Origin: Bacteroidales bacterium
GTDB taxonomy: Bacteria > Bacteroidota > Bacteroidia > Bacteroidales > UBA932
DNA length: 64,000 bases
Assembly: GCA_021371955.1 (NCBI GenBank)
Contig: JAJFVD010000014.1
Location: 20,538 to 84,537 of the forward strand
Direction: 5' to 3'
Part shown: piece after piece, positions 1-64,000 of the stretch
How the letters are laid out: each line of letters starts with the position of its first letter
How positions within the stretch are numbered: the stretch's first letter is position 1
The notes under the pieces: generated by a model
The model's input: only the letters and a program-made list of their open reading frames with translations
The model's database searches: none
Told to the model about the DNA's origin: nothing
Made by a program: the position numbers and the translations under genes

Positions 1-2
1 TA

Positions 3-365
3 AATGTTATACTATTTGACTCATATAGAGCATATAAGAAAGGTATACAATATAAAGTCAAATCTGTATCCAGAATGCTGGTACTTTTAATTCATAACTA
101 CATCGAAATTGTTTTTTGGTATGCTGTTATGGCATTAACAATTATATATTTAAACAATCAGTCAGCATCATATAGTTGGGCTCATTATATAAAATCAAGT
201 TTTCTATGTATCTCTACATTTAATGAAGACGCAGTGATATCAAATGGAGCTTTTCTTTCAAAAATTGCCTTTTTTGAAGCCGTGTCTGGTATAATTCTTA
301 CAATCGTTTCTATTGCCAGATGTATTAATACATTACCTGCAGTTGAAGAAATAGACAAATCTTAA
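3..365 (+). CDS. Membrane protein, 5' truncated by the window edge (possibly 2TM ion-channel-like C-terminus)
   Basis: Frame is open from position 3 (NVILFDSYRAY...) through the listed ORF 75..365; two hydrophobic helices; visibly AT-rich. Confidence 0.5.
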   Translation, partial: NVILFDSYRAYKKGIQYKVKSVSRMLVLLIHNYIEIVFWYAVMALTIIYLNNQSASYSWAHYIKSSFLCISTFNEDAVISNGAFLSKIAFFEAVSGIILTIVSIARCINTLPAVEEIDKS

Positions 366-745
366 AATTATATATCTCGATTTTTATGGAATTGGTACCT
401 TGTAAGCAACTTCAAACTATCCCATATATAACGGTTTTGATTTAATAGGTATTATTTTAGTACCCCGATGTTCAGTAAAAACGCATGTTCATTGTCGATG
501 AACAATCAAATATATTGAACGAGTTTAAGAAAAACTACCTAAAGAGAACGTTATCTCTCCACTCCCTATTTTGGTTGTTTTCAGCTCTAAATAAGGTTAA
601 TCGCATTTGATTGGATATCACAAAGTGTGATGTCCAATTAAATAATTTCATCTATGAATTATGGGAGTGAACTCTAGCACCTCCTTTCATGTTTAATTGC
701 TAATTTTAGTAAACCCTTTTTGTGTATCTTGGCATTTAACAAGGA

Positions 746-2038
746 ATGAGTAATTTATATATGACTAAAAATACGAACAATTCAGTTGTATCTTCAAAAC
801 CAAACCGCTGGCTGGTGGCTGTAATGGGTACAATTTTGATGGTTGTGCTTGGGACTGTCTATTCATGGAGCTTTTTCCAGAAACCGATAGTTGAAGCATA
901 CGGGTGGTCGAACTCGGGAGTGGCATGGGTTTTCAGTACAAATATTCTGTTTTTGGGACTTTCTGCAGCCTGGAGTGGCATTAATCTGCCCAAATACGGT
1001 CCTAAAAAACTGGCTGTTATTGGCGTCTTAATATACGGCGCGGGTTTTATGCTCGGGGGTCTGGCACTTATGGCCGGGAGCCTGCCTTTGCTCATTTTAG
1101 GGTTTGGCGTTGTGGGCGGATCCGGTATCGGGATGAGTTATGTTACCCCGGTTGTATCGGCATCAAAATGGTTTCCCGATAAACAGGGTTTCGTTACTGG
1201 AATGGTGGTTATGGGGTTTGGTTTTGGAGCGCTGGTGATGTCAAAGATTATCGCCCCCACCGTTCTGAATTTCACAAATGGCAACCTGGTTTCATCTTTT
1301 CTGATAATTGGCGCGGTTATACTTGTCCTGGGTTTTTTCGCCGCCATATTTATTGTACAACCATCTGCCGCAGATAAAAAAGAGGTGGAGAACAAAAAGG
1401 GGCTTCCGGCAATCACCGCCAGGAGAGCCATCCTTTCATCAAAATTCGCTATGATGTGGTTGGTTTTCTTTGTCAATATCACAACTGGTATAATGTTCAT
1501 CAGTTTTCAGTCGCCGCTCATGCAGGATTTATGGAGCCGCTTCAGGCCGGGGACAGACCCTGTTTCCCTTGCTGCCATTGGCGGAACACTAATCGCTGTA
1601 AGTTCTGTGTTTAATGGCATGGGCCGATTCCTGTGGGGAGGAGTGTCCGACAGAATTGGCCGGATTCAGACGTTCCGGTTGATTATGGGTAGCCAGATAC
1701 TTGTTTTTATTATTCTGTTGTTTGTTCAGAATCCCTACATTTTTGCCGTCCTCGTGTGTTATGTTTTGCTCTGCTACGGAGGCGGATTCGGAACTATTCC
1801 ATCTTTTGTAAGGGAGATTTTTTCGGAAAAGCTCATGCCGGTTGTGTACGGAGCCATTCTGACGGCTTGGTCGGCAGGCGGAGTCCTCGGCCCACAGATT
1901 GTTGGTTTTATGAAAGACCAGTTTCCCCAGAACGCTGCAACTTATGCCTTCTCCATAGGTCTTGTGCTACTCGCCGCAGGTTTTGTGCTGACGCTGTTTC
2001 TTAATAACAAACCAGTATCGAGTGGCACCCAACGGTGA
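746..2038 (+). CDS. OFA-family (oxalate:formate antiporter-like) MFS transporter
   Basis: 430 aa, about 12 TM helices; GTVYSWSFF, KWFPDKQGFVTG, GRFLWGGVSDRIGR, YGGGFG motifs; true start may be ATG 761. Confidence 0.85.
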   Translation: MSNLYMTKNTNNSVVSSKPNRWLVAVMGTILMVVLGTVYSWSFFQKPIVEAYGWSNSGVAWVFSTNILFLGLSAAWSGINLPKYGPKKLAVIGVLIYGAGFMLGGLALMAGSLPLLILGFGVVGGSGIGMSYVTPVVSASKWFPDKQGFVTGMVVMGFGFGALVMSKIIAPTVLNFTNGNLVSSFLIIGAVILVLGFFAAIFIVQPSAADKKEVENKKGLPAITARRAILSSKFAMMWLVFFVNITTGIMFISFQSPLMQDLWSRFRPGTDPVSLAAIGGTLIAVSSVFNGMGRFLWGGVSDRIGRIQTFRLIMGSQILVFIILLFVQNPYIFAVLVCYVLLCYGGGFGTIPSFVREIFSEKLMPVVYGAILTAWSAGGVLGPQIVGFMKDQFPQNAATYAFSIGLVLLAAGFVLTLFLNNKPVSSGTQR

Positions 2039-2106
2039 ATTCCGGAATCCATTTTGTAACTAAAATGAAAATCATTACTTTTGTTTTAGTCACAGATAGT
2101 CAGATT

Positions 2107-2403
2107 ATGTTACCAAGAAAAAAAATTTTATCGGCACTTAGAACTCTCAGAGAACCTTTGAGAGAATATGGTGTATCCAGGATTGGCCTTTTTGGATCTT
2201 ATGTTCGCAACGAAGCGAGCGAATCAAGTGACATCGACATAATTATCGACTTTGAGGAAAACAAAGAAACATATTTTAATTTTATAAACTCTTGCGAAAC
2301 TCTTGAGAATGAGTTTAAGAATCAAAAATTGGATATAGTAACTTTTAAAGGCCTTAGCCCATACATTGGAGCTCATATCTTAGAAGAAGTTGAATATGTA
2401 TAA
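2107..2403 (+). CDS. MNT-family nucleotidyltransferase (MntA-like antitoxin)
   Basis: GS-X10-DID motif (GSYVRNEASESSDID); ends EEVEYV; start trimmed to ATG 2107. Confidence 0.85.
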   Translation: MLPRKKILSALRTLREPLREYGVSRIGLFGSYVRNEASESSDIDIIIDFEENKETYFNFINSCETLENEFKNQKLDIVTFKGLSPYIGAHILEEVEYV

Positions 2404-2743
2404 AAATTACATAGACTTATTGCATCACATCTTGTTGGAGTGTAGATACATTGAATCTGTTATTACTCCTCAGGTTTCTAAAGATATTTTTATGGCAGAC
2501 GAGACTCTCAAGAGGGCTATTGTCAGAAGTCTGGAAGTAATTGGAGAGGCAACAAAGAAAATCCCTGCAGACATCAAACTTAGATGGAGCGAAATCGCTT
2601 GGAAAAATATTGCCGGAATGAGGGATAGACTTATTCATGACTATATGGGGATAAACTATTTCATCGTTTGGGATGTCGCAAGAAATATTATCCCCGGACT
2701 TAGGGAGCAGATTGATAACGTAATCTCTAAGGAAGAGTCATAG
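2396..2743 (+). CDS. HEPN/DUF86 RNase toxin (HepT-like)
   Basis: R-X4-H-X-Y motif (RDRLIHDY), RSLEVIGEA; overlaps the MNT gene by 8 nt. Confidence 0.85.
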   Translation: MYKNYIDLLHHILLECRYIESVITPQVSKDIFMADETLKRAIVRSLEVIGEATKKIPADIKLRWSEIAWKNIAGMRDRLIHDYMGINYFIVWDVARNIIPGLREQIDNVISKEES

Positions 2744-2786
2744 TTAAAGAAAAAACCTTTTCAACCACCTCATTATGTGGCAGTTA

Positions 2787-2823
2787 CTAAAAGTGAAGAG
2801 GGCTGAGCCCTCTTCACTTTTAG
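2787..2823. terminator. Bidirectional intrinsic terminator
   Basis: Perfect 17-bp inverted repeat CTAAAAGTGAAGAGGGC-tga-GCCCTCTTCACTTTTAG between convergent genes. Confidence 0.85.
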
Positions 2824-2845
2824 CAACCGCCAGTCAAACAACTAC

Positions 2846-3067
2846 TTAGACGGCATTCGTAAGCCGACCCCGCATATTTCTTATCACCCTCACTCCTATC
2901 AAAATCAGAAACAATACCGCAAATACCAGCGAAAAGCCTTCGCAAAATCCATAGAAGAAGTCGGAGATGGATGCGGGCGAATAATGCCTTACAAGGTTCG
3001 CCGCCCCGTAGACAACTAACGCCAAACTACCGGTTATAATTGTCGCAAATTTTATATTCATTCTCAT
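2846..3067 (-). CDS. Small 2-TM membrane protein
   Basis: Two hydrophobic segments; ATG 3067 lies just after the stop of the upstream gene. Confidence 0.6.
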   Translation of the reverse strand: MRMNIKFATIITGSLALVVYGAANLVRHYSPASISDFFYGFCEGFSLVFAVLFLILIGVRVIRNMRGRLTNAV

Positions 3068-3068
3068 T

Positions 3069-3677
3069 TTATTCCTGGTTTTCAAGTCGTGACAAATCGG
3101 CAATCAGGGGATATATCTCTTTTCTTATTCTCCATCTTCTTATGCGGTATCCGAGAAGTCCGGACAGGGCCATGAATGAGGAAACGGTTATATGCATAAA
3201 CAGGGGGCTGACAGATTGCGGTTCCGATGGGATTCCGAGGAATAAAACATTTATACCAACTATCATTGACAGAATAAAAAGGATAAAAGGCAATCCGAAA
3301 ATGTTGTTCTGTTTTTTCAGCAGCGAAATTGCATCTTTTGCGAACCGTGTTGAGCTCTGCGTATAATCGAGTTTTGAAGAGTAAAACTGATTTTTGAGAT
3401 AGTAAAACATAAATGATATTATGCCTGCGAAGATTATTGAAATGCCAATATATATTTCAACAGGATCAATGCCTAAAGATTTTATTGATATCATGAATGT
3501 TGAAAGAAGGATGGTAATGATAACTATTTTAAGGATGTTTATGAGTTTTTGAAAATGGTCGAAACTTTTTAGTTTTTTCACCATTGACATATTCTCCTTT
3601 ATTACAGGCGCGTCTTGTGATGTGTCTGCTATTGTATTCTCTTCCCAAACTTTACGAAGATAGTCCAGTTCATTCAT
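3069..3677 (-). CDS. Multi-TM membrane protein, putative anti-sigma factor
   Basis: MNELDYLRKVW start overlapping the sigma stop by 8 nt; about 4 TM helices. Confidence 0.6.
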   Translation of the reverse strand: MNELDYLRKVWEENTIADTSQDAPVIKENMSMVKKLKSFDHFQKLINILKIVIITILLSTFMISIKSLGIDPVEIYIGISIIFAGIISFMFYYLKNQFYSSKLDYTQSSTRFAKDAISLLKKQNNIFGLPFILFILSMIVGINVLFLGIPSEPQSVSPLFMHITVSSFMALSGLLGYRIRRWRIRKEIYPLIADLSRLENQE

Positions 3678-4188
3678 TGTCGTATTTTTTAAGTAGTTCA
3701 TAAAGTTGCTTTTTGATTCTGGTAACCTTCACTCCCACATAGTTTGCTGATATCCCAACAATTTCGGCTACCTGTTCGTATGTCTGACCCTCCAGAATGA
3801 GGGAAATAATGAGCCTGTCCTGTTTTTGGAGTTCTGATATTGATTTCCCCAGATGATTTAACCGGCTCTCCATTTGAACTTTGTCGTTTGGATTTGAGAA
3901 GGCGGCAAATGTGTTTATCTCGGTTGCCGCCCACCGTATCTTTTTATACTGTTTGGTATTTCTGTTATAAAGCAGGGCAGTATTTACGGCAACCTTGTAA
4001 GTCCATGTGCCTATGGATGAATCTCCTTTAAACTTATCCAGACTGTTCCAGACGTTTATCATAATCTCCTGAAAAAGGTCCTCTACCTGTTCCTTCTCAT
4101 AAATATACCCATAGCAGATGCGGTATATTCTGAGCCGGTATTCGGTGTAAACCTCCTCAAAAAGTTCCTCCTTTGTCTTTATACTCAT
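3670..4188 (-). CDS. ECF RNA polymerase sigma-70 factor
   Basis: Region 2 EDLFQEIMINVW / TWTYKVAVN; region 4 YEQVAEIVGISANYVGVKVTRIK. Confidence 0.9.
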   Translation of the reverse strand: MSIKTKEELFEEVYTEYRLRIYRICYGYIYEKEQVEDLFQEIMINVWNSLDKFKGDSSIGTWTYKVAVNTALLYNRNTKQYKKIRWAATEINTFAAFSNPNDKVQMESRLNHLGKSISELQKQDRLIISLILEGQTYEQVAEIVGISANYVGVKVTRIKKQLYELLKKYDNE

Positions 4189-4319
4189 TTCGCTAAAATT
4201 AATATTTTTTTCATCCTGTTTATAAATTTGTTTGTTTACCTATTTGTAACAACTTATGCTATTTTATTACAAGGCTGATATCTAAAAAAAATCTATATTT
4301 ACAAAAAGACTCGTCAGTC

Positions 4320-5405
4320 ATGAAAAAAGTAATTATCCACTATTTCACAGGTACGGGTAATACTGCCCACTCTGTAAAAATAATTTCTGCAAAGCTTCAG
4401 GCAAAAGGTTATGACGTAGATGTCCGTCAGGTAATTAAAGACGTACTGCCTCCGGAAGAATCCTATGACTATCATATTGTTGCATTTCCGGTTCTTAGCT
4501 GGTCGGCTCCCGTTATAATGAAACGGTATCTTCACAGGATGCCCGTGTCAAATGGTGCGGGAACTGCTGTTCTTGCTGTTAATGGCACTATATTCCATAA
4601 AGGCAACCTCGTAAAGGGCTACACCGGGCAGGCTCTTGAGCAGGTTGAGAATATCTTGAGGAAAAAGAATTATAATGTTTTCCTCTCCGCAAATGCATCA
4701 TTCCCCGATAACTGGACACAAGCCACAAACCCTCCGGACAAAAAAGACACTGAAGCAATTTTTCCTTTAGGCGAGGCTGAGGTCCTCTGTTTTGCCGAGA
4801 ATTTCATGGATGAAAAGAGAGAGTTGTACCGGTGCGGCAGGTTCAACCGGATGTGGTCCGGTTCAATTGCTGCTCTTTTTGGTTTCATAGGCCGGAGGGC
4901 ATTAGGGAAGTTCTATGTTGCAGACGAAAACTGCAATGGTTGTTCCCTCTGCGCTAAGTCATGTCCAGTACACGCCATAAAAATGAGTCACAAAAAACCG
5001 CACTGGAACTTCAGCTGCGAAGACTGCAACAGGTGCATAAACATCTGCCCGGAGCGTTCAATTCAGGTATCGGGGCCACTGTTGATTATGCAGCTTGTCA
5101 TAAATACAGGGCTCATCATCTGGGCAATACTGGCAATACTCAAATATGTTCCTTTGTGGCTCGCCGGCGAAACATCCGGCTGGCTGAACACACTCCTTTC
5201 CGGCTCAGCATTCATCCTCACGGCAGAAATCATTTTGATAACTATTGCCACATTTTTTATCCACTGGCTGAGCTTTGTTCCAATTGACGCATTCTTCCGT
5301 TTGCTCATGTGGATTCCGGGAGTGCGCCGCTATTTCGGCAGGAGCTACACAAAAAATTATCGCCGTTACATGGCTCCCGGGTTTAATGTAAAACAGGGAT
5401 GCTAA
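4320..5405 (+). CDS. EFR1-family flavodoxin/2x[4Fe-4S] ferredoxin protein
   Basis: YFTGTGNT FMN loop; CNGCSLCAKSCP and CEDCNRCINICP; hydrophobic C-terminal segment. Confidence 0.85.
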   Translation: MKKVIIHYFTGTGNTAHSVKIISAKLQAKGYDVDVRQVIKDVLPPEESYDYHIVAFPVLSWSAPVIMKRYLHRMPVSNGAGTAVLAVNGTIFHKGNLVKGYTGQALEQVENILRKKNYNVFLSANASFPDNWTQATNPPDKKDTEAIFPLGEAEVLCFAENFMDEKRELYRCGRFNRMWSGSIAALFGFIGRRALGKFYVADENCNGCSLCAKSCPVHAIKMSHKKPHWNFSCEDCNRCINICPERSIQVSGPLLIMQLVINTGLIIWAILAILKYVPLWLAGETSGWLNTLLSGSAFILTAEIILITIATFFIHWLSFVPIDAFFRLLMWIPGVRRYFGRSYTKNYRRYMAPGFNVKQGC

Positions 5406-5475
5406 ATTTAATTAACACCCCTGTCATTATCCGGTAAACATCTATAGATAATCAATATTCAAAACTAAGCATGTT

Positions 5476-6579
5476 TCACATTTCTAAACTGATACTTATC
5501 AGTGGATGTTTACCTTCATAATAGTGCATATTCAGGACAAGTAAATCTACAGTTTTCACATCTGAAGCTAAATTTATGAGAATATCGGAGTTGGGATCTA
5601 AATCATATTTTTTGCTTCCTATTGAGAAATGATACGGAATTCCTGAGTCATTTCTGAATCTGTAAACACTCTGTTTCTCATTCCCGGAAATTTTTCCCGC
5701 CTTCACAGAAGCAAGAAACAACGAAGTAAGCAGTTTCTCATCTCCGGCAACATTATCATCGAAGTAAGCAAGAGTGAGTCTGTTTAACAATGCTTCTTTA
5801 ACTGCTTCAGGATTTTTCTCTTTGACAAATACAAGCGTCATTGGCCGGAAACTTGACCGCGATGCTCCTGAACCATGAACTCCAAAATCGTCAGTTATTG
5901 AACCATGAACATCGGACGCTCCAAATACTGTCAGTTTTTTATCCTTGCTCCACGAAAGAGCTCTTGGATAAAATTCGTCATTATTAAACACTTCGATGCC
6001 CTTTACATAACCTTTGTCTATCATTGCTTTTTGGAAATCTGTCAGCAGACAGGTATCCAAAGCCCATGCAGGATGGTTATAAGTAATGAAAGCACCCTGG
6101 TCATATGCATTTTTTAATGCCAGCTCCGGATTGGGGTTATCAATTGGGTTGGCATCTTTAATAAAAAGGGCATTGAAGTGTCCTAATACTCCCTGTTTTC
6201 TTGTTACCTCCACTCCTCTTATCAGCATTACTCCCATCTCTTCAGCTACCGGCAAAGCAATTTCATAAGCAGCATTAAGGTCTCCGTTTGTGAACTTCCT
6301 GTACGGGCGATATTCAATATGGTCTGTAATTGCAAGGACGTCAAGGCCGCTTTTCCAGGCTTCCATAACCCTGTAGGTTGGCCATACAAGTCCATCCGAA
6401 AACATCGTGTGGGTGTGAAAATCACACCTGAGCAATGTGTATCCGTCAACTTGCGGTAAGGCCAGTTCAACCCGGTTGACACTTTTTTTCTCAGGAAAGT
6501 TCTGTTTGTTTAAATTCTGAGAATAGAGCCCTGTGCTGGAAGCTATCAAAAACCCGACGAATAATGATAAGAAGCGCAT
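5476..6579 (-). CDS. Exported PHP-domain phosphoesterase
   Basis: Signal peptide; CDFHTHTMFSDG, AITDH, GHFN, NHP, SDVH metal ligands. Confidence 0.85.
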   Translation of the reverse strand: MRFLSLFVGFLIASSTGLYSQNLNKQNFPEKKSVNRVELALPQVDGYTLLRCDFHTHTMFSDGLVWPTYRVMEAWKSGLDVLAITDHIEYRPYRKFTNGDLNAAYEIALPVAEEMGVMLIRGVEVTRKQGVLGHFNALFIKDANPIDNPNPELALKNAYDQGAFITYNHPAWALDTCLLTDFQKAMIDKGYVKGIEVFNNDEFYPRALSWSKDKKLTVFGASDVHGSITDDFGVHGSGASRSSFRPMTLVFVKEKNPEAVKEALLNRLTLAYFDDNVAGDEKLLTSLFLASVKAGKISGNEKQSVYRFRNDSGIPYHFSIGSKKYDLDPNSDILINLASDVKTVDLLVLNMHYYEGKHPLISISLEM

Positions 6580-6598
6580 TGGATATTTTGTTTAAATG

Positions 6599-8104
6599 TT
6601 AAAGCGGATTTTGCACAATATTGCCATTACCGTTCTCAATTTCTAACTGCGGAATTGGCATTAATTCACTGATTCCGGGCTTGAAATTGGCTTGCGTTTT
6701 ATATGCTTTGAACTCAGGTGCATTAAATGCTGCAACTGCTTTTCCGGTACGAACAAGATCAAAGAATCTGTCGCCTTCCATCGCAAGTTCCACCCGTCTT
6801 TCTTTAAGTATGGACTCAAGAAGAGATGCTCCTGTATCTGTTGTATTTTCAAGCAATCCGGCTCTCGTTCTTACCTTATTAAGATAAATTCTCGCATTGC
6901 CGTCGTCACTGGTTCTGTTGCAGGCCTCAGCATATATCAGATATAATTCCGAAAGTCTGAGAATCCTTATATTTAGAGGCAATGTAAAAATACCTGTTCC
7001 AACTCTGTCTTTCGGTGGCAGATAGAATTTTTTATTGTAGTATCCAGTCCTGTTATAAACAAGGCTTGCAATGTTTGCCTGAGTTTCGACCCCTTGCATG
7101 TCTGCTACTGTGAGTACAGTTGCTTTAAGTCGTTTGTCTCCGGGCTCAAAAGCATTAACCAGTCCCGGCAAAGCCTGATTGCCACCATAACCTGCAAATG
7201 GCCTTGGCATCATTGCATAACTGCTGTAGTTGCCGTTTGTAAGGTAATTTGCTGTTTCAGAAGTAGATTGATAAAAATCAATTTCGAAAATTGACTCAGA
7301 TCCATGTTCTCCTTTTAAGTTGAAGTTATCTTCAAACTCAGTAAACAGCTTATATTCGGTCTCGCCCATGTCTATAACAGATTTTGCAGCAACTTTTGCC
7401 TCTGCATACTTCTTGTCGTAAAGATAAACCTTGGCAAGAAGCGTATAGGCTGCGCCTGAAGTTGCTCTGCCTAAATTTGTTGCACCAAGTACAGATTTCT
7501 TTGACATAAGCTTTGCAGCTTCTATCAGGTCCTTTTCTATAAAAGCATATACTTCTGCTTTCGGTGACCTTTTTTTGTCTTTATCTCCTATTTTTGGAAC
7601 CCCGTTAACAATTGGCGCATCTCCCCAGGTCCTTACAACTTCAAAGTGGAAATAGGCTCTTAGGAAATATGCCTCTCCAAGAAGTTGGCTTTTAGATAGT
7701 TTTTTAAAAAGACTTTCGTCCATTTCAGAAATTCCTTCTATTGATTGGTTTGCCTTGTTAATTGCTCTATAGCAAACCTGCCATCTGTCTAAAAGTCTGC
7801 TCCAGTCTGAATGGTAATTGAAGCTCTCCATTCTTATGGCTGCTGCGATATCTCCATCGCTGCCGCTGGCTGTTGCGTCGTCGGACAGAACATCACCAAT
7901 TGACCAAATGCTACGGTGGTAACGGGTATCTTTCAAATCTGAATATGCCGCGGTAAGTGACGAAACGGCATCTTTTTCATTCAGAAAAAACGACTCTGCC
8001 GAAAGTGATCCTTGCATCTCTCTGTCGAGAAAGTCTGTACAGGAAGACAAAAGTGCAATAGAAATAATGCCTTGAAAAATATATTTTAATGTTTTCATAT
8101 TCAA
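6599..8104 (-). CDS. RagB/SusD family outer-membrane lipoprotein
   Basis: Lipobox LLSSC; GEAYFLRAYFHF, RLSELYL, ERRVELAMEGDRFFDL. Confidence 0.92.
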   Translation of the reverse strand: MNMKTLKYIFQGIISIALLSSCTDFLDREMQGSLSAESFFLNEKDAVSSLTAAYSDLKDTRYHRSIWSIGDVLSDDATASGSDGDIAAAIRMESFNYHSDWSRLLDRWQVCYRAINKANQSIEGISEMDESLFKKLSKSQLLGEAYFLRAYFHFEVVRTWGDAPIVNGVPKIGDKDKKRSPKAEVYAFIEKDLIEAAKLMSKKSVLGATNLGRATSGAAYTLLAKVYLYDKKYAEAKVAAKSVIDMGETEYKLFTEFEDNFNLKGEHGSESIFEIDFYQSTSETANYLTNGNYSSYAMMPRPFAGYGGNQALPGLVNAFEPGDKRLKATVLTVADMQGVETQANIASLVYNRTGYYNKKFYLPPKDRVGTGIFTLPLNIRILRLSELYLIYAEACNRTSDDGNARIYLNKVRTRAGLLENTTDTGASLLESILKERRVELAMEGDRFFDLVRTGKAVAAFNAPEFKAYKTQANFKPGISELMPIPQLEIENGNGNIVQNPL

Positions 8105-8109
8105 GAAAT

Positions 8110-11100
8110 TTAGAAATTAATGCTTAAACCTCCGGTAATTGTTCTGTTCTGAGGATATGTTCCCATATCAACACCGCGACTCAGATAGTTCGATGTGCTC
8201 AGCTGTCCGATTTCGGGATAAAGTCCGGAATATTTTGTAATGGTAAGGAGATTTTGCGCACTCACATAAACCTTAATTCCTTCGATTTTAAGTTTTGACG
8301 TGAATGATTTAGGGAATGTGTATGTCAACTGAATATTCTTTAACCTTATGAACGATCCGTCCTCAACATATCGATCGGAGATTCTCAGGTTATCATTTAT
8401 ATCGTTTCCATTAACCCTTGGCATTGTGGTATTGGTGTTTTCGGGAGTCCAGTAGTCGAGAACATCAATATGTTTGTTGTATATGCTGTTAGTTCCATAG
8501 ATGTAAGATCTTGTTGCATTAAAAATTTCATTTCCCTGTACGCCATCAAAAAACGCGCTGAATTCAAGACCTTTATAGCCGAAGCCCAAATTAATACCAT
8601 ATGTAAAGTCAGGAATAGGGCTTCCTATCATTGTTTTATCTGCATCGTTGAGTTTCCCGTCCGGAACACCCGACAAAGTCTTGCCATCGGCATTGTATCC
8701 GTTTATATCCTTGTAGATAACGTCACCAAGTCCGGCCGAAGGCTGTCGTGTCTTAACTTCTGTAAGTTGAGCATCGTTTTGTACAAGACCGTCTGTTTTA
8801 AATCCCCAGTATACACCAATTGGATAACCAACCTGAGTGAGGGTTGCATACCCCTTCTGGAAGACAGAACCGCCAGGTATTGCCTTGCCCGTTCCCAAAC
8901 TAAGCACTTTGTTGTTTATGCTTGAAAAATTGGCTCCGATACTGTAATAGAAATCATTTGAAAATGAACCTTTCCATGATATTTGAAACTCAATTCCTTT
9001 ATTTCTTACGCTACCAACATTTGTAACGGGACCTGTTTCGAAACCCATATGATATGGAATAGGCTCCATGAGCAACATGTCTTTTGTTGTTTTAATGAAG
9101 TAATCTGTTACAATATTAAGATTTTTGAACAATACGATATCAAGGCCAAAGTTTTCGGATTCCGAAGTCTCCCATTTAATTTTATCATTGGCCATGCCAA
9201 CTGCCACTACTCCCTGATAAATTGACTCAGGCATTCCGTAAAGATAACGGTACTGCGCTCCTGAAGTTAAAGTCGATTGGAAAAGATAATTTCCAATATT
9301 TTGGTTACCTATCTGACCCCATCCTGCTCTTAATTTAAGAGCATTTACCCAATCGTAATTAAGTTGCCTGAAAAATTTCTCGTTGTTTATTTTCCATGCC
9401 AGCGAGAAAGACGGGAATATTGCATATCTGTTCTGTTTTGCAAATTTTGAAGAGCCATCGGCACGTAAACTCAGTGTAGCCAATATTCTGTCATCGAAAC
9501 CGTAATTTACTCTTCCAAGATATGAAATCATTGCCGATTCCCATGCTGCCCCGCTTACCGATGCTGATGTTGCGTTTTGTGCTGCGTTTAAATATTTTAA
9601 ACTGGCTAGATCGGCCGGAACACCTTTTTTACTGCCAAAAAGATTCTCTTCTCTTGTCTCTTCCATTGTATAACCAACCAATGCATTAAGAGAGTGTTTT
9701 TCAGCAAATGTCTTATTATAATTAAGTGTGTTTTCCCACAACCAGTTGTCTCTTTTGAGATAGCCTCTGCTTATTATGCTTTCGTCGTTTTTTTGAGTTG
9801 TGCTCACAAAGTACTGCGGAACAAAGTCATAATAATCTTCTTTTTTCATATCAACCCCAAATGTACTTTTGAATTTAAGGTTTTTGAGGATATCGATATT
9901 CAGAAATATATTTCCAACAAGGTTCAGATTCTTGTATTGTGTGTCGGTATATTGAATTGAGGCAACCGGGTTGTTGCTGTCAACATATGGAGAAGACCCA
10001 TATGTCCCATCTGCGTTGTATACCGGAACCACCGGTTCAAGTCTCACAGCAGTACTGACAATTCCCCATGATTCGCTTCCTTCAAGCACCTGTGCTCTGT
10101 TTGCTATTGATAACGATAGGTTTGAACCTAAAGTTACATTCTTCATTATTTTTGCTTCGCTGTTTAGTCTCAAAGTCAAACGATCGAATTTCGTACCTTT
10201 TATTGTACCGTCCTGATTGAAATAACCAACGCTTGCAGCATAAAGTATATCACCTTCTCCACCATTGACATCAAGATTATAATTCTGTATCGGTGCAACC
10301 TGTGTTACCTCTTTCATCCAGTCGGTAGAGGTGTTCCTGTTAACTTTGCTAAGGTCTATTTTATTAGTTCTTGTTTTGTTAATTTCTGCCTGCAGGTCAT
10401 ACCATTGCGGGCCGTTAAGCAGCTGTTGGTTGTTTATTGAGTTCTGAACACCGGCATATCCGCTGAATGATATTTTAGTTTTGCCGGCATTTCCTTTGCG
10501 TGTAGAGATTAGTACAACGCCATTCGCACCTCTCGAACCGTAAATTGCACTTGCAGACGCATCTTTCAAAACCTCCATCGAGGTTATATCGTTAGTATTG
10601 AGATAGCTTATACTGCTTACAGGCATTCCATCAACTACATAAAGTGGTTCTGCATCGTTTACAGTACCAATTCCTCTGATTCGTACAGATGCCGATCCTC
10701 CCGGCGAACCTGAATTGGAAACAACCTGAACACCAGGGAGCCTGCCCTGGAGAGCCTGATCGGCACTTAAAACAGCTTGTTTAGTGATATCTTCGCTCTT
10801 GATTGAGGCAACAGAACCGGTTACATCACCCTTCTTAATTGTACCGTAACCAATAACGACAAGTTCCTTCAGGTTGATTGCATCATCATTCATGGTAATT
10901 ACCAGATGATTTGCTCCGTTAGGTGTTACCTGTTTTGTTTCATAACTGATTGCAGAAACTTCTAGGACTCCGTTTGCCGGCATTACAATAGTAAAGGCGC
11001 CGTCAATATCTGTATACGCACCAATTTTTGTGCCTACAAGCCATATGTTTGCTGCTATTACAGATTCTCCCTTCTTGTCCAGTACCACCCCGCTTACTGT

Positions 11101-11499
11101 TATGTTATTATCCTTCGAAATAGTTTTTGACTTTTCGTCTACCGTCTCTTTATGTGCAATAATCACTACATTATTTACAATATTATAAGATAGGGATGTT
11201 CCTTCGAGAACCGATTTTAATATCTCATCAAGTGTATTATTTGTAAAAGTCTTATTGACTACTGCCACCTCTTGTTTAAGGCTTTCGGAATCATAAAAAA
11301 AATTAACACCTAACTGAATTTGCATCTTCTTTACAGATGATACAACTGTCGAGTTTTCGAATTTGATTGAGTATTTTGCCTGAGTTTGTGCCAGAATCTG
11401 TGAGCCTCCGGAAGAAAAAACAAACAAAAACATTAAAATTAACCCCCAAAGCCCTTTTGAAAATAGGCGTCTGGTGCGGATTGAACAGTTTTTTTCCAT
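8110..11499 (-). CDS. SusC/RagA TonB-dependent transporter with N-terminal STN domain
   Basis: 1129 aa; plug motif VLKDASASAIYGSRGANGVVLISTRKG; terminal Phe. Confidence 0.95.
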   Translation of the reverse strand: MEKNCSIRTRRLFSKGLWGLILMFLFVFSSGGSQILAQTQAKYSIKFENSTVVSSVKKMQIQLGVNFFYDSESLKQEVAVVNKTFTNNTLDEILKSVLEGTSLSYNIVNNVVIIAHKETVDEKSKTISKDNNITVSGVVLDKKGESVIAANIWLVGTKIGAYTDIDGAFTIVMPANGVLEVSAISYETKQVTPNGANHLVITMNDDAINLKELVVIGYGTIKKGDVTGSVASIKSEDITKQAVLSADQALQGRLPGVQVVSNSGSPGGSASVRIRGIGTVNDAEPLYVVDGMPVSSISYLNTNDITSMEVLKDASASAIYGSRGANGVVLISTRKGNAGKTKISFSGYAGVQNSINNQQLLNGPQWYDLQAEINKTRTNKIDLSKVNRNTSTDWMKEVTQVAPIQNYNLDVNGGEGDILYAASVGYFNQDGTIKGTKFDRLTLRLNSEAKIMKNVTLGSNLSLSIANRAQVLEGSESWGIVSTAVRLEPVVPVYNADGTYGSSPYVDSNNPVASIQYTDTQYKNLNLVGNIFLNIDILKNLKFKSTFGVDMKKEDYYDFVPQYFVSTTQKNDESIISRGYLKRDNWLWENTLNYNKTFAEKHSLNALVGYTMEETREENLFGSKKGVPADLASLKYLNAAQNATSASVSGAAWESAMISYLGRVNYGFDDRILATLSLRADGSSKFAKQNRYAIFPSFSLAWKINNEKFFRQLNYDWVNALKLRAGWGQIGNQNIGNYLFQSTLTSGAQYRYLYGMPESIYQGVVAVGMANDKIKWETSESENFGLDIVLFKNLNIVTDYFIKTTKDMLLMEPIPYHMGFETGPVTNVGSVRNKGIEFQISWKGSFSNDFYYSIGANFSSINNKVLSLGTGKAIPGGSVFQKGYATLTQVGYPIGVYWGFKTDGLVQNDAQLTEVKTRQPSAGLGDVIYKDINGYNADGKTLSGVPDGKLNDADKTMIGSPIPDFTYGINLGFGYKGLEFSAFFDGVQGNEIFNATRSYIYGTNSIYNKHIDVLDYWTPENTNTTMPRVNGNDINDNLRISDRYVEDGSFIRLKNIQLTYTFPKSFTSKLKIEGIKVYVSAQNLLTITKYSGLYPEIGQLSTSNYLSRGVDMGTYPQNRTITGGLSINF

Positions 11500-11608
11500 A
11501 GTTACATAATTAAATTTAAGATTTGATAGTAATAAGACTCATAACAAATGAAAAATCCCTACTCAGATGCAGGGATTTATTAAATTTTCATAAAAAAGGG
11601 GTAAAAAA

Positions 11609-12652
11609 CTAATATTTGTAAAGATGAATCACCCCATCTTTATACTCTGCCCTGAATTTTTTGGCGGCACTTAAAATTTCTGTAACCTCTTTAAGATTTA
11701 AGTCATCCGGAATATTGCCGACAAAAGATATTTTTTTAATTTCTTCTTCATGGAAGCGAACAGACACATTATACCATTGGGAGAGCTCCTTGGCTAAGTC
11801 CTTCAGGGACATGTTGTCAAAACAAATACAACCATCTTTCCAGAATATGTTTTCGGACCGGTCCGTCTCTTTTGTGGAAATTTCTTTCTTTTCAATATTA
11901 TAAAGTAGTGTCTGATTAGGTAATAGAATATTTTCATTCTCACCTATCTTAAGGGCAACCTTACCCTCTGTGAGGCAGATTTTAAGTTCATCTGAATCCG
12001 AATAGGATTTCAGGTTGAAAATCGTTCCGTAAACTATAACTGAGAGGTCGTTTTTCATGTCAACTATAAAAGGAACCTTTGCCTTTTCAATTTCAAAAAA
12101 CAAATGACCGGTTGCCCTAATTTTCCTCTGCTTTGTAGAAAATTTTGAAGGGAAAGACAGTGCGGAATTTGATGTTGCCCATATTTTTGATCCGTCTTCA
12201 AGTGTTATCGAATATCTCATCCCTTTTGGCACTTTTATCTGGACTCTCTCATTTCCTGATGTATTAATAGACTCTTCACCCGTCCCGCTTTTTAATATTA
12301 CCCGTCCCTCTTCTACAAGCATCCGGCTGTTTCTATATTCGTTTACATAGGTCTTCTCTCCTATCTTAATTATAAAGTCGCTTTCACTAAGAGTAAGTTC
12401 TGCGGATAAATTATCGCCCCTGCCTAAACTGCTGTCCGGAGTAAACATTGGAAGAACTGCCAATAGAAGCAATATGGCAGCTGCAGCCACCGATAGATAA
12501 ATAAACCTTCTTCTTTTTAAAGTTCTCCTTCTGCTTAGCAGAAGCTCGTTCAGCTCCTTAAAGCCATCTTCAGGATCATACTTATTATCAATGTCCATGC
12601 ATTTATCCCAAACCCAATCTATTTTCTCTTTGTTCCCTTCCATTATGTCCAT
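11609..12652 (-). CDS. FecR-family anti-sigma factor
   Basis: Single TM; TLEDGSKIW..NSALSFP, VYGTIFN, LSQWYNV; lies between ECF sigma and SusC. Confidence 0.88.
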   Translation of the reverse strand: MDIMEGNKEKIDWVWDKCMDIDNKYDPEDGFKELNELLLSRRRTLKRRRFIYLSVAAAAILLLLAVLPMFTPDSSLGRGDNLSAELTLSESDFIIKIGEKTYVNEYRNSRMLVEEGRVILKSGTGEESINTSGNERVQIKVPKGMRYSITLEDGSKIWATSNSALSFPSKFSTKQRKIRATGHLFFEIEKAKVPFIVDMKNDLSVIVYGTIFNLKSYSDSDELKICLTEGKVALKIGENENILLPNQTLLYNIEKKEISTKETDRSENIFWKDGCICFDNMSLKDLAKELSQWYNVSVRFHEEEIKKISFVGNIPDDLNLKEVTEILSAAKKFRAEYKDGVIHLYKY

Positions 12653-12677
12653 TATAGTTTATATAGATACTTTAAGG

Positions 12678-13172
12678 CTAAATATTCCCTACAAACTCTT
12701 TAATTTTTTTCATTGCCTTTGAAATGTGATTGTCGACAGTCTTTACAGAAATTTCCATCTGAACAGCAATTTTTGCATATGAAAGCCCCTGTTTTTTGTT
12801 GAGTAGAAAAACTTTTTTGCACTGCTCCGGAAGCGAATTAATTGCTCTGTCCAGTAATTCCAGCTTAGCCAGCTCTTCGTCATCAAAATCGTCTTCCAAA
12901 GCTGAATCGTAAAGTTTTTCGTAGTTTATTCTGTCGGAATGTTTTTCGTGAATTGCCTTTCTTCTTTTGTCCAGCAGACATCTGTTATAAACCGCTTTAA
13001 TCAGATATGCTTTAAGTGAAGTATTGATTTGGAGTTTGTCCTTTTTCTCAATAATTGATAGAAAAACCTCCTGGACCGCACCTTTGGCCAATGAAGAATC
13101 CTTTAAAATTTTCTCAGCAAAAACACAAAGTCTGGGATATAACTCGAAATAAGCCTTTTCAATTTCTTTCAT
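12678..13172 (-). CDS. ECF sigma-70 factor (PUL-type)
   Basis: AVQEVFL, LPEQCKKVFLL, SYAKIA..MEISVKTVDNHISKA. Confidence 0.92.
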   Translation of the reverse strand: MKEIEKAYFELYPRLCVFAEKILKDSSLAKGAVQEVFLSIIEKKDKLQINTSLKAYLIKAVYNRCLLDKRRKAIHEKHSDRINYEKLYDSALEDDFDDEELAKLELLDRAINSLPEQCKKVFLLNKKQGLSYAKIAVQMEISVKTVDNHISKAMKKIKEFVGNI

Positions 13173-13447
13173 AGCAATATAACAGAGCGATTCTTCTTAG
13201 TCGAATTTCCCAATTAATGAATTTTAATGCAATAATCACAAAAATAGTAAATATTCCATTGACATTCTTCCTCTTTTAGGAAAGTGTTGAAAATCGTTTC
13301 TAAATTCTATTTATCCGTTTTCTCTTCATTTAAAAATTTCTATTATTAACCAAAAAAATCTGTTTTTTCCATTTTTCTATTTCTTAAAGTGCTGTTATAT
13401 TAATATTTATGACTAAATTAGAACGTAAACCAATTAAATTCTAATTT

Positions 13448-14536
13448 ATGATTACAAAATCTTTGGCACTTGCAGCGGTAGTTGTTATCCTACTTGCGTC
13501 TTGTGAAAAAACACCTGCGACAAATTATTCTCAACAAGTCAAATCGGTAAGAATCCGTATTGACCCTAACAATTTTGTTGACACAAAATCAATTGGTCCA
13601 AAACTTACTCCGGTTGACAAATTCGCTACACCAACAAAGCTCTGGATTTATATTTCAAAGGCAAATGGCGAACTATCAAGAATAATTCCTGTTGCAACCT
13701 CGGAACTTGAGGTGAATGGCGATCAGCCTGGTTTGACAATAGACGCACTTAAAACAGGGTTCGAAATTAAAAACATCTCAACAGAATCCTCAACTATCCA
13801 GATAATTGCAAATCCAAAGACAGAGAGTATCCCGGATGCAACTCTCAAATCCATGCTATCAGCAAATCAGGTTAAGGCACTGTCAACAGAAATCCGGTAC
13901 GAATCGGACCCTCAGCTAGTGACATTGTATGCCGAAGCACCTATCGTAAAGCTAAACTCATCTCTGTATTCTGCCAATATGGAACTGAAACCCATTGTTT
14001 CGCGCCTTCAGATAAAACTCGATTACGACCGGACCACTATGGTGGATGTAAATTTTAAGGGAGTGTTCTTAAGAAACATCTACAAGAAGGTGAACTTTTC
14101 CGGCACCGGCAGCATTTTGTACTCTCCAGGCTCTTTATCTTCCCCGGCCGGAACCGATTCCCTGCTTTTTTCCGATAGTTATTACTCCGGATCGTTTGTG
14201 CACAATTCCGGCGGGTTTTCATCTGCAGACACCACCGGCAAAGTCTTCGGCTTCCAGTTCTTCCCTGCCGCTGCACCGCTAGTAAATCCTGAGGTAATAG
14301 TAAAATATTCCGCCCGGGCAAAAACTGCTGAATTCAGGGAACTTTGCTTTGAAAGAGTAATCAGCTTTAAAAACATTGATGGCTCTGTTTTTTCCAACTG
14401 GCAACCGGGGAAATTATATAATTTTAAGATAGTTGTGGGTAGGGGTAACGAAGATCCGGTGGCAGACAAGGCTGCATTGGGTGTTTCGATTACAATGGCA
14501 AGCTGGGGAGAGGAAAATATCTTGTCGGTTATATAA
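13448..14536 (+). CDS. Lipoprotein, type V pilin/fimbrillin-like
   Basis: Lipobox LLASC; DTKS processing-like site; LKPIVSRLQI; WQPGKLY; C-terminal VSITMASW strand. Confidence 0.6.
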   Translation: MITKSLALAAVVVILLASCEKTPATNYSQQVKSVRIRIDPNNFVDTKSIGPKLTPVDKFATPTKLWIYISKANGELSRIIPVATSELEVNGDQPGLTIDALKTGFEIKNISTESSTIQIIANPKTESIPDATLKSMLSANQVKALSTEIRYESDPQLVTLYAEAPIVKLNSSLYSANMELKPIVSRLQIKLDYDRTTMVDVNFKGVFLRNIYKKVNFSGTGSILYSPGSLSSPAGTDSLLFSDSYYSGSFVHNSGGFSSADTTGKVFGFQFFPAAAPLVNPEVIVKYSARAKTAEFRELCFERVISFKNIDGSVFSNWQPGKLYNFKIVVGRGNEDPVADKAALGVSITMASWGEENILSVI

Positions 14537-14546
14537 GCAAGCTTTT

Positions 14547-14655
14547 TTCCCCTGGGGAAATTTGTTAAGTAGCTCACAGCTTGCAATTTAAACCATTTTC
14601 CCAAAAGTAGCTATCTCATTCATTTTCTGCAAATTAACAAATTTCCCCTGGGGAA
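14547..14655. repeat. 95-bp-spaced inverted-arm element, copy 1 (TTCCCC arm type)
   Basis: TTCCCCTGGGGAAATTTGTTA ... TAACAAATTTCCCCTGGGGAA; core centres 14553/14649 (96 apart). Confidence 0.9.
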
Positions 14656-14713
14656 GGCAGCTCGTGAGGCAATCGCATCATAAAATCCTGTGCTTTTGCA
14701 TCATCAATCCTAC

Positions 14714-14738
14714 ACTCCTGCTTAGGCGGGAGTTTTTT
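14714..14738 (+). terminator. Intrinsic terminator downstream of the pilin gene
   Basis: ACTCCTGC-ttag-GCGGGAGT followed by a T-run. Confidence 0.7.
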
Positions 14739-14867
14739 ATACTATGTAATATGCATAGTGTAACTCATTTTCTCAAATTCTCTTTTTTACACTCTCATTT
14801 GGAATTGATTTAAAATTATCGTTATATTGCGCGCCGTAAAGAAAATTTTAAACAAAACCCTACCTAT

Positions 14868-16400
14868 ATGCTACTTCATCAACAATTTGTACGGATGGCA
14901 AAGAAGCATGCCAAAAAGCTTGCAATTATTGATAGAACAACGGAAAAACGAGTTAATTATTCAACGGCACTTATTGGTGCCCTTATCCTGAATTCTAAAT
15001 TCAAAAAGTATGATGAAGGGTTTATCGGCATTATGATTCCTACTTCCGCAGGCTGCGCGCTTGCAACAGTGGGGGCTTTGATGAGTGGCAGAATACCAGT
15101 GATGATAAATTATTCTACGGGTGCCGAGGCTAATGCAAAATATGCTCAAACGAAGTGCAAATTCAAAACTATAATTACCTCCAAAGCATTGCTGGAAAAA
15201 ATCAACTGCCCTGTTATCGACGGCATGGTAATGATTGAAGATATCATGGCAAGTGTGTCCACCGGCGAAAAGCTGAAGGCCGCTCTCATAAGCAAGTTCC
15301 CTGTAGGCGTTGTCCTCAACAGCATTCATAAGGGGGACGAAAATGACACCGCTGTAATTCTGTTTACAAGCGGAAGCGAAAAGGACCCGAAAGCTGTTCA
15401 GCTTACACACCGCAACATATCTTCAAATATTGAGAATTTTGGCACATACGAAAATATTACAGAATCCGATGTGATTCTGGCGAATCTGGTTTTCTTCCAC
15501 GTATTCGGGCTCACAGTAAACCTATGGGTATCTTTCTATTACGGAATGACCATGGTCTGCTATGCAAACCCTCTCGATTTTGCGACAGTCAGCAAAATTG
15601 CGCGCGAAGAGAAGCCTACGGTTATGGTTGGTACTCCGAGTTTCTTCTGGGGTTATCTGCATAAATCGGAACCGGGGGACTTTAAATCTCTCAGGCTGAT
15701 GGTATCCGGGGCCGACAAATGTCCCGATGCGCTAAGGGAAGGTTTCATGAAAAAACACGGAGTAACTCTGATGGAGGGCTACGGAGCAACCGAGACATCA
15801 CCGGTAATATCTGCAAACTCGCAGGAATTTAACAGGCCGGGAAGTACCGGACGTGTTATTCCGGGTGTTCAGGTGAGGCTGGAGAATTTTGAAACCGGAG
15901 AAGAGTGCAAAACCGGAGAAGTCGGTAAGGTTTTGGTTAAGGGCGATTCTGTTATGAAAGGATATTACGACGACCCTGAACTCACAGCCGAAGCTCTTGA
16001 AGACGGATGGTACAACACCGGCGACATGGGATTCTTCGACGAAGACAACTACCTCTGGCATGCCGGCAGGTTTAAACGGTTTGTAAAGATTGGCGGGGAG
16101 ATGGTTTCTCTTGTCAAGGTCGAGAACACCCTTGAAAAGCACCTTCCAACCGGGGTATCATGCTGCGTTGTGGACATATCCGACGAAAAGAGAGGATCGG
16201 CAATTATAGCAACCGTAACCATTGAAGTGAACAAGGCCGAAATCCTTAAGAAGATGGGCGCCGAACTGCCAAACATCGCACTTCCAAAACAATTTATCGT
16301 TATTCGCGAACTGCCAATGATGGGCACCGGTAAAATCGACTTCCGCACCGTCACGAAGATAGTTCAGGATATCCTGAGCGAGTCCGAAAGCCAGAGCTAG
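14868..16400 (+). CDS. AMP-binding enzyme, similar to the acyl-ACP synthetase half of Aas
   Basis: ILFTSGSEKDPK, YGATETSP, WYNTGDMG, KIGGEMVSL, GTGKID. Confidence 0.85.
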   Translation: MLLHQQFVRMAKKHAKKLAIIDRTTEKRVNYSTALIGALILNSKFKKYDEGFIGIMIPTSAGCALATVGALMSGRIPVMINYSTGAEANAKYAQTKCKFKTIITSKALLEKINCPVIDGMVMIEDIMASVSTGEKLKAALISKFPVGVVLNSIHKGDENDTAVILFTSGSEKDPKAVQLTHRNISSNIENFGTYENITESDVILANLVFFHVFGLTVNLWVSFYYGMTMVCYANPLDFATVSKIAREEKPTVMVGTPSFFWGYLHKSEPGDFKSLRLMVSGADKCPDALREGFMKKHGVTLMEGYGATETSPVISANSQEFNRPGSTGRVIPGVQVRLENFETGEECKTGEVGKVLVKGDSVMKGYYDDPELTAEALEDGWYNTGDMGFFDEDNYLWHAGRFKRFVKIGGEMVSLVKVENTLEKHLPTGVSCCVVDISDEKRGSAIIATVTIEVNKAEILKKMGAELPNIALPKQFIVIRELPMMGTGKIDFRTVTKIVQDILSESESQS

Positions 16401-16410
16401 TTTCGCTGGG

Positions 16411-16469
16411 GACGCCTTTTTCCCCGACGCCCTTTCCCCCGACGCCCTTTCTCCGACGCCGTTTTCCCC
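16411..16469 (+). repeat. 4 tandem ~15-bp units GACGCCNTTTTCCCC
   Basis: Units start at 16411, 16426, 16441 and 16455; the last is the outer half of the copy 2 left arm. Confidence 0.85.
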
Positions 16470-16572
16470 AGGGGAAATTTGTTATGTCGCTCATAACGTG
16501 CAACTTAAACCTCTGAGCCAAAAAGGGCTATTTCATTCATCTACTGCAAATTACCAAATTTCCCCTGGGGAA
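16464..16572. repeat. Inverted-arm element, copy 2
   Basis: TTCCCCAGGGGAAATTTGTTA ... TACCAAATTTCCCCTGGGGAA; centres 16470/16566 (96). Confidence 0.9.
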
Positions 16573-16624
16573 AAACGGCACCCTGACGGTTGGCTGCGCA
16601 CACGGTGTCGGCCTTCCTTCTCCG

Positions 16625-16696
16625 CCTCTGGACTCACCCCTCCACCCTTGGGGTCACCCCTCCACCTCTGGACTCACCACTCCACCCCTGGGGTCA
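16625..16696 (+). repeat. Tandem 20-bp units in an ABAB pattern
   Basis: cctctggactcacccctcca / cccttggggtcacccctcca / cctctggactcaccactcca / cccctggggtca. Confidence 0.85.
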
Positions 16697-16788
16697 TTTG
16701 GTACTCCACTGGTTATAAGCCAATTACCAAAATCACTTAAAACACTAAGTACCTGTAAATATGCACGATACCAAATGACCCCTGGGGT
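16684..16788. repeat. Inverted-arm element, copy 3 (ACCCC...TCATTTGGTA arm type)
   Basis: ACCCCTGGGGTCATTTGGTA ... TACCAAATGACCCCTGGGGT; centres 16689/16783 (94). Confidence 0.9.
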
Positions 16789-16864
16789 GGTGAGGGGGCC
16801 GTTTCGTACGTCGAAGCACCAAAAACGAAAAATCATCGTAATTTCGCAGGAAATTTCGGAACAG

Positions 16865-17377
16865 ATGCCAGACTTGGGGAGCAGCTTCGCAGCCATAGAC
16901 TTTGAAACCGCAAACGGATACCGGTGCAGCGTGTGCAGCGTTGGAATCGTGATTGTCCGTAACGGCCGGATTGTTGACTCCATATACAGGCTCATCCGCC
17001 CTGTGCCAAACTTCTACAACTACTGGAACACCCGCGTCCACGGACTCACTGCTCAGGATACCAATGATGCTTATGAGTTTCCAATGGTATGGGCCGAGAT
17101 TTCACCGCAAATTCAGGGGCTGCCACTGGTAGCGCACAACAGTCCTTTTGACGAAGGGTGTCTCAAGGCAGTTCACAACCACTTTGACATGCCCTACCCG
17201 GGATACCAGTTTCACTGTACTCTGCGTGCCTCGCGTCGCCTCTTTCCACACCTCTCAAATCATCAACTCCACACCGTATCCGCCCATTGCGGCTTCGACC
17301 TAAAAAACCATCACAACGCCCTTGCCGATGCAGAGGCCGCTGCAGTCATTGCCCTAAAAGCTTTTTCCCGTTCCTGA
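16865..17377 (+). CDS. DEDDh 3'-5' exonuclease (DnaQ-like)
   Basis: IDFETAN, LVAHNSPFD, HHNALADA; start trimmed to ATG 16865 because the upstream extension is repeat-derived. Confidence 0.9.
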   Translation: MPDLGSSFAAIDFETANGYRCSVCSVGIVIVRNGRIVDSIYRLIRPVPNFYNYWNTRVHGLTAQDTNDAYEFPMVWAEISPQIQGLPLVAHNSPFDEGCLKAVHNHFDMPYPGYQFHCTLRASRRLFPHLSNHQLHTVSAHCGFDLKNHHNALADAEAAAVIALKAFSRS

Positions 17378-17513
17378 AACAGGTTGTCTTACTTTCGCCG
17401 CAAAAATATTTTCGCCACCAAATGGGGCAAGATAGGTGCTCCTGCGTCGCAGGTCTACGCCTTCGGCGGCAAAACCGCACCATATTTGCTAGTAATTGAT
17501 TGTTGACCAAAAA

Positions 17514-17558
17514 ATTGTTAAAGATTTTGAGATATGATATCTCAGAATCTTTAGCAAT
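17514..17558 (+). other. 22-bp-arm near-perfect palindrome
   Basis: ATTGTTAAAGATTTTGAGATAT-g-ATATCTCAGAATCTTTAGCAAT; both mismatches are T/G pairs. Confidence 0.7.
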
Positions 17559-17654
17559 CATCTAACAATCAGCAACATCCCAAGAACAAAAAGGAACAAA
17601 AAGATTGTATTTCTTTTTGTTCATAGGAATTATCTGCAAAACAGGTCGTTGACT

Positions 17655-17694
17655 AAAAACATAGCGGCCGGAACCCTGAGGTTCCGGCCGCTAT
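17655..17694 (-). terminator. Intrinsic terminator of the minus-strand M28/DUF6263-like operon
   Basis: Perfect 15-bp stem ATAGCGGCCGGAACC-ctga-GGTTCCGGCCGCTAT; T-run on the minus strand. Confidence 0.8.
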
Positions 17695-17726
17695 ACAACA
17701 TTCTCAATCAATAGTTTATCTATATA

Positions 17727-18575
17727 TTACAGTTCAACTGTTGTCGAAATAACCTTCACTTTCTGGGTCATTGGAATGCTCATGTTCTGCTGGCCGCTTA
17801 CAGTTATTGTTGAATTCATTTCGGTATTGCCCTCAGAATATACAACAATCGATGCAGTCGGGTCGAAATAGAAGAAACCGGTAACCTCGCCTGTACCTTC
17901 AAGGAACAGATCCATGTTCATTTGTTTACCTTTTCCTGCAAGTTCCATAGATGATTTATAGCTGATTTTGTAAACATTCTTACCTTCTCTCATCTCTTTG
18001 CCAACTAAGGTGTATTCTGTTTCCATGGCTGTTGTCATTAATGACATCGGATTAGAAGGACCATTGTTAACTGTATCAATCTGTTTTTCATTCCATACTT
18101 CGCCTACTTTCACCTCTCTTGCAGGGAGTGCCTGTAGTTTCACAAATCCCTGGAAAGAGCCAACTTTCGAAAAGTCTTCGGTTGTGTCAATTAGTTTGCC
18201 TGATATGGATTTACCGGTCTGGTCGTATTCTGCGCAAATATTTTCCTTTTTGAAATCGCTTTTTTTGACAACATCTTCTTTGCCCATTGCCACTGTTGTT
18301 GCAGCTAAATCAAGAATTGTCACAAGAGCAGTAGCGTTATTTTTCGCATCTACTTTTGAAATTTTGTATTCCGATACAACACCAACATTACTTGTTGCCT
18401 TCATTTCCTGACCCATCATAGACTGAACCATCTCGTTAGTGAGGTTCATAGTTGTTTTAAAGGATTTTCCCTCTTTGAAATTATACTTCAGCATAACTGA
18501 TTCCTGTCCGAACGATGCGTTAGATGTAATTACAAATACGAATAGAAGCGTGAGTGTTAAAAAAACTCTTTTCAT
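17727..18575 (-). CDS. Exported protein, DUF6263-like
   Basis: Signal peptide; LKYNFKEGK, Q.MMGQ.M pattern; beta-rich; family assigned from memory. Confidence 0.55.
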   Translation of the reverse strand: MKRVFLTLTLLFVFVITSNASFGQESVMLKYNFKEGKSFKTTMNLTNEMVQSMMGQEMKATSNVGVVSEYKISKVDAKNNATALVTILDLAATTVAMGKEDVVKKSDFKKENICAEYDQTGKSISGKLIDTTEDFSKVGSFQGFVKLQALPAREVKVGEVWNEKQIDTVNNGPSNPMSLMTTAMETEYTLVGKEMREGKNVYKISYKSSMELAGKGKQMNMDLFLEGTGEVTGFFYFDPTASIVVYSEGNTEMNSTITVSGQQNMSIPMTQKVKVISTTVEL

Positions 18576-18601
18576 TTTTTGATGTGTTAATTATTAATTG
18601 A

Positions 18602-20170
18602 TTATTTATTTTTCAGAATCTTGAAATACTTATTATCGTTCGCGATTGACCAGGTTGTCCGGAAAATGAGACGGGAAATTCTGGTAGCCTTTGTGTGGTT
18701 AATTGTGTTTGGATTGTCCCTTACCGTATGATAGTCTTTATGCAGACCGCTTGTAATATCCACTCCGGAAATGCCTTTTACAAAGAAGTTGTAATGATCG
18801 CTCCGGCCAAACATATCTTCTCCCGAAGGAACATACTTAAGTCCTACGCTCTCGTTCTCTTTCAGAATTAATGCAGTAAGGTCAGGATTTATTGATGCAC
18901 CTTCGATATTGAGAGTGTCGTTTCCGTTACGTCCAATCATGTCCAGATTTAGCATTGCAACTGTTTTGTCCAAAGGGAAAAGCGGATGGTTTGAATAGTA
19001 TGCCGACCCGTAAAGACCCATCTCTTCTGCTGTAAACAGAATAAACAACACGCTTCTGCGTGGTTTTTGCTTCATTGAGGTAAATGCTTTTGCTATTGCC
19101 ATCACACCGGCAGTGCCTGATGCATTGTCATCTGCCCCGTTATATATGTAATCTTCCCCGGCTTTATGTTCTTTGTTATATCCCACATGGTCGTAGTGTC
19201 CGCCGATAACAACCAGTTCGTCACCGGTTTTTTCATCGGTCCCTTTTATAAATCCAACTACATTTTTTGAAGAGTATTCCTTATATGTGAGTCTGGTAGA
19301 TAAATCGCAATTGAATCCAGCGAGCGGGAATGAATTTGGCTTAAGCGTTTTGTCTATAGTTATTTGAATCTTTTTTAAAGAATCTACACTTCCAAACAGC
19401 TGTTTTATAATGTTTTCCCCAACCTGTGCAACGGGGATTTCGCTGCCGTCTCTTTTATCAAGTTGTATAGGCAGATTATCCTGTGGAAGAAGTTTAGAAA
19501 GGCTCGGCCACGGATATCCCTGAGGTTTAAGCATTATATGGTTAATGGGGTCGGTTACAAGCAATAAGCCAGATGCGCCATGTTTTTTTGCATTTTCCAG
19601 CTTCGTTGCCAAAAATGAATATTTTGATTCATTCTTCCCTCCAAAAACAGATGTCGTATCGTTTTCTCCCGGCTCGTGCCTTAGTACAAGTACAATCTTT
19701 CCCTTTACGTCCAGCCCGTTGTAATCGTCGTAGTTATATTCCGGAGCTGTAATTCCGTAACCCGCAAAAACAATTTCTGCCTTGACCGAACCGTTTAAAG
19801 TCATTTCAAACGGAATAAAATCGGTTTTAAGCTGATATTCTTTGCTGGTATTGTTACCTGAAATTTTGAGGAAACTGTTTTGAGTATCCAGATTTTGCGA
19901 ATAAAAACCAACTGTCTGAAAATAGCTTCCATTAATTTTGTCCAGTTTAAATTTTTCAAACTGAGCAGCTATATAATCTGCAGCTAAATCGAGTTCATTG
20001 CCCGGAGCCCTCCTTCCAAGGAGAGAATCCGATGCGAGGAAATCTATGTATTCCTTTAACAATTCGTTAGTTATCCGTCGCTCCCCTTTCTCAACTCTTT
20101 GTGAGAACAGTTTTTCAGGGAACGAGAAACACAGGGTAATAATAATTACAAGTAGCAGTGACCTTTTCAT
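18602..20170 (-). CDS. M28-family aminopeptidase with PA domain
   Basis: GGHYDH, GADDNASG, AEEMGL, LNLDMIGR, RSDH; signal peptide. Confidence 0.9.
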   Translation of the reverse strand: MKRSLLLVIIITLCFSFPEKLFSQRVEKGERRITNELLKEYIDFLASDSLLGRRAPGNELDLAADYIAAQFEKFKLDKINGSYFQTVGFYSQNLDTQNSFLKISGNNTSKEYQLKTDFIPFEMTLNGSVKAEIVFAGYGITAPEYNYDDYNGLDVKGKIVLVLRHEPGENDTTSVFGGKNESKYSFLATKLENAKKHGASGLLLVTDPINHIMLKPQGYPWPSLSKLLPQDNLPIQLDKRDGSEIPVAQVGENIIKQLFGSVDSLKKIQITIDKTLKPNSFPLAGFNCDLSTRLTYKEYSSKNVVGFIKGTDEKTGDELVVIGGHYDHVGYNKEHKAGEDYIYNGADDNASGTAGVMAIAKAFTSMKQKPRRSVLFILFTAEEMGLYGSAYYSNHPLFPLDKTVAMLNLDMIGRNGNDTLNIEGASINPDLTALILKENESVGLKYVPSGEDMFGRSDHYNFFVKGISGVDITSGLHKDYHTVRDNPNTINHTKATRISRLIFRTTWSIANDNKYFKILKNK

Positions 20171-20280
20171 TTCTAAAATGCTTATTGTCTGCAAAATTAT
20201 ATATTTATTTGGGATTTACTCTTTTAAGCATCATAATGTGTAAATAATCCTGCAATGCTATGCTTTGTGGGACGCAGTTT

Positions 20281-20389
20281 TTCCCCAGGGGAAATTTGTT
20301 ATATCGTTCATAATGTGCGACTTAAACCCACAAACCAAAAGGGACTATCTCATTCATTTTCTGCAAGTTAACAAATTTCCCCTGGGGAA
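20281..20389. repeat. Inverted-arm element, copy 4
   Basis: TTCCCCAGGGGAAATTTGTTA ... TAACAAATTTCCCCTGGGGAA; centres 20287/20383 (96); interior similar to copies 1 and 2. Confidence 0.9.
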
Positions 20390-20509
20390 AAACGGCACCC
20401 AAGGTTGGGCGGCAAGGGTGGGCGGAACAGGTGTGGTCGGTGAGAAAGGGGTAAAAAGAACATTTAAAATAATTTTCCTATCTTTATATAATTGGTAAAA
20501 CCATTATCC

Positions 20510-20857
20510 ATGGATAAACTTTCATTCACAATTGACTCTGTAATCTTTGACAACATAGTCAAAGGAAAACAAAAGGCTTTTGTAGCAAGCATCAAACCTT
20601 CTGAAATCCAGGACTACTTCTGCTATACTCTTGAGAAAAAAATCGATGTCAAATATTTTAATTGCATTGAATTTAAAACCACGACAGCAGACGGGGCAGA
20701 GAAATCGGCCCGGTTCAAAATCGGATATGCCGAGATGGATTTCCTTATTCCTAATGAGTTGCTGGACAAGGCAAACGAAGACCTCACTACTCTTTACGAC
20801 AGCGACCACATGCCCCCTGCCGAAATCGTATTTGAGATAAAGGAAAAACTGGATTAA
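20510..20857 (+). CDS. Divergent ASCH/PUA-like protein
   Basis: N-terminus LSFTIDSVIFDNIVKGKQKAFVASIKPS aligns with the neighbouring ASCH protein but lacks ExR. Confidence 0.5.
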   Translation: MDKLSFTIDSVIFDNIVKGKQKAFVASIKPSEIQDYFCYTLEKKIDVKYFNCIEFKTTTADGAEKSARFKIGYAEMDFLIPNELLDKANEDLTTLYDSDHMPPAEIVFEIKEKLD

Positions 20858-20895
20858 TCTGATTTCAACATTGCGCCTTACTCTTTTGACTATAC

Positions 20896-21282
20896 ATGAA
20901 AACCCTTACCCTCAGCATCAAGCAGATTTACTTCGACCAGATCCTGGCCGGGACCAAAACAATTGAATCGAGAGAAGTGAAACCTTCAAACGCCTCGAAG
21001 TATGTATATTTCACAGATCTCGACACCCATATAGAGTATAAAAACTGGAGCGACATCCCGGACAATGTTGGCAATATATGTGTTGAGCCGGTAATGTACG
21101 ATTCCATCCGCCTACTCACCGGAGCCTATAAAGGTACACGCCCGTCCTGCACAGTAGAGGTAAAGGGTGCCGAAGTAATTTTCCTTATGGACGACAACGA
21201 AGAGCAGGTTTATTACGATGCCGACGGAATTGAATTTCCGGCACTGGTTGTGGATTATCAGCTTGGTGCAATTCTGGTCTGA
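20896..21282 (+). CDS. ASCH-domain protein
   Basis: LSIKQIYFDQILAGTKTIESRE contains GxKxxExR. Confidence 0.8.
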   Translation: MKTLTLSIKQIYFDQILAGTKTIESREVKPSNASKYVYFTDLDTHIEYKNWSDIPDNVGNICVEPVMYDSIRLLTGAYKGTRPSCTVEVKGAEVIFLMDDNEEQVYYDADGIEFPALVVDYQLGAILV

Positions 21283-21309
21283 AACAGATTCTCCCATTAG
21301 GTTTTTTCT

Positions 21310-21317
21310 TATATTTG
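21310..21317 (+). promoter_or_regulatory. Bacteroidota -7 promoter box
   Basis: TATATTTG 26 nt upstream of the DUF1295 start. Confidence 0.55.
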
Positions 21318-21342
21318 TTCAACCCTAAAACCCCTACAAACT

Positions 21343-22224
21343 ATGGAGAATATTCTTTTGGATCTTTTTGCCGGGGACATTCAAATTGCAAACATCGCAC
21401 AAACATGGATCGGATTAATGATGATTGTGACGCTTGTTTGCTTTATAGTTTCGGAAATCACCCGAAATTACAGTCAGGTGGACAAACTCTGGAGCCTGAT
21501 GCCCATTGCATACGCAGGAATAACTCTTGCCGGATTTCCGGCTTCGCCCCGTTTGTGGCTGATGACAATTCTCGTTGCAGTATGGGGCTTCCGCCTGAGT
21601 TATAATTTTTCGCGAAAGGGCGGCTACAATAAAATTCCGTGGAGAGGGGAAGAGGATTACCGATGGAAAATAATGCGGGAGCAACCTGCCCTTAACGGAC
21701 GGTTTCGTTTCGGAATATTTAATCTTCTGTTTATTTCATTTTATCAGCAACTGCTGATAATGTTGTTTTCAACTCCATTGCTTGTGGCTGCTCAGTTCAA
21801 CGAGAAACCGTTTTCTATTTATGATGCAATCCCGGCCTTGTTTATGGCTATTTTTATAATAACCGAAACCATTGCAGACAACCAGCTCTTCTGTTTTCAA
21901 CAGCAAAAAAAGAATCAACGTCCAAAAGAGACCCGTTTAGAAGAGTCGCTAAGGAAAGGGTTCATGTCTCAGGGATTGTTCAGTAGTGTGCGTCACCCCA
22001 ACTTTGCATCCGAGCAGGCAATCTGGCTGAGTTTTTATTTCTTTAGCGTAACAGCATCGGGAGACTGGCTAAACTGGACCGCAATTGGTGTTCTTCTGCT
22101 GATATTACTCTTCCAGGGCAGCAGCGTACTCACCGAGAACATAAGCTGCAACAAGTATCCCGAATATGCCGCATATCAGAAAGCAGTACCGCGCTTTATC
22201 CCCAACCCGTTCCACCGAAAATAG
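21343..22224 (+). CDS. DUF1295 (steroid 5-alpha-reductase-like) membrane protein
   Basis: NYSQVDKLWS, EDYRW, ADNQL, GLFSSVRHPNFASE, YAAYQKAVPRFIP. Confidence 0.85.
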   Translation: MENILLDLFAGDIQIANIAQTWIGLMMIVTLVCFIVSEITRNYSQVDKLWSLMPIAYAGITLAGFPASPRLWLMTILVAVWGFRLSYNFSRKGGYNKIPWRGEEDYRWKIMREQPALNGRFRFGIFNLLFISFYQQLLIMLFSTPLLVAAQFNEKPFSIYDAIPALFMAIFIITETIADNQLFCFQQQKKNQRPKETRLEESLRKGFMSQGLFSSVRHPNFASEQAIWLSFYFFSVTASGDWLNWTAIGVLLLILLFQGSSVLTENISCNKYPEYAAYQKAVPRFIPNPFHRK

Positions 22225-22226
22225 CA

Positions 22227-22262
22227 CAGGCGGCGGCGTAGAAGGAACTACGCCGCCACCTG
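22227..22262 (+). terminator. GC-rich hairpin after DUF1295
   Basis: CAGGCGGCGGCGTAG-aaggaa-CTACGCCGCCACCTG; weak U-tail. Confidence 0.5.
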
Positions 22263-22314
22263 CAATAATTATATAATTCTACTTTAAAAAATAAATTTCT
22301 AAATCTAAATTTTC

Positions 22315-23151
22315 ATGAAAACCCCAACCCCACTATTCATGATTATCTGCCTGCTCCTGATTTCATCACCGGCAGCATTATCACAACAGAATAAGCAAAA
22401 AAGTGCCCCTGAGTGGAAACTCATATGGCAGGACGAATTTAACGGCAAAACTCTTGACAAAACCAAATGGAACGTCCTCACAAGAGAGACAAGCAAGCAC
22501 GGAGAACTTCAATACTATGTTCCGGACGAAGTGTATTTAGAAAACGGTTGTCTCAGAATCCGCAGCCAGGTAAGGGATTTTGGAGACAAGCACTATACCA
22601 GCGGCCGTCTTGATACAAAAGACAAACTTGCTATCACATACGGACGATATGAAATCCGCGGTAAGCTTCCGGTTGGGCAGGGACTTTGGCCCGCATACTG
22701 GCTGTATCCTCAAAATCGCGAATGGGAAATGGAGTATGTCATGAGCGAGGCAGTTGCCAACGGAAAAGAGAGCTCTATTCCCGAACTACGCCCCTGGTAT
22801 ACCGAAATTGACATTATGGAATTTCTTGGACACGAGCCAAGTACACTTTACGCAACTTTCCATTTTTATAGCTTCCAGGGTGTTAAAAAATCTTCATCGG
22901 CCACATACAGAGGAAAAGTGTCTTATGGCGACGATTTTCACATTTATGCCCTTGAATGGGAAATTGATGCCATCCGCTGGTACATCGATGGTGAACTTAT
23001 TCACACCGCCAAAGTGGGAATTCCCCATAAGGACCATTTTCTGATTCTTAACACTGCCATTGGCGGCAGCTGGCCCGGCAATCCCGACTCCACAACTGTG
23101 TTCCCTCAGTTCCACGACATAGACTATGTAAGGGTATATCAGAGACCTTAA
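22315..23151 (+). CDS. Glycoside hydrolase family 16 (laminarinase-like), exported
   Basis: WQDEF, GLWPAYW, catalytic EIDIME, LNTAIGG.WPG, DYVRVYQ. Confidence 0.9.
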   Translation: MKTPTPLFMIICLLLISSPAALSQQNKQKSAPEWKLIWQDEFNGKTLDKTKWNVLTRETSKHGELQYYVPDEVYLENGCLRIRSQVRDFGDKHYTSGRLDTKDKLAITYGRYEIRGKLPVGQGLWPAYWLYPQNREWEMEYVMSEAVANGKESSIPELRPWYTEIDIMEFLGHEPSTLYATFHFYSFQGVKKSSSATYRGKVSYGDDFHIYALEWEIDAIRWYIDGELIHTAKVGIPHKDHFLILNTAIGGSWPGNPDSTTVFPQFHDIDYVRVYQRP

Positions 23152-23263
23152 ATCACCAATTTGTATAAATGAATCACTTTACGGTATATTAACCAATATG
23201 CCGTAATTTCTCATTTTATTATTTCGTATCTTACGCTCGAAAACACTAAACCTTTCGCCTCCA

Positions 23264-24262
23264 ATGACCCAATGTACCACATTCCGTCTGCTTTTATTTA
23301 CTGTATTTTCTTTTATTTTTGTTACCGGCCGTGCGTCTGAAGCGTTTAATCAACCCGACACTTCTGCTGTTCACGAGCTAACTATTTATGCAATTCCTTC
23401 ACAATCGGAGCTGGATTGGAAATCTCCATCCTCAATTTTGCAAACGGCACTTGAAAGTTATACTCAGTCCATTTTTAAGAGGTATTCAATTCCAATAGGT
23501 CATATTTTCATCGAGTTTTCCACCCCTCTCATAGACTCTGTTGTTCTCACATCAATAACAACAGCTCCCGGCACCGATATGGGAAGAATGGTTCTTATTG
23601 ATAAAGTAGGGCTGGGAATTCTTGGCGCCACTTTTAAAGGAAGGATGGAAAGCAGCAAGGAACTTCAAAAAAAAATCAATCTTTTCGGAAGAAAAAAACA
23701 ACTTGCATTTATTAAATACAGAATAAGCGAAGAGGCTGCCCTGCGGGTAAAAAAATATCTTGAGGTTTTTACGAAAAAGAAGGACGGCGGCTTTTCGCCA
23801 TCGGGCCATTATGGCGGTGCCTTTTGGCCAAGATACGAATATGAAGGAGCAGGATGCAGTGCTTTTGGAATATCTGCAATGGAAATTGCAGGGTTATTCA
23901 TTGACCACCCTGAGTGGAGGGTCTCTTTTAATATTCCAATGGATCTGGTGGGCGGAAACTTCAATAATCATAAAAAAGTAAAAGCCCGCAGCATAAAGAA
24001 AAGGCACTACTGGCACGACGGAAGCGGAGTGGAAAATGTGGATTATATCCCCTTTACCATATATGACCCGAGCCTTATTTTTAACTGGATACTCAAACAG
24101 AGAGAGCTCAAGGGAGAATTGGTTCCAATGGAGAAAAACAAAATCCCGGGACTTTATTTTGACGCCCGCAAAGTAAGCATATCTCAATTCGAACCAATAT
24201 TTATCAAACGGAAAAAGCCATCGGTTTTTATTGACATTTTCCGCAAGGATGCACATTTGTAA
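23264..24262 (+). CDS. Exported hypothetical protein, paralog A
   Basis: Signal-like N-terminus; VHELTIY, GHIFIEF, GAFWPRYEYEGAGCSAFG shared with the next gene. Confidence 0.8.
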   Translation: MTQCTTFRLLLFTVFSFIFVTGRASEAFNQPDTSAVHELTIYAIPSQSELDWKSPSSILQTALESYTQSIFKRYSIPIGHIFIEFSTPLIDSVVLTSITTAPGTDMGRMVLIDKVGLGILGATFKGRMESSKELQKKINLFGRKKQLAFIKYRISEEAALRVKKYLEVFTKKKDGGFSPSGHYGGAFWPRYEYEGAGCSAFGISAMEIAGLFIDHPEWRVSFNIPMDLVGGNFNNHKKVKARSIKKRHYWHDGSGVENVDYIPFTIYDPSLIFNWILKQRELKGELVPMEKNKIPGLYFDARKVSISQFEPIFIKRKKPSVFIDIFRKDAHL

Positions 24263-24282
24263 ACAATAGTAAATCAAATAAT

Positions 24283-25314
24283 ATGCGAAGATTTGTATTT
24301 TTTAAATATCTGATTTTTGCATTAACCGGAGCACTCTCCGTTATATCGTCCGGCTTTACATACGGGCAGGAGAAACCATCTGTTCATGAGCTCACAATTT
24401 ATGTAGTTCCTTCTCATTCTCCCCTGAACTGGGAATCTCCTTCATCTATCTACACATCTTCCTTCATTAGTTTTATCAAAGCACGGTTTTCAAAATACCC
24501 AAACTCTGTGGGGCACATGTTTATTGAGTTTTCAACGCCTCTCATTGACTCTGTAGTTCTTACAGGTATGCGTTCCACTTCAAGTATGGAAAAAGTAAGG
24601 CTGCTCAACAAGGAAAAAATAGGAATGGGAATTATGGGTGCCCCCATGGGTGGAAAAATGGAAAATAGTGCCGATTTACGAAATATGATTGACTATTTAT
24701 CCGCAAAAAAGATGAAGATTGCTTTTATAAAATACACTTTAAATGAGCAATCGGCCCTTAGGGTAAGGGAATTTCTTGAAACATTTCTTGGCAAAAAAGA
24801 GGGCAAATTCAATCCGGGCAAGCATTACGGCGGAGCATTCTGGCCGCGGTACGAAAATGAGGGAGCAGGCTGTTCATCGTTTGGCCTAGCGGTTCTTGAG
24901 AGCGCCGGTGTTAATATTGATATTCCAGGGTGGAAAATGACTGTCAATATTCCTGCAAACCTTGTTGGCGGCGAGTATAACAATAACAGGAAAGTGAGGA
25001 GGTATAAAATAGAACAGGTCAAAAAATGGCATAGCGGAGAAGGCGTGGAAGGGGTCGATTATTTTGAATATAAAGTATACGACCCGTCGCTCGTTTACGA
25101 CTGGATCATTGAGAAGCGAAAAAATTATATTGGCAGCAATCCGGAAAATCAAATTAAAGGTAAAGACTTCCAGCCTGTGACCAGCAATAATATTCCGGGG
25201 CTCTATATAGATGTCAGCAATATTTCCATTCCGGAGAATGAACCTGTTTTCTTAAAGCGGACAAAGCAATCGGTATTTATTGACGTTTATAAAAAACGTA
25301 TTTCGCAGCAATAA
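24283..25314 (+). CDS. Exported hypothetical protein, paralog B
   Basis: VHELTIY, GHMFIEF, GAFWPRYENEGAGCSSFG; collinear with paralog A. Confidence 0.8.
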   Translation: MRRFVFFKYLIFALTGALSVISSGFTYGQEKPSVHELTIYVVPSHSPLNWESPSSIYTSSFISFIKARFSKYPNSVGHMFIEFSTPLIDSVVLTGMRSTSSMEKVRLLNKEKIGMGIMGAPMGGKMENSADLRNMIDYLSAKKMKIAFIKYTLNEQSALRVREFLETFLGKKEGKFNPGKHYGGAFWPRYENEGAGCSSFGLAVLESAGVNIDIPGWKMTVNIPANLVGGEYNNNRKVRRYKIEQVKKWHSGEGVEGVDYFEYKVYDPSLVYDWIIEKRKNYIGSNPENQIKGKDFQPVTSNNIPGLYIDVSNISIPENEPVFLKRTKQSVFIDVYKKRISQQ

Positions 25315-25375
25315 AATATCTTACGGCCAAAATATTTATTTCATTTTTTGAGATTTTTATATTATATTCGTAAAA

Positions 25376-25669
25376 ATGATAAATAAAAATACCATGGCAC
25401 CCGACAAGAATTTAATTTTCGAGGATGAATTAAACGAATTCTTCAGCCAATTCGAAGATCCCATCACAGCAAGAAATGCTGTAAAAGAGAGAGCCACCGC
25501 CGATCATGTATTCAGGACAAAACTGGAACAGTACATGAAGAAGAACAATTTTACCCAGTGCAAGGATATTTTGCCCGACTGGATGTTCACCGCAGAATAT
25601 GCCTATCTGGAAGACCGCAATTGTTCAAGCATTATCAATCCTGAGTCCGACAACTTCGAAACCGCATAG
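25376..25669 (+). CDS. Hypothetical protein
   Basis: 97-aa ORF filling the gap; followed by a hairpin with T-run; no recognised motif. Confidence 0.55.
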   Translation: MINKNTMAPDKNLIFEDELNEFFSQFEDPITARNAVKERATADHVFRTKLEQYMKKNNFTQCKDILPDWMFTAEYAYLEDRNCSSIINPESDNFETA

Positions 25670-25863
25670 CGCTCATTAGTAGCGCTTTTTCTTTTTTAAT
25701 TCTTTTTATTTCTGTTAAGAAATTGTTAATAACATAATTATTTGTTGTTTTTAATTTTATTATCGTAGCTTTGCCCCCACAATTTTTTATGCCGCTGCCC
25801 CTTTTTTACTAACTAACAATATTTTGGGCATCTAAATTTAACGGCATTTACCAATCAAACTAC

Positions 25864-27669
25864 ATGCAATTTAAAGAATTAGAAATTATCGAGCCTATTC
25901 TTAAGGCTCTGATCAACGAGGGATATTCGATCCCTACACCAATTCAGGAAAAAGCAATACCAATTATTCTAAATAACAGGGATGTATTGGGCTGTGCGCA
26001 AACTGGAACAGGCAAAACAGCTGCTTTTACAATTCCTATCCTTCAGCATCTTTACGGCAATGTTAACCAAGGCCGTAACAAGCAAATTAAAGCACTTGTT
26101 CTAACACCAACCAGGGAACTGGCAGTACAAATCGGCGATAGCTTTTCGGCCTACGGAAGGTACACCTCACTTTCTCACACTGTTGTTTACGGCGGAGTGA
26201 GCCAAAGGGCACAAACTGATGCTCTCAGACGCGGAGTAGACATACTAATCGCAACACCGGGTCGTCTATTGGACCTTATGAACCAAGGCTATATCAACCT
26301 AAGAAATATTGACCATTTTGTTCTCGACGAAGCAGACAGAATGCTTGATATGGGATTTATTGACGACATTCACCGTATTGTTGACATAATCCCTCAAGAA
26401 AGGCAGACACTCTTTTTCTCGGCTACAATGCCCGATGAAATTGCACATTTTGCCAACAAGATCCTGAATAATCCTGTGAAGATTGAGGTAACTCCTACAG
26501 CTTCTACAGTGGATACAATTGAACAATACCTTTATTTTGCCGACAGGGAACAAAAAATTCCTTTGCTCATTGACCTTTTACAGGACGAAAGCAAAGAGAG
26601 CGTTTTAGTTTTCTCAAGGACAAAACATGGTGCCGATAAAATCGCAAAATCTCTTCTCCACGCAGGAATTGAGACAGATGCAATCCACGGAAACAAATCA
26701 CAATTTGCCCGTCAGAACACACTTAACAGCTTCAAGAAACGCAAAACCCGCGTGCTCATTGCAACAGACATCGCAGCAAGGGGAATTGACATCAACAAGC
26801 TGACACACGTTATAAACTTTGACCTTCCGGAAACTCCTGAAACTTATGTACACCGTATCGGACGTACAGGCAGAGCAGGTGAATCGGGTATCGCACTCTC
26901 TTTCTGTGACAAGAAAGAAATGGCTTTTCTGAAGAACATTCAGAAACTTACCGGCAAGAAGATTGAAGTTGTGAATAAAAATATGTCTGAACTTCCGGCT
27001 TATACTCCGGTAAAAGACGATTCAGACAGAGGTTACACTGTTACTCACAATGGCAGAGGCGGAAGCTCCGATCGCAGACGCGAAGGCGGATCGGATCGCA
27101 GGAGTGAAGGTCGTGGTGGCGAAGGCCGCAGCGACAGACGCTCAGACGGAAGACGTGACGGTCGCAGCGCATCAGGCGAAAGTCGCGGATACGCAGGACG
27201 CAGCAGCGAAGGTCGCAGCAATTCAGGCGAAAGCCGCGGATATGCAGGTCGCAGCAGCGAAGGCCGCAGCAATTCGGGTGAAAGCCGCGGATACGCAGGT
27301 CGCAGCAGTGACGGTCGCAGCAATTCCGGTGAAAACCGCGGATATGCAGGTCGTACCTCATCTTTTGAAAAACGCGGATATCCACGCAGAGGTGAAGGCC
27401 GCAGCGAAGAAGGACAATTCAATGAAAGAGGCGGAAACATCAAGGTTGAACAAGTTTTGATGAACCAGAAATCTTTCAACTGGAGAGAACTAATCGAGAG
27501 CGATTTCAAAGGAGAAAACCTCAAAACAAGCGTTAACGGAAATAGCACAAACGAACGTCCGGCACGCAAGAAATCTGATTCAGGACGCCCGGAAAGATCC
27601 TCACGCTCAGCACGCCCGGCACGTAAAACCGGCGGCAGCTTCTGGAACAGACAAAGACGCTCTGCATAA
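25864..27669 (+). CDS. DEAD-box RNA helicase (RhlE-like) with long low-complexity C-terminal tail
   Basis: AQTGTGKT, PTRELA, DEAD, SAT, HRIGRTGRAG. Confidence 0.95.
   Translation: MQFKELEIIEPILKALINEGYSIPTPIQEKAIPIILNNRDVLGCAQTGTGKTAAFTIPILQHLYGNVNQGRNKQIKALVLTPTRELAVQIGDSFSAYGRYTSLSHTVVYGGVSQRAQTDALRRGVDILIATPGRLLDLMNQGYINLRNIDHFVLDEADRMLDMGFIDDIHRIVDIIPQERQTLFFSATMPDEIAHFANKILNNPVKIEVTPTASTVDTIEQYLYFADREQKIPLLIDLLQDESKESVLVFSRTKHGADKIAKSLLHAGIETDAIHGNKSQFARQNTLNSFKKRKTRVLIATDIAARGIDINKLTHVINFDLPETPETYVHRIGRTGRAGESGIALSFCDKKEMAFLKNIQKLTGKKIEVVNKNMSELPAYTPVKDDSDRGYTVTHNGRGGSSDRRREGGSDRRSEGRGGEGRSDRRSDGRRDGRSASGESRGYAGRSSEGRSNSGESRGYAGRSSEGRSNSGESRGYAGRSSDGRSNSGENRGYAGRTSSFEKRGYPRRGEGRSEEGQFNERGGNIKVEQVLMNQKSFNWRELIESDFKGENLKTSVNGNSTNERPARKKSDSGRPERSSRSARPARKTGGSFWNRQRRSA
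27157..27353 (+). repeat. Coding tandem repeat, 51-bp unit (GESRGYAGRSSEGRSNS, about 4 units)
   Basis: Units start at 27175, 27226, 27277 and 27328; differences are mostly synonymous. Confidence 0.9.
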
Positions 27670-27695
27670 ACGAGTAAACGAGTAAACAAACAATA

Positions 27696-27730
27696 AAGAA
27701 ACCCGGTCAATTGGCCGGGTTTCTTATTTT
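27696..27730 (+). terminator. Intrinsic terminator after the helicase
   Basis: AAGAAACCCGGTC-aatt-GGCCGGGTTTCTT followed by ATTTTT. Confidence 0.8.
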
Positions 27731-27765
27731 TACTACCTTTATAATTATCCCAAAAAGTTATTCAC

Positions 27766-29565
27766 ATGAGCAATTTAGATTATGGTGTAATAGGAAATTG
27801 TCAGAGTGCTGCTCTTATTTCAAAAAGTGGAAGCATAGATTGGCTATGCTTTCCTAAGTTTGATTCACCCTCTGTTTTTGCAAAAATTCTGGATAACAAG
27901 AAGGGTGGGTCATTTGGATTTGAGGTAAAGGAAAATTATCAGATACATCAATCCTATTTTCGTGATACAAACATACTTAGCACAAGATTCTCTTCTCCTG
28001 AAGGTGTCTTCGAGGTGTTTGACTTTATGCCCAGATACAAAATCGGCGAGGGAGCATCTGAATATTATTTGCCCGCAGAACTCTACCGATATATAAGATA
28101 TGTTAGCGGAAGTCCAAAATTTGAAATTGTATACGAGCCTGCTTTTGATTATGCCCGGGAAGTTGTAAAAAGCACGATTGAGGACGGGTTTATACTATCG
28201 GAGTCTTCTTCCGAAGAAGGTATTTCTGCGTATCTCTACTCGGACTTATCACTAGATTTCATACTCAATAAAAAGGAGATATCTCTTGAAAAAGATTCTT
28301 TTTTGCTTTTTTCATACAATCAAAAATTAATTAACATAGATATTGAAAGAGTATATCTTGAATACTCCAGAACAAAAGTATACTGGCTCAACTGGGTTAA
28401 CCGCTCCAAGAAATACGACAGATACAACAAAGAACTCACTCGCAGTCTTTTAGTTCTTAAATTAATGTCCTTTCAGCCCTCCGGTGCAGTGCTTGCAGCG
28501 GTAACCACCAGCATCCCGGAATCAATCGGGGATGTCCGAAACTGGGACTACCGTTTTTGTTGGCTTAGGGATGCCTCAATGCTCATCGAAACTCTCATAT
28601 CTATGGGGCATGAAGGGGCAGCCAAACTCTATATTGGATTCATCAAAAGGATTTTGAAGAATAAAAAAGACCGATTCCAGATAATGTATGGTATTAACGG
28701 CGAAAGAAAACTTAAAGAGGAAGAGTTGCAGCACCTTGAAGGATTTAAAGGGAGCAGCCCTGTACGTATCGGAAATGCAGCTTATAATCAGAAACAAAAC
28801 GATTCTCTTGGCTACCTGATGGATGTTATTTATCAGCATTATGTTTATTTTCCGGGTACCCTTGCAGAAATTGAAGATATGTGGGAGTTAGTAAAAACAA
28901 TCACAAGTATTGCCTATAGCGAATGGAGCAAACCAGATCACGGGATTTGGGAGTTTCGCGACAGGAAGCAGAATTTTGTGTTTTCTAAAGTTATGTGTTG
29001 GGTTACTCTGGACCGGGCAGTTAAAATTGCCGAATATCTTAATATGCAATCTTTTGCCAAAAGCTGGCGAGTAGAGGCAAATATAATTCGCGAAGAAGTT
29101 CTTGAGAAGGGATGGAAGGAGAGCATTGGCTGTTTTTCTCAGGCATATGAGAATCTTGACTATGATGCGTCTGTTCTGTTACTCGAATCCTATGGTTTTA
29201 TTGATGCGACAGACGAGAGATATATAAGTACGGTAAAAGCAATAAAAGCAAATTTGACGAAGAATGGCCTTATGTTCAGATACAAAAGCAAAGATGACTT
29301 CGGGAAACCTAAATCTGCATTCACTATCTGTTCTTTTTGGCTGATTCGGGCTCTGTTTGTGATTGGTGAGCGCGAGGAAGCGGAGATACTTTTTGGAGAG
29401 ATTCTTAAATATTCCAACCATCTTGGTCTATATAGCGAAGACTTGGATTTTGAAACAAAGGCACAGCTGGGAAATTTCCCTCAGGCATATTCGCATCTCG
29501 CATTGATTAATACAATTAAACTCTTTTCATCCGAGAAGAATCAGTCCAGCTTTATCCGGCCTTAA
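27766..29565 (+). CDS. Glycoside hydrolase family 15 (trehalase/glucoamylase-like)
   Basis: RNWDYRFCWLRDA, GIWEFR, GLYSED, LGNFPQAYSHLALIN. Confidence 0.9.
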   Translation: MSNLDYGVIGNCQSAALISKSGSIDWLCFPKFDSPSVFAKILDNKKGGSFGFEVKENYQIHQSYFRDTNILSTRFSSPEGVFEVFDFMPRYKIGEGASEYYLPAELYRYIRYVSGSPKFEIVYEPAFDYAREVVKSTIEDGFILSESSSEEGISAYLYSDLSLDFILNKKEISLEKDSFLLFSYNQKLINIDIERVYLEYSRTKVYWLNWVNRSKKYDRYNKELTRSLLVLKLMSFQPSGAVLAAVTTSIPESIGDVRNWDYRFCWLRDASMLIETLISMGHEGAAKLYIGFIKRILKNKKDRFQIMYGINGERKLKEEELQHLEGFKGSSPVRIGNAAYNQKQNDSLGYLMDVIYQHYVYFPGTLAEIEDMWELVKTITSIAYSEWSKPDHGIWEFRDRKQNFVFSKVMCWVTLDRAVKIAEYLNMQSFAKSWRVEANIIREEVLEKGWKESIGCFSQAYENLDYDASVLLLESYGFIDATDERYISTVKAIKANLTKNGLMFRYKSKDDFGKPKSAFTICSFWLIRALFVIGEREEAEILFGEILKYSNHLGLYSEDLDFETKAQLGNFPQAYSHLALINTIKLFSSEKNQSSFIRP

Positions 29566-29578
29566 TTATTCATGGGTT

Positions 29579-31744
29579 TTAACCGATAAGCTTATTAAGA
29601 AGCATTATTGCATCTGGTTGATTGCTCAAATTATAATTTGCCGATTCGGAAACATTTCCGATTTTTATTGAAACTGAATTTGGAGGAAGTGCATTAAACA
29701 TGTCTTCATCTGTTGTGTCATCTCCAATTGCCAGAATGAAATCATAGGTAGATTTACTTAGCAGCCTTTTGACCTCCGACCCTTTTGAACAATCGGCATA
29801 TTTGACTTCTATTATTTTACTCCCTCTCATAATGTGCAAATTATGACGCATACAAGGAGCCAGCAATGTATTTACCAATTGCTGTGTTCTTATAGATGCC
29901 AGCCATGGGTCAACTCTTCTGAAATGCCATACCAGCGCAGTCTGTTTCACCTCAAGCTGTGAACGGGGGGTTTTGTCTGTGACTTTCTGAAAAATTTTCA
30001 TTATTTCCTCATTCCATTCCACATTATGAACATTCTCATACCATATCCCATCCTCTTTATAAAATGCTCCGTGCTCCGCAGCAAGGCCAATATTCAGCTT
30101 CCCAAACCAATCATTTAAAACAGAATGATCCCTTCCGCTGCTTATTACAACTTTGTTCTTCTTGTCTTGCGAAAACCGGCTTAGTAAATTAATCAAGTCT
30201 TCGTCTGGAAAAGCATCTTCCGGTCTGGACTTGAAACCTACAAGTGTCCCGTCATAATCAAGCAGCAAAAGTCTGTTCTTTGCTTTTTTGTATTTATCCT
30301 TAATACTTTTTATCTTAACTAAATCCAGTAGCTTATCGTTCCCTAGGTTGTTGCTTAAGTTAATTCTGGTAAGCTCTTCAATAAAATCGCCGGCCCACTT
30401 TTGAACTGTCTGCTTTGAAATAATTGCCTGCATTCTCTTTAGCCGTTTTAACTGCTCATTTACAGGCATCTCCAAAGCCTCAATAAGTGCTCCCTCTATC
30501 TCAATAACACTATTCGGATTTATGATAATTGAGTCCATCAACTCAATTGAAGCGCCAGCCATCTCACTTAATATAAGAACACCGGGATTATCCCTCTTGG
30601 CTGCAACATACTCCTTTGCGACCAGATTCATGCCGTCTCTTAGAGGAGTAACCAAAGCAATATCTGCCAGATGATATAATGCAACAAGCTCTTCTAATTC
30701 GAAGCTTTTATACATATAATTAACCGGAGTCCAGTCTATCCTGGAAAATTGCCCGTTAATGCCACCAATCATTTCATCTACTTTTGCCTTTAGTTCGGAA
30801 TAACTTGACACAGTATCTCGGGAAGGGACAAGAATCATGGTAAGGGAAACATTTCCATGATACTTCGGGTTGTTTTTTAAAAATAATTCAAATCCCTTAA
30901 GCCTGTTTAAAATTCCTTTACTGTAATCCAGTCTGTCTACGGAAAGGATGAGTTTTATTGTTCCGAAAAGATCTCTGTATCCCTCAACAAGTCGCTGAAC
31001 TTTAGGGTCTAAAACTGCATTGTTGAATTTATTATAGTTTATGCCCATTGGAAAAGTATCAATGTGGACTCTCCTTTTGTCGAAATTGACAACATCCAAA
31101 TTAAAATCAAGCTCAAGACCTCTTTCACATGCACTTATAAAGTGACGCATATAGTCGTGAGTGTGAAATCCGATAAGGTCACACCCAAGCAAACCCTTTA
31201 AAAGATCTGCCCTTTCGCGGAGAACCCGAAAAAGTTCATATGATGGGAATGGGATATGATGAAAATACCCGATGGCAATATCTTTCTTCTCTTGTCTTAT
31301 CATGCTGGGAAGGAGCATCAGATGATAGTCCTGCACCCAGACGATGTCGCCTTTTCTTATTATTTTAAGAGCCTCTTTACAAAAGAGTTCGTTTACTTCT
31401 TTATAAGCTGTCCAATAACTTTCTTCGTGTTTTATCAAAGTATAGAAGTAATGACAGAGGGGCCATAATTTACTGTTGCAATAGCCGTCATAATACTCTT
31501 TAATTTGTTTCTTGCTTAAGAATACCGGGTGATATTTGTACCTTTTGAAAATATTGGTAATTAATTGCCTGTCCTTTTCATATTTAACATCAATTCCCGG
31601 CCAGCCTATCCATATTTTTTCAATATTTGAGTCCAGAGATTCCAACCCGGTAGCAACGCCTCCTTCGCTTTTGGTGAAGCTGTAGCTGTCGTTGTTTCTT
31701 TGTACTTTTATTGGCAGTCTGTTTGATATAATAATAAGTCTCAT
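29579..31744 (-). CDS. Bifunctional trehalose-6-phosphate synthase/phosphatase (OtsA-OtsB fusion)
   Basis: ISNRLP, WIGWPG, HIPFP, DGMNLVAKEY, DYDGTL, GDDTTDED; start trimmed to ATG 31744. Confidence 0.93.
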   Translation of the reverse strand: MRLIIISNRLPIKVQRNNDSYSFTKSEGGVATGLESLDSNIEKIWIGWPGIDVKYEKDRQLITNIFKRYKYHPVFLSKKQIKEYYDGYCNSKLWPLCHYFYTLIKHEESYWTAYKEVNELFCKEALKIIRKGDIVWVQDYHLMLLPSMIRQEKKDIAIGYFHHIPFPSYELFRVLRERADLLKGLLGCDLIGFHTHDYMRHFISACERGLELDFNLDVVNFDKRRVHIDTFPMGINYNKFNNAVLDPKVQRLVEGYRDLFGTIKLILSVDRLDYSKGILNRLKGFELFLKNNPKYHGNVSLTMILVPSRDTVSSYSELKAKVDEMIGGINGQFSRIDWTPVNYMYKSFELEELVALYHLADIALVTPLRDGMNLVAKEYVAAKRDNPGVLILSEMAGASIELMDSIIINPNSVIEIEGALIEALEMPVNEQLKRLKRMQAIISKQTVQKWAGDFIEELTRINLSNNLGNDKLLDLVKIKSIKDKYKKAKNRLLLLDYDGTLVGFKSRPEDAFPDEDLINLLSRFSQDKKNKVVISSGRDHSVLNDWFGKLNIGLAAEHGAFYKEDGIWYENVHNVEWNEEIMKIFQKVTDKTPRSQLEVKQTALVWHFRRVDPWLASIRTQQLVNTLLAPCMRHNLHIMRGSKIIEVKYADCSKGSEVKRLLSKSTYDFILAIGDDTTDEDMFNALPPNSVSIKIGNVSESANYNLSNQPDAIMLLNKLIG

Positions 31745-31851
31745 AATTCGGAAGGCAGGTGATATCTGCAATATAACAAAAAAAATACTTTTTGGGGTAG
31801 TAATCTATGGATTGTTTGTGCAGCACGGGACAAAAGTGGGAGTGTTTTTCC

Positions 31852-31859
31852 TATATTTG
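31852..31859 (+). promoter_or_regulatory. Bacteroidota -7 promoter box
   Basis: TATATTTG just upstream of ATG 31877. Confidence 0.55.
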
Positions 31860-31876
31860 CAAAAACATAAACATCT

Positions 31877-32653
31877 ATGGCAAAATACGGTACAATAATA
31901 TGGGTGGGCATTCTGGCGGCTGTTGCTGCTTTTCTTATAGTGCCTGATACCAACGAAATGTTTAAACAGGCAACCGGTGCACACCCCTATCTTATGGGAT
32001 TCGTCAAGTTTGCACTGCTCTCAATTATGGGTGAGTTTCTTGCAAACAGGCTGGTTCACAAAAAATGGGTGAAGGTTAAAGGATTGTTGCCAAAGATGTT
32101 TGTATGGGGTGTTCTGGGTATGATGATTGTTCTCATGTTTTCCCTCTATACTCAGGGTGTTCACGGTGCAATTGCAAAGGGTCTTCTATGGGCCGGCAGC
32201 TCTGCGAACGATGGAATAAGTGCCAATGGAATACTTAGCATCGGCTCTCAAAATATCAGCATTGCAATTGGAGCGGAGCCCTCGTTCTGGAGCAGACTCC
32301 TTACTGCGTTTTATATATCAGCAATAATGAACCTCACCTTCGGAGCAGTATTTATGGCAGCACACCGGGTTACCGATACTTATATCGATTCTGTTTATGA
32401 CCGTAGCGGATTTGGCGGAAATTCCGCTGAAAACCGCAAGCCAACAATAGCAGGAGTAATCTCAACAATAGACTGGCCGGGCTTTCTCAAATTCGTAGTT
32501 GGCAAGACCATACCGCTCTTCTGGATACCAGCGCACACAATTACTTTCATGCTCCCCGACCAATACAAAGTGCTTTTTGCTGCATCCCTTTCAATTGTTT
32601 TAGGGCTGATACTTTCGTATGCTAAACTGAGCAATCAAAAAGTAAATTCGTAA
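31877..32653 (+). CDS. Mpv17/PMP22-family membrane protein
   Basis: MNLTFG.VFMAAHRVTD and KTIPLFWIPAHTITF patterns. Confidence 0.7.
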   Translation: MAKYGTIIWVGILAAVAAFLIVPDTNEMFKQATGAHPYLMGFVKFALLSIMGEFLANRLVHKKWVKVKGLLPKMFVWGVLGMMIVLMFSLYTQGVHGAIAKGLLWAGSSANDGISANGILSIGSQNISIAIGAEPSFWSRLLTAFYISAIMNLTFGAVFMAAHRVTDTYIDSVYDRSGFGGNSAENRKPTIAGVISTIDWPGFLKFVVGKTIPLFWIPAHTITFMLPDQYKVLFAASLSIVLGLILSYAKLSNQKVNS

Positions 32654-32722
32654 ACACCTATATAATAAGCAGAACAGGGCATCTGGAGGCGAATTGAAAA
32701 TCCTAACGCATAAACATAGCAT

Positions 32723-32803
32723 TGCCACCTAATTGTTGAGGACGATTCGGCCGGACGCAGCGAAGCGTAGGAGGACGCACAAGCCCTCAACAATTAGGTG
32801 GCA
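32723..32803. repeat. 81-bp element with perfect 19-bp terminal inverted repeats
   Basis: TGCCACCTAATTGTTGAGG ... CCTCAACAATTAGGTGGCA around a 43-nt GC-rich core. Confidence 0.8.
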
Positions 32804-32848
32804 GTGTATAGATGTCAGAGATAAAAACTCAATTCGACGCCGGAGACA

Positions 32849-33628
32849 TTACTTCTTCTTAGCCTCTTCCACAAGATGTTTGAAAATACCAAGAAACGTA
32901 TCAATGCCATTTGATGTGAAAACTTCCGGATGGAACTGAACTCCAAATACTCTTGTGCTTCCGATTTTCTCAATAGCTTCAACAACACCGTCTTTTGACC
33001 TTGCTGTAACACGGAATCCCGGAGCAATGTCCTTTACACCCTGATGGTGAAAAGTATTTACAACCACTGTGTCCAGATTGATTTGCTTATTGAGCAGCGA
33101 GCCTTTTTCGATTTGAATTGAATGGGTTCCGTACCAGCCCGGTGCTTTTTGACTGTGTTTAATTGCATAGCCGTTAAGCTGAGAGGGAAGATCCTGATAA
33201 AGAGAGCCTCCGAACGCAACATTCATAAGTTGTTCCCCGCGGCAAATCCCAAGAACAGGAAGACCTTTGGCAACAGCCATTCTTATCAGCATTACATCAA
33301 AAGCGTCCCGTTTTGGAGCAATTTCTCCCTGTGCGGGAACAGGCTCTTCGCCAAACCATTTAAGCGGGTCCACATCCTCGCCTCCGGTCATTATTATACC
33401 ATCTACCCTTTCAAGCATTCCTGCTATAAGTTCCGGGTCTTCTGTAATTGGAAGTACTACCGGAACACCGCCTGCGCGGATAACAGAGTTCACATATGTA
33501 AGCTGTGTTGAAGTGTTTGTACCGTCACCCATGGTGGAAGAGATGCCAATTACGGGCTTTTTGCCGTTCTGGGCAAACACAGATGCTGCAATCAGAACGA
33601 AAACGAAAAGAGTGCAAAGTTTTTTCAT
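32849..33628 (-). CDS. Peptidase C26 / gamma-glutamyl-gamma-aminobutyrate hydrolase family, with signal peptide
   Basis: GGED, LGICRG, VNTFHHQ, GVQFHPE; MKKLCTLFVFVLIAASVFA signal. Confidence 0.88.
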   Translation of the reverse strand: MKKLCTLFVFVLIAASVFAQNGKKPVIGISSTMGDGTNTSTQLTYVNSVIRAGGVPVVLPITEDPELIAGMLERVDGIIMTGGEDVDPLKWFGEEPVPAQGEIAPKRDAFDVMLIRMAVAKGLPVLGICRGEQLMNVAFGGSLYQDLPSQLNGYAIKHSQKAPGWYGTHSIQIEKGSLLNKQINLDTVVVNTFHHQGVKDIAPGFRVTARSKDGVVEAIEKIGSTRVFGVQFHPEVFTSNGIDTFLGIFKHLVEEAKKK

Positions 33629-33643
33629 GATTTTTGTTTTTTG

Positions 33644-33749
33644 ATCCCTCGGTTTTCGTGTTAAAAGCCGGAGAATCATATAGTTAGTAAATATGTTGTT
33701 GTTTGATAAAGCATTGTTAATTAGCGAATTAACACGGAAACCGAGGGAT
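33644..33749. repeat. Inverted-arm element, copy 5 (variant arms)
   Basis: ATCCCTCGGTTTTCGTGTTAA ... TTAACACGGAAACCGAGGGAT (20/21 complementary); centres 33649/33744 (95). Confidence 0.75.
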
Positions 33750-35443
33750 TAAAGCCTATTCCACTTTCCGAAATTCTCGCCATATCCAAAGTTGATATCA
33801 ATGGATGTAGCAGGGGTTTTCCCGTCTCCGTTGAGTTCAAATGTAATAGGGAACCCGTGTCCGTCGCTGCGGAAAGTGTAATCATTCCCGTTTTTATGGA
33901 TCAGTTTGTGCTTCCACCCTTGTGGCCCAACGGTAATATACAAATCTTCCCCTTCAAGGGTAACTACTGCCTTTCCAAAAAGTTCCCCTTTGTCATAAAC
34001 ACCTGTCAGCAAAGCTTTATCCGGAGCCGGTTTAACAACAAGTTCCTTTTTCTGTTTGACTGCTTTTAATGCTCCCTCTTTTTCCGACTTCTTCCAGTTC
34101 TCAAAGTATTCTTTACTGTAATCCTTTGTAGGATAACCCTTATACAAATCAATCAGCCTCCGCATCAATGCATATCTCGGACTGTCCGGAGCCTCTGAGT
34201 TTACAAGGACAACGAGTCCAAGGTTAAGTTCGGGAACGAAAGCGGCTAATGTTGTAAAGCCCCAGGTTGTGCCTGTGTGGAAATACAATCTGTATCGGCT
34301 GTTTTGCTCAATGAACCAGCACTGGCCGTATAGTGTCGTGCGGGTTGAGTCCTGCGAAGTTATTGTTTGTCCTCTGTGGAGGTAGTTCATGTTTTTACGG
34401 CTGATTACCTCTTTGCCGTTTACCTTACCTTTGTCCAGATGGAACTGAATATATTTTGCCATATCGGTGGCCGATGAAACAACTGAACCTGCCGGGCCAA
34501 CAACTGTGAGCCAGAAAGGAGCCTGCTCTTCGCCATACATTGCCTTGATGGAAAGCGAATCTGTCCATGTTGTGTCGTTAATTATTGCTCCTTTTTCATA
34601 GTTTAGTTCGTGAGGAACCGATACATTTTTTGCAGCAAGGAAGCCGTCGCCGTTAAGTGTGCTGTTAACCATTCCCAGAGGCATAAAAACTCTCTCCCTC
34701 ACATTGTCTTCCCAGCTTTTGCCGGTAAGCTTTTCAATAATCTTCTGAGCAATTATGAATGTAATATTGTTGTATTCGTATGCTCCGCGGAAACTGTATC
34801 CCGGTTTTAGAAGCGGAAACATTTTGTACACATCGTCCCTTGAGTAGCCAAGATTGGGGATGTATGTTCCCTGCTGGCCCTTAATGCCGGTGCGGTGAAT
34901 CATGATATCCTTAACCTGAATGTTCTCCTCTACCCACTTGTCATAAAGCTTAAAATCAGGAAGAATATTCTTGACGGTGTCGTCCCATTTGATTTTACCT
35001 TCGTCAACCAAAGATGCCATTACTGCTGCGGTAAACGATTTGGAAACCGACCCAATCTGGAAAACTGTATTTTCATCTACAGGCAATTTGCCATTGATGT
35101 CCTTCACACCAAAACCCTTTGCGAATACAAGTTTCCCATCTTTCATAACAGAAACTGCCATTCCTGGAATCATCCACTCTTTTTGCACCTTGCCCACATA
35201 GGATTCAAATTCCTTTATGATTTGTTCATTGGTTAGTGCTGCAACTGCCGGCGGGGCAACGGGAAGCGCAGGTTTCGCTACAGGTTTTGCCGCAACCGGT
35301 TTTTTGACAGTTTGGGTAACAGTTTGTTTAACCGGACTTTTAGCGGTCTGCGGATTAGTATTTGTTTGCGCAGATAAATTGGTAGAAATTGACAGTACAA
35401 AAGCGAGTGTCAGAGATGAAATTAAAATCAGAGGGGTTTTCAT
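33749..35443 (-). CDS. Beta-lactamase-family serine hydrolase with C-terminal extension
   Basis: SxxK (SVSK), YxN (YNN), HTG; signal peptide and Pro/Ala/Lys linker. Confidence 0.88.
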   Translation of the reverse strand: MKTPLILISSLTLAFVLSISTNLSAQTNTNPQTAKSPVKQTVTQTVKKPVAAKPVAKPALPVAPPAVAALTNEQIIKEFESYVGKVQKEWMIPGMAVSVMKDGKLVFAKGFGVKDINGKLPVDENTVFQIGSVSKSFTAAVMASLVDEGKIKWDDTVKNILPDFKLYDKWVEENIQVKDIMIHRTGIKGQQGTYIPNLGYSRDDVYKMFPLLKPGYSFRGAYEYNNITFIIAQKIIEKLTGKSWEDNVRERVFMPLGMVNSTLNGDGFLAAKNVSVPHELNYEKGAIINDTTWTDSLSIKAMYGEEQAPFWLTVVGPAGSVVSSATDMAKYIQFHLDKGKVNGKEVISRKNMNYLHRGQTITSQDSTRTTLYGQCWFIEQNSRYRLYFHTGTTWGFTTLAAFVPELNLGLVVLVNSEAPDSPRYALMRRLIDLYKGYPTKDYSKEYFENWKKSEKEGALKAVKQKKELVVKPAPDKALLTGVYDKGELFGKAVVTLEGEDLYITVGPQGWKHKLIHKNGNDYTFRSDGHGFPITFELNGDGKTPATSIDINFGYGENFGKWNRL

Positions 35444-35546
35444 ATTTAATTATATCAGGTTTTCTTTCTTAAAATGCAGCAGGCATTGCACGCACGCAAC
35501 ACAAAGATAATTATATTTGTAAAGTAATAATCAATTTCAGAAGGGT

Positions 35547-36965
35547 ATGGCTAAGGTAAAAAAGGGGTGGTTCTGCACATCGTGTGGCAACGAAAGTGCA
35601 AAGTGGCTGGGCAGATGTCCCGCCTGTGGAGAGTGGAATACTATGCAAGAGGAGATTATAACAAAAGACGCCTCTTCCGGCGGAGCGAGAGGGTCCGGAT
35701 TTTTTTCTTCCCGTACGTCAAAACCCGAACCTCTATCGGCAATAAAATTTTCCGAAGAGGAGCGTATTTCCCTTGGAAATGCAGAGCTTGACAGGATTCT
35801 TGGCGGCGGACTGGTGGAGGGTTCTGTTATTCTCATTGGCGGAGAACCCGGAATTGGAAAGTCTACTCTATCTCTTCAGATACCTCTTCACTGCCCCAAT
35901 CTTAAAACTCTTTATGTTTCGGGAGAGGAGAGCGCAAGGCAGATAAAACTCCGCGCACAAAGGCTTGGCGGCGACGATTCCAATTGCCTTATCCTAAGCG
36001 AAACACTGCTGGAAAACATTCTTAATCAGGCAAAGGAAACCGACCCCCAGCTTATTATAATTGACTCAATTCAAACAGTATATTCCCAGATTCTCGAAAG
36101 TTCCCCGGGTTCTGTAACCCAGGTGCGCGAATGTGCCGCAATGCTCATGAAATATGCAAAGGAGACTAATACTCCCACTATTCTCATCGGCCACATTACA
36201 AAAGACGGAAGCATAGCGGGGCCAAAGGTTCTGGAACACATAGTTGACGTTGTTCTTCAGTTTGAAGGGGATACACGGCATTCATACAGAATTCTGCGAA
36301 GTATAAAAAACAGGTTTGGGTCAACTGCCGAACTGGCCATCTTTGAGATGATAAATACCGGGCTTCGCGAAGTGAGTAACCCTTCCGAAATGCTCATCCC
36401 CATGCACGGAGAGAATCTTTCCGGGATTGCAGTTGCTGCCATGCTGGACGGAACACGGCCGTTCCTTATCGAGACTCAGGCTCTGGTGAGCACAGCCGCA
36501 TACGGAACTCCTCAGCGTTCGGCCACCGGCTTCGATGTAAGGCGCACAAACATGTTGCTTGCCGTTCTTGAAAAGAGGGCCGGATTCAAACTTTCTGTAA
36601 AAGATGTTTTTCTGAATATGGCCGGTGGCCTCAAAGTAACCGACCCTGCCTGCGACCTGGCGGTTGTATGCTCAATTCTCTCTTCCAACTTCGATGCGCC
36701 AATTTCGCAGCGATATTGCTTTGCCGCAGAGGTTGGGCTTAGCGGTGAAATTCGTCCCGTGAGTCAGGTTGAGCGGCGGATTGCCGAGGCCGAGAAACTT
36801 GGATTCGAAAAAATCTTCATCTCCTCTTTTGGCAAGCCAAACGGCTCTTCCACCAACGCTTCCCTGAGCTCTGCAAAGAATGCATCAGCAGCAAAACTTA
36901 AAAACAAAATTGAAGTAGTGGCCGTTCAGGACATCCCCGAACTTGTGAGAAAACTGTTCAAGTAA
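35547..36965 (+). CDS. radA: DNA repair protein RadA/Sms
   Basis: C4 zinc finger, GEPGIGKST, KNRFG, Lon-like C-terminal domain. Confidence 0.96.
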   Translation: MAKVKKGWFCTSCGNESAKWLGRCPACGEWNTMQEEIITKDASSGGARGSGFFSSRTSKPEPLSAIKFSEEERISLGNAELDRILGGGLVEGSVILIGGEPGIGKSTLSLQIPLHCPNLKTLYVSGEESARQIKLRAQRLGGDDSNCLILSETLLENILNQAKETDPQLIIIDSIQTVYSQILESSPGSVTQVRECAAMLMKYAKETNTPTILIGHITKDGSIAGPKVLEHIVDVVLQFEGDTRHSYRILRSIKNRFGSTAELAIFEMINTGLREVSNPSEMLIPMHGENLSGIAVAAMLDGTRPFLIETQALVSTAAYGTPQRSATGFDVRRTNMLLAVLEKRAGFKLSVKDVFLNMAGGLKVTDPACDLAVVCSILSSNFDAPISQRYCFAAEVGLSGEIRPVSQVERRIAEAEKLGFEKIFISSFGKPNGSSTNASLSSAKNASAAKLKNKIEVVAVQDIPELVRKLFK

Positions 36966-37037
36966 AATCTTCGCGGAAGTTTTTCACCTCCACGGTCACG
37001 TGTGGAGTCAGCTGTTCACCTCTTGGGCCAACCATTC

Positions 37038-37142
37038 ACCCCTGGGGTCATTTGGTACAGCACACAAAATCAACAACTTACTTAAAAAGCACTTTTTCGT
37101 AAACGGCTAATATATAGGTATTTGCCAAATGACCCCTGGGGT
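37038..37142. repeat. Inverted-arm element, copy 6
   Basis: ACCCCTGGGGTCATTTGGTA ... TGCCAAATGACCCCTGGGGT; centres 37043/37137 (94). Confidence 0.9.
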
Positions 37143-37193
37143 GCTCGGGGCCGGGGCTGGTGCTGCGGGTGGGTGCTGCGGATGGGAGGAGCA

Positions 37194-38258
37194 CTACAAG
37201 AAGAACAATGCTACCCCTCCAACACTGAGCACTGCTCCTGCGAGCTCAACCAGTGTGATTTTCTTTTTATAGAATAAAATATACGGAACGAGTATTATTA
37301 TGGGGGTTGTTGCCATAATTGTTGATGCTATTGCAGTATTTGTATACTGAACAGCCATCAGCGAAAGAGAAACCCCTACAAACGGGCCGAATATGGCACC
37401 CATAAAGGTTGCGCCCATTGCCTTTTTATCTTTGATACCGGCCCACACGGTTCCGGTCCTGCGAGTAATAAGGATTATCACGGCAAAACCAATTGCACCG
37501 GATATAATCCGCATTTGTGTTGCTGCAAATGGAATGTATGAGGCGACTTCAGATCCCTTTGCTGCAATTGAATAGTGGTTCATCCCTATTTTGCTCAGTA
37601 CAATGCCAAAGCCCTGCCCCAGCGCAGCTCCAATTCCAAGTAGAATCCCCTTTAGCGGCAGATTAAGCTGGACATTTGGCATCAGCTTACCTACAATGTT
37701 CTTTCCGCCGTTTACAACTCCGTATATGGCGCCTTTCTTCTCAACTTTCTCTTCTTCGTCTTTACTTGTTACAACAGCCATATCGCTCACTCCTGCAACT
37801 ATTGCATTATCCTCAATCTTTGACCCTCCCCTCTTTAGAACAGAAATAGCGATACCCAGAAGCGTAACCGTCATACCCACAAATCCCATTGGAGAGAGTT
37901 TTTCCCCAAGGAGGAGCCATCCGAAGAAAGCAGCAAAAGGAGGAGCAAGCGTCATTAGAAGCTGACCGAATCTTGCAGTGATGATTGTATACGAATAAAA
38001 CAGACAGAAGTCCCCAAACACAAACCCAACAAGTCCGGACAGAGACATCCATATCCAGGTGCCGGCATCTGCATTTTGAGGGATGTACGACCCTGTGGTG
38101 AAATAAAGCATTGTACCAAGAAGGAAAAAGCCGAAAAAGAGCCTTAGCAGGTTCACAACTAAAGAGCCGATTCTTTTACCGGCAAATTCAAAAAACAGAG
38201 CCGTGAAAGTCCAGGAGACCGCAACGGAGATTGCTATTAGTTCACCAAAGTTTTGCAT
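37194..38258 (-). CDS. DMT/EamA-family transporter
   Basis: Two EamA repeats of about 5 TM each, joined by a long hydrophilic linker. Confidence 0.85.
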   Translation of the reverse strand: MQNFGELIAISVAVSWTFTALFFEFAGKRIGSLVVNLLRLFFGFFLLGTMLYFTTGSYIPQNADAGTWIWMSLSGLVGFVFGDFCLFYSYTIITARFGQLLMTLAPPFAAFFGWLLLGEKLSPMGFVGMTVTLLGIAISVLKRGGSKIEDNAIVAGVSDMAVVTSKDEEEKVEKKGAIYGVVNGGKNIVGKLMPNVQLNLPLKGILLGIGAALGQGFGIVLSKIGMNHYSIAAKGSEVASYIPFAATQMRIISGAIGFAVIILITRRTGTVWAGIKDKKAMGATFMGAIFGPFVGVSLSLMAVQYTNTAIASTIMATTPIIILVPYILFYKKKITLVELAGAVLSVGGVALFFL

Positions 38259-38345
38259 TCCTATTATTTAAAGAACGCAAATGTAAGAAATAAAATGGCC
38301 ACACAGTTACACCAGACCGCACCACACTTTTTCCACCACACTGTT

Positions 38346-38453
38346 TTCCCCAGGGGAAATATGTTATAATACACACTATCAAGGCATTGTGGCTATTTCT
38401 GAAAACGCATAAACTATTGATTAACTACACTTTAACAAATTTCCCCTGGGGTA
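38346..38453. repeat. Inverted-arm element, copy 7
   Basis: TTCCCCAGGGGAAATATGTTA ... TAACAAATTTCCCCTGGGG; centres 38352/38447 (95). Confidence 0.9.
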
Positions 38454-38460
38454 GACACAC

Positions 38461-38485
38461 AAAGAGCGGCAAAATTTGCCGCTCT
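38461..38485 (-). terminator. Intrinsic terminator after DUF805
   Basis: AGAGCGGCAAA-a-TTTGCCGCTCT hairpin; short T-run on the minus strand. Confidence 0.65.
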
Positions 38486-38510
38486 CGAAATTTCATTTCC
38501 GGAAAAGATT

Positions 38511-38867
38511 TTAAACAGACTGAACAGCCTTAGGGTCAGAACCGTATTGGTTGTCTCCAGCATCTCCTTCCTTCAGGAAAAGAATCAGCAACCAGATCTG
38601 TCCGATTACCGGAATAAGAAAAAGGAGAATGTAGAATCCCGATTTGTTGATGTCGTGCAATCTTCTGAAAGTTACTGCCAGTGTAGGAATTAGTACAAAA
38701 AGAGAATACAGCCCGCCAATGAAGCTATATGTCCACATAATCCTGTCCAGTAACATGATTAGGGCAGAAAAAATTAAGTTAAAAAGCAAAAATACCCAGA
38801 ATTCGGTTCTTCTTGCGCGGCCTTCGAAGCCTGCATAGTTTCTTAAAACTTTCAAATACCACTCCAT
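38511..38867 (-). CDS. DUF805 (YhaH/YhaI-like) membrane protein
   Basis: MEWYLKVLRNYAGFEGRARRTEFW, RRLHD, GDNQYGSDP; start trimmed to ATG 38867. Confidence 0.9.
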   Translation of the reverse strand: MEWYLKVLRNYAGFEGRARRTEFWVFLLFNLIFSALIMLLDRIMWTYSFIGGLYSLFVLIPTLAVTFRRLHDINKSGFYILLFLIPVIGQIWLLILFLKEGDAGDNQYGSDPKAVQSV

Positions 38868-38925
38868 AGTTTTTAGGTTTAAGGGTTTACTCACCAAATT
38901 TAGAATATAAATACCATAATCCCAA

Positions 38926-39035
38926 GTACCCCATAGGAATATTGGTATAACATTGGAATAGCGGCGTTTATGAAACATTCTAAATACCAACAAGTGCCTT
39001 ACTCACAATACTATAACAACATTCCTATGGGGTAC
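38926..39035. repeat. Inverted-arm element, copy 8 (variant arms)
   Basis: GTACCCCATAGGAATATTGGTATA ... TATAACAACATTCCTATGGGGTAC; centres 38933/39028 (95). Confidence 0.8.
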
Positions 39036-39080
39036 GGGGGTTTGGTTTAGTCCTCCCGGACCGAAGAGTTGCTCCTCTCA

Positions 39081-39131
39081 CCCTCGTTTTCCACCTCCGT
39101 TTTCCACCCCGTTTTGCACCCCGTTTTCCCC
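39081..39131 (+). repeat. 4 tandem 12-13-bp units CCCCGTTTTCCA
   Basis: Units start at 39081, 39094, 39107 and 39119; the last runs into the copy 9 left arm. Confidence 0.8.
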
Positions 39132-39233
39132 AGGGGAAATTTGTTATTATGCTGGTATTAATGGCGTTATGAATATTTTGAAAAACAAACAAATCGCTTA
39201 TTTACTGCGTTTTAACAAATTTCCCCTGGGGAA
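39126..39233. repeat. Inverted-arm element, copy 9
   Basis: TTCCCCAGGGGAAATTTGTTA ... TAACAAATTTCCCCTGGGGAA; centres 39132/39227 (95). Confidence 0.9.
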
Positions 39234-39280
39234 AAAGCCTGCCCTGGGTGGGGGTGGGTTCGGGAGGGCCGGCTGCCGGG

Positions 39281-40582
39281 CTACAAATACTCGTCGTATG
39301 CTGCCATGTCGAGCAATCCGTGACCGGAAAGGTTGAACAGAATTACTTCGCTGCGGCCTGCTTCGCGGGCCTTGAGGGCTTCGCGGATTGTAACGGCAAT
39401 TGCATGACAGGATTCCGGTGCAGGAATTATCCCCTCGGTGCGGGCAAAAAGTAGTCCGGCATTAAAGGTTTCGGTCTGTTCCACAGCAACGCTGTTTATA
39501 AAACCATCTGCCTTAAGCTGGCTCACAAGCCTTCCACCACCGTGGTACCTAAGCCCTGCTGCGTGAATCTGATCCGGCGCAAAATCGTGGCCAAGTGTGT
39601 ACATGGGAATAAGCGGTGTCATCCCGGCGGTATCCCCAAAGTCATATTCAAGAACACCCTTTGTGAGTTTTGGACATGCGGCCGGTTCGGCAGCGATGAA
39701 TTCCACCAAAGCCTTCTTACTTCCGGCCGGAGAGGTAAACCTGTGCCTTAAGAACGGGAAGGAAATCCCGGAAAAATTTGAGCCGCCTCCAAAACAAGCA
39801 ATAATTTTGTCGGGATATTCACCTGCAAACTCCATCTGTTTTTCGGCCTCAAGCCCTATTATGGTCTGATGAAGGAGCACATGATCCAGCACGCTGCCGA
39901 GGGTATACCTTGTGTTGGGTTTTGTCACTGCCATCTCAACGGCTTCAGAAATTGCAATTCCCAAACTTCCGCGGCAACCCGGATCTTCACTTAACATTTT
40001 CCTGCCATACTCCGTAATATTTGATGGAGATGCATGAACTGCAGCACCATAGCTGTTCATTACGATTTTACGGTATGGTTTGGCTTCGTAACTCTGTTTA
40101 ACCATAAACACGTTAAGATCCATGCCGAATTGTTTGCACGCTATACTCATTGCCGAGCCCCACTGGCCCGCACCGGTCTCGGTTGTTATGTTGGTGATTC
40201 CCTGTATATGATTGTAGTACGCCTGAGGAATTGCTGAATTCAGTTTGTGGGAGCCAACCGGACTCACGCTTTCGTTCTTGAAATATATTTTTGCCGGGGT
40301 ATCCAGCGCCTTCTCCAGAGCAGTTGCCCTTACAAGAGGTGTTGGCCGGTATATCTTGTACAAATCAAGAACCTCCTCAGGGATATCGTGCCATCGCTCA
40401 GAAGAGAACTCTTGTTCCACAAGTGCTTTAGCAAAAAGACCTTCCATCTCCTGAGGAGTTACAGGTACTTTTGTTTGTGGGTTAAGAAGTGGCTTTGCCT
40501 TGTTAGGCATGTCGGCCGCGATGTTATACCATTGCTTTGGTATTTCGCTCTCCGGGAGCACGATTTTTTTGGTTCTTTTCAT
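39281..40582 (-). CDS. trpB2: Tryptophan synthase beta chain, TrpB2 type (stand-alone)
   Basis: 433 aa; KNESVSPVGSHKLN, TETGAGQWG, GGGSN, NLSGHG; no trpA adjacent. Confidence 0.92.
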   Translation of the reverse strand: MKRTKKIVLPESEIPKQWYNIAADMPNKAKPLLNPQTKVPVTPQEMEGLFAKALVEQEFSSERWHDIPEEVLDLYKIYRPTPLVRATALEKALDTPAKIYFKNESVSPVGSHKLNSAIPQAYYNHIQGITNITTETGAGQWGSAMSIACKQFGMDLNVFMVKQSYEAKPYRKIVMNSYGAAVHASPSNITEYGRKMLSEDPGCRGSLGIAISEAVEMAVTKPNTRYTLGSVLDHVLLHQTIIGLEAEKQMEFAGEYPDKIIACFGGGSNFSGISFPFLRHRFTSPAGSKKALVEFIAAEPAACPKLTKGVLEYDFGDTAGMTPLIPMYTLGHDFAPDQIHAAGLRYHGGGRLVSQLKADGFINSVAVEQTETFNAGLLFARTEGIIPAPESCHAIAVTIREALKAREAGRSEVILFNLSGHGLLDMAAYDEYL

Positions 40583-40607
40583 TTTAAAAAGATTTTAATT
40601 TGAATTT

Positions 40608-40717
40608 GCACCCCAGGGGTTTCATGGTAAAACCCTGAGATTCTTATATTTAATAATTAACCATGTTTTTCATAACATCTTGTTTTTCTTCATCTTACCA
40701 TTTGACCCCAGGGGTGC
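40608..40717. repeat. Inverted-arm element, copy 10
   Basis: GCACCCCAGGGGTTTCATGGTAA ... TTACCATTTGACCCCAGGGGTGC; centres 40615/40710 (95). Confidence 0.85.
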
Positions 40718-40772
40718 TGGCTCTCTTGTTTTTCACCACTTGAGTCAGATATCCGGTCTCTGAGGCAGGCAT

Positions 40773-40804
40773 AAAAAAAGAGTCCGATGCGTGAGCACCG
40801 GACC
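40773..40804 (-). terminator. Attenuator terminator of the trpB2 leader
   Basis: Minus strand GGTCCGGTGC-tcac-GCATCGGACT-C-TTTTTTT. Confidence 0.85.
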
Positions 40805-40839
40805 CTGTATAATATGGTTTAGTAAAATCTACCTATAAC

Positions 40840-40929
40840 CTACCTATCAATACACATACAGCTTAGCTCACAAACCGGATAAAGTCTGTGCCACCACCAT
40901 GATTGTGTATTAAGAAGTGCGCTATTCAT
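40840..40929 (-). CDS. trpL: Trp attenuator leader peptide (29 aa), absent from the ORF track
   Basis: MNSALLNTQSWWWHRLYPVCELSCMCIDR*; three consecutive TGG codons at 40899-40891. Confidence 0.85.
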   Translation of the reverse strand: MNSALLNTQSWWWHRLYPVCELSCMCIDR

Positions 40930-40933
40930 ACTG

Positions 40934-40941
40934 CAAATGTA
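40934..40941 (-). promoter_or_regulatory. Bacteroidota -7 promoter box for the trp leader
   Basis: TACATTTG on the minus strand, 4 nt before the leader ATG. Confidence 0.7.
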
Positions 40942-40991
40942 AATAAAATTTGAATCTCTGATAATTTTTTTTGTGCACCACACAGAACTTT

Positions 40992-41099
40992 TTCCTCAGG
41001 GGAAATTTGTTACTATACAGACATTCAGAACATTATACCTTTTTCAAGTAGACAGCAAGTTATTGATTAACTGCGCTTTAACAAATTTCCCCTGGGGAA
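40992..41099. repeat. Inverted-arm element, copy 11
   Basis: TTCCTCAGGGGAAATTTGTTA ... TAACAAATTTCCCCTGGGGAA; centres 40998/41093 (95). Confidence 0.9.
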
Positions 41100-42127
41100 A
41101 AACTTTGGGGGGCCGTTGCCCGCACCATTCTTTCACGGCCATTTATGTCACTCCTAAGTAGAATGTTGGAATATCCGTGCGAGGACAGCATTTCAACAGT
41201 CTCTTTGCCAAGGGATTCATTAATTTCAAGAAAGAGCAGACCTCCAGGGCGGAGTAATTCGACACCCCAGATTGCAAGTGCTTCATAAAAAATGAGCGGA
41301 TTGTTGTCCGGGACGAAAAGTGCCAAAGAGGGTTCATAATCCAGAACATTTTTATGCATCAGAGCCCTTTCCGATTCTCGTATATACGGAGGGTTGCTTA
41401 TTAAAACATCGAGAGAAGCGTGTCCGATGAGTGTCTGGCTCAGAGGTCCGGCAAGCAGATCCCCATAAAATTGCCTGGGCACGACTGAGTGTGGGCTGGA
41501 AGTTTTAGCCCCAAAAGAGGTTATATTTTTGCCACCTTTTTCGTGAGAAATATTCTTTTCCCGCCAAATCCCTGAGATGTTAATCGTTGAAACTTCAAGC
41601 GCATCCTTAGAAATATCGCACATAAACACTTCCGAACCTGGTAGTTCACATGCCAGCGAAATGCCGATGCATCCCGATCCGCATGCAGCATCAAGTATTC
41701 GCATTGGCCTGTCATTATTAAGTGCTTGACTTGTCCTGCCTAGATGGGATGATTTGTATTGTTTAGAAAGCTGTGAATTCGTTGTGTTTATCATTTCCGA
41801 GATTTCTTCAACTGTCCATCTGACCAGTTCTTCGGTTTCTGGACGGGGTATTAGGACACCCTCTTTTACAAAAAACTTATGCCCGCAAAATTCTTCAAAG
41901 CCCAGCACATACTGGAGGGGGCGGGCGGCAGCAAGCTGCCCGGCAGCACTATTCAGAAGCGATAGCTTCTCATCTGGAATTTCGCCAGAAGGCTCCACAA
42001 TATGTTCATAAGAACTCAGCCCGCAAAAGTGCTGCAATAGCCTCACGGCTATCGCCCGCCCCTCCTCTCTCGGATAAACCTTCTCGAGCACCTCTTCCGT
42101 CCTGTCTATGAACTCTTTGTAAACCAT
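41078..42127 (-). CDS. prmC: Peptide chain release factor N5-glutamine methyltransferase
   Basis: PLQYVLG, LIPRPETEEL, LDAACGSG, NPPY; stop codon lies inside element copy 11. Confidence 0.93.
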   Translation of the reverse strand: MVYKEFIDRTEEVLEKVYPREEGRAIAVRLLQHFCGLSSYEHIVEPSGEIPDEKLSLLNSAAGQLAAARPLQYVLGFEEFCGHKFFVKEGVLIPRPETEELVRWTVEEISEMINTTNSQLSKQYKSSHLGRTSQALNNDRPMRILDAACGSGCIGISLACELPGSEVFMCDISKDALEVSTINISGIWREKNISHEKGGKNITSFGAKTSSPHSVVPRQFYGDLLAGPLSQTLIGHASLDVLISNPPYIRESERALMHKNVLDYEPSLALFVPDNNPLIFYEALAIWGVELLRPGGLLFLEINESLGKETVEMLSSHGYSNILLRSDINGRERMVRATAPQSFSPGEIC

Positions 42128-42221
42128 TAAAAAACTATTTTTGTCAGATAAAATTTAGAATCGGAAATCACGCAAAGTTAGAATATTTAGCTACATTTGG
42201 TTAACCCTAAAAACATCAGAC

Positions 42222-43910
42222 ATGAAGATAAATTTCAGGACAGTTTTAGACAACCTTACGGTAATAATTGTCCGCAATCCGGTTGAGATTCTTATCTCGG
42301 TAGCGTTCTTCATTCTATCCGCCCTTACATATGAGAATATTATGGATATGAAAATTTACGGCGAAAATCTTTTTCTTGCTCCGTTAATTTTTGCTAACTC
42401 ATTCATTCTCAACAAACTTTACCCACGAGGGTATAAAAGAGTTATATATTTTATGTCAGCATTATTTATAGCTATTCCATTTATTGTTGATGCCGAACAC
42501 TGGATTTTCTCCGGAGCCTATCCGGCCACTCTTGCAATAGCTGCTGCAGGCATAGCCGTTTACAAGAACCTGCGTAGCAACGAACATTTTGTAAAAGACA
42601 TACTTGTTTTTGTCAAAGAGCTAATTTACACAATGATTATAGCAACTGCCGTCTTTCTTGTTTTAATGGCAATTGTATTTTCGGCAATATATCTGTTTGA
42701 CCTGTTTAAAGAAAGCTCAAAAGACTTTGCTTACTACATTTCCTGCTCCTGCTTTATAATTCTCGCCCCTGTAATATTTCTTTATCTGCATGCCGGATTT
42801 GACAATAAGGATGAGTTCCGGGTTTCAAAAATCTTTGAGTTCCTGATAGACTATATTCTCGCTCCGGCTTTGATTATTTACACTGCGATTCTCTATTTGT
42901 ACATTGCAAAAATTACTGTTACATGGTCTTTGCCTAAAGGCAATCTTGCCTATATGGTCTTCGCTTTCATAATATCCGCAATAGTAATAAAAGCCATTAT
43001 CCCGTTGCTGGGCAAACGCCTGTTCAGCGGTTTTTTCAACTCTTTCAGCCTGATAGCAATTCCTCCCCTCGTACTATTTTGGATAGGAGCCATTTACCGA
43101 ATTAAACAATACGGATATACCGAAGAGCGCGTGTATCTTCTTGTATGTGGAGCAATCATGACGCTTACCGTGATTCTTTTCCTCACAAAAAAATACGATA
43201 AGTACCTCTTTGTTGGATATATAACAATTGTTCTGCTCGCTCTGTTCTCTTACATTCCCCCCATTTCTGCCAAAAATATTGGTCTAAGATCGCAGACAGC
43301 TCAATTCAAATCCATCGCCTCCGATCTTAAAATGATAGGTACCGACGGAAAACTTTCAGCCCCTCCTCAGATACTTACCGATTCGGTATCAAAAGCAAAA
43401 TTCGACCGCATGTATGATATTAATCGTTACCTCGACAGGCATTCGAATGAGATTAATCCTAAGGACATTACCGGATACGAAAACGCAGGCAATATGCGCA
43501 CAGAGTTCAGCAAATGGTTTACATATCAACCTTACAACCGCAGTTCAATTCAGGGTAAGAAGGGAGAGTTTTCGATGGAAGGATTCAGTAAATTAAACGT
43601 GGATGTAAGTTTTTCAATCGTTAAGGACAGCATGCTGATATTAAATTCCGGCGGAGATGTTATTTGCCGCGCCCCGCGCTCCTTTGTTGACTCCCTGTTC
43701 GCCGCAAGACTGCAGGCGGAGAATATGCAAAAAGCTAAAATGCCGACAGACGGTTCTCCATCGGAAAGCGGGATGAAGCAACCGGCTCAGTATTCCGATT
43801 CGCTTCTCTATATGGACATCAATAATTACAGAATTGTTTTCAGCGAGATAAAATTCGATAAAGAGAAGAAAGTCTCAACCGCACATATCAAGGCATTGCT
43901 GATACGGTGA
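42222..43910 (+). CDS. Polytopic membrane protein, DUF4153-like
   Basis: Many TM helices; ILYLYIAKI..TWSLPKG, RIKQYGYTEER patterns. Confidence 0.7.
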   Translation: MKINFRTVLDNLTVIIVRNPVEILISVAFFILSALTYENIMDMKIYGENLFLAPLIFANSFILNKLYPRGYKRVIYFMSALFIAIPFIVDAEHWIFSGAYPATLAIAAAGIAVYKNLRSNEHFVKDILVFVKELIYTMIIATAVFLVLMAIVFSAIYLFDLFKESSKDFAYYISCSCFIILAPVIFLYLHAGFDNKDEFRVSKIFEFLIDYILAPALIIYTAILYLYIAKITVTWSLPKGNLAYMVFAFIISAIVIKAIIPLLGKRLFSGFFNSFSLIAIPPLVLFWIGAIYRIKQYGYTEERVYLLVCGAIMTLTVILFLTKKYDKYLFVGYITIVLLALFSYIPPISAKNIGLRSQTAQFKSIASDLKMIGTDGKLSAPPQILTDSVSKAKFDRMYDINRYLDRHSNEINPKDITGYENAGNMRTEFSKWFTYQPYNRSSIQGKKGEFSMEGFSKLNVDVSFSIVKDSMLILNSGGDVICRAPRSFVDSLFAARLQAENMQKAKMPTDGSPSESGMKQPAQYSDSLLYMDINNYRIVFSEIKFDKEKKVSTAHIKALLIR

Positions 43911-44073
43911 CGCAGTTTGAGGTAAACATCGCATTGATACATAATACACTATCAAGCACTTACTAAAAAGTAGCATCTAAGATGCCATCCTTTTTAGTAA
44001 TCAATTAACAATCTGAGCATTGCAGGTCATGTTCGATTTGCACAAATTTATTTCGGACGAAACCGGCAGTCCC

Positions 44074-46503
44074 TTAGATTTTAATCGCCCACATGTTTCC
44101 GCCAAAGTCGGTAACGTAAAGAACGCCGCCGTCAATTACGATATTGCACAGGATTGGAGCACCCAGATTGAGCCGCCAGCGGAACGTTCCGTTGCGGACA
44201 TCCACACAGTAAAGGAATCCGTCATTGGCTCCAAAATAGAGTTCGTTGCCGCTTAGGGCAACACCGCTTTCAACTGTCATCTGAAAGTCCTTGGTATATG
44301 GCGCAGTATAGAAGATTGCAGGATTTGTCCTGAAGTTCCAGAGTTCTTTATACCCGGCAGTTCTGTCAAACGCAACAACACCCTTGTCTGCTGTGCCGGT
44401 GATATAGTATTTATCTGTTACCAGAGGGCGTGAATTGCTGTTTATCACATAGCTGATTTTGAACTTCAGATACTCTTCGCCTGTTCTCGGGTCGACCTCT
44501 GTTATGTATCCCGGAGATGCATAAAAGAAGTGTCCTCCGAATACTACTGGAGAGTTGTCGGATATGCGTGTATCGTCGTCTCTCTTTTCCCAAAGCAGTT
44601 TTCCTGTAGTTATGTCGTGTGCAAAACGCCCTGTCCAGTATGCAGCGGTAAGAAGTACTCCCGACTTTTCATCCACTACCGGAGAGGCAACTGTAGAGAC
44701 TCCGCCTTTCCATGCTTCGTTTACCCAAAGAACCTTGCCGTCCGAAGCCTGCAGGGCAGTAAGGAAGTTTCCCTGACCGGCATAAATTACGCCGTTGCTC
44801 ACAACTATTCCCTGAGTATAGACCGGATGTACGCTGTTTTGCCTGAGTGCCTTCGACCACTTTAGCTTTCCGCTTGCAGCGTCTATTGCATAGACATTTC
44901 CTTCTACATCACAGGCAAATATTACACCTTCCCAGAGAGCCATATTATTCTTTACCGAATTCTTTGTTTTAAAGCTCCACCTTCTGTCTCCTAACGTCCG
45001 GCCTATTGCATGAATTGCCGCCACAGAGGCAGAATCGTCATCGGTTGTTGCAGATATAACAAGATTTCCTGCGAGCAGAGGAGATGTCATAAATGTATTT
45101 CCTCCCATGTTTGTTGCCCAGCGAATTACCGGTTGAGCGGAGGCGAGGCTTCCGGCTGCCGAAGCACCTGCCGGCTGTTGAGCGGCACCACACACTGAAT
45201 TATCAAACCCGCCACAATTAACGACAACAGGATTCACCACAACGCTTCCATCCGAGAACTTCACCAGAATTTTCGCATCACCCGCCGCAGCTCTCATGCC
45301 AACAATATTGCTTGGCAACCGGACAAACCAGCTCCATGAACTTTTCTGAATAAGCGGATACTCTTTTTCATCAACTAAAACAACTGCTTTCTTCACCTCA
45401 GTTGGGGTATCATAAATGTTAGCAATAATCATGAATCCCGATTCAGGGGTTTTCCTGATATATCCGACTGGAGTATATCCATGAACATTAATCTCCCAGA
45501 ATCCGTTTGCAACAACATGCCTCTCTATTGGAGAATATTTCAGATGCGACTTTAAATCGCCCTTCGGGTTGAACTCAATAACCCTGAAAGATGATGGGCT
45601 ATGGTCTATGCCGCCTTTATTGGGAGACATAGTGGATATTGTTGCAACTCCTCCCACAGGTGTCTTGTGATAAAGATTTGTATGGTAGTGCGCATACAGA
45701 TAACCTTTAATGTTGTATTTAAGAAGGTTCAGCTCCTGTTGGGCTGTCTTGAGAAGAAAGTTTTCAGAAAATCCGAGCAGATGGTGGTCCATTATAACTA
45801 CCGGAGTGCCGGCAGGAATTGATTCGAGGTCGCTACGCAGCCAGTTGTAAATCTCGTCTGTGGTATAGCGGGGTACTTTGTCGCCGAACAAAACAGGGAT
45901 ATTCACAAAGTGTACTCCTCCAACATTGAATGAATACCAGACCGGGCCAAACAACTCTTCATAAAGCTCCTCACCGTATGCACCGGCAATAAGGTCGTGG
46001 TTCCCCAGAGTGAAGACAGCTCTCACGCCGAGTTTTTCCGAAGTGAGTTCGCGGGCGTGAAGTCTTAACCCCTTTTCGTAGCATATATCACCGTTAAAAA
46101 CTACGAATGCAGGTTTGTTGTTCGACACGTACCTCTTGAGCAGGTCCATCCAGTCTTTGTAAATACTGGCCTCCGTATCCCCCATGTGGATAAACCGGTT
46201 GGATTGGTTCCCTCTCTTCTTTAGCAAAAAATCGTACTTGCCTTTTTCTTCAATCTTCTGATAAAAACTTCCGGACTGCTCATACCCGTTTGGGGTAGAT
46301 ATAAATACAAATTTTGCCTTTGGGTTTGCCTCAAAAGAGTACTCCCCCTTAACATCTGTTTTTATTACATTATAGCCGTCGGAAACAACAACCCCTGCAA
46401 CAATCTTCCCCTTATCATCCATCACTTTGCCGGAAACTTTCTGTTGAGCCGAAGCAGAAAAAGAGATTAATAGTATTGCCAGAAGGGCTGTTTTAAGTTT
46501 CAT
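44074..46503 (-). CDS. Exported calcineurin-like metallophosphoesterase fused to a PQQ-like beta-propeller
   Basis: HMGD, NGD, GNHD, DHH, AHYH metal motifs; repeated A...G...W propeller blades. Confidence 0.82.
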   Translation of the reverse strand: MKLKTALLAILLISFSASAQQKVSGKVMDDKGKIVAGVVVSDGYNVIKTDVKGEYSFEANPKAKFVFISTPNGYEQSGSFYQKIEEKGKYDFLLKKRGNQSNRFIHMGDTEASIYKDWMDLLKRYVSNNKPAFVVFNGDICYEKGLRLHARELTSEKLGVRAVFTLGNHDLIAGAYGEELYEELFGPVWYSFNVGGVHFVNIPVLFGDKVPRYTTDEIYNWLRSDLESIPAGTPVVIMDHHLLGFSENFLLKTAQQELNLLKYNIKGYLYAHYHTNLYHKTPVGGVATISTMSPNKGGIDHSPSSFRVIEFNPKGDLKSHLKYSPIERHVVANGFWEINVHGYTPVGYIRKTPESGFMIIANIYDTPTEVKKAVVLVDEKEYPLIQKSSWSWFVRLPSNIVGMRAAAGDAKILVKFSDGSVVVNPVVVNCGGFDNSVCGAAQQPAGASAAGSLASAQPVIRWATNMGGNTFMTSPLLAGNLVISATTDDDSASVAAIHAIGRTLGDRRWSFKTKNSVKNNMALWEGVIFACDVEGNVYAIDAASGKLKWSKALRQNSVHPVYTQGIVVSNGVIYAGQGNFLTALQASDGKVLWVNEAWKGGVSTVASPVVDEKSGVLLTAAYWTGRFAHDITTGKLLWEKRDDDTRISDNSPVVFGGHFFYASPGYITEVDPRTGEEYLKFKISYVINSNSRPLVTDKYYITGTADKGVVAFDRTAGYKELWNFRTNPAIFYTAPYTKDFQMTVESGVALSGNELYFGANDGFLYCVDVRNGTFRWRLNLGAPILCNIVIDGGVLYVTDFGGNMWAIKI

Positions 46504-47483
46504 TACATTAAACTTGATTCTAAAAGATTAGTTAAAAAGTCCTTTATTGTCATACCTGTTGCTCTCACCTGCTGAGGCACAAGGCTCATTTCGGTCATGC
46601 CCGGTACTGTATTTATCTCAAGGAAAAAGATGTCGTTTCCTCTTACAATATAGTCCATACGCACAACACCCTTGCATCCAAGGTAGCGGTACATCTTATG
46701 GGTCATGTCAATGATACGCTCGCTGAGTTCGGCGGGTATTTGCGCAGGACAAATCTCCTGGGATGCGCCCAGATATTTGGCCTCATAGTCGAAAAATTCA
46801 TTTTTTGGAATTATCTCTGTAACAGGAAGTTTAACGACTTTTCCACCGGCCTCGAATGCGCCGTTTGTCATCTCCCTGCCTGCAATATATTCTTCAATAA
46901 GAATTGTTTCCCCCTCAAGAAAAGCCGCTTTAATTGCAGCCTCCAGATCCTCCGCCTTCTTCACCTTTGTCACTCCAAAACTGCTTCCTCCGTCGTTTGG
47001 TTTCACAAACAGCGGCAGACCCAGTTTTTCAATAATTTCCGACGAAGAGTAGCTCTCTCCCCTATGGAGAAATACCTCTTTCGCCATATTTATTCCCGTG
47101 TCGCGCAAATAGCATTTGCATGCATATTTGTTGAATGTAATTGCAGAAACAGACGAAGAGCAGGTTGTGTATTTCACGCCAACCATTTCGAAGTAGGCCT
47201 GAAGAAGCCCGTCTTCGCCGGGTGTCCCGTGAATCATTATGAGAGCTATGTCAAAAACCACCTTCTTACCGTTGAGAGAAAAAGAGAAGTCCGATTTGTC
47301 TATCTGTACTGTCCCGCCGCCGCCTGTATCAACCCTCCAGTCATGCCCTTTGAGCATTATTTCATAAACTTCGTATTTCTCTCTGTCTATGTGGCCGGCC
47401 ATGTGCTTGCCACTCTTTACGGAAACCTCTGCCTCCGACGAGTCCCCCCCATAAATAAGGGCTACAATTTTTTTCATCTTCAA
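46503..47483 (-). CDS. ddl: D-alanine--D-alanine ligase
   Basis: GGDSSEAEVS, IHGTPGEDG, GSSFG, EINTVPG. Confidence 0.95.
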   Translation of the reverse strand: MKMKKIVALIYGGDSSEAEVSVKSGKHMAGHIDREKYEVYEIMLKGHDWRVDTGGGGTVQIDKSDFSFSLNGKKVVFDIALIMIHGTPGEDGLLQAYFEMVGVKYTTCSSSVSAITFNKYACKCYLRDTGINMAKEVFLHRGESYSSSEIIEKLGLPLFVKPNDGGSSFGVTKVKKAEDLEAAIKAAFLEGETILIEEYIAGREMTNGAFEAGGKVVKLPVTEIIPKNEFFDYEAKYLGASQEICPAQIPAELSERIIDMTHKMYRYLGCKGVVRMDYIVRGNDIFFLEINTVPGMTEMSLVPQQVRATGMTIKDFLTNLLESSLM

Positions 47484-47492
47484 ATGTTAATA

Positions 47493-49844
47493 TTAATGGA
47501 AAAACGGATCATTTACCATTGAGTTGCCCTCCAGCTCATCGTCACTTCCCTTACAGTTGAACTGCGCAGAAAATCCCGAAGGCATTACAAACTGGTCCTT
47601 GACAGTAATTCCGCAGGAAGGGTCCTTTAAAACCTTCTGCATGAAAAGACCCCAGATTGGGAGCGCCATATTTGCTCCTCCTCCGTTTGAAAGCCCTTCA
47701 AAGTGAACCTGCCTGTCTTCGGCACCAACCCATACCCCCGCTGTGAGCTTTGGTACATATCCTATAAACCAGCCATCGGCCTGATCGTTTGTTGTTCCTG
47801 TCTTTCCGGCAATAGGCCCTTCAGGTACATACTTGTATCTCAGCCTTGCTGCAGTTCCTTCGTTCACTACCCCTTCCATGAGATTCACCATAAGAAAAGC
47901 TGTCTGTTCGCTTATTGCTTCCCTCTTTCGTCCGGTAAAGCTGCCCAGCACGTTGCCCGCCTTGTCCTCAATCCTGAGAACAAAAGTAGGGTCAACAAAA
48001 ACTCCTCTGCTCGGATATGTGTTATATGCTCCCACCATTTCAAAAAGAGTAAGGTCGGCAGGGCCAAGGCAAAGCGACACAACCGGGTCGAGATAACTTG
48101 TTATTCCCAGCCTGTGCGCCATGTCAACCATTGCAAAAGGCCCGAACTGCTTCATGAGATAGGCCGATATGTTGTTTGAACTCTTCGTGAGCCCCCATTT
48201 TAAAGTAACGGTTTTCCCTATCCATTCCGGCTTGTCTGTACTCTCAGGTGTCCAGGTGGTGTCTCCCACTATGAAGGTCTGAGGCACATTCACCACTTTG
48301 TCGCAAGGTGTCATCCCCTCCTGCATGGCAAGAGTATAAAGGAAAGGTTTAATGGTAGAGCCAACCTGTCTTTTTGCCTGACGGGCATTGTCGTACTTGA
48401 AGTACCGGTAATTAGGCCCGCCTACGTATGCCCTCACAAATCCTGTTTGCGGCTCCATAGCCATGAATGAGGCTCTCAGGAAGGATTTGTAATATTTGAT
48501 AGAGTCGTTTGGAGTCATAACAGTATCAATATACCCTGCATTTTTCCATGAGAATACAGTCATGCTTGTAGGTTCATTAAAGGTTGCCTCAATTTCGCTT
48601 TCCTTCATCCCCTCTGCCTTGAGCATCCTCCAGCGGTCGCTCCAGCGGCGTGCCTGCTTCATGATTCTTGCTATATCATCCTTTGAAACACTATTTGAGA
48701 AAGGCTTGTTTGTTTTCCACGCCAGCTCCCTGCTAAAAGTGGGCTGAAGGTCCTTTCCAAGATGTTCTGCAACTGCCTCCTCGGCATAACGCTGCATTTT
48801 TGAATTTATAGTTGTATAAATTTTTAACCCGTCTTTGTCCAGATTGTATTGCGAACCATCCGGCTTAAGGTTTTTGTTTAGCCAGCCGTAAAGAGGGTCC
48901 TCCTTCCACATTGTCATGTCATAGTTGTACTCCTCTTCGTAACGGTAGTCGCTCCGTACAGGTTCGGTGGCATTCATGATTCTCCTTAGCATGTCCCTGA
49001 AATAAGGACCCAGCCCGGAGTTGTTGTCCTGCTGAGCATATGCAAGCTTTATAGGTATATTTACCAGTGAGTCGTATTCCGCTCTGGTGATGAAGTCATA
49101 CTTTCGCATCTGGTTAAGAACGTGATTCCGCCTCTGAAGTGAAAGTTCCGGGTTGGTTACAGGATTAAATCTTGAAGGCTTATTTATCATTCCCACAAGA
49201 AGTGCGCTCTCTTCAATATTGAGGTCGGCCGGTTTCTTCCCGAAGAATGTGTTTGAAGCCGCCCTGATTCCGTATGCATTGCTGCCATAAAAAACGGCAT
49301 TCATATACATACTTAATATCTCATTTTTTGTATAGTTTCTTTCCAGCTTAACTGCTGTTATCCATTCACGGAATTTGTTAACGCCAAGGACAACTGTTTT
49401 TGCTCCTGGTATACGGGACCTTACTGTATCCCTTGGAAAAAGAGTCTTAGCAAGCTGCTGGGAAAGAGTACTGCCACCGCCTCCGGATCTTTTCTGACCA
49501 AGAATTATTGATTTTACGCCAACCCTGGCAAGACTACGGAAGTCAATTCCGCTATGGCTGCGGAAACGTGTATCCTCAGTTGCTATCACCGCAGACACAA
49601 GGCCCGGCGAAAGCTCTTCGAATGTTACAAACGACCTGTTCTCAATATGGAATGTTGTAAGTATCTCTCCGTCTTCCGATATCACCTCGGTTGCCAGGTT
49701 GCTTTTTGGATCTTCAAGCTCTTTGAATGATGGAATATCGGCAAAAATTCCTACAAGGAGAAGAAGAAAAATTAGTAAAATGAAGGGACCAAAAACAATT
49801 ATTCTAAACCATTTCAGGAACTTCTCTCTGTTTTTTATCTCCAT
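47493..49844 (-). CDS. mrcA: Class A penicillin-binding protein (PBP1A)
   Basis: EDTRF, GGSTLSQQLAK transglycosylase motifs; STIK, SNN, KTGTT transpeptidase motifs. Confidence 0.92.
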   Translation of the reverse strand: MEIKNREKFLKWFRIIVFGPFILLIFLLLLVGIFADIPSFKELEDPKSNLATEVISEDGEILTTFHIENRSFVTFEELSPGLVSAVIATEDTRFRSHSGIDFRSLARVGVKSIILGQKRSGGGGSTLSQQLAKTLFPRDTVRSRIPGAKTVVLGVNKFREWITAVKLERNYTKNEILSMYMNAVFYGSNAYGIRAASNTFFGKKPADLNIEESALLVGMINKPSRFNPVTNPELSLQRRNHVLNQMRKYDFITRAEYDSLVNIPIKLAYAQQDNNSGLGPYFRDMLRRIMNATEPVRSDYRYEEEYNYDMTMWKEDPLYGWLNKNLKPDGSQYNLDKDGLKIYTTINSKMQRYAEEAVAEHLGKDLQPTFSRELAWKTNKPFSNSVSKDDIARIMKQARRWSDRWRMLKAEGMKESEIEATFNEPTSMTVFSWKNAGYIDTVMTPNDSIKYYKSFLRASFMAMEPQTGFVRAYVGGPNYRYFKYDNARQAKRQVGSTIKPFLYTLAMQEGMTPCDKVVNVPQTFIVGDTTWTPESTDKPEWIGKTVTLKWGLTKSSNNISAYLMKQFGPFAMVDMAHRLGITSYLDPVVSLCLGPADLTLFEMVGAYNTYPSRGVFVDPTFVLRIEDKAGNVLGSFTGRKREAISEQTAFLMVNLMEGVVNEGTAARLRYKYVPEGPIAGKTGTTNDQADGWFIGYVPKLTAGVWVGAEDRQVHFEGLSNGGGANMALPIWGLFMQKVLKDPSCGITVKDQFVMPSGFSAQFNCKGSDDELEGNSMVNDPFFH

Positions 49845-49955
49845 AATCTTGTTCTATATATAAGGTATAGTAAAAGGCAAAATTAGAAATAAAAATTTGG
49901 ATATTACCTTATTTTATACCTTACTTTGTGCCCGTCAAGGATTATTAGAGAAGTT

Positions 49956-52271
49956 ATGGGAGAGAATTTAGTTATCGTTGAGTCTCCTGCAAAGGCTAAG
50001 ACAATCGAGAAATTTCTGGGGAGTGGTTTTACGGTAAAATCCAGTTTCGGACACATAAGGGACTTGCCTTCCAACTCACTGAGCGTAGACATAGCCAATG
50101 GCTATGAGCCTCAGTACAATGTTTCGGAAGACAAGAAAAAAGTGGTTTCGGAGCTTAAAGCTCTTGCAAAGAAAGCCGACATCGTATGGCTCGCGTCCGA
50201 TGAGGACCGTGAAGGAGAGGCTATTGCATGGCATTTGCTTGAGGCCCTTAACCTGGATGTCGAAAAAACAAGAAGAATCGTTTTTCATGAGATTACAAAG
50301 GATGCAATTTTGCATGCCATTGAAAATCCCCGGTCAATTGATATGAATCTGGTCATGGCTCAGCAGGCGCGCAGGGTTTTGGACAGAATTGTAGGGTTTG
50401 AACTTTCACCTCTTCTCTGGAAGAAGGTGAGACCAAAACTATCTGCCGGAAGGGTTCAGTCTGTTGCTGTGCGGATAATTGTGGAAAGAGAGAGAGAAAT
50501 TCTCGCCTTTACAGCAAAATCTCAATACAAAATTGAAGGAACATTTTCCCCTGCGGATACAAAAACGGCCGCTAAGGTAAAGGCTGAAATTCCAGAAAAG
50601 TTCGAAAGCCGCGAAGAGGCTCTTGCCATACTCGAAGCATGCAAAAGTGCAGTTTTCAAGATTATCTCCGTTGAAGAGAAAGAGGCTAAAAGGACACCAT
50701 CTCCTCCATTCACAACATCAACACTTCAGCAGGAGGCATCCAGAAAACTCGGATTCTCCTTAAGTCAAACGATGCGTACAGCCCAGAATCTATATGAGAG
50801 CGGGTTTATAACATATATGCGTACAGACTCCACAAACCTGTCGAAGATGGCGCTTGGCGCAGCTAAACAGGCAATCACGGATCTCTACGGAAAGGAGTAC
50901 TCGAAGACACGTCAGTATGCCACCAAGAGCAAGGGAGCACAGGAGGCCCACGAAGCAATCCGCCCCACTTTTCTTAGCAATACCGAAATTGAAGCGGGTG
51001 CACAGGAACGCAAGCTTTACAACCTCATCTGGAAACGTACTATTGCCTCTCAAATGGCAGATGCCTCAATAAGCAGGACAGAGATTTCCATTGGTGCGGC
51101 CAATCTTAAAAACAAATTCGTTGCAACTGCCGACAGAATAAAATTTGACGGATTTCTTAAAGTATATATTGAATCAAAAGACGACGATTCGGACGAGGAC
51201 GAAAAACTGCTCAACCTTCCCAAGCTGAATGCCGGAGAGCCGATGAACCGTCACATTATAACAGCTTCGGAAAAGTTTACGCAAAAACCTCCAAGATACT
51301 CCGATGCCAGCCTGGTAAAAAAACTGGAGGAACTAGGAATCGGCCGTCCTTCTACATACGCTCCCACAATTTCAACCATAGTTCAGCGCGGGTATATTGT
51401 TAAAGACAACAGACCCGGCACCGAAAGAAGCAGTAACTGCTTCACACTCGAAAAAGACGAGGTAAAGCACAAAGAGCTCAAAGAGGTCTGGGGTGCAGAG
51501 AAAAACAAACTATTCCCGGAAGACATAGGAATTCTTGTGAATGATTTTCTTGTTGAGAATTTTGAATCGGAAATTGACTTTGGTTTCACCGCAAAGATTG
51601 AAGAGGAGTTTGACTCCGTAGCTGCCGGTAAATTGAAGTGGAACAAGGTAATTGATGAATTCTACGTTCCTTTCCACAAGAAAGTTGATGTGACCCTTCA
51701 AGTATCAAGGCCGGCAAGTGCCGAAAGGCAGCTGGGTACCGACCCGGCAACCGGGAAAAATGTATGCGTGAGGCTGGGCAGGTTTGGTCCGCTTGCGCAA
51801 ATTGGCGACAGCGACGATCCCGAAAAAAGATTTGTAAGTCTTGGCAAAGGACAGCTTATAGAAACCGTTACGCTTGAAGAGGCTCTTAAGCTCTTTTCGC
51901 TGCCAAGGACAGTGGGCGAATACAACGGCAATATTATCATTGCTTCATCCGGAAGATTTGGCCCGTACATAAAATATATGGGTTCATTCATTTCCACAGG
52001 CAAGGATTCCGACCCCTATACTATTGACCTCGAAAGCGCCATCTCAATTATTGAGACAAACAAGAAGAGCGAACAGCAAAAGCAAATCAAAAATTTTCCT
52101 GAAGAGGGGATTGATATTCTCAACGGAAAATATGGCGCCTATATCAAGAAGGGTAAAAACAACTACAAAATTCCGAAAGGCACCGATCCGGCAACAATGG
52201 ATCTGGAGAGCGTGAAGAAGATAATTGGCGAGAGCGGCGAAAAGAGCGAAAAGAGCAAGAAAAAGCGATAA
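49956..52271 (+). CDS. topA: DNA topoisomerase I
   Basis: LVIVESPAK, DEDREGE, ITYMRTDS, GIGRPSTY; start trimmed to ATG 49956. Confidence 0.97.
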   Translation: MGENLVIVESPAKAKTIEKFLGSGFTVKSSFGHIRDLPSNSLSVDIANGYEPQYNVSEDKKKVVSELKALAKKADIVWLASDEDREGEAIAWHLLEALNLDVEKTRRIVFHEITKDAILHAIENPRSIDMNLVMAQQARRVLDRIVGFELSPLLWKKVRPKLSAGRVQSVAVRIIVEREREILAFTAKSQYKIEGTFSPADTKTAAKVKAEIPEKFESREEALAILEACKSAVFKIISVEEKEAKRTPSPPFTTSTLQQEASRKLGFSLSQTMRTAQNLYESGFITYMRTDSTNLSKMALGAAKQAITDLYGKEYSKTRQYATKSKGAQEAHEAIRPTFLSNTEIEAGAQERKLYNLIWKRTIASQMADASISRTEISIGAANLKNKFVATADRIKFDGFLKVYIESKDDDSDEDEKLLNLPKLNAGEPMNRHIITASEKFTQKPPRYSDASLVKKLEELGIGRPSTYAPTISTIVQRGYIVKDNRPGTERSSNCFTLEKDEVKHKELKEVWGAEKNKLFPEDIGILVNDFLVENFESEIDFGFTAKIEEEFDSVAAGKLKWNKVIDEFYVPFHKKVDVTLQVSRPASAERQLGTDPATGKNVCVRLGRFGPLAQIGDSDDPEKRFVSLGKGQLIETVTLEEALKLFSLPRTVGEYNGNIIIASSGRFGPYIKYMGSFISTGKDSDPYTIDLESAISIIETNKKSEQQKQIKNFPEEGIDILNGKYGAYIKKGKNNYKIPKGTDPATMDLESVKKIIGESGEKSEKSKKKR

Positions 52272-52288
52272 CCTATAAACCGGCTCCT

Positions 52289-53293
52289 ATGAAAAACAAT
52301 AACAACAGCAACATCGAGGCAATCCCTGCGGCAGCCCTGAGCGAGGCAACAACTTCAGGAGCACTGGCAGTAATCATTAACACAACCGGCGACGGATCTG
52401 TACTTAAGGCACTCAATACTCTTTTTTGTCACTCGACCTATAAGATTTTTTACATCGAACCGGGCATCAATCAGCTCAAAAAGTGTCTGGAACTATGCCA
52501 CTCCCTCAAAATAAAGTCAATTGTCCTTTCGGGCGAGGAGCTTCCTGCAATCAAAACATTTGCTCCTGAACTCAGCTACTCTGCCTCCCTTATCTCTTCC
52601 GGGAGCGAAGTTTCCGAAAACAACATCCTTGATTATATACTTGAGGACAAACTTGCATCTGAATTTTCGCATATCGGTTTTCAGGCATACAAATACGATT
52701 CATCAAAACTCACAAAGCTGCGTGAAAGGTTTTTCGAGGACCAGCGTCTTGGAAACATCCGCACCAACATGCAAAATACCGAGCCGCTTCTCAGAGGCAA
52801 CACCCACATCTTTTTTGACCTCAGAAGCATAAGAGTATCAGACTTCCCCGAAAACAGCACTCAGGCTCCAAACGGACTTTATGCCGAGGAGGCCTGCCAG
52901 CTGGCAAGATATATTGGGATGGGACAAAAACTGCAAACAATTTTTATTTACGGTTTCCCTTCTAAATGTAAATACAAAAGCACCTCAATGCAACTTACAG
53001 CAGAGATTCTGTGGCACCTCTCGGAGGCCCTTGCGTCCAATATTTCCGAGGATCCCGGCACAAATGGGACCACCGATCTTTTCAATAGAAAAACTGTAAG
53101 CATGGGTCAGGAAGGGCAGGATTTAACATTTATTACAAGCAACACAACCGGCCGTTGGTGGATGGAAATTCCGGAGGCCAAATCAAATAAGAATCAATTT
53201 ATTCCCTGCTCATATTCCGATTATCTTACCGCATATTCAGGAGAAATTCCGTTGCGTTGGCTTTTCTTTTATCAAAAAATAAATCCTATTTAA
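52289..53293 (+). CDS. Arginase/formimidoylglutamase-fold protein, degenerate
   Basis: SHIGFQAY, PNGLYAEEACQLARYIG, TGRWWMEIP, IPCSYSDY...GEIP.RW pattern; no DAHxD visible. Confidence 0.65.
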   Translation: MKNNNNSNIEAIPAAALSEATTSGALAVIINTTGDGSVLKALNTLFCHSTYKIFYIEPGINQLKKCLELCHSLKIKSIVLSGEELPAIKTFAPELSYSASLISSGSEVSENNILDYILEDKLASEFSHIGFQAYKYDSSKLTKLRERFFEDQRLGNIRTNMQNTEPLLRGNTHIFFDLRSIRVSDFPENSTQAPNGLYAEEACQLARYIGMGQKLQTIFIYGFPSKCKYKSTSMQLTAEILWHLSEALASNISEDPGTNGTTDLFNRKTVSMGQEGQDLTFITSNTTGRWWMEIPEAKSNKNQFIPCSYSDYLTAYSGEIPLRWLFFYQKINPI

Positions 53294-53341
53294 TTATAAT
53301 TTATTATTATATTTGTCTTTTAGATAACAAATATAACAATT

Positions 53342-53839
53342 ATGCCTAAGTACCAGATTGATCAGATCGATCAGAAAATTCTGTCATTTCTTGTAAAAAA
53401 TGCAAGAATGCCATTTCTGGAGATAGCCAGAGAATGTGGCGTTTCCGGTGCGGCAATTCACCAAAGGGTAAAAAAGATGGAGAACCTGGGAATCATCACC
53501 GGCTCCCGCCTTCTTGTAAAACCTCAGACCCTCGGGCTCAACGTTTGTGCCTTTGTAGGAGTAAGTCTGTCGCAGGCAAATCATTATCCACAAGTAATTG
53601 AAGCTCTAAAAAACATTTCGGAGGTTGTTGAATGTCACTTCGTAACAGGCAAACATGCTCTGATGTTAAAGATTTACTGTCAGAATCACGATCACCTTAT
53701 GGAGATTCTGATAAACACTATTCAAAACATTCCTTCAGTTGAGCAGACCGAGACATTCATTTCACTCGACCAGGCAATTGAAAGACAGGTGTGGGTTAAA
53801 GATTTTCCTCAAAAAGGTAGTTCCCTTAAAAAGAAATAA
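53342..53839 (+). CDS. asnC: Lrp/AsnC-family transcriptional regulator
   Basis: NARMPFLEIARECGVSGAAIHQRV HTH; VVECHFVTG. Confidence 0.88.
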   Translation: MPKYQIDQIDQKILSFLVKNARMPFLEIARECGVSGAAIHQRVKKMENLGIITGSRLLVKPQTLGLNVCAFVGVSLSQANHYPQVIEALKNISEVVECHFVTGKHALMLKIYCQNHDHLMEILINTIQNIPSVEQTETFISLDQAIERQVWVKDFPQKGSSLKKK

Positions 53840-54500
53840 GTATAGCCTGAGCCAGAGTTAAATCTTTTGGCCTGGTTATTTTTATATTCAACATTCTCCC
53901 TTCGGTCAGATATATTTTAGTACCTCTGCTTTCCACAACGGAGGCATCGTCTGTAAACGCAGGATTATAAGCCTGGTTATAGGCGTCCAAAAGCAATTCC
54001 GAATGAAATATCTGAGGAGTTTGTATACTCACATACTTATCGCGCTCAACGGGCCTGCTTCCATTTTCATCTGAATATCTTAAAGAATCCACTACCTTAA
54101 CGGCAGGGATAACCGCTCTTTTTTCTTCGGCCTCTGCAAAAAGAGACTCAAGAAAATCTTTGGGAACAAACGGTCTTACTCCGTCGTGTACAGCAACCAG
54201 CGCTCCCTCCGGAACATACTTCATTGCGTTCTTCACGGAGTGGAATCGTGTTATGCCTCCGCTTACAAGCGTATGCTTGAAACTAAGCCTCTGTTCCTTA
54301 TAGAAGTTTTTCCAGTAATCCCTCAAAGAGGCAGGCACAACCAATATTATCTCCACAGGAAACGACAGTGACAGAAAGGCTTCAATGGTATGCAGGAGTA
54401 TCGGCTTGTCCCCGAGCATCAGAAACTGCTTTGCAATCTCCCCTCCCATTCTGCTTCCCGAGCCTCCGGCTACAATTACGGCATAACATTTTCTTTGCAT
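53826..54500 (-). CDS. ispD: 2-C-methyl-D-erythritol 4-phosphate cytidylyltransferase
   Basis: AGGSGSRMG, VHDGVRP, QTPQ, FTDDAS, NIKIT. Confidence 0.93.
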   Translation of the reverse strand: MQRKCYAVIVAGGSGSRMGGEIAKQFLMLGDKPILLHTIEAFLSLSFPVEIILVVPASLRDYWKNFYKEQRLSFKHTLVSGGITRFHSVKNAMKYVPEGALVAVHDGVRPFVPKDFLESLFAEAEEKRAVIPAVKVVDSLRYSDENGSRPVERDKYVSIQTPQIFHSELLLDAYNQAYNPAFTDDASVVESRGTKIYLTEGRMLNIKITRPKDLTLAQAILISF

Positions 54501-54577
54501 AATTTGTGATATTTTATGATTGCAAAATTAACTATTAATTGGTTAAATTTTCGTACTTTTGTACCTATTTGAAAGGT

Positions 54578-56101
54578 ATGAATAATAGAACTTTGAAACG
54601 CGCGTTAATCTCTGTTTACCACAAAGATGGTATTGAACCTATAGCCCGGAAATTAATTTCTCTGGGTGTTGAACTTTTATCAACCGGAGGAACATATGAT
54701 TTCCTCAAAGGGCTTGCTCTTCCTGTAACAGCTGTTGAAGATGTAACCGGCTACCCTTCTATTCTGGGAGGTCGCGTTAAAACTCTTCATCCTAAAATTT
54801 TTGGCGGAATCCTCAGCCGCAGAGAAAATAAAAAGGATTGCGAACAAATTATTGAGTTCGAAATTCCTTCGATAGATCTGGTGATTGTGGACCTTTACCC
54901 CTTCGAGGAGTATGTTGCATCAAACTCACCTCATGAAGAAATTGTCGAAAAGATTGATATTGGAGGTATTTCCCTTATAAGAGCAGCTGCAAAGAATTAT
55001 AAGGATGTGATTATCGTGGCCTCTAAGGAACAATATCCCGCTTTGCAGGCAATTCTCGAAAAAGGCAGCGGAAGCAGTACAATTGAAGAGAGAAGATTTT
55101 TTGCAACTCAGGCTTTCAATGTAAGTTCCCACTACGACACTGCCATTTTCAAATATTTCAACAGAGAAGAGGCTGTGGACGCATTCAAGGAGAGCATCCT
55201 TGTTTCAAAGACACTCAGATATGGTGAGAATCCTCACCAGAAAGCACTTTACTTCGGTAACGAAGGCTCTTTGCCCGAACAACTGTGGGGAAAAGAGATT
55301 TCATACAACAACCTTCTGGATATTGAAGCAGCCATTGAACTCATTGGCGACTTCGAGGAGACGACTGTTGCAATTCTCAAGCACAATAACGCTTGCGGCT
55401 GCGCATCGAACGATAATCTCACCGATGCATGGAAAACTGCCCTTGCTGCCGATCCTGTATCGGCCTATGGCGGAATAATAATTTCAAATAAGAAAATAGA
55501 CAGCGCTACTGCAGCTGAAATGAATAAACTCTTTTTTGAAGTAGTGATTGCTCCTGGTTATGAGCCGGAAGCTCTTGCAATTCTCAAAGAGAAGAAAAAC
55601 AGAATTATTCTCGTTAATAACGGTGAAAAGCGGACCGAAACAAAATTCAGAAGTCTGCTTGGCGGTGCATTAATGCAGCAAAGGGACTCTGCCGTTGAGA
55701 ATGAACTGTCGCTCACCCCTGTAACAAAAACAGCTCCAAGTTCGAAAGAGGTGGAGGATTTGCTGTTTGCAAACAAACTGGTAAAACATTCTAAATCAAA
55801 CACAATCGTTCTCGCTCGCGACAAGTCGCTTCTTGCAAGCGGAGTGGGACAGACTTCAAGGGTGGATGCATTAAGGCAGGCAATAGCAAAAGCAGAGAGT
55901 TTCGGATTTACCTGTGCCGGATCGGTAATGGCTTCGGATGCCTTCTTCCCTTTTGCAGACTGTGTGGAAATTGCACACAAGGCAGGAGTCACCGCAGTTA
56001 TCCAGCCCGGAGGTTCTGTAAGGGACAGCGAAAGCACAGACTACTGCAACAATAACGGCCTGTCTATGGTAACAACCGGAATCAGGCACTTTAAACATTG
56101 A
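54578..56101 (+). CDS. purH: Bifunctional AICAR transformylase/IMP cyclohydrolase
   Basis: GGRVKTLHP, IDIGG, RYGENPHQ, SDAFFPF, QPGGS, RHFKH; start trimmed to ATG 54578. Confidence 0.97.
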   Translation: MNNRTLKRALISVYHKDGIEPIARKLISLGVELLSTGGTYDFLKGLALPVTAVEDVTGYPSILGGRVKTLHPKIFGGILSRRENKKDCEQIIEFEIPSIDLVIVDLYPFEEYVASNSPHEEIVEKIDIGGISLIRAAAKNYKDVIIVASKEQYPALQAILEKGSGSSTIEERRFFATQAFNVSSHYDTAIFKYFNREEAVDAFKESILVSKTLRYGENPHQKALYFGNEGSLPEQLWGKEISYNNLLDIEAAIELIGDFEETTVAILKHNNACGCASNDNLTDAWKTALAADPVSAYGGIIISNKKIDSATAAEMNKLFFEVVIAPGYEPEALAILKEKKNRIILVNNGEKRTETKFRSLLGGALMQQRDSAVENELSLTPVTKTAPSSKEVEDLLFANKLVKHSKSNTIVLARDKSLLASGVGQTSRVDALRQAIAKAESFGFTCAGSVMASDAFFPFADCVEIAHKAGVTAVIQPGGSVRDSESTDYCNNNGLSMVTTGIRHFKH

Positions 56102-56119
56102 TATATATAATATAATAAT

Positions 56120-57139
56120 ATGGCTTTCTCATTTTTAACACAGGAACTGGCTATAGACCTGGGTACAGCCAACACTATAATCCTTATGAACGATAAGGTT
56201 GTTGTGGACGAGCCCTCAATCGTGGCAATAGATCAAAACACCGGCAAACCAATCGCTTTTGGCCAAAAGGCAAGAATGATGCACGGAAAGACACACGCGA
56301 ACATTAAAACTGTGCGCCCTCTCCGGGACGGAGTAATTGCCGACTTCAACGCTGCAGAGGCAATGATTCGCGGATTTATCAAGATGATTAACACCCGCAA
56401 CTCGTTCTTCACTCCGAGTCTCAGACTGGTTGTATGTATCCCTTCGGGAAGTACCGAGGTTGAGATTCGTGCCGTACGTGACTCTTCCGAGCATGCAGGC
56501 GGCAGGGATGTATATTTGATTTATGAGCCAATGGCAGCGGCTCTTGGTATCGGGCTGGATGTAGAGGCCCCTACCGGAAACATGGTGGTTGACATTGGAG
56601 GCGGTACAACAGAGATTGCGGTAATTTCGCTGGGAGGAATTGTTTTTAACCAGAGCATACGAATTGCAGGCGATGTGTTTACCAATGAGATTCAGCAGTA
56701 CATGCGTCAGCAGCACAACATCAAAATAGGAGAACTCACTGCCGAGGACATTAAGATTCGCGTTGGTGCTGCCCTTTCCGAACTTGATGAATATCCGGAA
56801 CCATACGTAGTGAGAGGTCCTAACCTCATGACTGCACACCCTGTTGAGGTGAGCGTTACAAGCCAGGAAATTGCCCACTGCATAGACAAGTCGCTTGCAA
56901 AAATTGAAGCTGCGGTTATCACCGTACTTGAGCAGACTCCACCGGAGCTTTATGCAGATATCGTTCAGAGAGGAATCTTCCTCACTGGCGGAGGTGCACT
57001 TCTAAGAGGTCTTGACAAGAGGCTGACAGAAAAAATAAATATTAAGTTTCAGGTATCCGACGATCCGCTTCATGCAGTTGCAAGAGGCACAGCAATAGCA
57101 CTTAAGAATTGCAATAAGTTCCCATTCTTAATACGCTGA
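56120..57139 (+). CDS. mreB: Rod shape-determining protein MreB
   Basis: DLGTAN, DIGGGT, GGGALL. Confidence 0.97.
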   Translation: MAFSFLTQELAIDLGTANTIILMNDKVVVDEPSIVAIDQNTGKPIAFGQKARMMHGKTHANIKTVRPLRDGVIADFNAAEAMIRGFIKMINTRNSFFTPSLRLVVCIPSGSTEVEIRAVRDSSEHAGGRDVYLIYEPMAAALGIGLDVEAPTGNMVVDIGGGTTEIAVISLGGIVFNQSIRIAGDVFTNEIQQYMRQQHNIKIGELTAEDIKIRVGAALSELDEYPEPYVVRGPNLMTAHPVEVSVTSQEIAHCIDKSLAKIEAAVITVLEQTPPELYADIVQRGIFLTGGGALLRGLDKRLTEKINIKFQVSDDPLHAVARGTAIALKNCNKFPFLIR

Positions 57140-57140
57140 T

Positions 57141-58004
57141 TTGATGGCAAAAAGGTCTCCCAATCTTGACAGACTTTACGCTCTGTTGCTTTTTATTGTT
57201 TTGGAGATTGTCGCACTGATGATGATCTCAAACGATTCGTTCTTTCAACAGGTAAAGATTGGCGGAGTCTACATGGGAATCAGGGGGTCTTTTAGCAAAG
57301 CAGGTTCGGAAATGAAATACTTTGTTAACCTCAAAAAGGTGAACGAAGAACTAAATTTGGAAAACGAGGCGCTGCTGGCAGAAATAGAGCGGTACAAGCG
57401 TTATGTGGAAATAACCGATACAACAGATACCACCGGCATATCATTTGTGCCGGCGGCTGTTGACAGTGTGAAGCCGCAGTTTACATATATCTCTGCAAAA
57501 ATTGTCTCCAACGGGACAAACAAAAAGCACAATTTCATTATAATTGACAAAGGAAGGGACAGTGGGGTTGAAGAAGATATGGGTGTTGTATCGCCCAACG
57601 GTGTTGTTGGAGTTGTGAGTTCTGTTTCGAACAGCTATGCATATGTTATTTCCATGCTCAATGTTAACCAGAGCGTGAGTGCAAAAATAGGAAAGTCCGG
57701 AGCCTTTGGCCCGCTTATCTGGGACGGAAAGAGGGCCGATTATGCCCTTCTCACCGAAATACCTCAGCATATCCGGTTCGCAGTTGGAGATACTGTTTAC
57801 ACAAGCGGTTTCTCTACTCTCTTTCCGGAAAACATTCCTATAGGAACAATAAGGAAATCAAAGATAATCAAGGGTACACACCACGAAATAAAAGTTAAGC
57901 TTTTTGAGGAGTTCCGGACGCTTAAATTTGTGAGAGTAGTTGAAAATCATGATAAAAACGAGATAAAGGGAATAAGCAATCCTGATGAATCCAAAGATAA
58001 ATAA
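57141..58004 (+). CDS. mreC: Rod shape-determining protein MreC
   Basis: TM plus coiled coil; IDKG...GV..DMGV, GDTVYTSG; operon position. Confidence 0.92.
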   Translation: MMAKRSPNLDRLYALLLFIVLEIVALMMISNDSFFQQVKIGGVYMGIRGSFSKAGSEMKYFVNLKKVNEELNLENEALLAEIERYKRYVEITDTTDTTGISFVPAAVDSVKPQFTYISAKIVSNGTNKKHNFIIIDKGRDSGVEEDMGVVSPNGVVGVVSSVSNSYAYVISMLNVNQSVSAKIGKSGAFGPLIWDGKRADYALLTEIPQHIRFAVGDTVYTSGFSTLFPENIPIGTIRKSKIIKGTHHEIKVKLFEEFRTLKFVRVVENHDKNEIKGISNPDESKDK

Positions 58005-58500
58005 TACCGTACTGTTTTTCAGCTTTCTGCTGGCCCAGATGCTAATTTCGAACTTCGTCGACTTTGGGCCGATGCTCTTTATTGCCATATACCCTCTTTT
58101 TATCATCACCCTCCCTACAAGTATCTCACTGGTTTCTGTACTCCTTTGGGGATTTGCAATGGGATTCAGCATAGACATCCTGTATAGCGGAGTAGCCGGA
58201 ATGAATACTGCTGCTGCCGTTATGCTTGCTTTTCTAAGGGAACCGGTGTTAATGCTTTTTATGAGAAAAGGAGAGGTGGACAGTCAGATACGTCCCGGAA
58301 TGGCAGAAATGGGTTTCTCCCGTTTCCTTGTATATTCCGCAATTTCTCTTCTCATTTTCCTTGTCACATTTATTTTTATCGAAAGTCTTTCCATAACCTA
58401 TTTTATAGGCAATCTTCCAAGACTTGCCGTTAGTTTTACAGTAAATATGCTTTTGCTTCTTTTGCTGGAATTTGGCATTTTTTACAAAAACTGGAGATAA
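57985..58500 (+). CDS. mreD: Rod shape-determining protein MreD
   Basis: About 5 TM helices; lies between mreC and mrdA. Confidence 0.85.
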   Translation: MNPKINNTVLFFSFLLAQMLISNFVDFGPMLFIAIYPLFIITLPTSISLVSVLLWGFAMGFSIDILYSGVAGMNTAAAVMLAFLREPVLMLFMRKGEVDSQIRPGMAEMGFSRFLVYSAISLLIFLVTFIFIESLSITYFIGNLPRLAVSFTVNMLLLLLLEFGIFYKNWR

Positions 58501-58512
58501 CGAACCACTAAT

Positions 58513-60342
58513 ATGGGAGTAGAGTTAAAGAAAAAGAATATTCTCATAATTGGAATTATTGCAGCGGCGGTTGTGATAGTGCTTCAGCTTTTTAACCTCC
58601 AGATTATAGACGAAGAGTATAAAATAACAGCGAGCAACAATGCTTTCCGTTACGATATCCGATATCCTGCCAGAGGTATTATTTACGACCGAAACGGAAA
58701 GATTCTGGTCGGGAACGAGACTGCATACGATATAATGATTACTCCATACGAGGTAAAAGATCCGGATACGCTGGACCTTTGCAGGATATTCAATTTGGAT
58801 ATCGCTGATGTGAGGCAGACTCTAAAGGAATATCGTAAAAACAGGAGAAGAATAGGTTTTCAGTCACTCCCTTTTGTTAAACAGGTTTCACCTGCACAAT
58901 ATGCTATATTTCTTGAGAAATCATATAAGTTCCCCGGGTTCAGCGCAGTTTCCAGGACCATCCGCAGCTATCCGTACAATGCCTGCGGAAATCTGCTTGG
59001 ATATATAACCGAGGTGGATACTTCCTTTATCCGCAAAAACCCGGAGTACAAAAGAGGCGACTATGTTGGCCGGACAGGCATGGAACAATCCTATGAGGGA
59101 ATCCTCAGGGGAGAAAAGGGTTATAATATTTTCCTGAGGGACGTGCATAACAAGATTAAATCCAGTTTTGCCGAGGGAAAGTACGACAAGGAGGCTATTC
59201 CGGGCAAAAATATTACCTCTTCCATTGATGCAGAGCTTCAGCAGTATGTGGAGAGTCTCATGGTTAATAAGGTTGGAAGCGTTGTTGCAATAGAGCCCTC
59301 TACCGGAGAAATACTCACCCTCGTTTCCAGCCCCGGAATAGATGTCTCAAAACTAGCATCAATCAATAAGTTTTATGCAGAGATTGTTACCGATCCTCTG
59401 AAACCAATGTTCAACAGGGCTGTAATGGCTCCATATCCTCCGGGCTCTGTGTTTAAGCTGGTAAATGGCCTCATAGCACTTCAGGAGGGGGTGATTGACA
59501 CAACTCTCACCTACCCTTGCTTTGGCGGGTATAAGATAGGCAGAGGTGTTGCCTGTCACTCGCATCCGTCGCCTACAAATCTTACATCGTCCATAATGAT
59601 GTCCTGCAATGCATATTATGCCAATGCTTTCCGCCGGACAATGGACAATCCCGCATACCCCAGTGTTACCGCTGCATTTTCGAAGTGGAAGGAGTATGTG
59701 GAAAGTTTTGGTTTTGGGACAAAGCTTGGAAGCGACCTTCCGTCTGAACAGGCAGGGGTTCTTCCATCTACAAAATTGTATGACAAGATTCACGGCAAGA
59801 ACCGGTGGAAATCTCTTTCAATAATATCTCTTTCAATTGGTCAGGGCGAGATAGGCACAACACCTCTCCACCTTGCAAACCTAGCGGCAACAATTGCAAA
59901 CAGAGGATACTACTATACTCCTCACATGGTTAAAAGCGCAGAGGACACGACAATAACGGCAGATTATTCCCAAAAGCACTATACTAAAGTGGACCCCGAG
60001 AATTTCAAAAAGATAATTCACGGGATGTATCTGGCAGTAAATGCGCCTCCTGGTTCAGGAGCAACCGGGCGTATTGCAGCGGTTCCCGGTCTTGAAATTT
60101 GCGGAAAGACAGGTACTGAACAAAACCCTCACGGGAAGGACCACTCGGTATTTATCTGCTTTGCACCAAAGGATAACCCAAAAATTGCCGTTGTTGCATA
60201 TATTGAAAATGCCGGTTTCGGAGCCACCTGGGCAGCACCTATTGCCTCTTTGCTTGTAGAGCGTTATCTCACAGGCAAGGTTGAACGTGCCGAGCTTGAG
60301 GCATATATTATGTCTGCAAACCTTATCCAGAAAGTACTATAG
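58513..60342 (+). CDS. mrdA: Penicillin-binding protein 2
   Basis: PARGIIYDRNG, YPPGSVFK, SCN, KTGT. Confidence 0.95.
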   Translation: MGVELKKKNILIIGIIAAAVVIVLQLFNLQIIDEEYKITASNNAFRYDIRYPARGIIYDRNGKILVGNETAYDIMITPYEVKDPDTLDLCRIFNLDIADVRQTLKEYRKNRRRIGFQSLPFVKQVSPAQYAIFLEKSYKFPGFSAVSRTIRSYPYNACGNLLGYITEVDTSFIRKNPEYKRGDYVGRTGMEQSYEGILRGEKGYNIFLRDVHNKIKSSFAEGKYDKEAIPGKNITSSIDAELQQYVESLMVNKVGSVVAIEPSTGEILTLVSSPGIDVSKLASINKFYAEIVTDPLKPMFNRAVMAPYPPGSVFKLVNGLIALQEGVIDTTLTYPCFGGYKIGRGVACHSHPSPTNLTSSIMMSCNAYYANAFRRTMDNPAYPSVTAAFSKWKEYVESFGFGTKLGSDLPSEQAGVLPSTKLYDKIHGKNRWKSLSIISLSIGQGEIGTTPLHLANLAATIANRGYYYTPHMVKSAEDTTITADYSQKHYTKVDPENFKKIIHGMYLAVNAPPGSGATGRIAAVPGLEICGKTGTEQNPHGKDHSVFICFAPKDNPKIAVVAYIENAGFGATWAAPIASLLVERYLTGKVERAELEAYIMSANLIQKVL

Positions 60343-60343
60343 C

Positions 60344-61774
60344 ATGAATACAGGAAACCTCTTATACAAGAAGCTGGACTGGCCGCTGATAATCACCTAT
60401 CTGGCACTGGTGATGATTGGCTGGATAAGTGTCTTCTCTTCGGTTTATGACGAGGAACATGCTCAAATATTTGACATTTCGCAAAGGTACGGGATGCAGT
60501 TTATATGGATTGTGAGTTCACTTGTTCTGGCCTCGCTCATATTATTTGTAATTAATCCTAAACTCTACGACGTGCTTGCATGGGCAATATACCTTGGCGG
60601 AATATTGCTGCTGCTCGCGGTTGTCTTTATTGGTGTTGAGGTAAACGGCTCCAAATCCTGGTTTATGATAGGGCCTGTGAGGTTTCAGCCTGCAGAGCTT
60701 TCCAAAATAGGGACAAGTCTTGCGCTGGCATCGCTCATGAGCAGCTACAATTTTAAAATGAAATCGTTTTCGGGGATGCTGCGTATTGCACTTATCATTC
60801 TAATCCCCATGCTACTTATTGTCCTCGAAAAGGAGACCGGCTCGGCTCTGGTTTATGTGAGTTTTGTCCTTATGCTGTATCGCGAAGGGTTGAACGGATG
60901 GTATCTTACATTCGGATTTTTGGGTATACTTCTTTTTCTTGTTACCCTCTCATTCTCTCCTTTTGTAGCAATCATTCTTCTTTTTGGACTAATGGTAATA
61001 GCAAAAACTTTTATATCAAAAAAAATATTCCCGCACCTGATATTTCTTGTAGTATTTATCCCTGTTCTCATCTTTTGTCCCCGACTGGGAGAACTTAAGT
61101 TTTTATCCTTTGCGTCGTCTCTCACAGATGTAGAGTGGCTTGCATTATTTATAGGGCCTGTTCTCATATCTCAGATATACATTGCCTTAAAGGAGAGGAT
61201 TGGATACTTGTGGTATATAATCACTTGTTTTTTAGTATCAACCGTACTGATATTTTCTGTTCAGTTTTTCTTCGAAAGGGTGTTGCAGGACCACCAAAGG
61301 GCAAGGATTGAAAATCTGCTCGGCATACAGGAAGATTTGCAGGGAGCAGGATATAATGTTCATCAATCGAAAATTGCTATCGGCTCGGGCGGTTTCTGGG
61401 GAAAAGGATTCCTCAATGGCACGCAGACTAAGTTTAATTTTGTACCCGAGCAGAGTACAGACTTTATCTTTTGCACAGTGGGTGAAGAGTGGGGTTTTGT
61501 TGGCTCTTTTGTTGTAGTTGCGCTATACCTGTTTATGATGGTGCGCATTATTAATCTTGCGGAAAAACAGAAGGACAACTTCACGAGGCTTTACGGCTAC
61601 TGCCTTGCATCGGTGATATTCTTCCACTTCTTTATTAACCTCGGAATGACAATTGGGATTATGCCTGTAATAGGAATCCCCCTTCCTTTTGTAAGTTACG
61701 GGGGATCCTCATTATGGGCTTTTACGATATTTCTGTTTATTTTTATTCGCTTAGATCTGGAGAGATGGAGGTAG
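60344..61774 (+). CDS. rodA: SEDS peptidoglycan polymerase RodA
   Basis: QPAELSK, QSKIAIGSGG, PEQSTDFIF, LPFVSYGGSS; start trimmed to ATG 60344. Confidence 0.95.
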   Translation: MNTGNLLYKKLDWPLIITYLALVMIGWISVFSSVYDEEHAQIFDISQRYGMQFIWIVSSLVLASLILFVINPKLYDVLAWAIYLGGILLLLAVVFIGVEVNGSKSWFMIGPVRFQPAELSKIGTSLALASLMSSYNFKMKSFSGMLRIALIILIPMLLIVLEKETGSALVYVSFVLMLYREGLNGWYLTFGFLGILLFLVTLSFSPFVAIILLFGLMVIAKTFISKKIFPHLIFLVVFIPVLIFCPRLGELKFLSFASSLTDVEWLALFIGPVLISQIYIALKERIGYLWYIITCFLVSTVLIFSVQFFFERVLQDHQRARIENLLGIQEDLQGAGYNVHQSKIAIGSGGFWGKGFLNGTQTKFNFVPEQSTDFIFCTVGEEWGFVGSFVVVALYLFMMVRIINLAEKQKDNFTRLYGYCLASVIFFHFFINLGMTIGIMPVIGIPLPFVSYGGSSLWAFTIFLFIFIRLDLERWR

Positions 61775-62303
61775 TGTCTTCATCTGTTTCGAATTTGGCA
61801 TCCGATGTAAGATAAATCATTATCACTCCTTTAGCTAGTTTTTCTCTTTCCTTTACAAGAATTTTTTCAACTGTTCCGTCAAAAGGGGCAAGAATAATGT
61901 TTTGCATTTTCATTGCCTCGTATATCATGAGCTCTTCTCCTTTTTGAACATGGTCGCCCTCCTTTACAGTAAAGGAAGTAACAACTCCGGGGATAACCGA
62001 TTTGATTTCCTGAAGGTCCGGTTTTTTCCAAACTTTCCGGTTCCTGTACTTTGTTGTATAGGTGGTCTTGTATTTGCGGGCATCCGGGGAAATCTGAAGA
62101 ATCTCAAAATTCTTTTCATTACCCGATATGTCTGTGTGAGAAATGTGTTTACCCTTAAGGCTTTTGGCTTTTTTCTCTTCAAGCCTCTTAGCTTTCTCTT
62201 CGTGTTTCATTATTCTCTCTTTGAGTTTTTTCTCTCTCTTCTGTTCACGCTCCTCAACCTTCAGCCGTTTTTCGACTAAAGCCCTTTTTTCTTCCATTTT
62301 CAT
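61743..62303 (-). CDS. Biotin carboxyl carrier protein with charged N-terminal extension
   Basis: EAMKM biotinylation motif; about 50-aa E/K/R-rich N-terminus. Confidence 0.85.
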   Translation of the reverse strand: MKMEEKRALVEKRLKVEEREQKREKKLKERIMKHEEKAKRLEEKKAKSLKGKHISHTDISGNEKNFEILQISPDARKYKTTYTTKYRNRKVWKKPDLQEIKSVIPGVVTSFTVKEGDHVQKGEELMIYEAMKMQNIILAPFDGTVEKILVKEREKLAKGVIMIYLTSDAKFETDEDTTSISPDLSE

Positions 62304-62320
62304 AATAGTTTATTTATATG

Positions 62321-63868
62321 TTAAAATGGTGGAATTCCGTGCTTTTTCTTAGGCCTTTTAACCTCTTTGTTAAGAGAGACTTCAAGTGAATGAATAAGGA
62401 ATTTCCTGGTATCTACAGGCTCAATTACAGAGTCAATATAACCTTTAGCTGCTGCAACATATGGATTGGCAAACTTTTGTTTGTACTCCTCAACTTTTTG
62501 TTTGCGCATTGCCTCAGGATCTTCGGCCTCCATTATCTCTTTGCGGAAAATAATATTGGCTGCACCTTCCGGCCCCATTACTGCTATTTCGGCAGTTGGC
62601 CATGCAAATACAAAATCGGCTCTAAGGTGACGGGAGTTCATGGCAATGTATCCTCCGCCATATGCTTTTCTGAGGATTACGGTTACTTTTGGAACAGTTG
62701 CTTCGCTGTATGCATAAAGCAGTTTAGCTCCGTGGCGGATAACTCCTGCATGCTCCTGATCTACGCCCGGAAGGTATCCCGGCATATCCTCAAGTGTTAC
62801 AATAGGAATTTCAAAGGCATCGCAATAGCGTATGAATCTAGCAGCTTTGTCCGATGAGTCGCAGTCGAGCACACCTGCAAGTACAAGCGGCTGGTTGGCA
62901 ACAAAACCTACAGTTCTTCCGTTTATGCGGCCGTATCCTATTACAATGTTTGCGGCCCACATCTCCTGAACCTCAAAGAATTCGGAAGAGTCTGTCACTG
63001 CACGTATCACATCTCTTACGTCGTATGGCTTTGTTGGGTCAACAGGAACAATTTTGTCAATTTTAAGTTTTTTGTCCGGCTCGGCAACTTTGCCTTTTTC
63101 ACATCTTGCCTCGTTATGTGCCGGGATGTAATCGAGCAGGGTTTTAATTTGCTGGAAACACTCTGCCTCGCTGTTTGCAAAGAAGTGTGCATTCCCTGTT
63201 ATTTCGCTGTGAACTCTTGCTCCGCCCAGAGCCTCCATATCTATCTCCTCGCCAAGTACCGATTTTATTACCTCGGGGCCTGTAATGAACATTTTGGAAA
63301 TCTTGTCAACTACAAATACGTAGTCGGTGAGTGCCGGAGAATAAACTGCTCCGCCAGCACAAGGGCCAAGGATAACCGAAAGTTGCGGAATAACGCCGCT
63401 TGCCATAGTGTTTCTGAAGAATATTTCGCCATAACCTGCGAGTGAATTAACACCCTCCTGAATACGCGCTCCGCCTGAGTCGTTAATCCCGATTAAAGGA
63501 ATCCTCATTCTTAGTGCATAGTCCATTATTTTGGTGATTTTTCTGGCATGCATCATACCCAGCGAACCTCCGGCAACAGTAAAGTCCTGCGCATAGATTG
63601 CGACAGGCTTCCCGTTTATAGTTCCGGTTCCAATAACAACTCCGTCTCCTGCAAGATCTTTACCCTCCATTCCAAAACCTCTTGCTTCGTGCTCGATAAA
63701 GAGGTCATACTCGTAAAATGATCCCGGGTCCAGAAGTTGATTGATTCTCTCGCGTGCAGGTAGCTTTCCCATTGCTATCTGTTTGGCAATTGCCGAAGCA
63801 CCGCCTCCCTGTACAGCTTTGGCTGTTCTCTCCTGCAGTTCAGAGATTTTTCTGCTTAATAAACTCAT
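62321..63868 (-). CDS. pccB: Acyl-CoA carboxylase carboxyltransferase subunit (PccB/MmdA-like)
   Basis: DSGGARIQEG, GPCAGG, LRKAYGG, KHG.PPF. Confidence 0.9.
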   Translation of the reverse strand: MSLLSRKISELQERTAKAVQGGGASAIAKQIAMGKLPARERINQLLDPGSFYEYDLFIEHEARGFGMEGKDLAGDGVVIGTGTINGKPVAIYAQDFTVAGGSLGMMHARKITKIMDYALRMRIPLIGINDSGGARIQEGVNSLAGYGEIFFRNTMASGVIPQLSVILGPCAGGAVYSPALTDYVFVVDKISKMFITGPEVIKSVLGEEIDMEALGGARVHSEITGNAHFFANSEAECFQQIKTLLDYIPAHNEARCEKGKVAEPDKKLKIDKIVPVDPTKPYDVRDVIRAVTDSSEFFEVQEMWAANIVIGYGRINGRTVGFVANQPLVLAGVLDCDSSDKAARFIRYCDAFEIPIVTLEDMPGYLPGVDQEHAGVIRHGAKLLYAYSEATVPKVTVILRKAYGGGYIAMNSRHLRADFVFAWPTAEIAVMGPEGAANIIFRKEIMEAEDPEAMRKQKVEEYKQKFANPYVAAAKGYIDSVIEPVDTRKFLIHSLEVSLNKEVKRPKKKHGIPPF

Positions 63869-64000
63869 AGAATTTTATTTTAGTACTCACAAAAATATGA
63901 AAATATTTTAATTCACAAATTTTGATAATTATTCACTACATTTGTAGGATAATCTGATATTAATAATCTAATCAATAGTACTATATGTCACTTTCATTCG

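Follow-up and report, generated by a model that had tools for sequence, protein, structure and literature searches.

Which kind of element holds two inverted arms almost exactly 95 bp apart while much of the sequence between them drifts, and which enzyme, if any, moves it? This question is raised by a stretch of 64,000 nt (the window) from the 2.5 Mb genome, assembled in 16 contigs, of an uncultured Bacteroidales (Rikenellaceae-like) bacterium. The window contains 11 inverted-repeat elements with inverted arms of 19-38 nt and core centres 94-96 bp apart. The initial annotation of this DNA offered two explanations: an apparently undescribed REPIN/MITE-like family, or a phased site for protein binding or looping at which geometry matters more than sequence.

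Anatomy and distribution of the repeats

All 11 copies that had been listed initially were recovered in place, and the recomputed centre distances are identical: from element 1 to element 11 they measure 96, 96, 94, 96, 95, 94, 95, 95, 95, 95 and 95 bp. With at most two mismatches, the arm motif CCCCWGGGGNNATTTGKTA matches the window 17 times versus 0.02 times expected (100 shuffles). Type A arms (TTCCCCWGGGGAAATTTGTTA) are present in element 1 (14545..14657), element 2 (16461..16574), element 4 (20279..20391, in a divergent intergenic region), element 9 (39123..39235) and element 11 (40989..41101, at the 3' end of a prmC-like gene). Element 7 (38343..38455) combines type A inner arms with GGGGTA in its right outer half. 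Type B arms (ACCCCWGGGGTCATTTGGTA) are found in element 3 (16681..16790) and element 6 (37035..37143, between the convergent genes radA and EamA), and in a diverged form (GCACCCCAGGGGTTTCATGGTA) in element 10 (40608..40717), which is located upstream of a PALP (TrpB-like) gene. Element 5 (33640..33753) has type C arms (ATCCCTCGGTTTTCGTGTTAA) and element 8 (38926..39036) type D arms (GTACCCCATAGGAATATTGGTA), which are mirrored on both sides. No strand is assigned to the elements. Two of them are accompanied by stutters on the + strand. At element 2, four tandem GACGCC-(N)TTTYCCCC units (16411..16469) are found, every one of which ends at the CCCC of the left core. At element 9, GTTTTCC(A)CC(C)C is repeated about four times (39085..39130) and ends at the left core. 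All copies are intergenic, several at gene ends or between convergent genes, and the adjoining genes are unrelated housekeeping genes. The region from 42 to 64 kb is devoid of copies, as had been noted. Searches of the window's contig with the Y1_Tnp, Phage_integrase and DDE_Tnp_1 profiles yielded no match, in agreement with the earlier statement that the window encodes neither transposase nor recombinase. Rfam had no match in the window at gathering thresholds.

In the entire genome, about 34 copies exist: nhmmer found 30 of type A, B or D, and four type C copies were found separately. A genome-wide check of the spacing, as proposed at the outset, showed that all 27 strict copies measure 94 bp (6), 95 bp (15) or 96 bp (6). 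Among successive CCCCWGGGG pairs, 26 are separated by 94-96 bp, and other spacings below 400 bp occur once each. A single 92-kb contig holds 41% of the copies. Almost all copies lie in DNA with negative GC skew, so that they provide no contrast for replication-strand orientation. In the related genome G048, dnaA is located at 11 kb and the sampled, noisy GC skew flips its sign near 0.2 and 1.6 Mb. An orientation bias of the elements is possible, judged from clustered, partly orthologous copies and this noisy skew map.

The interiors had been described as strongly diverged. This is true for many bases, which drift, but both halves keep a common register with C at +20, A at +23, A at +25, T at +27, A at +29 and TTA at +35-37, and the T at +36 is invariant in 54 of 54 halves. 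Length differences of 1-2 bp are located at the dyad centre. In 16 of 22 arm pairs both sides have changed and pairing has been kept (covariation). As single-stranded DNA, the elements fold with z-scores of -5 to -7.5; element 5 forms a 25-bp stem (z = -6.0). The interior of element 8 is 62% identical to that of its neighbour, element 9. Elements 2 and 4 have at least 17 nt in common beyond their cores on both sides. This argues for a copied unit longer than the distance from core centre to core centre and weakens the idea of a strict 95-nt mobile unit between the two centres. A search for GTAG in the arms (TTCCCCWGGGGAAATTTGTTA) was negative. Small subterminal hairpins of the IS608 type inside the half-units found no support, since no intra-half pair reaches 70% except via the invariant T at +36.

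A RAYT-family gene linked to the repeats

The search for a RAYT-type transposase that the initial annotation had recommended was successful outside the window. Pfam Y1_Tnp detects five genes in the genome, and one of them, at 181960-182715 of contig C9, is bracketed on both sides by type A elements (C9:181810-181922 and C9:182779-182891). These two have the same orientation, and their interiors are 91% identical. Pairwise identity among the five Y1 genes is 33-38%, and the repeats at their flanks differ from gene to gene. The bracketed RAYT gene is single-copy per type, with one gene of its type per genome. It encodes a 251-aa HUH/Y1 protein with the motifs NHVHLL (HUH) and YILLNP. The protein matches Pfam PF01797 with 35 bits (cut-off 23). 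Its sole NCBIfam match at E<=0.01 is NF047646 (REP-associated tyrosine transposase), which is covered from position 2 to 146 of 146 with 57.5 bits, a score under the curated 80-bit cut-off. Using phmmer, no relative was found in the PDB. The AlphaFold model (pLDDT 83.5) has 4ER8, the E. coli TnpA-REP bound to a REP hairpin, as its top Foldseek match (E 6.7e-7, TM 0.73 on target), ranking above the IS608 and ISDra2 TnpA structures. The C-terminal extra domain of about 100 aa displays only weak likeness to HTH folds in Foldseek (DeoR, sigma-4 HTH; E ~1). Neither Pfam at E up to 10, including Bac_DnaA_C and HTH, nor a PDB profile search yielded a match for this domain, so that these searches do not show it to be DnaA-C or HTH.

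The enzyme and the repeat are linked, and this linkage is conserved across species. The genus sample comprises 52 genomes, and the arm pattern was scanned in 41 and in G048. Besides the source genome (G000), only G016, G013 and G048 carry it. These encode a RAYT ortholog of 96% identity, one of 88% and an allele of 59%, respectively, and in all three the gene is bracketed by elements, too. In the four species it occupies the same tsf/TonB-receptor site. In G048 the brackets are type B doublets of 94 bp, and at one locus G000 and G048 have different alleles of the RAYT cassette, exchanged between cores. When 185,579 species were scanned, multi-copy matches were returned only in these genomes and on one 2.2-kb contig. 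None of the scanned genomes has the repeats without also having a close RAYT ortholog or allele. RAYT homologs with 45-48% identity are present in seven further species (G008, G015, G018, G022, G050, G056 and G060). The doublets surrounding them have different arms, GCCTCAGAGGAAAAGTGTCAAAC (CCTCAGAGG...), and a spacing of exactly 95 bp. Complete doublets flank the gene on both sides in at least 11 species, and this genus alone yielded the RAYT clade when 200 genomes from across the order were searched (E<=1e-30). Arm sequence co-varies with the RAYT lineage at a constant 95-bp geometry. The view that geometry outweighs sequence is thus partly upheld: the spacing is kept with different arms, but the fixed-register interior motifs are kept as well. 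For types B, C and D the source genome encodes no cognate RAYT, so that either cross-mobilisation or an orphan status must be assumed.

Site polymorphism and a proposed mechanism

Both filled and empty sites, whose comparison had also been suggested, were found in relatives: copies have been gained, lost and decayed between close relatives. Of the 11 window sites, six are represented by an empty site, a solo core or a decayed element in related genomes with flanking DNA identities of 79-97%. The site of element 1 is empty in G016, and its counterpart in G048 is internally deleted. Element 2 is missing in G048 along with its stutter, and this genome reads only ...GCGCC-TCCCC there. Element 4 is absent from G016, where the C-rich and G-rich flanks are gone, too; it is kept in G048 and G013. 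Element 6 is kept in G016 and G013 and reduced to a solo core (ACCCCTGGGGT) in G048. Element 8 is missing from all three relatives. Element 9 is kept in G048 and G016 and reduced to a solo core in G013; its stutter is missing from G048, G016 and G013. The interior of element 10 is identical in G048, and in G013 only the left half is left. Element 11 is kept in G048, and one arm is left in G013. Orthologous copies of element 3 (in G048) and element 5 (in G048 and G016) were found, and the G048 and G016 orthologs of element 7 show only 65-66% interior identity. No flanking target duplication was seen when filled and empty sites were compared.

Very probably, the elements are REPIN-like, non-autonomous single-strand-DNA repeats, and the RAYT-family HUH/Y1 enzyme encoded on contig C9 is their partner. 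The bracketed gene, the co-occurrence of gene and repeat and the filled and empty sites all support the first of the two explanations offered initially, a REPIN/MITE-like family, with a RAYT-type HUH transposase as its mover. The element is a dyad of two half-units of ~47 nt. From outside to inside, each consists of an outer TTTT, the 9-bp palindromic core CCCCWGGGG, the inner arm AAATTTGKTA and the interior motifs in fixed register. When single-stranded, the arms are expected to pair into a stem of ~22 bp with an AT-rich loop of ~66 nt. The RAYT is predicted to bind each half-unit in a fixed register, which would explain why length and register are conserved and other bases drift. Its proposed nicking site in single-stranded DNA is C|W, in the core centre. 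Characterised RAYTs cleave C|T or C|A (PMC8266576). One or the other of these is found at the centre of the cores, and CCCC is the exact end point of the stutter units. Solo cores, a switch of arm type exactly at the core and stutters might be by-products of nicking and hairpin-assisted repair or slippage, with the stutters positioned on what would be the 3'-OH side of the core. Alternatively, solo cores could arise by host replication slippage between the palindromic cores.

A further reading, which takes the genomic scars as a record of the chemistry, is advanced tentatively and considered rather doubtful. According to this reading, the RAYT would nick C|W at the palindromic core centre on either strand. 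The free 3'-OH might prime short slipping synthesis that yields CCCC-ending stutters as well as C-rich 5' and G-rich 3' flanks. Hairpin-primed copying from arm to arm could keep the arms matched and produce the mirrored changes of types C and D. Exchange between cores would transfer 95-nt units, and even whole RAYT cassettes, from site to site. Finally, the 95-bp length might be the molecular ruler of a RAYT dimer, whose extra C-terminal domains would recognise the interior motifs in both halves.

Known systems and rival explanations

REPIN-RAYT systems have been described in Pseudomonas and Enterobacteria with RAYT groups 2 and 3 (Bertels & Rainey 2011, PMC3116915). The E. coli REPtron (TnpA-REP, PDB 4ER8) is a further close counterpart. 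The elements reported here share with REPIN-RAYT/REPtron systems an inverted doublet of ~100 bp that folds into a hairpin, is extragenic and over-represented, occurs in tens of copies and displays compensatory arm changes. In addition, the repeat brackets a single-copy HUH/Y1 gene whose product presumably moves it; this gene is vertically inherited at a fixed locus and co-occurs with the repeat, and the best fold match of its product is 4ER8. In contrast to groups 2 and 3, neither a 5'-GTAG tag nor a compact REP stem-loop per unit is present; instead, each half of ~47 nt is the unit and contains a palindromic core as well as interior motifs in fixed register. Furthermore, the protein is longer by about 100 aa and does not reach the NCBIfam cut-off, only ~34 copies exist, and the host belongs to the Bacteroidota. 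With IS200/IS605 elements (IS608, ISDra2) the system shares the HUH/Y1 fold, a likely single-stranded substrate, the lack of target duplication and an orientation that may be polar relative to replication. By contrast, the gene is neither multi-copy nor bounded by IS-type subterminal hairpins, and instead of near-identical transposase copies there are five Y1 genes of 33-38% identity with different flanking repeats.

A second published relative is the TIRYT/TIRtron (Di Nocera et al. 2013, PMC3733652), which corresponds to TnpA-Y1 subclass 2.1 (Quentin et al. 2018, PMC6006769) and to RAYT Group 1 (Bertels 2017, PMC5581495). Its Y1 genes are flanked by inverted repeats with the motif GGGGWSAS, and moderately abundant, dimer-organised repeat families have been reported (PMC3733652, PMC6006769). 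According to Quentin et al., no REP-like sequences adjoin subclass 2.1 genes (PMC6006769). The protein resembles this subclass in NHVH, an FQ-type motif (published W[EQ]/FQ; here FS, in the paralogs FQ), Y[IV]xLNP (here YILLNP), a length of ~240 aa (published ~238 aa, here 251 aa) and a C-terminal extension, a tentative assignment based on the motifs and lengths tabulated in PMC6006769 and not on an alignment with members. Unlike in subclass 2.1, Pfam detects neither Bac_DnaA_C nor an HTH domain in the C-terminal part, and unlike in TIRYT loci, the gene is flanked by complete fixed-length doublets and not by single TIRs. In the light of REPIN-RAYT and TIRYT/TIRtron, both published (PMC3116915, PMC3733652, PMC6006769), calling the family apparently undescribed was too strong.

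In one rival explanation, an autonomous TIRtron (arm - Y1 gene - arm) gave rise to the 110-bp elements by internal deletion, in the manner of MITEs, so that their arms are its TIRs and they are not independent REP doublets. The arms resemble the published TIR consensus (PMC3733652): type B (GGGGTCAT) matches GGGGWSAS at 7/8 positions and type A (GGGGAAAT) at 6/8, and the CCTCAGAGG clade does not match. The swap of RAYT cassette alleles between G000 and G048 also looks as if the cassette were the unit. We nevertheless regard this explanation as unlikely, because the gene is flanked on both sides by complete doublets rather than single arms in at least 11 species, random internal deletion would not leave the same in-register motifs in both halves, and the RAYT gene is single-copy per type with paralogs of only 33-38% identity. 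Still less credit is given to the assumption that the elements are regulatory or architectural sites of the host (phased protein binding, looping or bidirectional termination) with an incidental or secondary link to Y1. Dyad symmetry and fixed-register bases are reminiscent of a dimeric protein site, and the intergenic location, in several cases at gene ends or between convergent genes, would suit it. However, presence and absence vary at 91-97% identity of the surrounding DNA regardless of gene orientation or function, the neighbours are unrelated housekeeping genes, 41% of the copies are crowded on one 92-kb contig, and the family follows the RAYT allele across species. The phased host site of the initial annotation is not needed and fits poorly with the presence/absence polymorphism. 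It can be considered extremely improbable that the elements are a classical MITE mobilised in trans by a DDE transposase, or integron sites resembling attC. Terminal inverted repeats and small size are in line with both. The DDE MITE was rejected, as filled and empty sites display no flanking target-site duplication and DDE_Tnp_1 (PF01609) has no match in the genome. The same holds for attC: the GTT...AAC polarity is opposite to that of the R''/R' boxes, and the contig encodes neither an integrase nor another tyrosine recombinase.

Elements and RAYT are hence a variation on the REPIN-RAYT theme and no new kind of element. Thorough studies of REPIN-RAYT systems come almost exclusively from Proteobacteria with REPs that carry the GTAG tag. 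Here, one Bacteroidales genus provides a natural series in which RAYT lineages are 45-96% identical and arms differ, while the 95-bp doublet and the interior register stay the same. In addition, a complete sister genome shows sites without an element, others with a solo core, and one locus at which RAYT alleles have been swapped. The cue that a RAYT reads (arm sequence, register or hairpin), its cleavage position and the co-evolution of enzyme and repeat thereby become testable. In metagenome-assembled genomes (MAGs) of this group, the repeats are also markers of assembly breakpoints and indel hotspots.

Doublets of constant length

All 11 elements reported in the initial annotation were recovered in the window (G+C 42%), at 14547, 16464, 16684, 20281, 33644, 37038, 38346, 38926, 39126, 40608 and 40992. 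Their inverted arms measure 19-38 nt and are separated by 64-69 nt. The arm motif CCCCWGGGGNNATTTGKTA has 17 matches in the window with at most two mismatches, versus 0.02 expected from shuffles. The source genome comprises 2.50 Mb on 16 contigs, and the window spans positions 20538-84537 of the 92-kb contig C12. Genome-wide, 26 successive pairs of the palindromic core CCCCWGGGG are 94-96 bp apart, and each other spacing below 400 bp was seen only once. After a strict pairing filter, 27 elements remained, whose core centres are 94 (n=6), 95 (n=15) or 96 bp (n=6) apart. An nhmmer profile detected 30 copies with arm types A, B and D, which together with four type-C copies amount to about 34, 14 of them on C12. 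The repeat family is real and well defined. As annotated initially, the elements are intergenic or touch gene ends, and window 42-64 kb is devoid of them. Likewise, neither Y1_Tnp, Phage_integrase nor DDE_Tnp_1 matched contig C12, in agreement with the transposase or recombinase genes reported as lacking. The neighbours are ordinary housekeeping genes (AMP-binding enzyme, RNase T-like exonuclease, M28 peptidase, radA, EamA transporter, DUF805, PALP/TrpB-like enzyme, PrmC-like methyltransferase). Element 10 (40608) is located between a putative Trp leader-peptide attenuator (window 40773-40941, upstream of a TrpB-like gene) and the start codon. In the sister species G013, its right half is gone up to the terminator.

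When aligned from the core centres, the elements are strongly conserved and complementary between -8 and +14. Comparison of arm types A-D with each other and with the CCTCAGAGG clade showed that pairing survives two-sided changes in 16 of 22 stem pairs, and single-strand DNA folds reach z-scores of -5 to -7.5. The interiors had been described as strongly diverged at constant length. The constant length stands, as elements differ by only 1-2 nt, located at the dyad centre, but the interior is not random. Read 5' to 3' from their own core, the two halves have in common C at +20, A at +23, +25 and +29, T at +27 and a TTA at +35-37, whose T at +36 is present in all 54 halves. In the CCTCAGAGG clade, the TTA is found again, as is an ATTATC/GATAAT-like block. 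At these positions it is the base rather than the pairing that is conserved, and a small hairpin within each half is unsupported.

The probable partner RAYT and its relatives

Five genes in the whole genome matched Pfam Y1_Tnp. One of them, C9:181960-182715 (251 aa), is a RAYT-type gene flanked by two type-A elements (C9:181810-181922 and 182779-182891) in the same orientation as each other and with 91% identical interiors. The protein carries the motifs NHVHLL and YILLNP and passes PF01797 with 35 bits (cut-off 23). NF047646 ('REP-associated tyrosine transposase') is its sole NCBIfam family at E<=0.01, matched over the full profile length with 57 bits, under the 80-bit cut-off. phmmer found no relative in the PDB. 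Foldseek with an AlphaFold model (13 homologs in the alignment, pLDDT 83.5) ranked 4ER8, E. coli TnpA-REP with REP hairpin, at the top (E 6.7e-7, target TM 0.73), followed by ISDra2 and IS608 TnpA structures. At its C-terminus, the model has about 100 additional residues folded into a helical domain. This domain has neither a Pfam nor a PDB profile match, and its last three helices show a weak likeness to small HTH domains (E about 1). The register pattern of the interiors is what a sequence-specific protein reading each half in fixed register would give. We infer that this protein would be the RAYT, possibly using its extra domain.

Arm pattern and RAYT coincide across species. The arms were searched in 41 genomes (25 of the genus including the source genome), with a separate search of G048; the sister species G013, G016 and G048 are the only others in the genus that share them. 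A survey of all 52 genomes of the genus found the RAYT as an 88% ortholog in G013, a 96% ortholog in G016 and a 59% allele in G048, exactly the genomes with the arm pattern. In G016 and G013 the ortholog occupies the same locus, with type-A elements on both sides. Among 185,579 species, multi-copy matches were confined to three MAGs, 'Bacteroidales bacterium' OY782180.1 (G048), 'Rikenellaceae bacterium UBA9571' (G013) and 'Bacteroidetes bacterium CTSoil_029' (G016), and one 2.2-kb contig. The latter (L030, CAZRMB010000425.1, from a 'Syntrophomonas' MAG) contains a type-A element and a type-B element closely matching C5:49681-49956 and is probably a mis-binned Bacteroidales contig. In a sample of 200 genomes from the whole order, the RAYT clade at E<=1e-30 turned up in this genus only. 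Seven species (G008, G015, G018, G022, G050, G056, G060) encode 45-48% identical homologs with doublets on both sides, whose arms GCCTCAGAGGAAAAGTGTCAAAC are quite different and whose cores are spaced exactly 95 bp centre to centre. Hence, arm sequence tracks the enzyme lineage and geometry remains constant.

The 59% allele of G048 lies at the same locus as the source gene, with tsf on one side and a TonB-dependent receptor gene on the other (locus L009, C9:181740-182980 versus G048 C1:1875300-1876500; flanking DNA 92-98% identical). It is bracketed by type-B instead of type-A elements. Each genome has a remnant core of the other's type at one border, and both contain elements of types A and B.

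The four other Y1 paralogs, all outside the window, encode 259-293 aa proteins 33-38% identical to the C9 RAYT, each with its own kind of flanking repeats. L001 (C6:219697-220476), L003 (C5:10403-11200) and L005 (C6:275150-275953) are flanked by differing ~41-nt palindromes, e.g. TACTAAAAAGGATAGCATCTTAGATGCTATCCTTTTTAGTA and TATTAATAGTTCAGGCGCTTGAAGCGCCTGAACTATTAATA, and L004 (C5:390022-390903) is found amid copies of a 128-bp inverted-repeat family (CATCTGCCATTCCAAATAGCAAG...). One 2.5-Mb genome therefore houses several RAYT/repeat systems. Another inverted-repeat family, of ~128 bp and with arms CACTTTGACGCAGTTTGAGGTAA, occurs at C1:46228-46381, C3:73937-74048, C5:114825-114953 and C10:118867-118994. 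An unrelated 83-bp inverted-repeat family (TGCCAMCTAATTG...GGGCGATTCGGCC...CAATTAGKTGGCA) occupies window 32720-32806 and about 25 further places, at several loci nested within a 155-160-bp inverted-repeat element with ends GGCGGCGAGTTGT.

Site polymorphism and a possible cut site

DNA around the window elements is 91-97% identical in G048 and G016, and comparison of filled and empty sites uncovered absent, solo-core and truncated states in G048, G016 and G013. Element 14547 is absent in G016 and internally deleted in G048, 16464 is missing together with its stutter (adjoining tandem short units) in G048, 20281 with its flanks in G016, and 38926 in all three species. Solo cores replace 37038 in G048 (ACCCCTGGGGT) and 39126 in G013. 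In G013, 40608 and 40992 are truncated. Orthologous copies of 16684, 33644, 38346, 40608 and 40992 are present in G048. None of the filled sites showed a flanking target duplication.

Characterised RAYTs cleave ssDNA at C|T or C|A beside the REP; the cut produces a 3'-OH on one side and a 5'-phosphotyrosine link on the other (PMC8266576). In the present elements, both strands have C|A or C|T at the core centre, which is the proposed nick site. Nicking there would fit three observations. Stutters (window 16411-16469, GACGCC-TTTTCCCC four times; window 39085-39130, GTTTTCCACCCC-type units) stop precisely at CCCC, on what would be the 3'-OH side; solo cores persist at orthologous sites; and the arm type changes exactly at the core in some copies (C1:52154, window 38346, one G016 copy). 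Outer flanks are generally C-rich 5' and G-rich 3'. However, the sequence common to elements 2 and 4 extends at least 17 nt past their cores, which counts against a simple centre-to-centre unit, as does the second point that solo cores could equally stem from slippage between palindromic cores. For both reasons, nicking at the core centre is a tentative model, rated at slightly below an even chance. An isolated ~30-nt palindrome, AACAACCAAACGACCCCAGGGGTCATTGTT at C5:354300-354360, has inner-arm sequence on either side of a core, the arrangement that would be expected for a right-end/left-end junction or a primordial single palindrome.

When polarity was assigned unsupervised from the interiors, 23 of 27 copies in the source genome had one orientation. 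On the complete G048 chromosome, 4/4 copies at 0.63-1.27 Mb are '+' and 13/15 at 1.33-2.04 Mb are '-'. This bias is compatible with one replication strand being targeted, but is suggestive only, as GC skew is noisy and the copies lie in clusters and are in part orthologous. In G048, indicators of the origin disagree: dnaA lies at 11 kb, but the sampled skew goes from negative to positive at a distant point, near 1.6 Mb. In the source genome, cumulative GC skew reaches its minimum near C5:70 kb. Elements cluster near both skew points (C5:49-56 kb; G048 1.61-2.04 Mb).

Relation to known REPIN-RAYT systems

The C9 RAYT and its doublets probably work like REPIN-RAYT/REPtron systems (PMC3116915; PDB 4ER8). 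In published class motifs, length and C-terminal extension, the RAYT resembles Quentin subclass 2.1 (PMC6006769), which equals Bertels Group 1 (PMC5581495) and the TIRYTs of Di Nocera et al. (PMC3733652). TIRYT flanking repeats share GGGGWSAS (PMC3733652), and REP-like neighbours of this class were published as absent or only moderately abundant. In contrast, the RAYT described here has whole fixed-length doublets on both gene sides, a 95-bp geometry and interior register constant across enzyme lineages with differing arms, stuttered flanks, and an allelic swap at one locus between two near-identical genomes. The first reading of a REPIN/MITE-like, RAYT-mobilised family proved essentially right, based on the bracketed RAYT, co-occurrence and filled/empty sites, and a REPIN/RAYT nature of the family is highly probable. 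The family is chiefly valuable for comparative work, as a clean system in which to ask which features a RAYT reads and at which position it cuts.

Follow-up and report, generated by a model that had tools for sequence, protein, structure and literature searches.

How does the end of a short repeat element come to be copied several times beside itself, each copy breaking off at the centre of the terminal palindrome? The question is raised by positions 16411-16469 of the window, a 64,000-nt stretch of a Bacteroidales genome (G000; 2.5 Mb, 40% G+C, 98.3% complete) that lies on a 92-kb contig (C12). An earlier note on this DNA had described a four-fold stutter there, had taken its unit to be flank plus the outer half of the left arm, and had attributed it to repeated nicking and re-synthesis, or to slippage, at the core palindrome, which would then mark where a mobilising enzyme cuts.

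The array and the element family beside it

The array follows the formula GACGCC-N-T(3-5)-C(2-5), with n = 4 units of 14-15 bp (GACGCCTTTTTCCCC / GACGCCCTTTCCCCC / GACGCCCTTTCTCC / GACGCCGTTTTCCCC, then AGGGGAAATTTG), and its proximal unit stops at CCCC^A (^, boundary or cut), after the fourth C of the core CCCCAGGGG (16466-16474). TRF gave period 15, 4.0 copies and score 70, and also period 29 with score 83; in the whole genome 21 tandem repeats scored at least 70, seven of them non-coding by a rough definition. Four units also stand at this position in L137-L145, nine independent assemblies of metagenomes or runs, and because these come from different samples the array is not an assembly artefact. 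The letters, TRF and the nine further assemblies thus establish the stutter as real, and the sequence bears out a unit in which flank is joined to the outer half of the terminal palindrome and which stops before the central A. The single unit (GACGCAGTTTTTCCCC) of a second element, copy 4 at 20283, and a right flank identical to that of the 16466 element (AAAAACGGCACCC) were also as the earlier note had it; in the relative G048 the unit at copy 4 reads GACGCCGTTTTCCCC, the same as the proximal unit of the array. With units 80% alike and a constant four of them in ten strains, the array is not very recent. The outer unit boundaries are G^G, T^G and T^C, without a C^W step. When the region was folded as ssDNA, the right flank paired with the proximal unit only and the three distal units were unpaired. 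Exact look-up gave matches for the 170-aa protein encoded downstream and no record for the 510-aa protein encoded upstream.

The core motif CCCCWGGGG occurs 17 times in the window (0.39 expected). G000 carries approximately 27 elements of 103-105 bp, each with two such cores 94-96 bp apart, which gives 54 oriented half-sites; all elements within the window are intergenic. Elements were present in just 4 of 52 genomes of the genus. Several arm types were distinguished: type A (half-site consensus from outside to inside, c..TTTTCCCCAGGGGAAATTTGtTA.a..GC.gAtaaT), type B (cA-CCCCWGGGG-TCATTTGGTA) and a third, type C. When half-sites are read from outside to inside, the W of the core is nearly always A; the two ends are therefore true inverted repeats, each with a 15-17-bp mini-palindrome (TTTTCCCC-W-GGGGAAAA; TTTCCCC-W-GGGGAAA). 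The 16466 element folds as ssDNA into one long hairpin (-34.9 kcal/mol, z -4.75). No Rfam family reached its gathering score in the window, and the half-site consensus contains no GTAG or CGTC column. The features are collected in Table 1; the G-rich zone to the right of the 16466 element is possibly a decayed mirror stutter.

Table 1. Coordinates of the array, the neighbouring elements, other flank arrays and the bracketed gene (window positions unless a contig is given)
Feature	Position	Strand	Remarks
Four-unit tandem array	16411..16469	+	Unit, GACGCC hexamer + one variable base + T-run + C-run
Type-A REPIN-like element	16466..16570	.	Inverted REPs TTTTCCCCAGGGGAAATTTGTTA..., cores 16466-16474 and 16562-16570; absent here in G048 and G013
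Right flank AAAAACGGCACCC	16571..16583	+	Approximately the inverted complement of the proximal unit; identical to that of the 20283 copy
G-rich right-flank zone	16584..16611	+	Three ACGG-N4 motifs, 12-16-nt spacing; ~65% like the 20283 flank
20-bp array, x3.2 to x4	16620..16696	+	Degenerate type-B cores + flank, running into the type-B element; absent in G048
Type-B REPIN-like element	16685..16787	.	CA-CCCCWGGGG-TCATTTGGTA...; in G048; missing from L122 and G013
Single unit GACGCAGTTTTTCCCC	20271..20286	+	At the left end; the 16466 element probably derives from this lineage
Type-A element (copy 4)	20283..20387	.	88-92% like the 16466 element
Right-flank 13-mer CAAGGKTGGGCGG	20400..20425	+	Two copies in G000, one in G048; L122 with different stutters
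Two-unit left-flank stutter CACCACACTKTTTTC(C)	38320..38349	+	At element 38348-38451; one unit in G048
Four-unit left-flank stutter CACCCCGTTTTC	39079..39129	+	At element 39128-39231; five units in L099
RAYT-like gene, 251 aa	C9:181960-182715		Type-A copies at 181814-181918 and 182783-182887

Some further repeats were seen in passing. Miniature forms have cores parted only by AAATTTG-N-CAAATTT or by 13 nt (L132; G016 C92:5636-5668; G048, locus L067, where the form lies opposite window 14549-14653), and they represent deletion derivatives of the element or, alternatively, its primordial forms. A different hairpin repeat (aggtgctcct.cgtcgcaggtctacgccttcggcg...) abuts several type-B or solo cores (G000 C1:93350, C9:26630 and C11:63685; L071; L075) and could constitute a further repeat family found alongside them. 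G000 and L099 share a 190-bp block at window 38926-39122 that comprises a variant element (core CCCCATAGG/CCTATGGGG) and the 39079 array; G048, G016 and L105 lack it. A 51-bp tandem repeat at 27160-27353 (3.8 copies, 88% matches) lies within a long ORF (25864-27669) that probably encodes a repeat-containing protein.

G000 has five Y1_Tnp genes, one of which, on contig C9, is bracketed by two type-A elements. The 251-aa product scored 35 bits against Pfam Y1_Tnp (cut-off 23), carries the HUH motif as NHVH at residue 58 and YILLNP at 116, and scored 57.5 bits (E 1.3e-15) against the NCBIfam model of REP-associated tyrosine transposases (NF047646), below its cut-off of 80; a PDB sequence search with it returned no relative. 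At the same chromosomal spot G048 encodes a 59%-identical enzyme (C1:1875541-1876350, L069) with type-B copies on either side. Enzyme variant and arm type thus co-vary, A in G000 and B in G048, in a comparison of two genomes only. The element of approximately 104 bp and the bracketed C9 gene together are a REPtron/REPIN layout (or possibly, in the nomenclature of Di Nocera 2013, a 'TIRtron'). Just upstream of its enzyme G048 keeps a solo type-A core, which suggests allele replacement. Approximately 14 of the 27 or so full elements of G000 lie on contig C12, with the bracketed gene on C9. Two further Y1_Tnp genes of G000 each lie between unrelated perfect palindromes of their own, TACTAAAAAGGATGGCATCT/AGATGCCATCCTTTTTAGTA and CTAAAAACAAACAGACAT/ATATCTGTTTGTTTTTAG (C6:218692-221937, L011; C5:8933-12184, L013), and G000 therefore has several separate REPtron-like loci. 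A DDE-type MITE was considered and rejected: neither a target duplication nor a matching IS was found, and the sole bracketed gene is a Y1 transposase. At empty or solo sites a single core or a microrepeat of AAAA was seen, and no constant duplication.

Frequency, endpoints and turnover of flank arrays

Nine tandem-repeat loci (period at least 6) reached into the 69 nt that flank each of the 54 half-sites on the outward side (3.7 kb in all), against 1.2 expected from genome length and 3.4 from a conservative non-coding density (P ~0.009). Of the seven strongest non-coding repeats in the genome, three lie directly against element ends. Tandem repeats are thus commoner beside the elements than elsewhere; the contrary would, by the earlier note, have refuted its reading. 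Across four genomes and 51 metagenome contigs, a flank array accompanied 25 of 224 non-identical half-sites. Within approximately 40 nt of the elements the flanks have a higher G+C content and are C-skewed 5′ of each REP, and the right side is G-rich; right flanks contain G-runs (G4-like; for example, window 39246-39270). In 170 type-A half-sites the outer-half motif T3+C3+ was found 11 times in near flanks and twice in far flanks, whereas the inner-half motif G3+A3+ was found once. The TTTCC k-mer was not enriched in flanks (22 vs. 20). CACC, CCAC and CACCCC were 4-7 times more common in near flanks (-64 to -5, 211 half-sites) than 150 nt away, an enrichment for which outer-arm stuttering gives no account. 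Pairing of one flank with the other as an extended stem gave a mean of 12.0 pairs, which is not above the 11.5 obtained after shuffling (P = 0.71).

Counted from the first C of the core, the inner ends of the 25 flank arrays lay anywhere between -35 and +11. Several arrays lay wholly in the flank, and two, the 16620-16696 array and one on C10 of G000, copy whole cores; the units of the former (whole core + TCA) are a counter-example to a centre boundary. A gap-free boundary scan, which misses stutters with indels and picks internal unit pairs, found no single hot spot. As a general rule, then, the claim that endpoints are tied to the core centre failed, but it held for a recurrent subclass, in which units of 12-16 nt (6-11 nt of flank, a T-run and a C-run) end where the central base starts. 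By a small and partly hand-curated count, such centre-ending stutters occur in at least five independent sites or lineages. Beside the 16411 array, these are L092 at the C5:56309 element (GACCGGTTTCCC/GACCGGTTTTCCCC/AGGGG; one unit in G000 and G048), L111 with two units at copy 4 (GGGTGCCGTTTTCCCC/GACGCAGTTTTAGTTTTCCCC/AGGGG; junction CCCC^GACGCA), L131 at 38348 (TTCCTCGTTTTCCC/TCCCCTCGTTTTCCCC/AGGGG, its boundary uncertain by 1-2 nt) and, in mirror image, the right end of a type-C element in G048 (A/GGGGTGCAGCCTCTG/GGGGTGCTGGCTCTG). The 38320 and 39079 arrays fit the subclass if CCAC is taken as a mutated CCCC. Base-by-base comparison at three junctions (16411, L092 and the G048 right end) found no shared microhomology, and this lack at founding junctions argues against simple slippage. 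When the 16411 array was left out, the clustering at the centre had a roughly estimated P of 0.07.

The 16411 locus differs among relatives. G013 has a 62-bp gap without an element, G048 a type-B element only (TAGTTTCGCTGGGGGCGCCT-CCCCA-CCCCTGTGGTCA...), L122 a type-A element only, with different flanks, and G000 together with nine close strains the array, the type-A element, the 20-bp array and the type-B element. The 16466 type-A copy, together with its left flank GACGCCGTTTT and right flank AAAAACGGCACCC, matches the lineage of the 20283 copy. Unit number among strains gave a mixed picture: at this locus ten close strains have four units and G048, L122 and G013 have none, and elsewhere the number differs. 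The 39079 array has four units in G000, five in L099 and none in three strains (G048, G016 and L105, in which the flank reads TACCCGG^GTTTTCCCC), the 38320 array two or one, the C5:56309 array one or two and the 20400 right-flank 13-mer two or one; at the 38348 element L131 has a different two-unit stutter. Flanks differ wholly between strains that are otherwise 94-99% identical.

Unit sequences at the 16411 locus also turn over. Among 15 columns that differ between L141 and L140 in 2.8 kb, 12 fall inside the 55-nt array; the element and the 2.6 kb that follow it contain none. Unit 2 of L141 corresponds to unit 3 of L137 (one edit) and unit 3 of L141 resembles the proximal unit, a pattern that implies a register shift of the kind expected if a unit had been gained beside the core and one lost distally. 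In L137, it is the outermost unit that is identical to the proximal one; the neighbour of the proximal unit is not, which counts against an enzymatic origin.

Relatives without an element often keep one core, with the inner part plus one core (approximately 95 bp) exactly missing (L088 compared with C12:88365; G013 with window 39128 and C9:182783; G048 with window 37039). Opposite C12:88365, G048 has a true empty site (GGTAAGAAAA^TATTTTT). The one-core remnants put break or recombination points inside the cores, but an equally good account of them is slippage between the direct repeats that lie at the hairpin base. We also tried to fix the side of the cut from the central W of solo cores; three of three keep A, but the element is symmetric and the sample is too small, and the approach was dropped.

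Possible enzymatic and other origins of the stutters

The half-palindrome stutters suggest scars of an enzyme that cuts the palindrome at its centre. As the best reading, though a little short of an even chance, we propose that a RAYT produced the 16411 array by nicking the palindrome at its C^W centre, after which a short stretch was resynthesised and the strand transferred. Depending on the strand, the core centre reads C^A or C^T. According to PMC3333891, E. coli TnpA-REP cuts ssDNA at C^T, stays on the 5′ phosphate and leaves a 3′-OH; it carries out strand transfer in vitro, and tandem BIME units, the number of which varies by strain, were proposed there to arise when the extended 3′-OH attacks the phosphotyrosine. 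In PMC8266576, a Marinomonas RAYT is described as cutting both C^T and C^A. Applied to half a palindrome, this BIME-amplification model (Ton-Hoang et al. 2012, Fig. 7B, PMC3333891) would run as follows. The cognate RAYT would nick ssDNA at the C^W step in the centre of the terminal palindrome, a host polymerase would extend the 3′-OH by approximately 12-16 nt, and the enzyme-bound 5′ end would be rejoined by strand transfer, adding one unit; later slippage, unequal exchange within the array and point mutation would reshuffle the units. A centre cut followed by resynthesis and rejoining would yield a fixed boundary at the centre, a variable boundary 12-16 nt farther out and no microhomology, as well as one-sided arrays with new units beside the core. 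The anatomy of the array, its association with element ends, the variability among strains and the bracketing of the RAYT gene by the repeats are direct observations; the nick, its position and the steps of synthesis and rejoining are what we infer, the position of the cut being deduced purely from where the stutters stop.

Several observations argue for this enzymatic origin: the element is REPIN-like and a RAYT-like gene is bracketed by type-A copies (type B in G048); tandem repeats are enriched at element ends; half-palindrome stutters end at the C-run in at least five sites or lineages; the flanks contain copies of the outer half at 11 to 1 over the inner half; and turnover is far quicker in the array than in the DNA around it (L141/L140), with unit matches that imply a new proximal unit. 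In addition, characterised RAYTs cut C^T or C^A and perform strand transfer (PMC3333891, PMC8266576), and a subset of the published TIRs of RAYT-like TIRtrons begin with GGGGWSAS, the inner half of such a core (PMC3733652). Against it, characterised RAYTs cut outside the stem-loop under the guidance of GTAG, which is missing here; a second enzymatic cut at the outer boundary is unsupported, there being no C^W step; many flank arrays end elsewhere and some copy whole cores; and the array, constant at four units in ten strains, is not very recent. The earlier proposal that the core centre is the cut site is therefore a reasonable hypothesis, which fits the dinucleotides cut by RAYTs and the excess of outer-half copies, but not the position, outside the hairpin, at which characterised RAYTs cut. 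A broader form of the idea, which we consider doubtful, is that the stutters are in vivo footprints of a Bacteroidales RAYT class (group-1-like, NHVH/YILLNP) that would cut the CCCC^W apex and, by resynthesis primed from the nick and by strand transfer, make the 30-60 nt beside every REPIN hypermutable and C-skewed.

The stutters could also have arisen independently of any RAYT, if the REPIN hairpin or mini-palindrome stalls replication and causes slippage, template misalignment or flap mis-processing, with unequal sister exchange later and a centre boundary by chance. This explanation, the main rival, which we hold to be rather unlikely, would accommodate the wide variation of flank arrays in period and endpoint, including those that are all flank and those with whole cores, and the 1-2-nt boundary ambiguity (C/CC) of the 38320 and 39079 arrays. 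Solo cores are explicable by slippage across the hairpin between direct repeats of 7-15 nt, and a difference of four vs. five units between strains is typical minisatellite behavior. However, the founding junctions CCCC^GACGCC, CCC^GACCGG and CTCTG^GGGG lack microhomology, and a polymerase stalled by a template hairpin should halt at the hairpin base and would not be expected to reach the apex. The preponderance of outer-half over inner-half copies likewise speaks against it, as does the occurrence of arm-type stutters in the lineage with the matching enzyme, for which few cases are available.

A quite improbable alternative is that no local process was involved and that the array, or most of it, was imported with the element from a donor locus or through homologous recombination among divergent alleles at this intergenic hot spot. 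Compared with G048, approximately 264 bp (array, element, right flank and part of the 20-bp array) differ as a single indel; the match to the copy-4 lineage covers the element together with 13 nt or more of either flank, and L111 already has two units at copy 4. The L141/L140 differences begin approximately 90 nt upstream, in the gene, like a recombination tract, and three strains hold A only, B only or A+B at the gap. Import would, however, merely shift the origin of the stutter to another site, and the GACGCC part of the unit overlaps a native flank, GG(A/G)CGCCT, that is shared with G048. Moreover, one REP end (38348) has different stutters according to lineage (G000 vs. L131 vs. G048).

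Selection of the array for a function, as a C-rich, G-poor Rho-loading (rut-like) tract before a hairpin or as iterated protein-binding sites, appears very unlikely. The array begins 3-10 nt past the stop codon of an acyl-CoA synthetase-like gene, and approximately 55% of its bases are C when read as mRNA. A C-rich 5′ side and a G-rich 3′ side are general in element flanks, and E. coli REPs affect termination and mRNA stability. Yet the same skew is found at the 20283 copy, which lies between divergent promoters, the units are hypervariable in sequence even where strains are nearly identical, close relatives that have the same genes lack the array, and a spacing of 15 bp is not helical. Nicking of CCWGG by very-short-patch repair (Dcm/Vsr) or by a CC^WGG restriction enzyme, for which the CCWGG within the core and C-to-T changes in some units or cores (CTCC, CCTCAGGGG) could be cited, appears exceedingly improbable, given that Vsr (PF03852) and a C5 cytosine methylase (PF00145) were not found in the 98.3%-complete genome and that the predicted Vsr nick, CCC^T, should give units with W, none of which was observed.

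Comparison with known systems

What the stutters mean depends on their origin. How RAYTs copy REPINs is still unsettled, and the few RAYTs assayed are all proteobacterial. If the unit boundary is the cut, it would be a sequence-only readout of the cleavage position of a Bacteroidales enzyme and natural evidence for the nick, extension and strand-transfer amplification proposed from in vitro work; it would also account for the hypervariable, skewed DNA beside the elements and bear on assembly breaks and strain typing. If, further, the apex-cutting class were true, stutter boundaries in ordinary genome data could reveal the cut sites of unassayed HUH enzymes. If only hairpin-driven slippage is at work, the array is an ordinary minisatellite next to a repeat.

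Like IS200/IS605 elements (IS608, ISDra2), the system here has hairpin ends and a predicted Y1 HUH single-strand chemistry and lacks a fixed target duplication, and the loss of the inner part plus one core, leaving a single core, resembles their 'peel and paste' transposition. In contrast to the elements described here, IS200/IS605 elements have cleavage sites distant from their hairpins, chosen by guide pairing, and carry their own gene. To our knowledge, stuttered ends are not a feature of IS200/IS605 elements.

The family shares with REPIN-RAYT and REPtron systems (Bertels & Rainey 2011, PMC3116915; Ton-Hoang 2012, PMC3333891; Corneloup 2021, PMC8266576) the intergenic pairs of inverted REPs, the long hairpin and the bracketed Y1/HUH gene, as well as the patchy distribution, the polymorphism of copies between strains and the covariation of arm type with enzyme variant. 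It differs in that the GTAG/CGTC tag is missing and the conserved end is the mini-palindrome, and the enzyme, of Bacteroidales and not of proteobacterial origin, stays under the NCBIfam cut-off. Group-1-like RAYTs are usually held to be without associated repeats: for Y1 enzymes of subclass 2.1 ('group 1') no REP association is tabulated in PMC6006769. The C9 enzyme, which is bracketed by repeats, resembles this subclass by its motifs NHVH/YILLNP.

TIRtrons (TIRYT; Di Nocera et al. 2013, PMC3733652) are similar in that RAYT-like genes lie between TIRs that also form dispersed families. A subset of these TIRs share GGGGWSAS, which type-B arms (GGGGTCAT) match in 7 of 8 positions and type-A arms (GGGGAAAT) in 6 of 8; the type-C arms read GGGGTTTC and GGGGTCAA. 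In the sections consulted of PMC3733652 and of the literature on REPIN/RAYT and TIRtrons, we found no description of half-palindrome stutters or of a half-palindrome plus flank stutter that ends at the centre of the palindrome. Tandem amplification next to REPs has already been published, together with an enzymatic model for it.

A further parallel is this tandem BIME amplification (PMC3333891, Fig. 7B). As there, the units adjoin REPs and vary in number or sequence by strain, and the proposed nick, 3′-OH extension and attack on the 5′-phosphotyrosine could operate here, a cut at C^T or C^A being consistent with the core centre. The unit differs, comprising here half a palindrome and 6-11 nt of flank (12-16 nt in all) and in BIMEs a whole REP pair, and the cut, which in the BIME model lies outside the stem, would here fall at the apex of the palindrome.

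Follow-up and report, generated by a model that had tools for sequence, protein, structure and literature searches.

The window that we analysed, a 64,000-nt stretch of a Bacteroidales genome, carries an inverted repeat between two co-directional minus-strand genes, which encode a beta-lactamase-fold hydrolase and a C26 gamma-glutamyl peptidase-like protein. The features of this site are the following.

33644-33749, unstranded: type C element (the candidate), an inverted repeat of 106 bases
33644..33664, unstranded: left arm of the candidate, ATCCCTCGGTTTTCGTGTTAA; outward pairing reaches 33640
33665..33728, unstranded: AT-rich interior (spacer), with a family-conserved length and a poorly conserved sequence
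33729..33749, unstranded: right arm of the candidate, TTAACACGGAAACCGAGGGAT; outward pairing reaches 33753
33749..33751, minus strand: TAA stop of the hydrolase ORF, reading TTA on the plus strand, inside the arm's outer TTAAT
33749..35443, minus strand: beta-lactamase-fold hydrolase ORF of 564 aa, the upstream gene; its stop overlaps the candidate arm
32849..33628, minus strand: C26 gamma-glutamyl peptidase-like gene, downstream; its ATG is 15 nt from the left end of the candidate

As the first-pass annotation had reported, the arms are complementary at 20 of 21 positions, and the sole exception is a T.G wobble on the plus strand, where the right arm makes a single A-to-G departure from the type C consensus. 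Pairing can be extended to 25 positions (33640-33664 with 33729-33753, 92%). The claim of a kept spacing was likewise correct, with TGTTA and TAACA 66 nt apart in the candidate and 65-67 nt apart in the 32 other copies of the family, the main type among them. The outer end does coincide with the TAA of the hydrolase ORF, the last T of the right arm being the first base of the TTA at 33749-33751, but the end of the element had been set at 33751, which is 2 nt too far since the right arm stops at 33749. When folded as ssDNA, the candidate reached -20.8 kcal/mol on the plus strand and -17.3 on the minus strand (z-scores of -5.6 and -5.0), and no stable fold was found in the interior (33665..33728). 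Rfam 15 gave no match at the gathering score anywhere in the window; with the threshold relaxed to an E of 1, the segment 33500-33900 returned only sub-threshold generic hairpin models (plant miRNA precursors). A terminator and promoter scan of the candidate region gave no terminator-like site and nothing above shuffle level.

The first-pass annotation took the element for a lone, highly diverged copy. Instead, we found that it is a member of a discrete sub-family, type C (consensus TTAATCCCTCGGTTTTCGTGTTA), with four copies in this genome, more in relatives and a transposase allele of its own. The whole family amounts to 33 copies in the 2.5-Mb genome (4 of type C, about 18 of type A, 10 of type B and 1 of type D), every one of which lies between ORFs; the flanking genes may be in tandem, convergent or divergent, and orientation follows no rule. 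The four type C pairs have conserved arms and unrelated interiors. The type C arm, ATCCCTCGGTTTTCGTGTTA, lacks self-complementarity and thus has no palindrome of its own, while the type A and B arms do (TTTCCCCWGGGGAAA and ACCCCWGGGGT). Family interiors are quasi-palindromic at the consensus level only, and individual copies do not keep the interior paired. Within the genus, types A and C co-occur and are restricted to 4 of 52 genomes; elsewhere in the order, 400 other genomes gave no type C arms above control level. The window also holds the following copies of the other types, all unstranded, several of which differ at the corresponding sites of sister genomes (G048, G016 and G013).

14540..14662: type A copy, with TTTTCCCCWGGGGAAATTTGTTA arms
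16462..16574: type A copy, missing in G048
16677..16795: type B copy, with CACCCCWGGGGTCATTTGGTA arms
20274..20396: type A copy
37037..37143: type B copy; the G048 site has one palindromic core only
38342..38457: type A copy
38918..39043: type D copy, with GTACCCCATAGGAAT arms, single-copy here and missing in G048, G016 and G013
39124..39235: type A copy; the G013 site has a single core only
40607..40718: type B copy, degenerate
40986..41105: type A copy

We weighed whether the inverted repeat of the candidate could have arisen by chance, or could belong to an altogether unrelated family whose spacing happens to coincide with that of the main type. An nhmmer profile of type A/B interiors did not match the candidate's own interior, and type A shares just 12 of 23 arm positions with type C when the arms are aligned from the inner end, both of which would fit such a reading. 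However, ten dinucleotide-preserving shuffles of the 2.5-Mb genome, a chance-frequency check that had been proposed at the outset, gave no inverted repeat of at least 20/21 with a gap of 58-75 nt, compared to 23 loci in the real genome, and at a threshold of at least 18/21 the real genome had 38 against a shuffled mean of 0.9. The spacer length and inner TGTTA are those of the main type, and the interiors of two other type C copies match the A/B profile weakly (12.1 and 9.6 bits), so that interior homology is supported for the type C sub-family and not for the candidate copy; a position-weight test of the same question is confounded by the quasi-palindromic interior. The enzymes associated with types A and C, described below, are moreover homologous, equal in length, at the same locus and placed at the same 65-nt distance from ATG to upstream element. 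The shuffles, together with a type C-flanked enzyme at that shared locus, refute the chance or unrelated-family reading, to which we give next to no probability. The concern that the repeat belongs to an unrelated family genome-wide was therefore half right, in that type C is a distinct family but homologous to the main type, and the relationship that the annotation had proposed is a true one, with co-varying arms and kept geometry.

A RAYT-like HUH/Y1 gene (L002:1042-1797) adjoins tsf in this genome (G000). It is single-copy, lies between tsf and an FMN-riboswitch-controlled TonB-receptor gene, and is tightly flanked by two elements of its own type, here type A, an arrangement that is also found in two relatives. 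In the metagenome contig L107, a 251-aa protein, RAYT_C, aligns with RAYT_A at 48% identity without gaps and has type C elements on both sides, and L143 shows the same arrangement. Since the outer flanks of L107 and L143 are 92-97% identical to C9 of G000, RAYT_C is at the same locus as RAYT_A. G048 has RAYT_B at the tsf locus, flanked by type B elements, and the identity among the three proteins is 48-59%. Each RAYT allele thus pairs with its own arm type at one shared locus. The pattern extends to 12 further RAYT homologues that we traced to contigs, whose neighbours, where called, are tsf and/or a Plug receptor gene; elements of about 100-110 bp flank 11 of these 12 (arm types B, C and F-J), and RAYT protein identity runs parallel to arm similarity across the homologues. 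No RAYT_C orthologue was found in this genome or in its sisters G048, G016 and G013, and the only RAYT present here is RAYT_A. With RAYT_C missing both here and in the sequenced sisters, the candidate is left as an orphan.

The RAYT-like enzymes carry NH(V/I)H, YI..NP and SS motifs and an HTH extension. The RAYT-like protein scores above the cut-off of Pfam Y1_Tnp and reaches E 1e-15 and 57.5 bits against NCBIfam REP_Tyr_transpos, which is below the 80-bit equivalog cut-off. The best match of the predicted RAYT_C structure is 4er8 (E 1.5e-6, TM 0.73), a structure of the RAYT of E. coli with a REP hairpin bound to it, and IS200/IS605 transposases come second; since a phmmer search of the PDB with RAYT_A returned no match, 4er8 was reached only by fold search.

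An alternative source of mobility would be a conventional MITE unrelated to RAYT, with double-stranded terminal inverted repeats, a TTAA/TA target duplication and a DDE transposase. The consensus ends TTAAT...ATTAA, which place TTAA on both sides of some copies, and the absence of a hairpin within the type C arm would suit such an element. On the other hand, all genome-wide arm matches fall in doublets of about 110 bp and no longer element has type C ends, no gene other than the RAYT paralogue is found repeatedly between type C elements, and the outer bases vary as complementary pairs (TTAAT/ATTAA, TTTAT/ATAAA and CTAT/ATAG) rather than as direct repeats. We therefore regard a MITE as very improbable.

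The candidate is inherited at its orthologous site, being present there in G048, G016 and three metagenome contigs. In relatives at about 70% identity, the two neighbouring genes overlap or are less than 60 bp apart; the peptidase-like gene of distant relatives overlaps or abuts the hydrolase gene with the element absent between them, and it is only from relatives of this kind, too diverged to fix the element boundaries, that the empty site is known. Sister copies of types A, B and D are polymorphic for presence and absence among genomes that are 91-97% identical in aligned regions, and a transposition event was not seen for any type C copy. Among orthologues of four type C loci, variable sites make up 6.5% of the arms and 19.5% of the interiors (p about 1e-4), with 11% of sites varying in the mostly coding flanks.

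These patterns bear on a possible host function, in which a hairpin at this site would serve the host, in addition to or in place of a mobile origin, as an mRNA or DNA structure between co-directional genes (a 3'-end stabiliser, an insulator, or a module that supplies the stop codon and decouples the downstream gene). The low variation of the arms relative to interiors and flanks fits this proposal, as does the placement of the element within a probable operon, 15 nt from the next ATG. In addition, for 3 of the 4 type C copies here the neighbouring ORF ends exactly on the TAA within the outer TAATCC of the arm, and at the C9 locus a change from TAA to TGA preserves the stop and the partner arm has changed to match. 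Against it, family copies follow no orientation rule across their tandem, convergent and divergent contexts, the candidate has neither a terminator-like tail nor an Rfam match, most relatives lack an element between the hydrolase and peptidase genes, and sister copies have been gained or lost between close genomes. We consider a host-serving hairpin unlikely at this site.

The arms co-vary across the family, with 95.8% of cells paired compared to 68.3% in shuffles and changes on both sides in 18 of the 21 stem pairs. A few compensated changes were also found at fixed orthologous loci, while of the 12 arm sites that vary among orthologues, about 10 lack a compensating change. Since the two inverted ends of an element served by one enzyme would be complementary anyway, complementarity alone does not prove arm-to-arm pairing. 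Across RAYT lineages, the arm sequence changes almost completely and complementarity and geometry are kept, but the arms of type C are conserved in sequence as well. The proposal that pairing and length, not sequence, are maintained is thus half right, holding between lineages and failing within type C.

Arm-to-arm templating, which the first-pass annotation had put beside selection, would produce complementarity by template switching or repair of quasipalindromes in an extruded hairpin, and would need neither selection on pairing nor recognition by a protein. Template-switch correction of quasipalindromes is reportedly an established mutational mechanism, credited to Ripley and to Lovett and colleagues. 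Several copies look as such a process would leave them. Downstream of RAYT_C, both arms of the L107 element read CGGATCTCG, whereas those of the L143 element read ATC and TTC, the RAYT_C proteins of the two contigs being 94% identical. In L106:735, CCTTCGG pairs with CCGAAGG; orthologues at C9 differ by the exchange of an A-T pair for G-C; and type D, single-copy here, has three unusual changes common to both arms. However, the arms change at about a third of the rate of the interiors, a slowing that templating would not bring about, and the mostly uncompensated sites among orthologues and the interiors that single copies do not keep paired also speak against it. Each arm type is furthermore tied to a specific RAYT allele, which points to protein specificity. 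Templating seems to us improbable, and to about the same degree as a host-serving hairpin.

Together, these findings suggest, with a probability of roughly 80% in our estimation, that type C is a non-autonomous, REPIN-like hairpin element of a Bacteroidales REPtron system and that the candidate is one of its orphan copies. The element has a spacer of about 66 nt between inverted arms of about 23 nt each. To judge from RAYT and IS200/IS605 enzymes, the RAYT-like enzyme may recognise and cut it as an ssDNA hairpin and may spread it, mostly locally. Since RAYT_A is found here and RAYT_B or RAYT_C at the same locus in close relatives, the type C copies would date from a time or a place in which RAYT_C was present, with the order of RAYT allele replacement inferred, and they would now be immobile relics that are inherited vertically and decay slowly. 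Several points count against this reading. The type C arms have no internal palindrome, unlike the textbook REP, no type C copy was seen to transpose, and the RAYT falls below the equivalog cut-off; moreover, simple decay does not predict arms about three times more conserved than interiors in orphan copies. Several of the orthologues compared come from a metagenome that also holds a RAYT_C allele, so the compared copies may not all be orphans.

A broader version of the orphan-copy reading, to which we give slightly less than an even chance, is that the REPtron (the RAYT with its two flanking elements) is an exchangeable cassette at a fixed tsf/TonB-receptor locus. The alleles segregating among genomes with flanks 92-98% identical would then number at least three (A, B and C), all of them deeply diverged and each with its own arm specificity, and the elements of absent alleles would be kept as orphans with conserved arms, their outer TAA often being used as a host stop. 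If true, cassette exchange would amount to a swap made by nature from which the RAYT-to-hairpin recognition code could be read, and it would show hairpin elements outlasting the enzyme that served them, possibly through selection at the level of the host. This Bacteroidales clade bears on the recognition of repeats by RAYTs, on the origin of new REPIN families and on why repeats persist. It offers three homologous enzyme/hairpin pairs with the same length, locus and geometry but different arms in near-identical backgrounds, and since all three repeat populations reside together in each genome, specificity swaps, cross-mobilisation and decay after loss of the enzyme are directly testable. That a REPIN-like element can do without an intra-arm palindrome suggests that what is recognised is either the long hairpin between the arms or the sequence of the arms. 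For annotation, the family accounts for a class of 110-bp intergenic inverted repeats abutting stop codons in Bacteroidales.

REPIN/RAYT (REPtron) systems have been described in Pseudomonas, E. coli and Neisseria (Bertels & Rainey 2011, PMC3116915; bioRxiv 10.1101/2021.07.10.451892). Like REPINs, the elements described here are about 100-110 bp long and can fold into a long hairpin; their two inverted ends are conserved, their spacer is constant in length but otherwise variable, and they form an extragenic, multi-copy family (4 of type C, 33 in all). As in REPtrons, a single-copy HUH/Y1 gene is flanked by its own repeats, with one repeat family per RAYT, although for type C the RAYT flanked by the same repeat is found in the relatives L107 and L143 and not in this genome. 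The enzyme has the expected HUH/Y1 fold, HUH and Tyr motifs, single-copy state and conserved tsf/TonB-receptor position. Unlike REPs, which have a palindrome of about 14 bp in each end, the type C arms have none (those of types A and B have one); they also differ in that the conserved GTAG-type tetranucleotide at the base of the REPIN hairpin is missing, with neither GTAG nor GTGG in or beside the arms. Compared to published REPtrons, the copy numbers are small (4-20), and the copies are clustered near the RAYT locus and duplicate locally.

TIRtrons with their TIRYTs (Di Nocera et al. 2013, PMC3733652) and TnpAREP subclasses 2.1 and 2.6 (Quentin et al. 2018, PMC6006769) are similar in that RAYT-like genes, with the same NH(V/I)H, YI..NP and SS motifs and HTH extension, are flanked by moderately abundant, dimeric inverted repeats that are not classical REPs. 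The GGGGTCA of the type B arms is close to the published GGGGWSAS motif, while types A and C do not fit it, and subclass 2.1 differs in being reported without nearby REP-like sequences (PMC6006769). The HUH/Y1 fold is shared with IS200/IS605 elements (IS608 and ISDra2), whose enzymes use subterminal ssDNA hairpins and leave no target duplication. In those elements, however, the left and right ends are distinct, whereas both ends are alike and inverted here, and the RAYT-like gene does not move with its ends, which are independent 110-bp doublets. Integron attC sites are also imperfect inverted repeats of similar size directly after stop codons, conserved in structure over sequence and read as ssDNA. 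An attC identity is ruled out by motif order and gene content: the GTTA...TAAC motifs are at the inner arm ends here, while the attC R''/R' motifs (RYYYAAC/GTTRRRY) are at the outer ends, and there is no integrase or cassette array, the candidate's neighbours being housekeeping genes. A REPIN/REPtron-like element is thus of a known kind. On the other hand, published systems have one locus per RAYT type, and the three deeply diverged RAYT alleles that share one extragenic space in near-identical genomes, with their orphan element populations, look new.

We found that the arms of the candidate inverted repeat lie where the first-pass annotation had placed them and are complementary at 20/21 positions, the sole exception being a T.G wobble (+ strand), and that pairing reaches 25 positions, with outer limits at 33640-33753. 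Since the right arm stops at 33749, the annotated element end of 33751 was 2 nt too far; the claim that the outer end meets the TAA of the upstream gene was borne out, as the last T of the arm is the first base of that triplet.

Candidate and neighboring features (positions in the window)
33644-33664: left arm, ATCCCTCGGTTTTCGTGTTAA
33729-33749: right arm, TTAACACGGAAACCGAGGGAT
33749-33751, - strand: TTA triplet, TAA stop of the hydrolase ORF, beginning with the right arm's last T
33749..35443, - strand: beta-lactamase-fold ORF (PF00144), 564 aa
33628, - strand: ATG of the C26 peptidase gene, next on the same strand, 15 nt from the candidate left arm

When inverted repeats with 21-nt arms and a gap of 58-75 nt were counted across the whole 2.5-Mb source genome (G000), 23 loci paired at 20/21 or better compared to none in ten dinucleotide-preserving shuffles, and 38 loci paired at 18/21 or better compared to a shuffled mean of 0.9. 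Repeats of the candidate's quality are not a chance feature, which rules out a chance inverted repeat. As single-stranded DNA, the candidate folds into a terminal stem of 24-25 bp with an essentially unstructured interior, and its fold z-scores (-5.6 and -5.0 for the two strands) are comparable to those of main-type copies. Rfam returned no match to the candidate, and no terminator-like tail is present at it.

A genome-wide scan of G000 revealed 33 elements sharing one architecture, in which a ~23-nt arm ending TG(T/G)TA is followed by 65-67 nt and a mirrored arm. All copies are intergenic, amid housekeeping genes; 15 lie between tandem genes, 10 between convergent ones, and 7 between divergent ones.

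Arm types in G000
Type A: TTTTCCCCWGGGGAAATTTGTTA, ~18 copies
Type B: CACCCCWGGGGTCATTTGGTA, ~10 copies
Type C: TTAATCCCTCGGTTTTCGTGTTA, 4 copies (C5:48538, C9:150727, C15:13319, and the candidate at C12:54180)
Type D: GTACCCCATAGGAAT..., 1 copy

Because G000 holds four type C elements, the candidate is a member of a discrete sub-family and not the lone, highly diverged copy that had been proposed. Type C copies have conserved arms and interiors almost unrelated to one another. The interiors of types A and B have a weak, quasi-palindromic consensus, and a profile built from these interiors alone gives hits of 12.1 and 9.6 bits to two type C interiors, scores that are meaningful only as a targeted test, and none to the candidate interior. 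A half-arm of type C is duplicated at C15:13286, where the left arm plus 11 nt stands in tandem (C15:13286-13340), and this duplication is also found, partly deleted, in the close relative G016 (L013). A further inverted-repeat family, type E (arms GACGCAGTTTGAGGTAAC, ~74 nt apart), comprises three doublets (C1:46260, C3:73935, and C5:114832) and several single arms, one of which lies in the window at 43909-43929.

G000 holds five Y1_Tnp (PF01797) genes. RAYT_A (L002:1042-1797, 251 aa), which adjoins tsf, carries DNHVH, YILLNP, and YRWSS motifs and a C-terminal helix-turn-helix. Type A elements lie 39 nt past its stop and 65 nt ahead of its start, which is the signature of a REPtron, a RAYT gene with its own flanking elements; orthologues in two named MAGs (95% and 88% identity) also have type A flanks. 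Each of the other four paralogues (~35% identical to RAYT_A) is flanked by its own long palindromes, unrelated to types A-D.

Palindromes of the other RAYT-like paralogues (e.g., TACTAAAAAGGATGGCATCTAAGATGCCATCCTTTTTAGTA)
L001:902-956 and 1896-1950
L003:1306-1359 and 2296-2349
L005:887-929
L004:890-1020

Searching metagenomes with type C arms yielded nine contigs, one of which (L107) encodes RAYT_C, a 251-aa protein 48% identical to RAYT_A with zero gaps. Type C elements lie on both sides of it, the upstream one again 65 nt before the ATG, and likewise flank a RAYT 94% identical to it on a second contig (L143, P0001). For the structure predicted for RAYT_C (pLDDT 79.8), the top match is 4er8 (E 1.5e-6, TM 0.73), the E. 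coli RAYT in complex with a REP hairpin, followed by IS200/IS608/ISDra2 transposases. The NCBIfam model for REP-associated tyrosine transposases hits the protein at E 1e-15, under its equivalog cut-off.

No RAYT_C orthologue was found in G000 (98% complete) or in the close relatives G048, G016, and G013. Type C elements are nevertheless present in all four, as two unpaired arms in G013 and 3-4 pairs in each of the others, with type A and B populations alongside; these type C copies are orphans. On either side of the type A REPtron, G000 C9 aligns at 92-97% identity with the sequence outside the RAYT_C cassettes of L107 and L143, so the RAYT_C cassette and that REPtron occupy the same chromosomal site. 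The complete genome G048 is 89-96% identical to the window in aligned regions, with 95% at the candidate locus, and carries a third allele at this site, RAYT_B, which is 59% identical to RAYT_A and 97.8% to the RAYT homologue P0003 and is flanked by type B elements. G016 and G013 carry RAYT_A at the tsf locus.

Locations of the three-allele locus
G000 C9:181300-183500 (L002/L112)
G048:C1:1875380-1876408 (L111)
L107, L143, and L153

The three alleles are deeply diverged (48-59% amino acid identity), each has its own type of flanking element, and the genomes that carry them are 92-98% identical in the flanks. Homology between alleles is lost at, or no more than ~120 nt from, the outer ends of these elements, so the unit that differs is element, RAYT, and element. 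Just past the G000 REPtron, upstream of a TonB-dependent receptor gene, lies an FMN riboswitch (RF00050, 111 bits; L112:2557-2672, ~183022-183137 of C9).

The pattern reaches past this clade: twelve RAYT homologues 41-94% identical to RAYT_C were traced to contigs, and where neighbors were called, they included tsf and/or a Plug-domain receptor gene every time. Flanking elements of ~100-110 bp with type B, C, or other arms accompany 11 of the 12, and arm similarity runs parallel to RAYT identity.

Additional arm types
F: TTGTCCAAGTCATTCGTGGTA
G: CAGCCCTATGCTTTCATGGCCA
H: CTCWGAGYTTTTTTGCCTTT
I: CTCTGAGATTATTTGACAAA
J: ATCTCAGAGCTGTAGTGC

G048, G016, and three metagenome contigs all have the candidate between the hydrolase and peptidase genes, and in ~70% identical relatives the hydrolase stop and peptidase start overlap or lie <60 bp apart; the insertion thus predates the G000/G048/G016 split. 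Sister copies are polymorphic: two elements, type A at 16466 and type D at 38926, are missing from G048, which retains one core only, CACCCC|TGGGGTG, at the type B site 37039-37143 (L136), and G013 has only CTCCCCAGGGGTG at the type A site 39128-39231 (L135). Such one-core empty alleles are as expected if an element inserted into a core already in place, or if it was lost by excision or by slippage between its two cores. The copy at 14540-14662 has an internal deletion in G048 (L132) that fuses an intact left arm to the right core; G016 is without this element and ~50 nt of flank. The type D copy (38918-39043), absent from G048, G016, and G013, has an interior similar to that of the adjoining type A copy (39128) and three unusual arm changes on both sides. 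In G048, ~21/30 type A, B, and C loci surround the RAYT (1.8755 Mb) in a region that makes up 18% of the genome, 1.61-2.04 Mb of C1 (binomial p ~5e-10, ignoring non-independence), and neighboring G000 copies share interiors (C12 87559/88365, C1 58567/59321, and C12 35086/37003/40820). Together, these findings suggest short-range duplication.

For three of the four G000 type C copies, the adjoining ORF stops exactly at the TAA of the outer TAATCC, a coincidence with a roughly estimated chance probability of ~2e-5.

ORFs ending at an arm TAA
C5:48645-49730, - strand
C9:150372-150728, + strand
33749-35443 of the window, - strand
Considered alongside: L105:3358; L106:735

Insertion may favor TAA/TTAA targets, or the element may bring the stop codon with it. 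In L105, the orthologous stop codon reads TGA, and a matching change appears in the partner arm.

The first-pass annotation held that pairing and length, not sequence, are maintained. Aligning 55 distinct arm pairs (types A, B, C, D, F, and G), we found standard pairs in 95.8% of cells compared to 68.3% in shuffles and changes on both sides at 18/21 stem positions. The covariation score was 0.654 (shuffles gave 0.175 and slid controls 0.10-0.17), although it draws on few independent events (~six arm types and a few variants), and co-variation would also be expected of two inverted recognition ends for one enzyme that never pair. Closer to true compensation are changes at fixed loci: the element downstream of RAYT_C carries CGGATCTCG on both sides in L107, while the two arms of its L143 counterpart read ATC and TTC (TTT is canonical); CCTTCGG pairs with CCGAAGG at L106:735; and TAATCC/GGATTA at the G000 C9 locus is TGATCC/GGATCA in L105. 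Among orthologues of four type C loci, however, variable sites number 12/184 in arms versus 52/266 in interiors (p ~1e-4) and 53/480 in flanks, and ~10 of the 12 in arms are uncompensated. Arm sequence is thus constrained within one RAYT lineage, and across lineages only complementarity and geometry persist, which makes the earlier claim half right.

The candidate is best read as a non-autonomous hairpin element of the REPIN kind. By analogy with E. coli TnpA-REP and IS608, a cognate HUH/Y1 enzyme, of an allele since absent from G000, would have processed it as single-stranded DNA. A single type C arm contains no palindrome, so a hairpin substrate could only be the long one formed between the two arms; alternatively, the RAYT C-terminal helix-turn-helix may read the arm as duplex DNA. 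Single-stranded processing is established for TnpA-REP and IS608 in the work that PMC6006769 cites on this point (Messing 2012; Ton-Hoang 2012). The RAYT protein described here is similar either to the subclass 2.1/TIRYT group, whose members bear an HTH, or to subclass 2.6 of the Bacteroidetes, and in this clade three RAYT types share one extragenic space.

Follow-up and report, generated by a model that had tools for sequence, protein, structure and literature searches.

The inverted-repeat element at positions 38926–39035 of the window (the whole 64,000-nucleotide stretch analysed here, C12:20538–84537 of a 2.5-Mb source genome, G000, with 40% GC) belongs to a REPIN-like family, of which it is a diverged and probably immobile member in single copy, and which would be propagated by a Y1/HUH transposase of the RAYT group 1 or TIRYT kind. 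The family has about 34 copies in the genome: 18 are of type A (TTTTCCCCAGGGGAAATTTGTTA), 11 of type B (CACCCCWGGGGTCATTTGGTAC) and 4 of type D (TAATCCCTCGGTTTTCGTGTTAA), and the present element is the only one of type C. Six canonical copies, with TTCCCCWGGGGAA cores 95–96 bp apart, lie in the window. The features of the type C locus are given in Table 1.

Table 1. Coordinates (window numbering) of the type C element, its parts and its surroundings
Feature	Position	Strand	Remarks
DUF805 gene	38511..38870	-	type C element lies just upstream of its promoter region
Type C hairpin element (variant)	38926..39035	.	110 bp; 104 bp core to core
Left arm GTACCCCATAGGAATATTGGTATAAC	38926..38951	+	starts GTACCC
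Left core CCCCATAGG	38929..38937	+	mini-palindrome pairs left, 2/4
Interior spacer of type C element	38952..39009	.	AT-rich
Right arm ACTATAACAACATTCCTATGGGGTAC, reverse complement GTACCCCATAGGAATGTTGTTATAGT	39010..39035	+	
Right core CCTATGGGG	39024..39032	+	
G-rich spacer, this species only	39036..39078	.	contains CCTCCCGGACC, complementary to GGTTCGGGAGG at 39257-39267
Tandem 12-13-nt units (CACCCYYGTTTTS) running into the type A copy	39079..39123	+	
Canonical type A element (TTTTCCCCAGGGGAAATTTGTTA ... TAACAAATTTCCCCTGGGGAAAA) beside type C	39124..39235	.	orthologous in G015 and G016
PLP-dependent enzyme gene (trpB2 in the initial annotation)	39281..40582	-	elements lie downstream of its stop codon

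The two type C cores mirror one another across the element, as the initial annotation had stated, and start 95 bp apart; the corresponding distance in other family copies is 94–96 bp. They are the only sites of the CCCCATAGG 9-mer in the window, for which the chance expectation is 0.29. The arms are 26 nt each and are mirrored over ~22 nt. Perfect pairing between them comprises 18 nt, namely GTA with core positions 1–12 and then T14–G16, with positions 13 and 17 unmirrored, and a repeat search of the window returned the element with arms of 38 nt and 82% complementarity. The free energy of folding as single-stranded DNA is −23.5 kcal/mol (z = −5.3), and the interior gives z = −1.87. Positions 6, 7, 12 and 13 depart from type A in both arms, position 17 does so in the left arm, and the outer flank is different as well; three of the four changes common to both arms are to the same base. 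All of the near-invariant positions of the family (C4, G8, T15 and G16) are kept, and the differences are confined to positions that vary between functional lineages. Two details of the earlier description need amending. It had the same two changes breaking the CCCC/GGGG mini-hairpin in both arms, and the mini-palindrome is indeed down to two of its four pairs, but more than two positions differ from the canonical types. It also had TGGTA retained at positions 15–19, which is so in the left arm, whereas the right arm has TGTTA, the type A form.

Type C can be placed in the family by comparing both arms of 77 elements from ~12 enzyme lineages, in a register that puts TG at positions 15–16. Positions 1–19 are 86–99% identical between the arms of one element and take two to four matched states per position across lineages; from position 20 onward, the match between arms drops to 40–50%. 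C4, G8, T15 and G16 are nearly invariant across lineages. Next to the palindrome, type C has GTAC, type A TTTT and type B CA. The mirrored CCCCATAGG/CCTATGGGG change is an instance of the family-wide matching of arms and not a local oddity. The mini-palindrome is more variable. All four core pairs are present in types A, B, E and H (the type A arm has a local stem of 6–7 bp), whereas types C and D, together with two lineages found at intact transposase genes (GCCCTATGC and GTCCAAGTC), have only two of the four. In lineages CCTCAGAGG and ACTCAGAGT it is preserved through compensated changes, so for part of the lineages the mini-palindrome does matter. Interiors, of 66 nt, fold no better than shuffled controls (mean z = −0.39; one of the 34 below −2), which narrows the ‘long duplex’ to the ~19–22-nt ends. 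The proposal that the duplex between arms matters more than the mini-hairpin is therefore supported across the family as regards the matching of arms, with the qualifications that the mini-palindrome is kept in some lineages and that the duplex is one of the ends only. Conservation concerns a pair of matching ~19-nt ends at a fixed distance rather than a long stem, and a local hairpin does not always accompany them; such ends would be explained equally well by two identical protein-binding sites or by a duplex.

The genome also contains three more inverted-repeat families, of about 130, 130 and 91 nt, at positions that include C1:46251, C10:118865, C3:73929 and C5:114825; C1:50661, C10:84485 and C5:391447; and C12:53255, C15:71241 and C16:13099.

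The link to a transposase comes from types A and B. Five PF01797 (Y1 transposase) genes are present in the genome. The Y1/HUH gene at C9:181960–182727 has complete type A elements on both sides, and each of the other four has its own unrelated flanking palindromes. The C9 protein is 251 aa long, carries NHVH and YILLNP motifs, matches PF01797 with E = 1.6e-8 and scores 57.5 bits against NF047646 (REP-associated tyrosine transposase), which is under the 80-bit equivalog cut-off; Pfam gave nothing usable for its C-terminal part. Judged by length and motifs, the enzyme fits subclass 2.1, also called RAYT group 1 or TIRYT. Homologues occur in 52 of 301 genomes of the same bacterial family (51 of 300 besides the source genome), and at the loci inspected the homologue is bracketed by its own 100–130-nt hairpin, with perfectly mirrored arms of lineage-specific sequence (e.g. 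GCCTCAGAGGAAAAGTGTCAAAC, CAGCCCTATGCTTTCATGGCCA, GTCCAAGTCATTCGTGGGATA and TAACTCAGAGTTTTTTTGCC). Types A and B were found in only four of the 52 species of the genus, the source species and the sister species represented by genomes G012, G015 and G016. The type A enzyme is carried by G000, G016 and G012 (100, 96 and 88% identity). At the syntenic locus, G015 has a type B enzyme, 59% identical, with type B elements on both sides. As different enzyme alleles occupy one locus, type B is orphaned in G000 and type A in G015. The allelic segments are C9:181810–182891 in G000 and C1:1875306–1876534 in G015 (L039), within the same outer flanks. Of the three additional inverted-repeat families, one (CACTTTGGCGCAGTTTGAGGTAA) flanks transposase homologues in relatives (L051, L052, L054 and L056), and another (ATATCTGCCATTCCAAATAGCA) adjoins the Y1 gene at C5:390022–390930. 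Readings of the element as attC-like or as Correia/NIME-like were dropped once the transposase association had been found.

A family member consists of two inverted ~19–22-nt arms 95 bp apart across an unstructured spacer, and each arm comprises a 9-nt core, a 5-nt variable linker and TGNNN. Every enzyme lineage in the bacterial family has its own arm sequence, and the two arms of an element always match. In the interpretation that we favour, the match is likely explained by a single enzyme having to recognise the two ends, probably in single-stranded, folded form. As regards mobilisation, presence/absence differences between sister species were observed. The type C copy is probably immobile, and would have arisen, or been retained, in this species only.

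The search for further copies that the initial annotation had proposed yielded none in the genome beyond this locus, nor does type C occur in any of 51 further species of the genus. When 185,579 species genomes were scanned for ACCCCATAGG-N80–92-CCTATGGGGT, unrelated inverted repeats were all that came up; a REP-like GACCCCATAGGGGTC family from a 61% GC Bacteroidales MAG, matched in the collection scan, was rejected as one of these. The Bacteroidales MAG L027 (CASFRV010000021.1, 61% GC) carries eight REP-like GTTCGACCCCTATGGGGTCG hairpins within 8 kb, with a CCCC-ATA-GGGG stem-loop, which are separate from the type A–D family. Among 241 million metagenome contigs (JGI), the sole type C match was a conspecific contig, L037, which aligns to the window over 4.5 kb at 98.7% identity and has an identical type C element at this very locus. 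A search of 5.8 billion proteins and of the genomes examined turned up no cognate type C enzyme. With neither a second copy nor a cognate enzyme in anything searched, ‘subtype’ C rests on one element.

Such a singleton could have been transposed here by a type C enzyme whose lineage is unsampled or has since been lost, for example through an allelic swap like that at the enzyme locus, the other type C copies having decayed. Orphaning has parallels in the 11 type B copies of this genome, which has no type B enzyme, and in the type A copies of G015; sister species do hold different enzyme alleles at the same locus, and all type C changes fall at positions that vary between functional lineages. 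We nevertheless consider descent from a lost lineage quite unlikely. No type C arm pair occurs elsewhere in the species genomes or in the JGI metagenome contigs, the A/B clade among the 5.8 billion proteins consists only of A-type (88–96%) and B-type (56–59%, with type B arms) enzymes with no intermediate, and the likeness of the interior to that of the neighbouring copy points to a local origin.

The comparison with the sister species shows where type C is lacking. At the orthologous site it is missing in all three: in G015 and G016 ...CCAAGTACCC is followed by two bases and then directly by the type A element, and G012 has a solo core only. By flank identity G012 is the outgroup, which makes it probable that the junction without the element is the ancestral state; if it is, this species would have gained type C along with ~90 nt on its right side. 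The GTACCC that begins the left arm pre-exists at the element-free site in the three sister species, and its complement on the right, GGGTAC, is new. The type C interior best matches that of the adjacent type A copy, at 66% identity, in the same orientation and with the same 104-nt core-to-core length. This was the top of 66 comparisons (shuffle P = 0.017), with the G015 orthologue of the neighbour tying for second; identity between true orthologues is 77–91%. The match is a moderate hint that type C derives locally, as a paralogue of its type A neighbour, and was not imported. The signal of local origin is weak (P about 0.02), which is a counterpoint to our preferred interpretation. The 40 nt to the right of type C were also considered as a duplicate of the type A right flank; the likeness was not significant (P about 0.4) and the argument was dropped.

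If the type C arms had mutated independently, the changes that they share would have a hypergeometric P of about 1e-4, and the arms must therefore share history after the divergence from type A. Divergence in place from type A would have produced four mirrored positions, against zero among orthologues, and enzyme recognition does not explain this. From the present element, it had earlier been supposed that mutations are copied between arms. As a general process, such copying is not supported by the rest of the family. At least 15 of the 77 elements have unmirrored core changes in a single arm (e.g. CCTCAGGGG at window 40994–41002, CCCCATGGG in G016 and CCCCTGTGG in G015), and seven orthologous comparisons between species gave at least eight unmirrored arm substitutions versus no mirrored ones. 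Any copying between arms must, on these counts, be rare. The suggested test of whether left arms cluster with left arms or with their own right arms makes the type C arms each other's nearest relatives, but the outcome is trivial, there being no left- or right-specific signal in positions 1–19. The centre base of the core (A/T), which had seemed mirrored in one orthologous pair, was rejected as evidence for mirroring, as it is near random in type B (A and A in 7 elements, T and T in 6, mixed in 9; hand count).

Rare one-step re-templating, descent from a lost subtype and compensatory selection are the candidates for the changes that the type C arms share. Under the first, one decayed type A or B arm, with several mutations, would have been copied onto the other in a single event, either by a template switch within the quasi-palindrome during replication or when an asymmetric transposition intermediate had the arm that it lacked rebuilt. 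The parent may have been a duplicate of the neighbouring type A copy, and the outcome would be a new, perfectly mirrored arm type in one step. This is possible, although we hold it to be unlikely. Templated copying would suit a lone copy for which very large collections yielded neither an enzyme nor relatives, an interior resembling the adjacent copy, the agreement of three of the four shared changes in their base (P about 1e-4) and a GTACCC on the left that is old at the sister empty site beside a GGGTAC on the right that is new. There is a second singleton, G000 C10:30202, which also has two mirrored changes, and asymmetric excised REPINs have been described along with the question of how their symmetry is restored (Bertels & Rainey 2011, PMC3116915). 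Against it stand the unmirrored elements and orthologue counts already given, positions 13 and 17 of type C, which copying has not made to match, the lack of significance of the supposed right-flank duplication, and the fact that no allele of intermediate form turned up. The broader idea, that new arm types may arise in one step with one arm re-templated from the other, and that type C is such a birth beside its parent and partly from the GTACCC flank, is likewise conceivable rather than probable. If true, a decayed copy would become a symmetric ‘new species’ of repeat, no longer recognised by the resident enzyme.

The third candidate is selection by the host. Type C sits between two tandem minus-strand genes and folds strongly (z = −5.3), and its hairpin might be maintained by compensatory selection as a stabiliser or terminator at the 3' end of the upstream PLP-enzyme gene, or as a structural site in the DNA. 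We regard a host function of this kind as very improbable. No terminator-like site is listed at 38926–39035 and no T-run follows the element, and an Rfam search of 36000–42000 gave sub-threshold noise only, with no match on type C. Furthermore, the sister species lack the element, the neighbouring type A copy already provides a stronger hairpin, and the interiors of the family are unstructured. A DDE-transposon MITE would be expected to leave a target-site duplication, but the type C flanks (...TCCCAA and GGGGGT...) form no direct repeat, and element-free sites have a solo core or unrelated bases there with no duplication. Divergence within a REPIN-like family is our preferred interpretation.

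Several features of the neighbouring type A copy and its surroundings are recorded here. The tandem array has one extra unit, CACCTCCGTTTTG, in the conspecific contig L037. The type A arms at 39125–39139 and 39220–39234 are each flagged as a small terminator-like hairpin on the inward-reading strand (TTTCCCCAGGGGAAA, then TTTGTTA). An outer inverted repeat brackets the orthologues of this type A copy in G015 (L010) and G016 (L008), and differs between them in a mirrored way: GTACCCGGG / CCCGGGTAC in G015 and GTACCCAGG / CTGGGTAC in G016.

The joined flanks of each of the 34 copies were compared with the sister genomes. Sites at which a copy is missing have solo cores, which are frequent, derivatives that keep the arms without the interior, or half elements. 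Solo cores with the outer flanks retained are exemplified by ATTCACCCCTGGGGTGG in G015 (at the site of window 37039–37141) and TTTTTTCCCCAGGGGAAAAAA in G016. The observations of solo cores cover the sites of window 37039–37141 and 39124–39235 (L084, L089 and L009). A canonical core is its own reverse complement, which makes the pair of cores in an element direct repeats as well, so that a collapse to a single core can occur. The solo cores seem to be products of such a collapse; alternatively, palindromes of this kind are targets for insertion. Type C cores cannot collapse as direct repeats. Interior-deleted derivatives, in which the arms abut (TTTTCCCCAGGGGAAATTTG-ACAAATTTCCCCTGGGGAAAA), were seen in G015 (L083) and G016 (L088) as orthologues of window 14547–14655 and G000 C5:55055, and half elements with one arm only also occur. 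A clean element-free site for G000 C5:111635 is found in G015 (L081), where GAAGAAG abuts ATGGTGCACC. The DNA inserted at G000 C5:111635 includes CACCCCT to the left of the TTTT arm, and several type A copies share a common left flank, GCACCCCN, and several have a right flank containing GGCAC. It may therefore be that the mobile unit, or else its target, is longer than the 112 bp.

Taken alone, type C adds another variant to the REPIN-like repeats. It is of value chiefly as a natural test case for how arm symmetry fares during sequence drift and how new repeat–enzyme pairs arise, both of which are open in the REPIN literature, given that a single copy shares derived arm changes with neither an enzyme nor sister copies to explain them. 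The family data add which arm positions may co-vary, and they show lineages that can do without the local mini-palindrome.

Three known systems invite comparison. The correction of quasi-palindromes by intramolecular template switching has reportedly been described in E. coli by Ripley and by the Lovett laboratory. It resembles what may have befallen type C in that an imperfect inverted repeat becomes a perfect one through copying of an arm, which produces mirrored changes. It differs in being a mutational mechanism and not a family of elements, and its action on type C is possible rather than established.

The closest likeness of the family is to REPINs and RAYTs: a short repeat occurs between genes as inverted doublets of constant spacing, a low-copy Y1/HUH gene is flanked by the same doublets, and there is one repeat type per enzyme. 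These systems are said to be treated also in work by Ton-Hoang from 2012. The REPINs/RAYTs (REPtrons) of Pseudomonas, E. coli and Neisseria have been described, and compensatory changes across the REPIN hairpin are reported to be common (Bertels & Rainey 2011, PMC3116915). Unlike them, the present family has no GTAG (or CGTC) tag, its unit repeat is not a long imperfect palindrome and its interior is unfolded, it has about 34 copies instead of hundreds, and its enzyme is a long form with a C-terminal extension. Type C departs further, having lost the local palindrome and having no partner copies and no cognate enzyme. Measured against a typical REPIN, it does have two inverted short repeats at a fixed spacing that can form a hairpin, but its units are not palindromic REP stem-loops (two of the four core pairs), the bases by the palindrome are GTAC in place of the GTAG/CGTC tag, and there is one copy and no population of them, though the family has ~34. 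A cognate flanked Y1 gene exists for type A (at C9) and type B (in G015), but not for type C.

The enzyme itself leads to the TIRYTs and their TIRtrons (Di Nocera et al. 2013, PMC3733652), which are equivalent to TnpA-Y1 subclass 2.1 or RAYT group 1 (Quentin et al. 2018, PMC6006769). The C9 enzyme resembles these in its length of about 250 aa, its NHVH and Y-x-x-L-N-P (YILLNP) motifs, its extra C-terminal region and the location of its gene between inverted repeats. The published TIR motif, GGGGWSAS, is matched at 7/8 positions by type B GGGGTCAT, at 6/8 by type A GGGGAAAT and at 3/8 by type C TAGGAATA. The difference is that each gene-flanking ‘TIR’ here is a complete 110-nt hairpin doublet of a kind dispersed in the genome. 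No REP-like sequences were found next to subclass 2.1 genes when these were surveyed (Quentin et al. 2018, PMC6006769). The C9 locus has the long Y1/HUH protein with inverted repeats on either side, and the data as a whole document REPIN-like doublets at enzymes that fit subclass 2.1/TIRYT by motifs and length only, in a class surveyed without REP-like partners.
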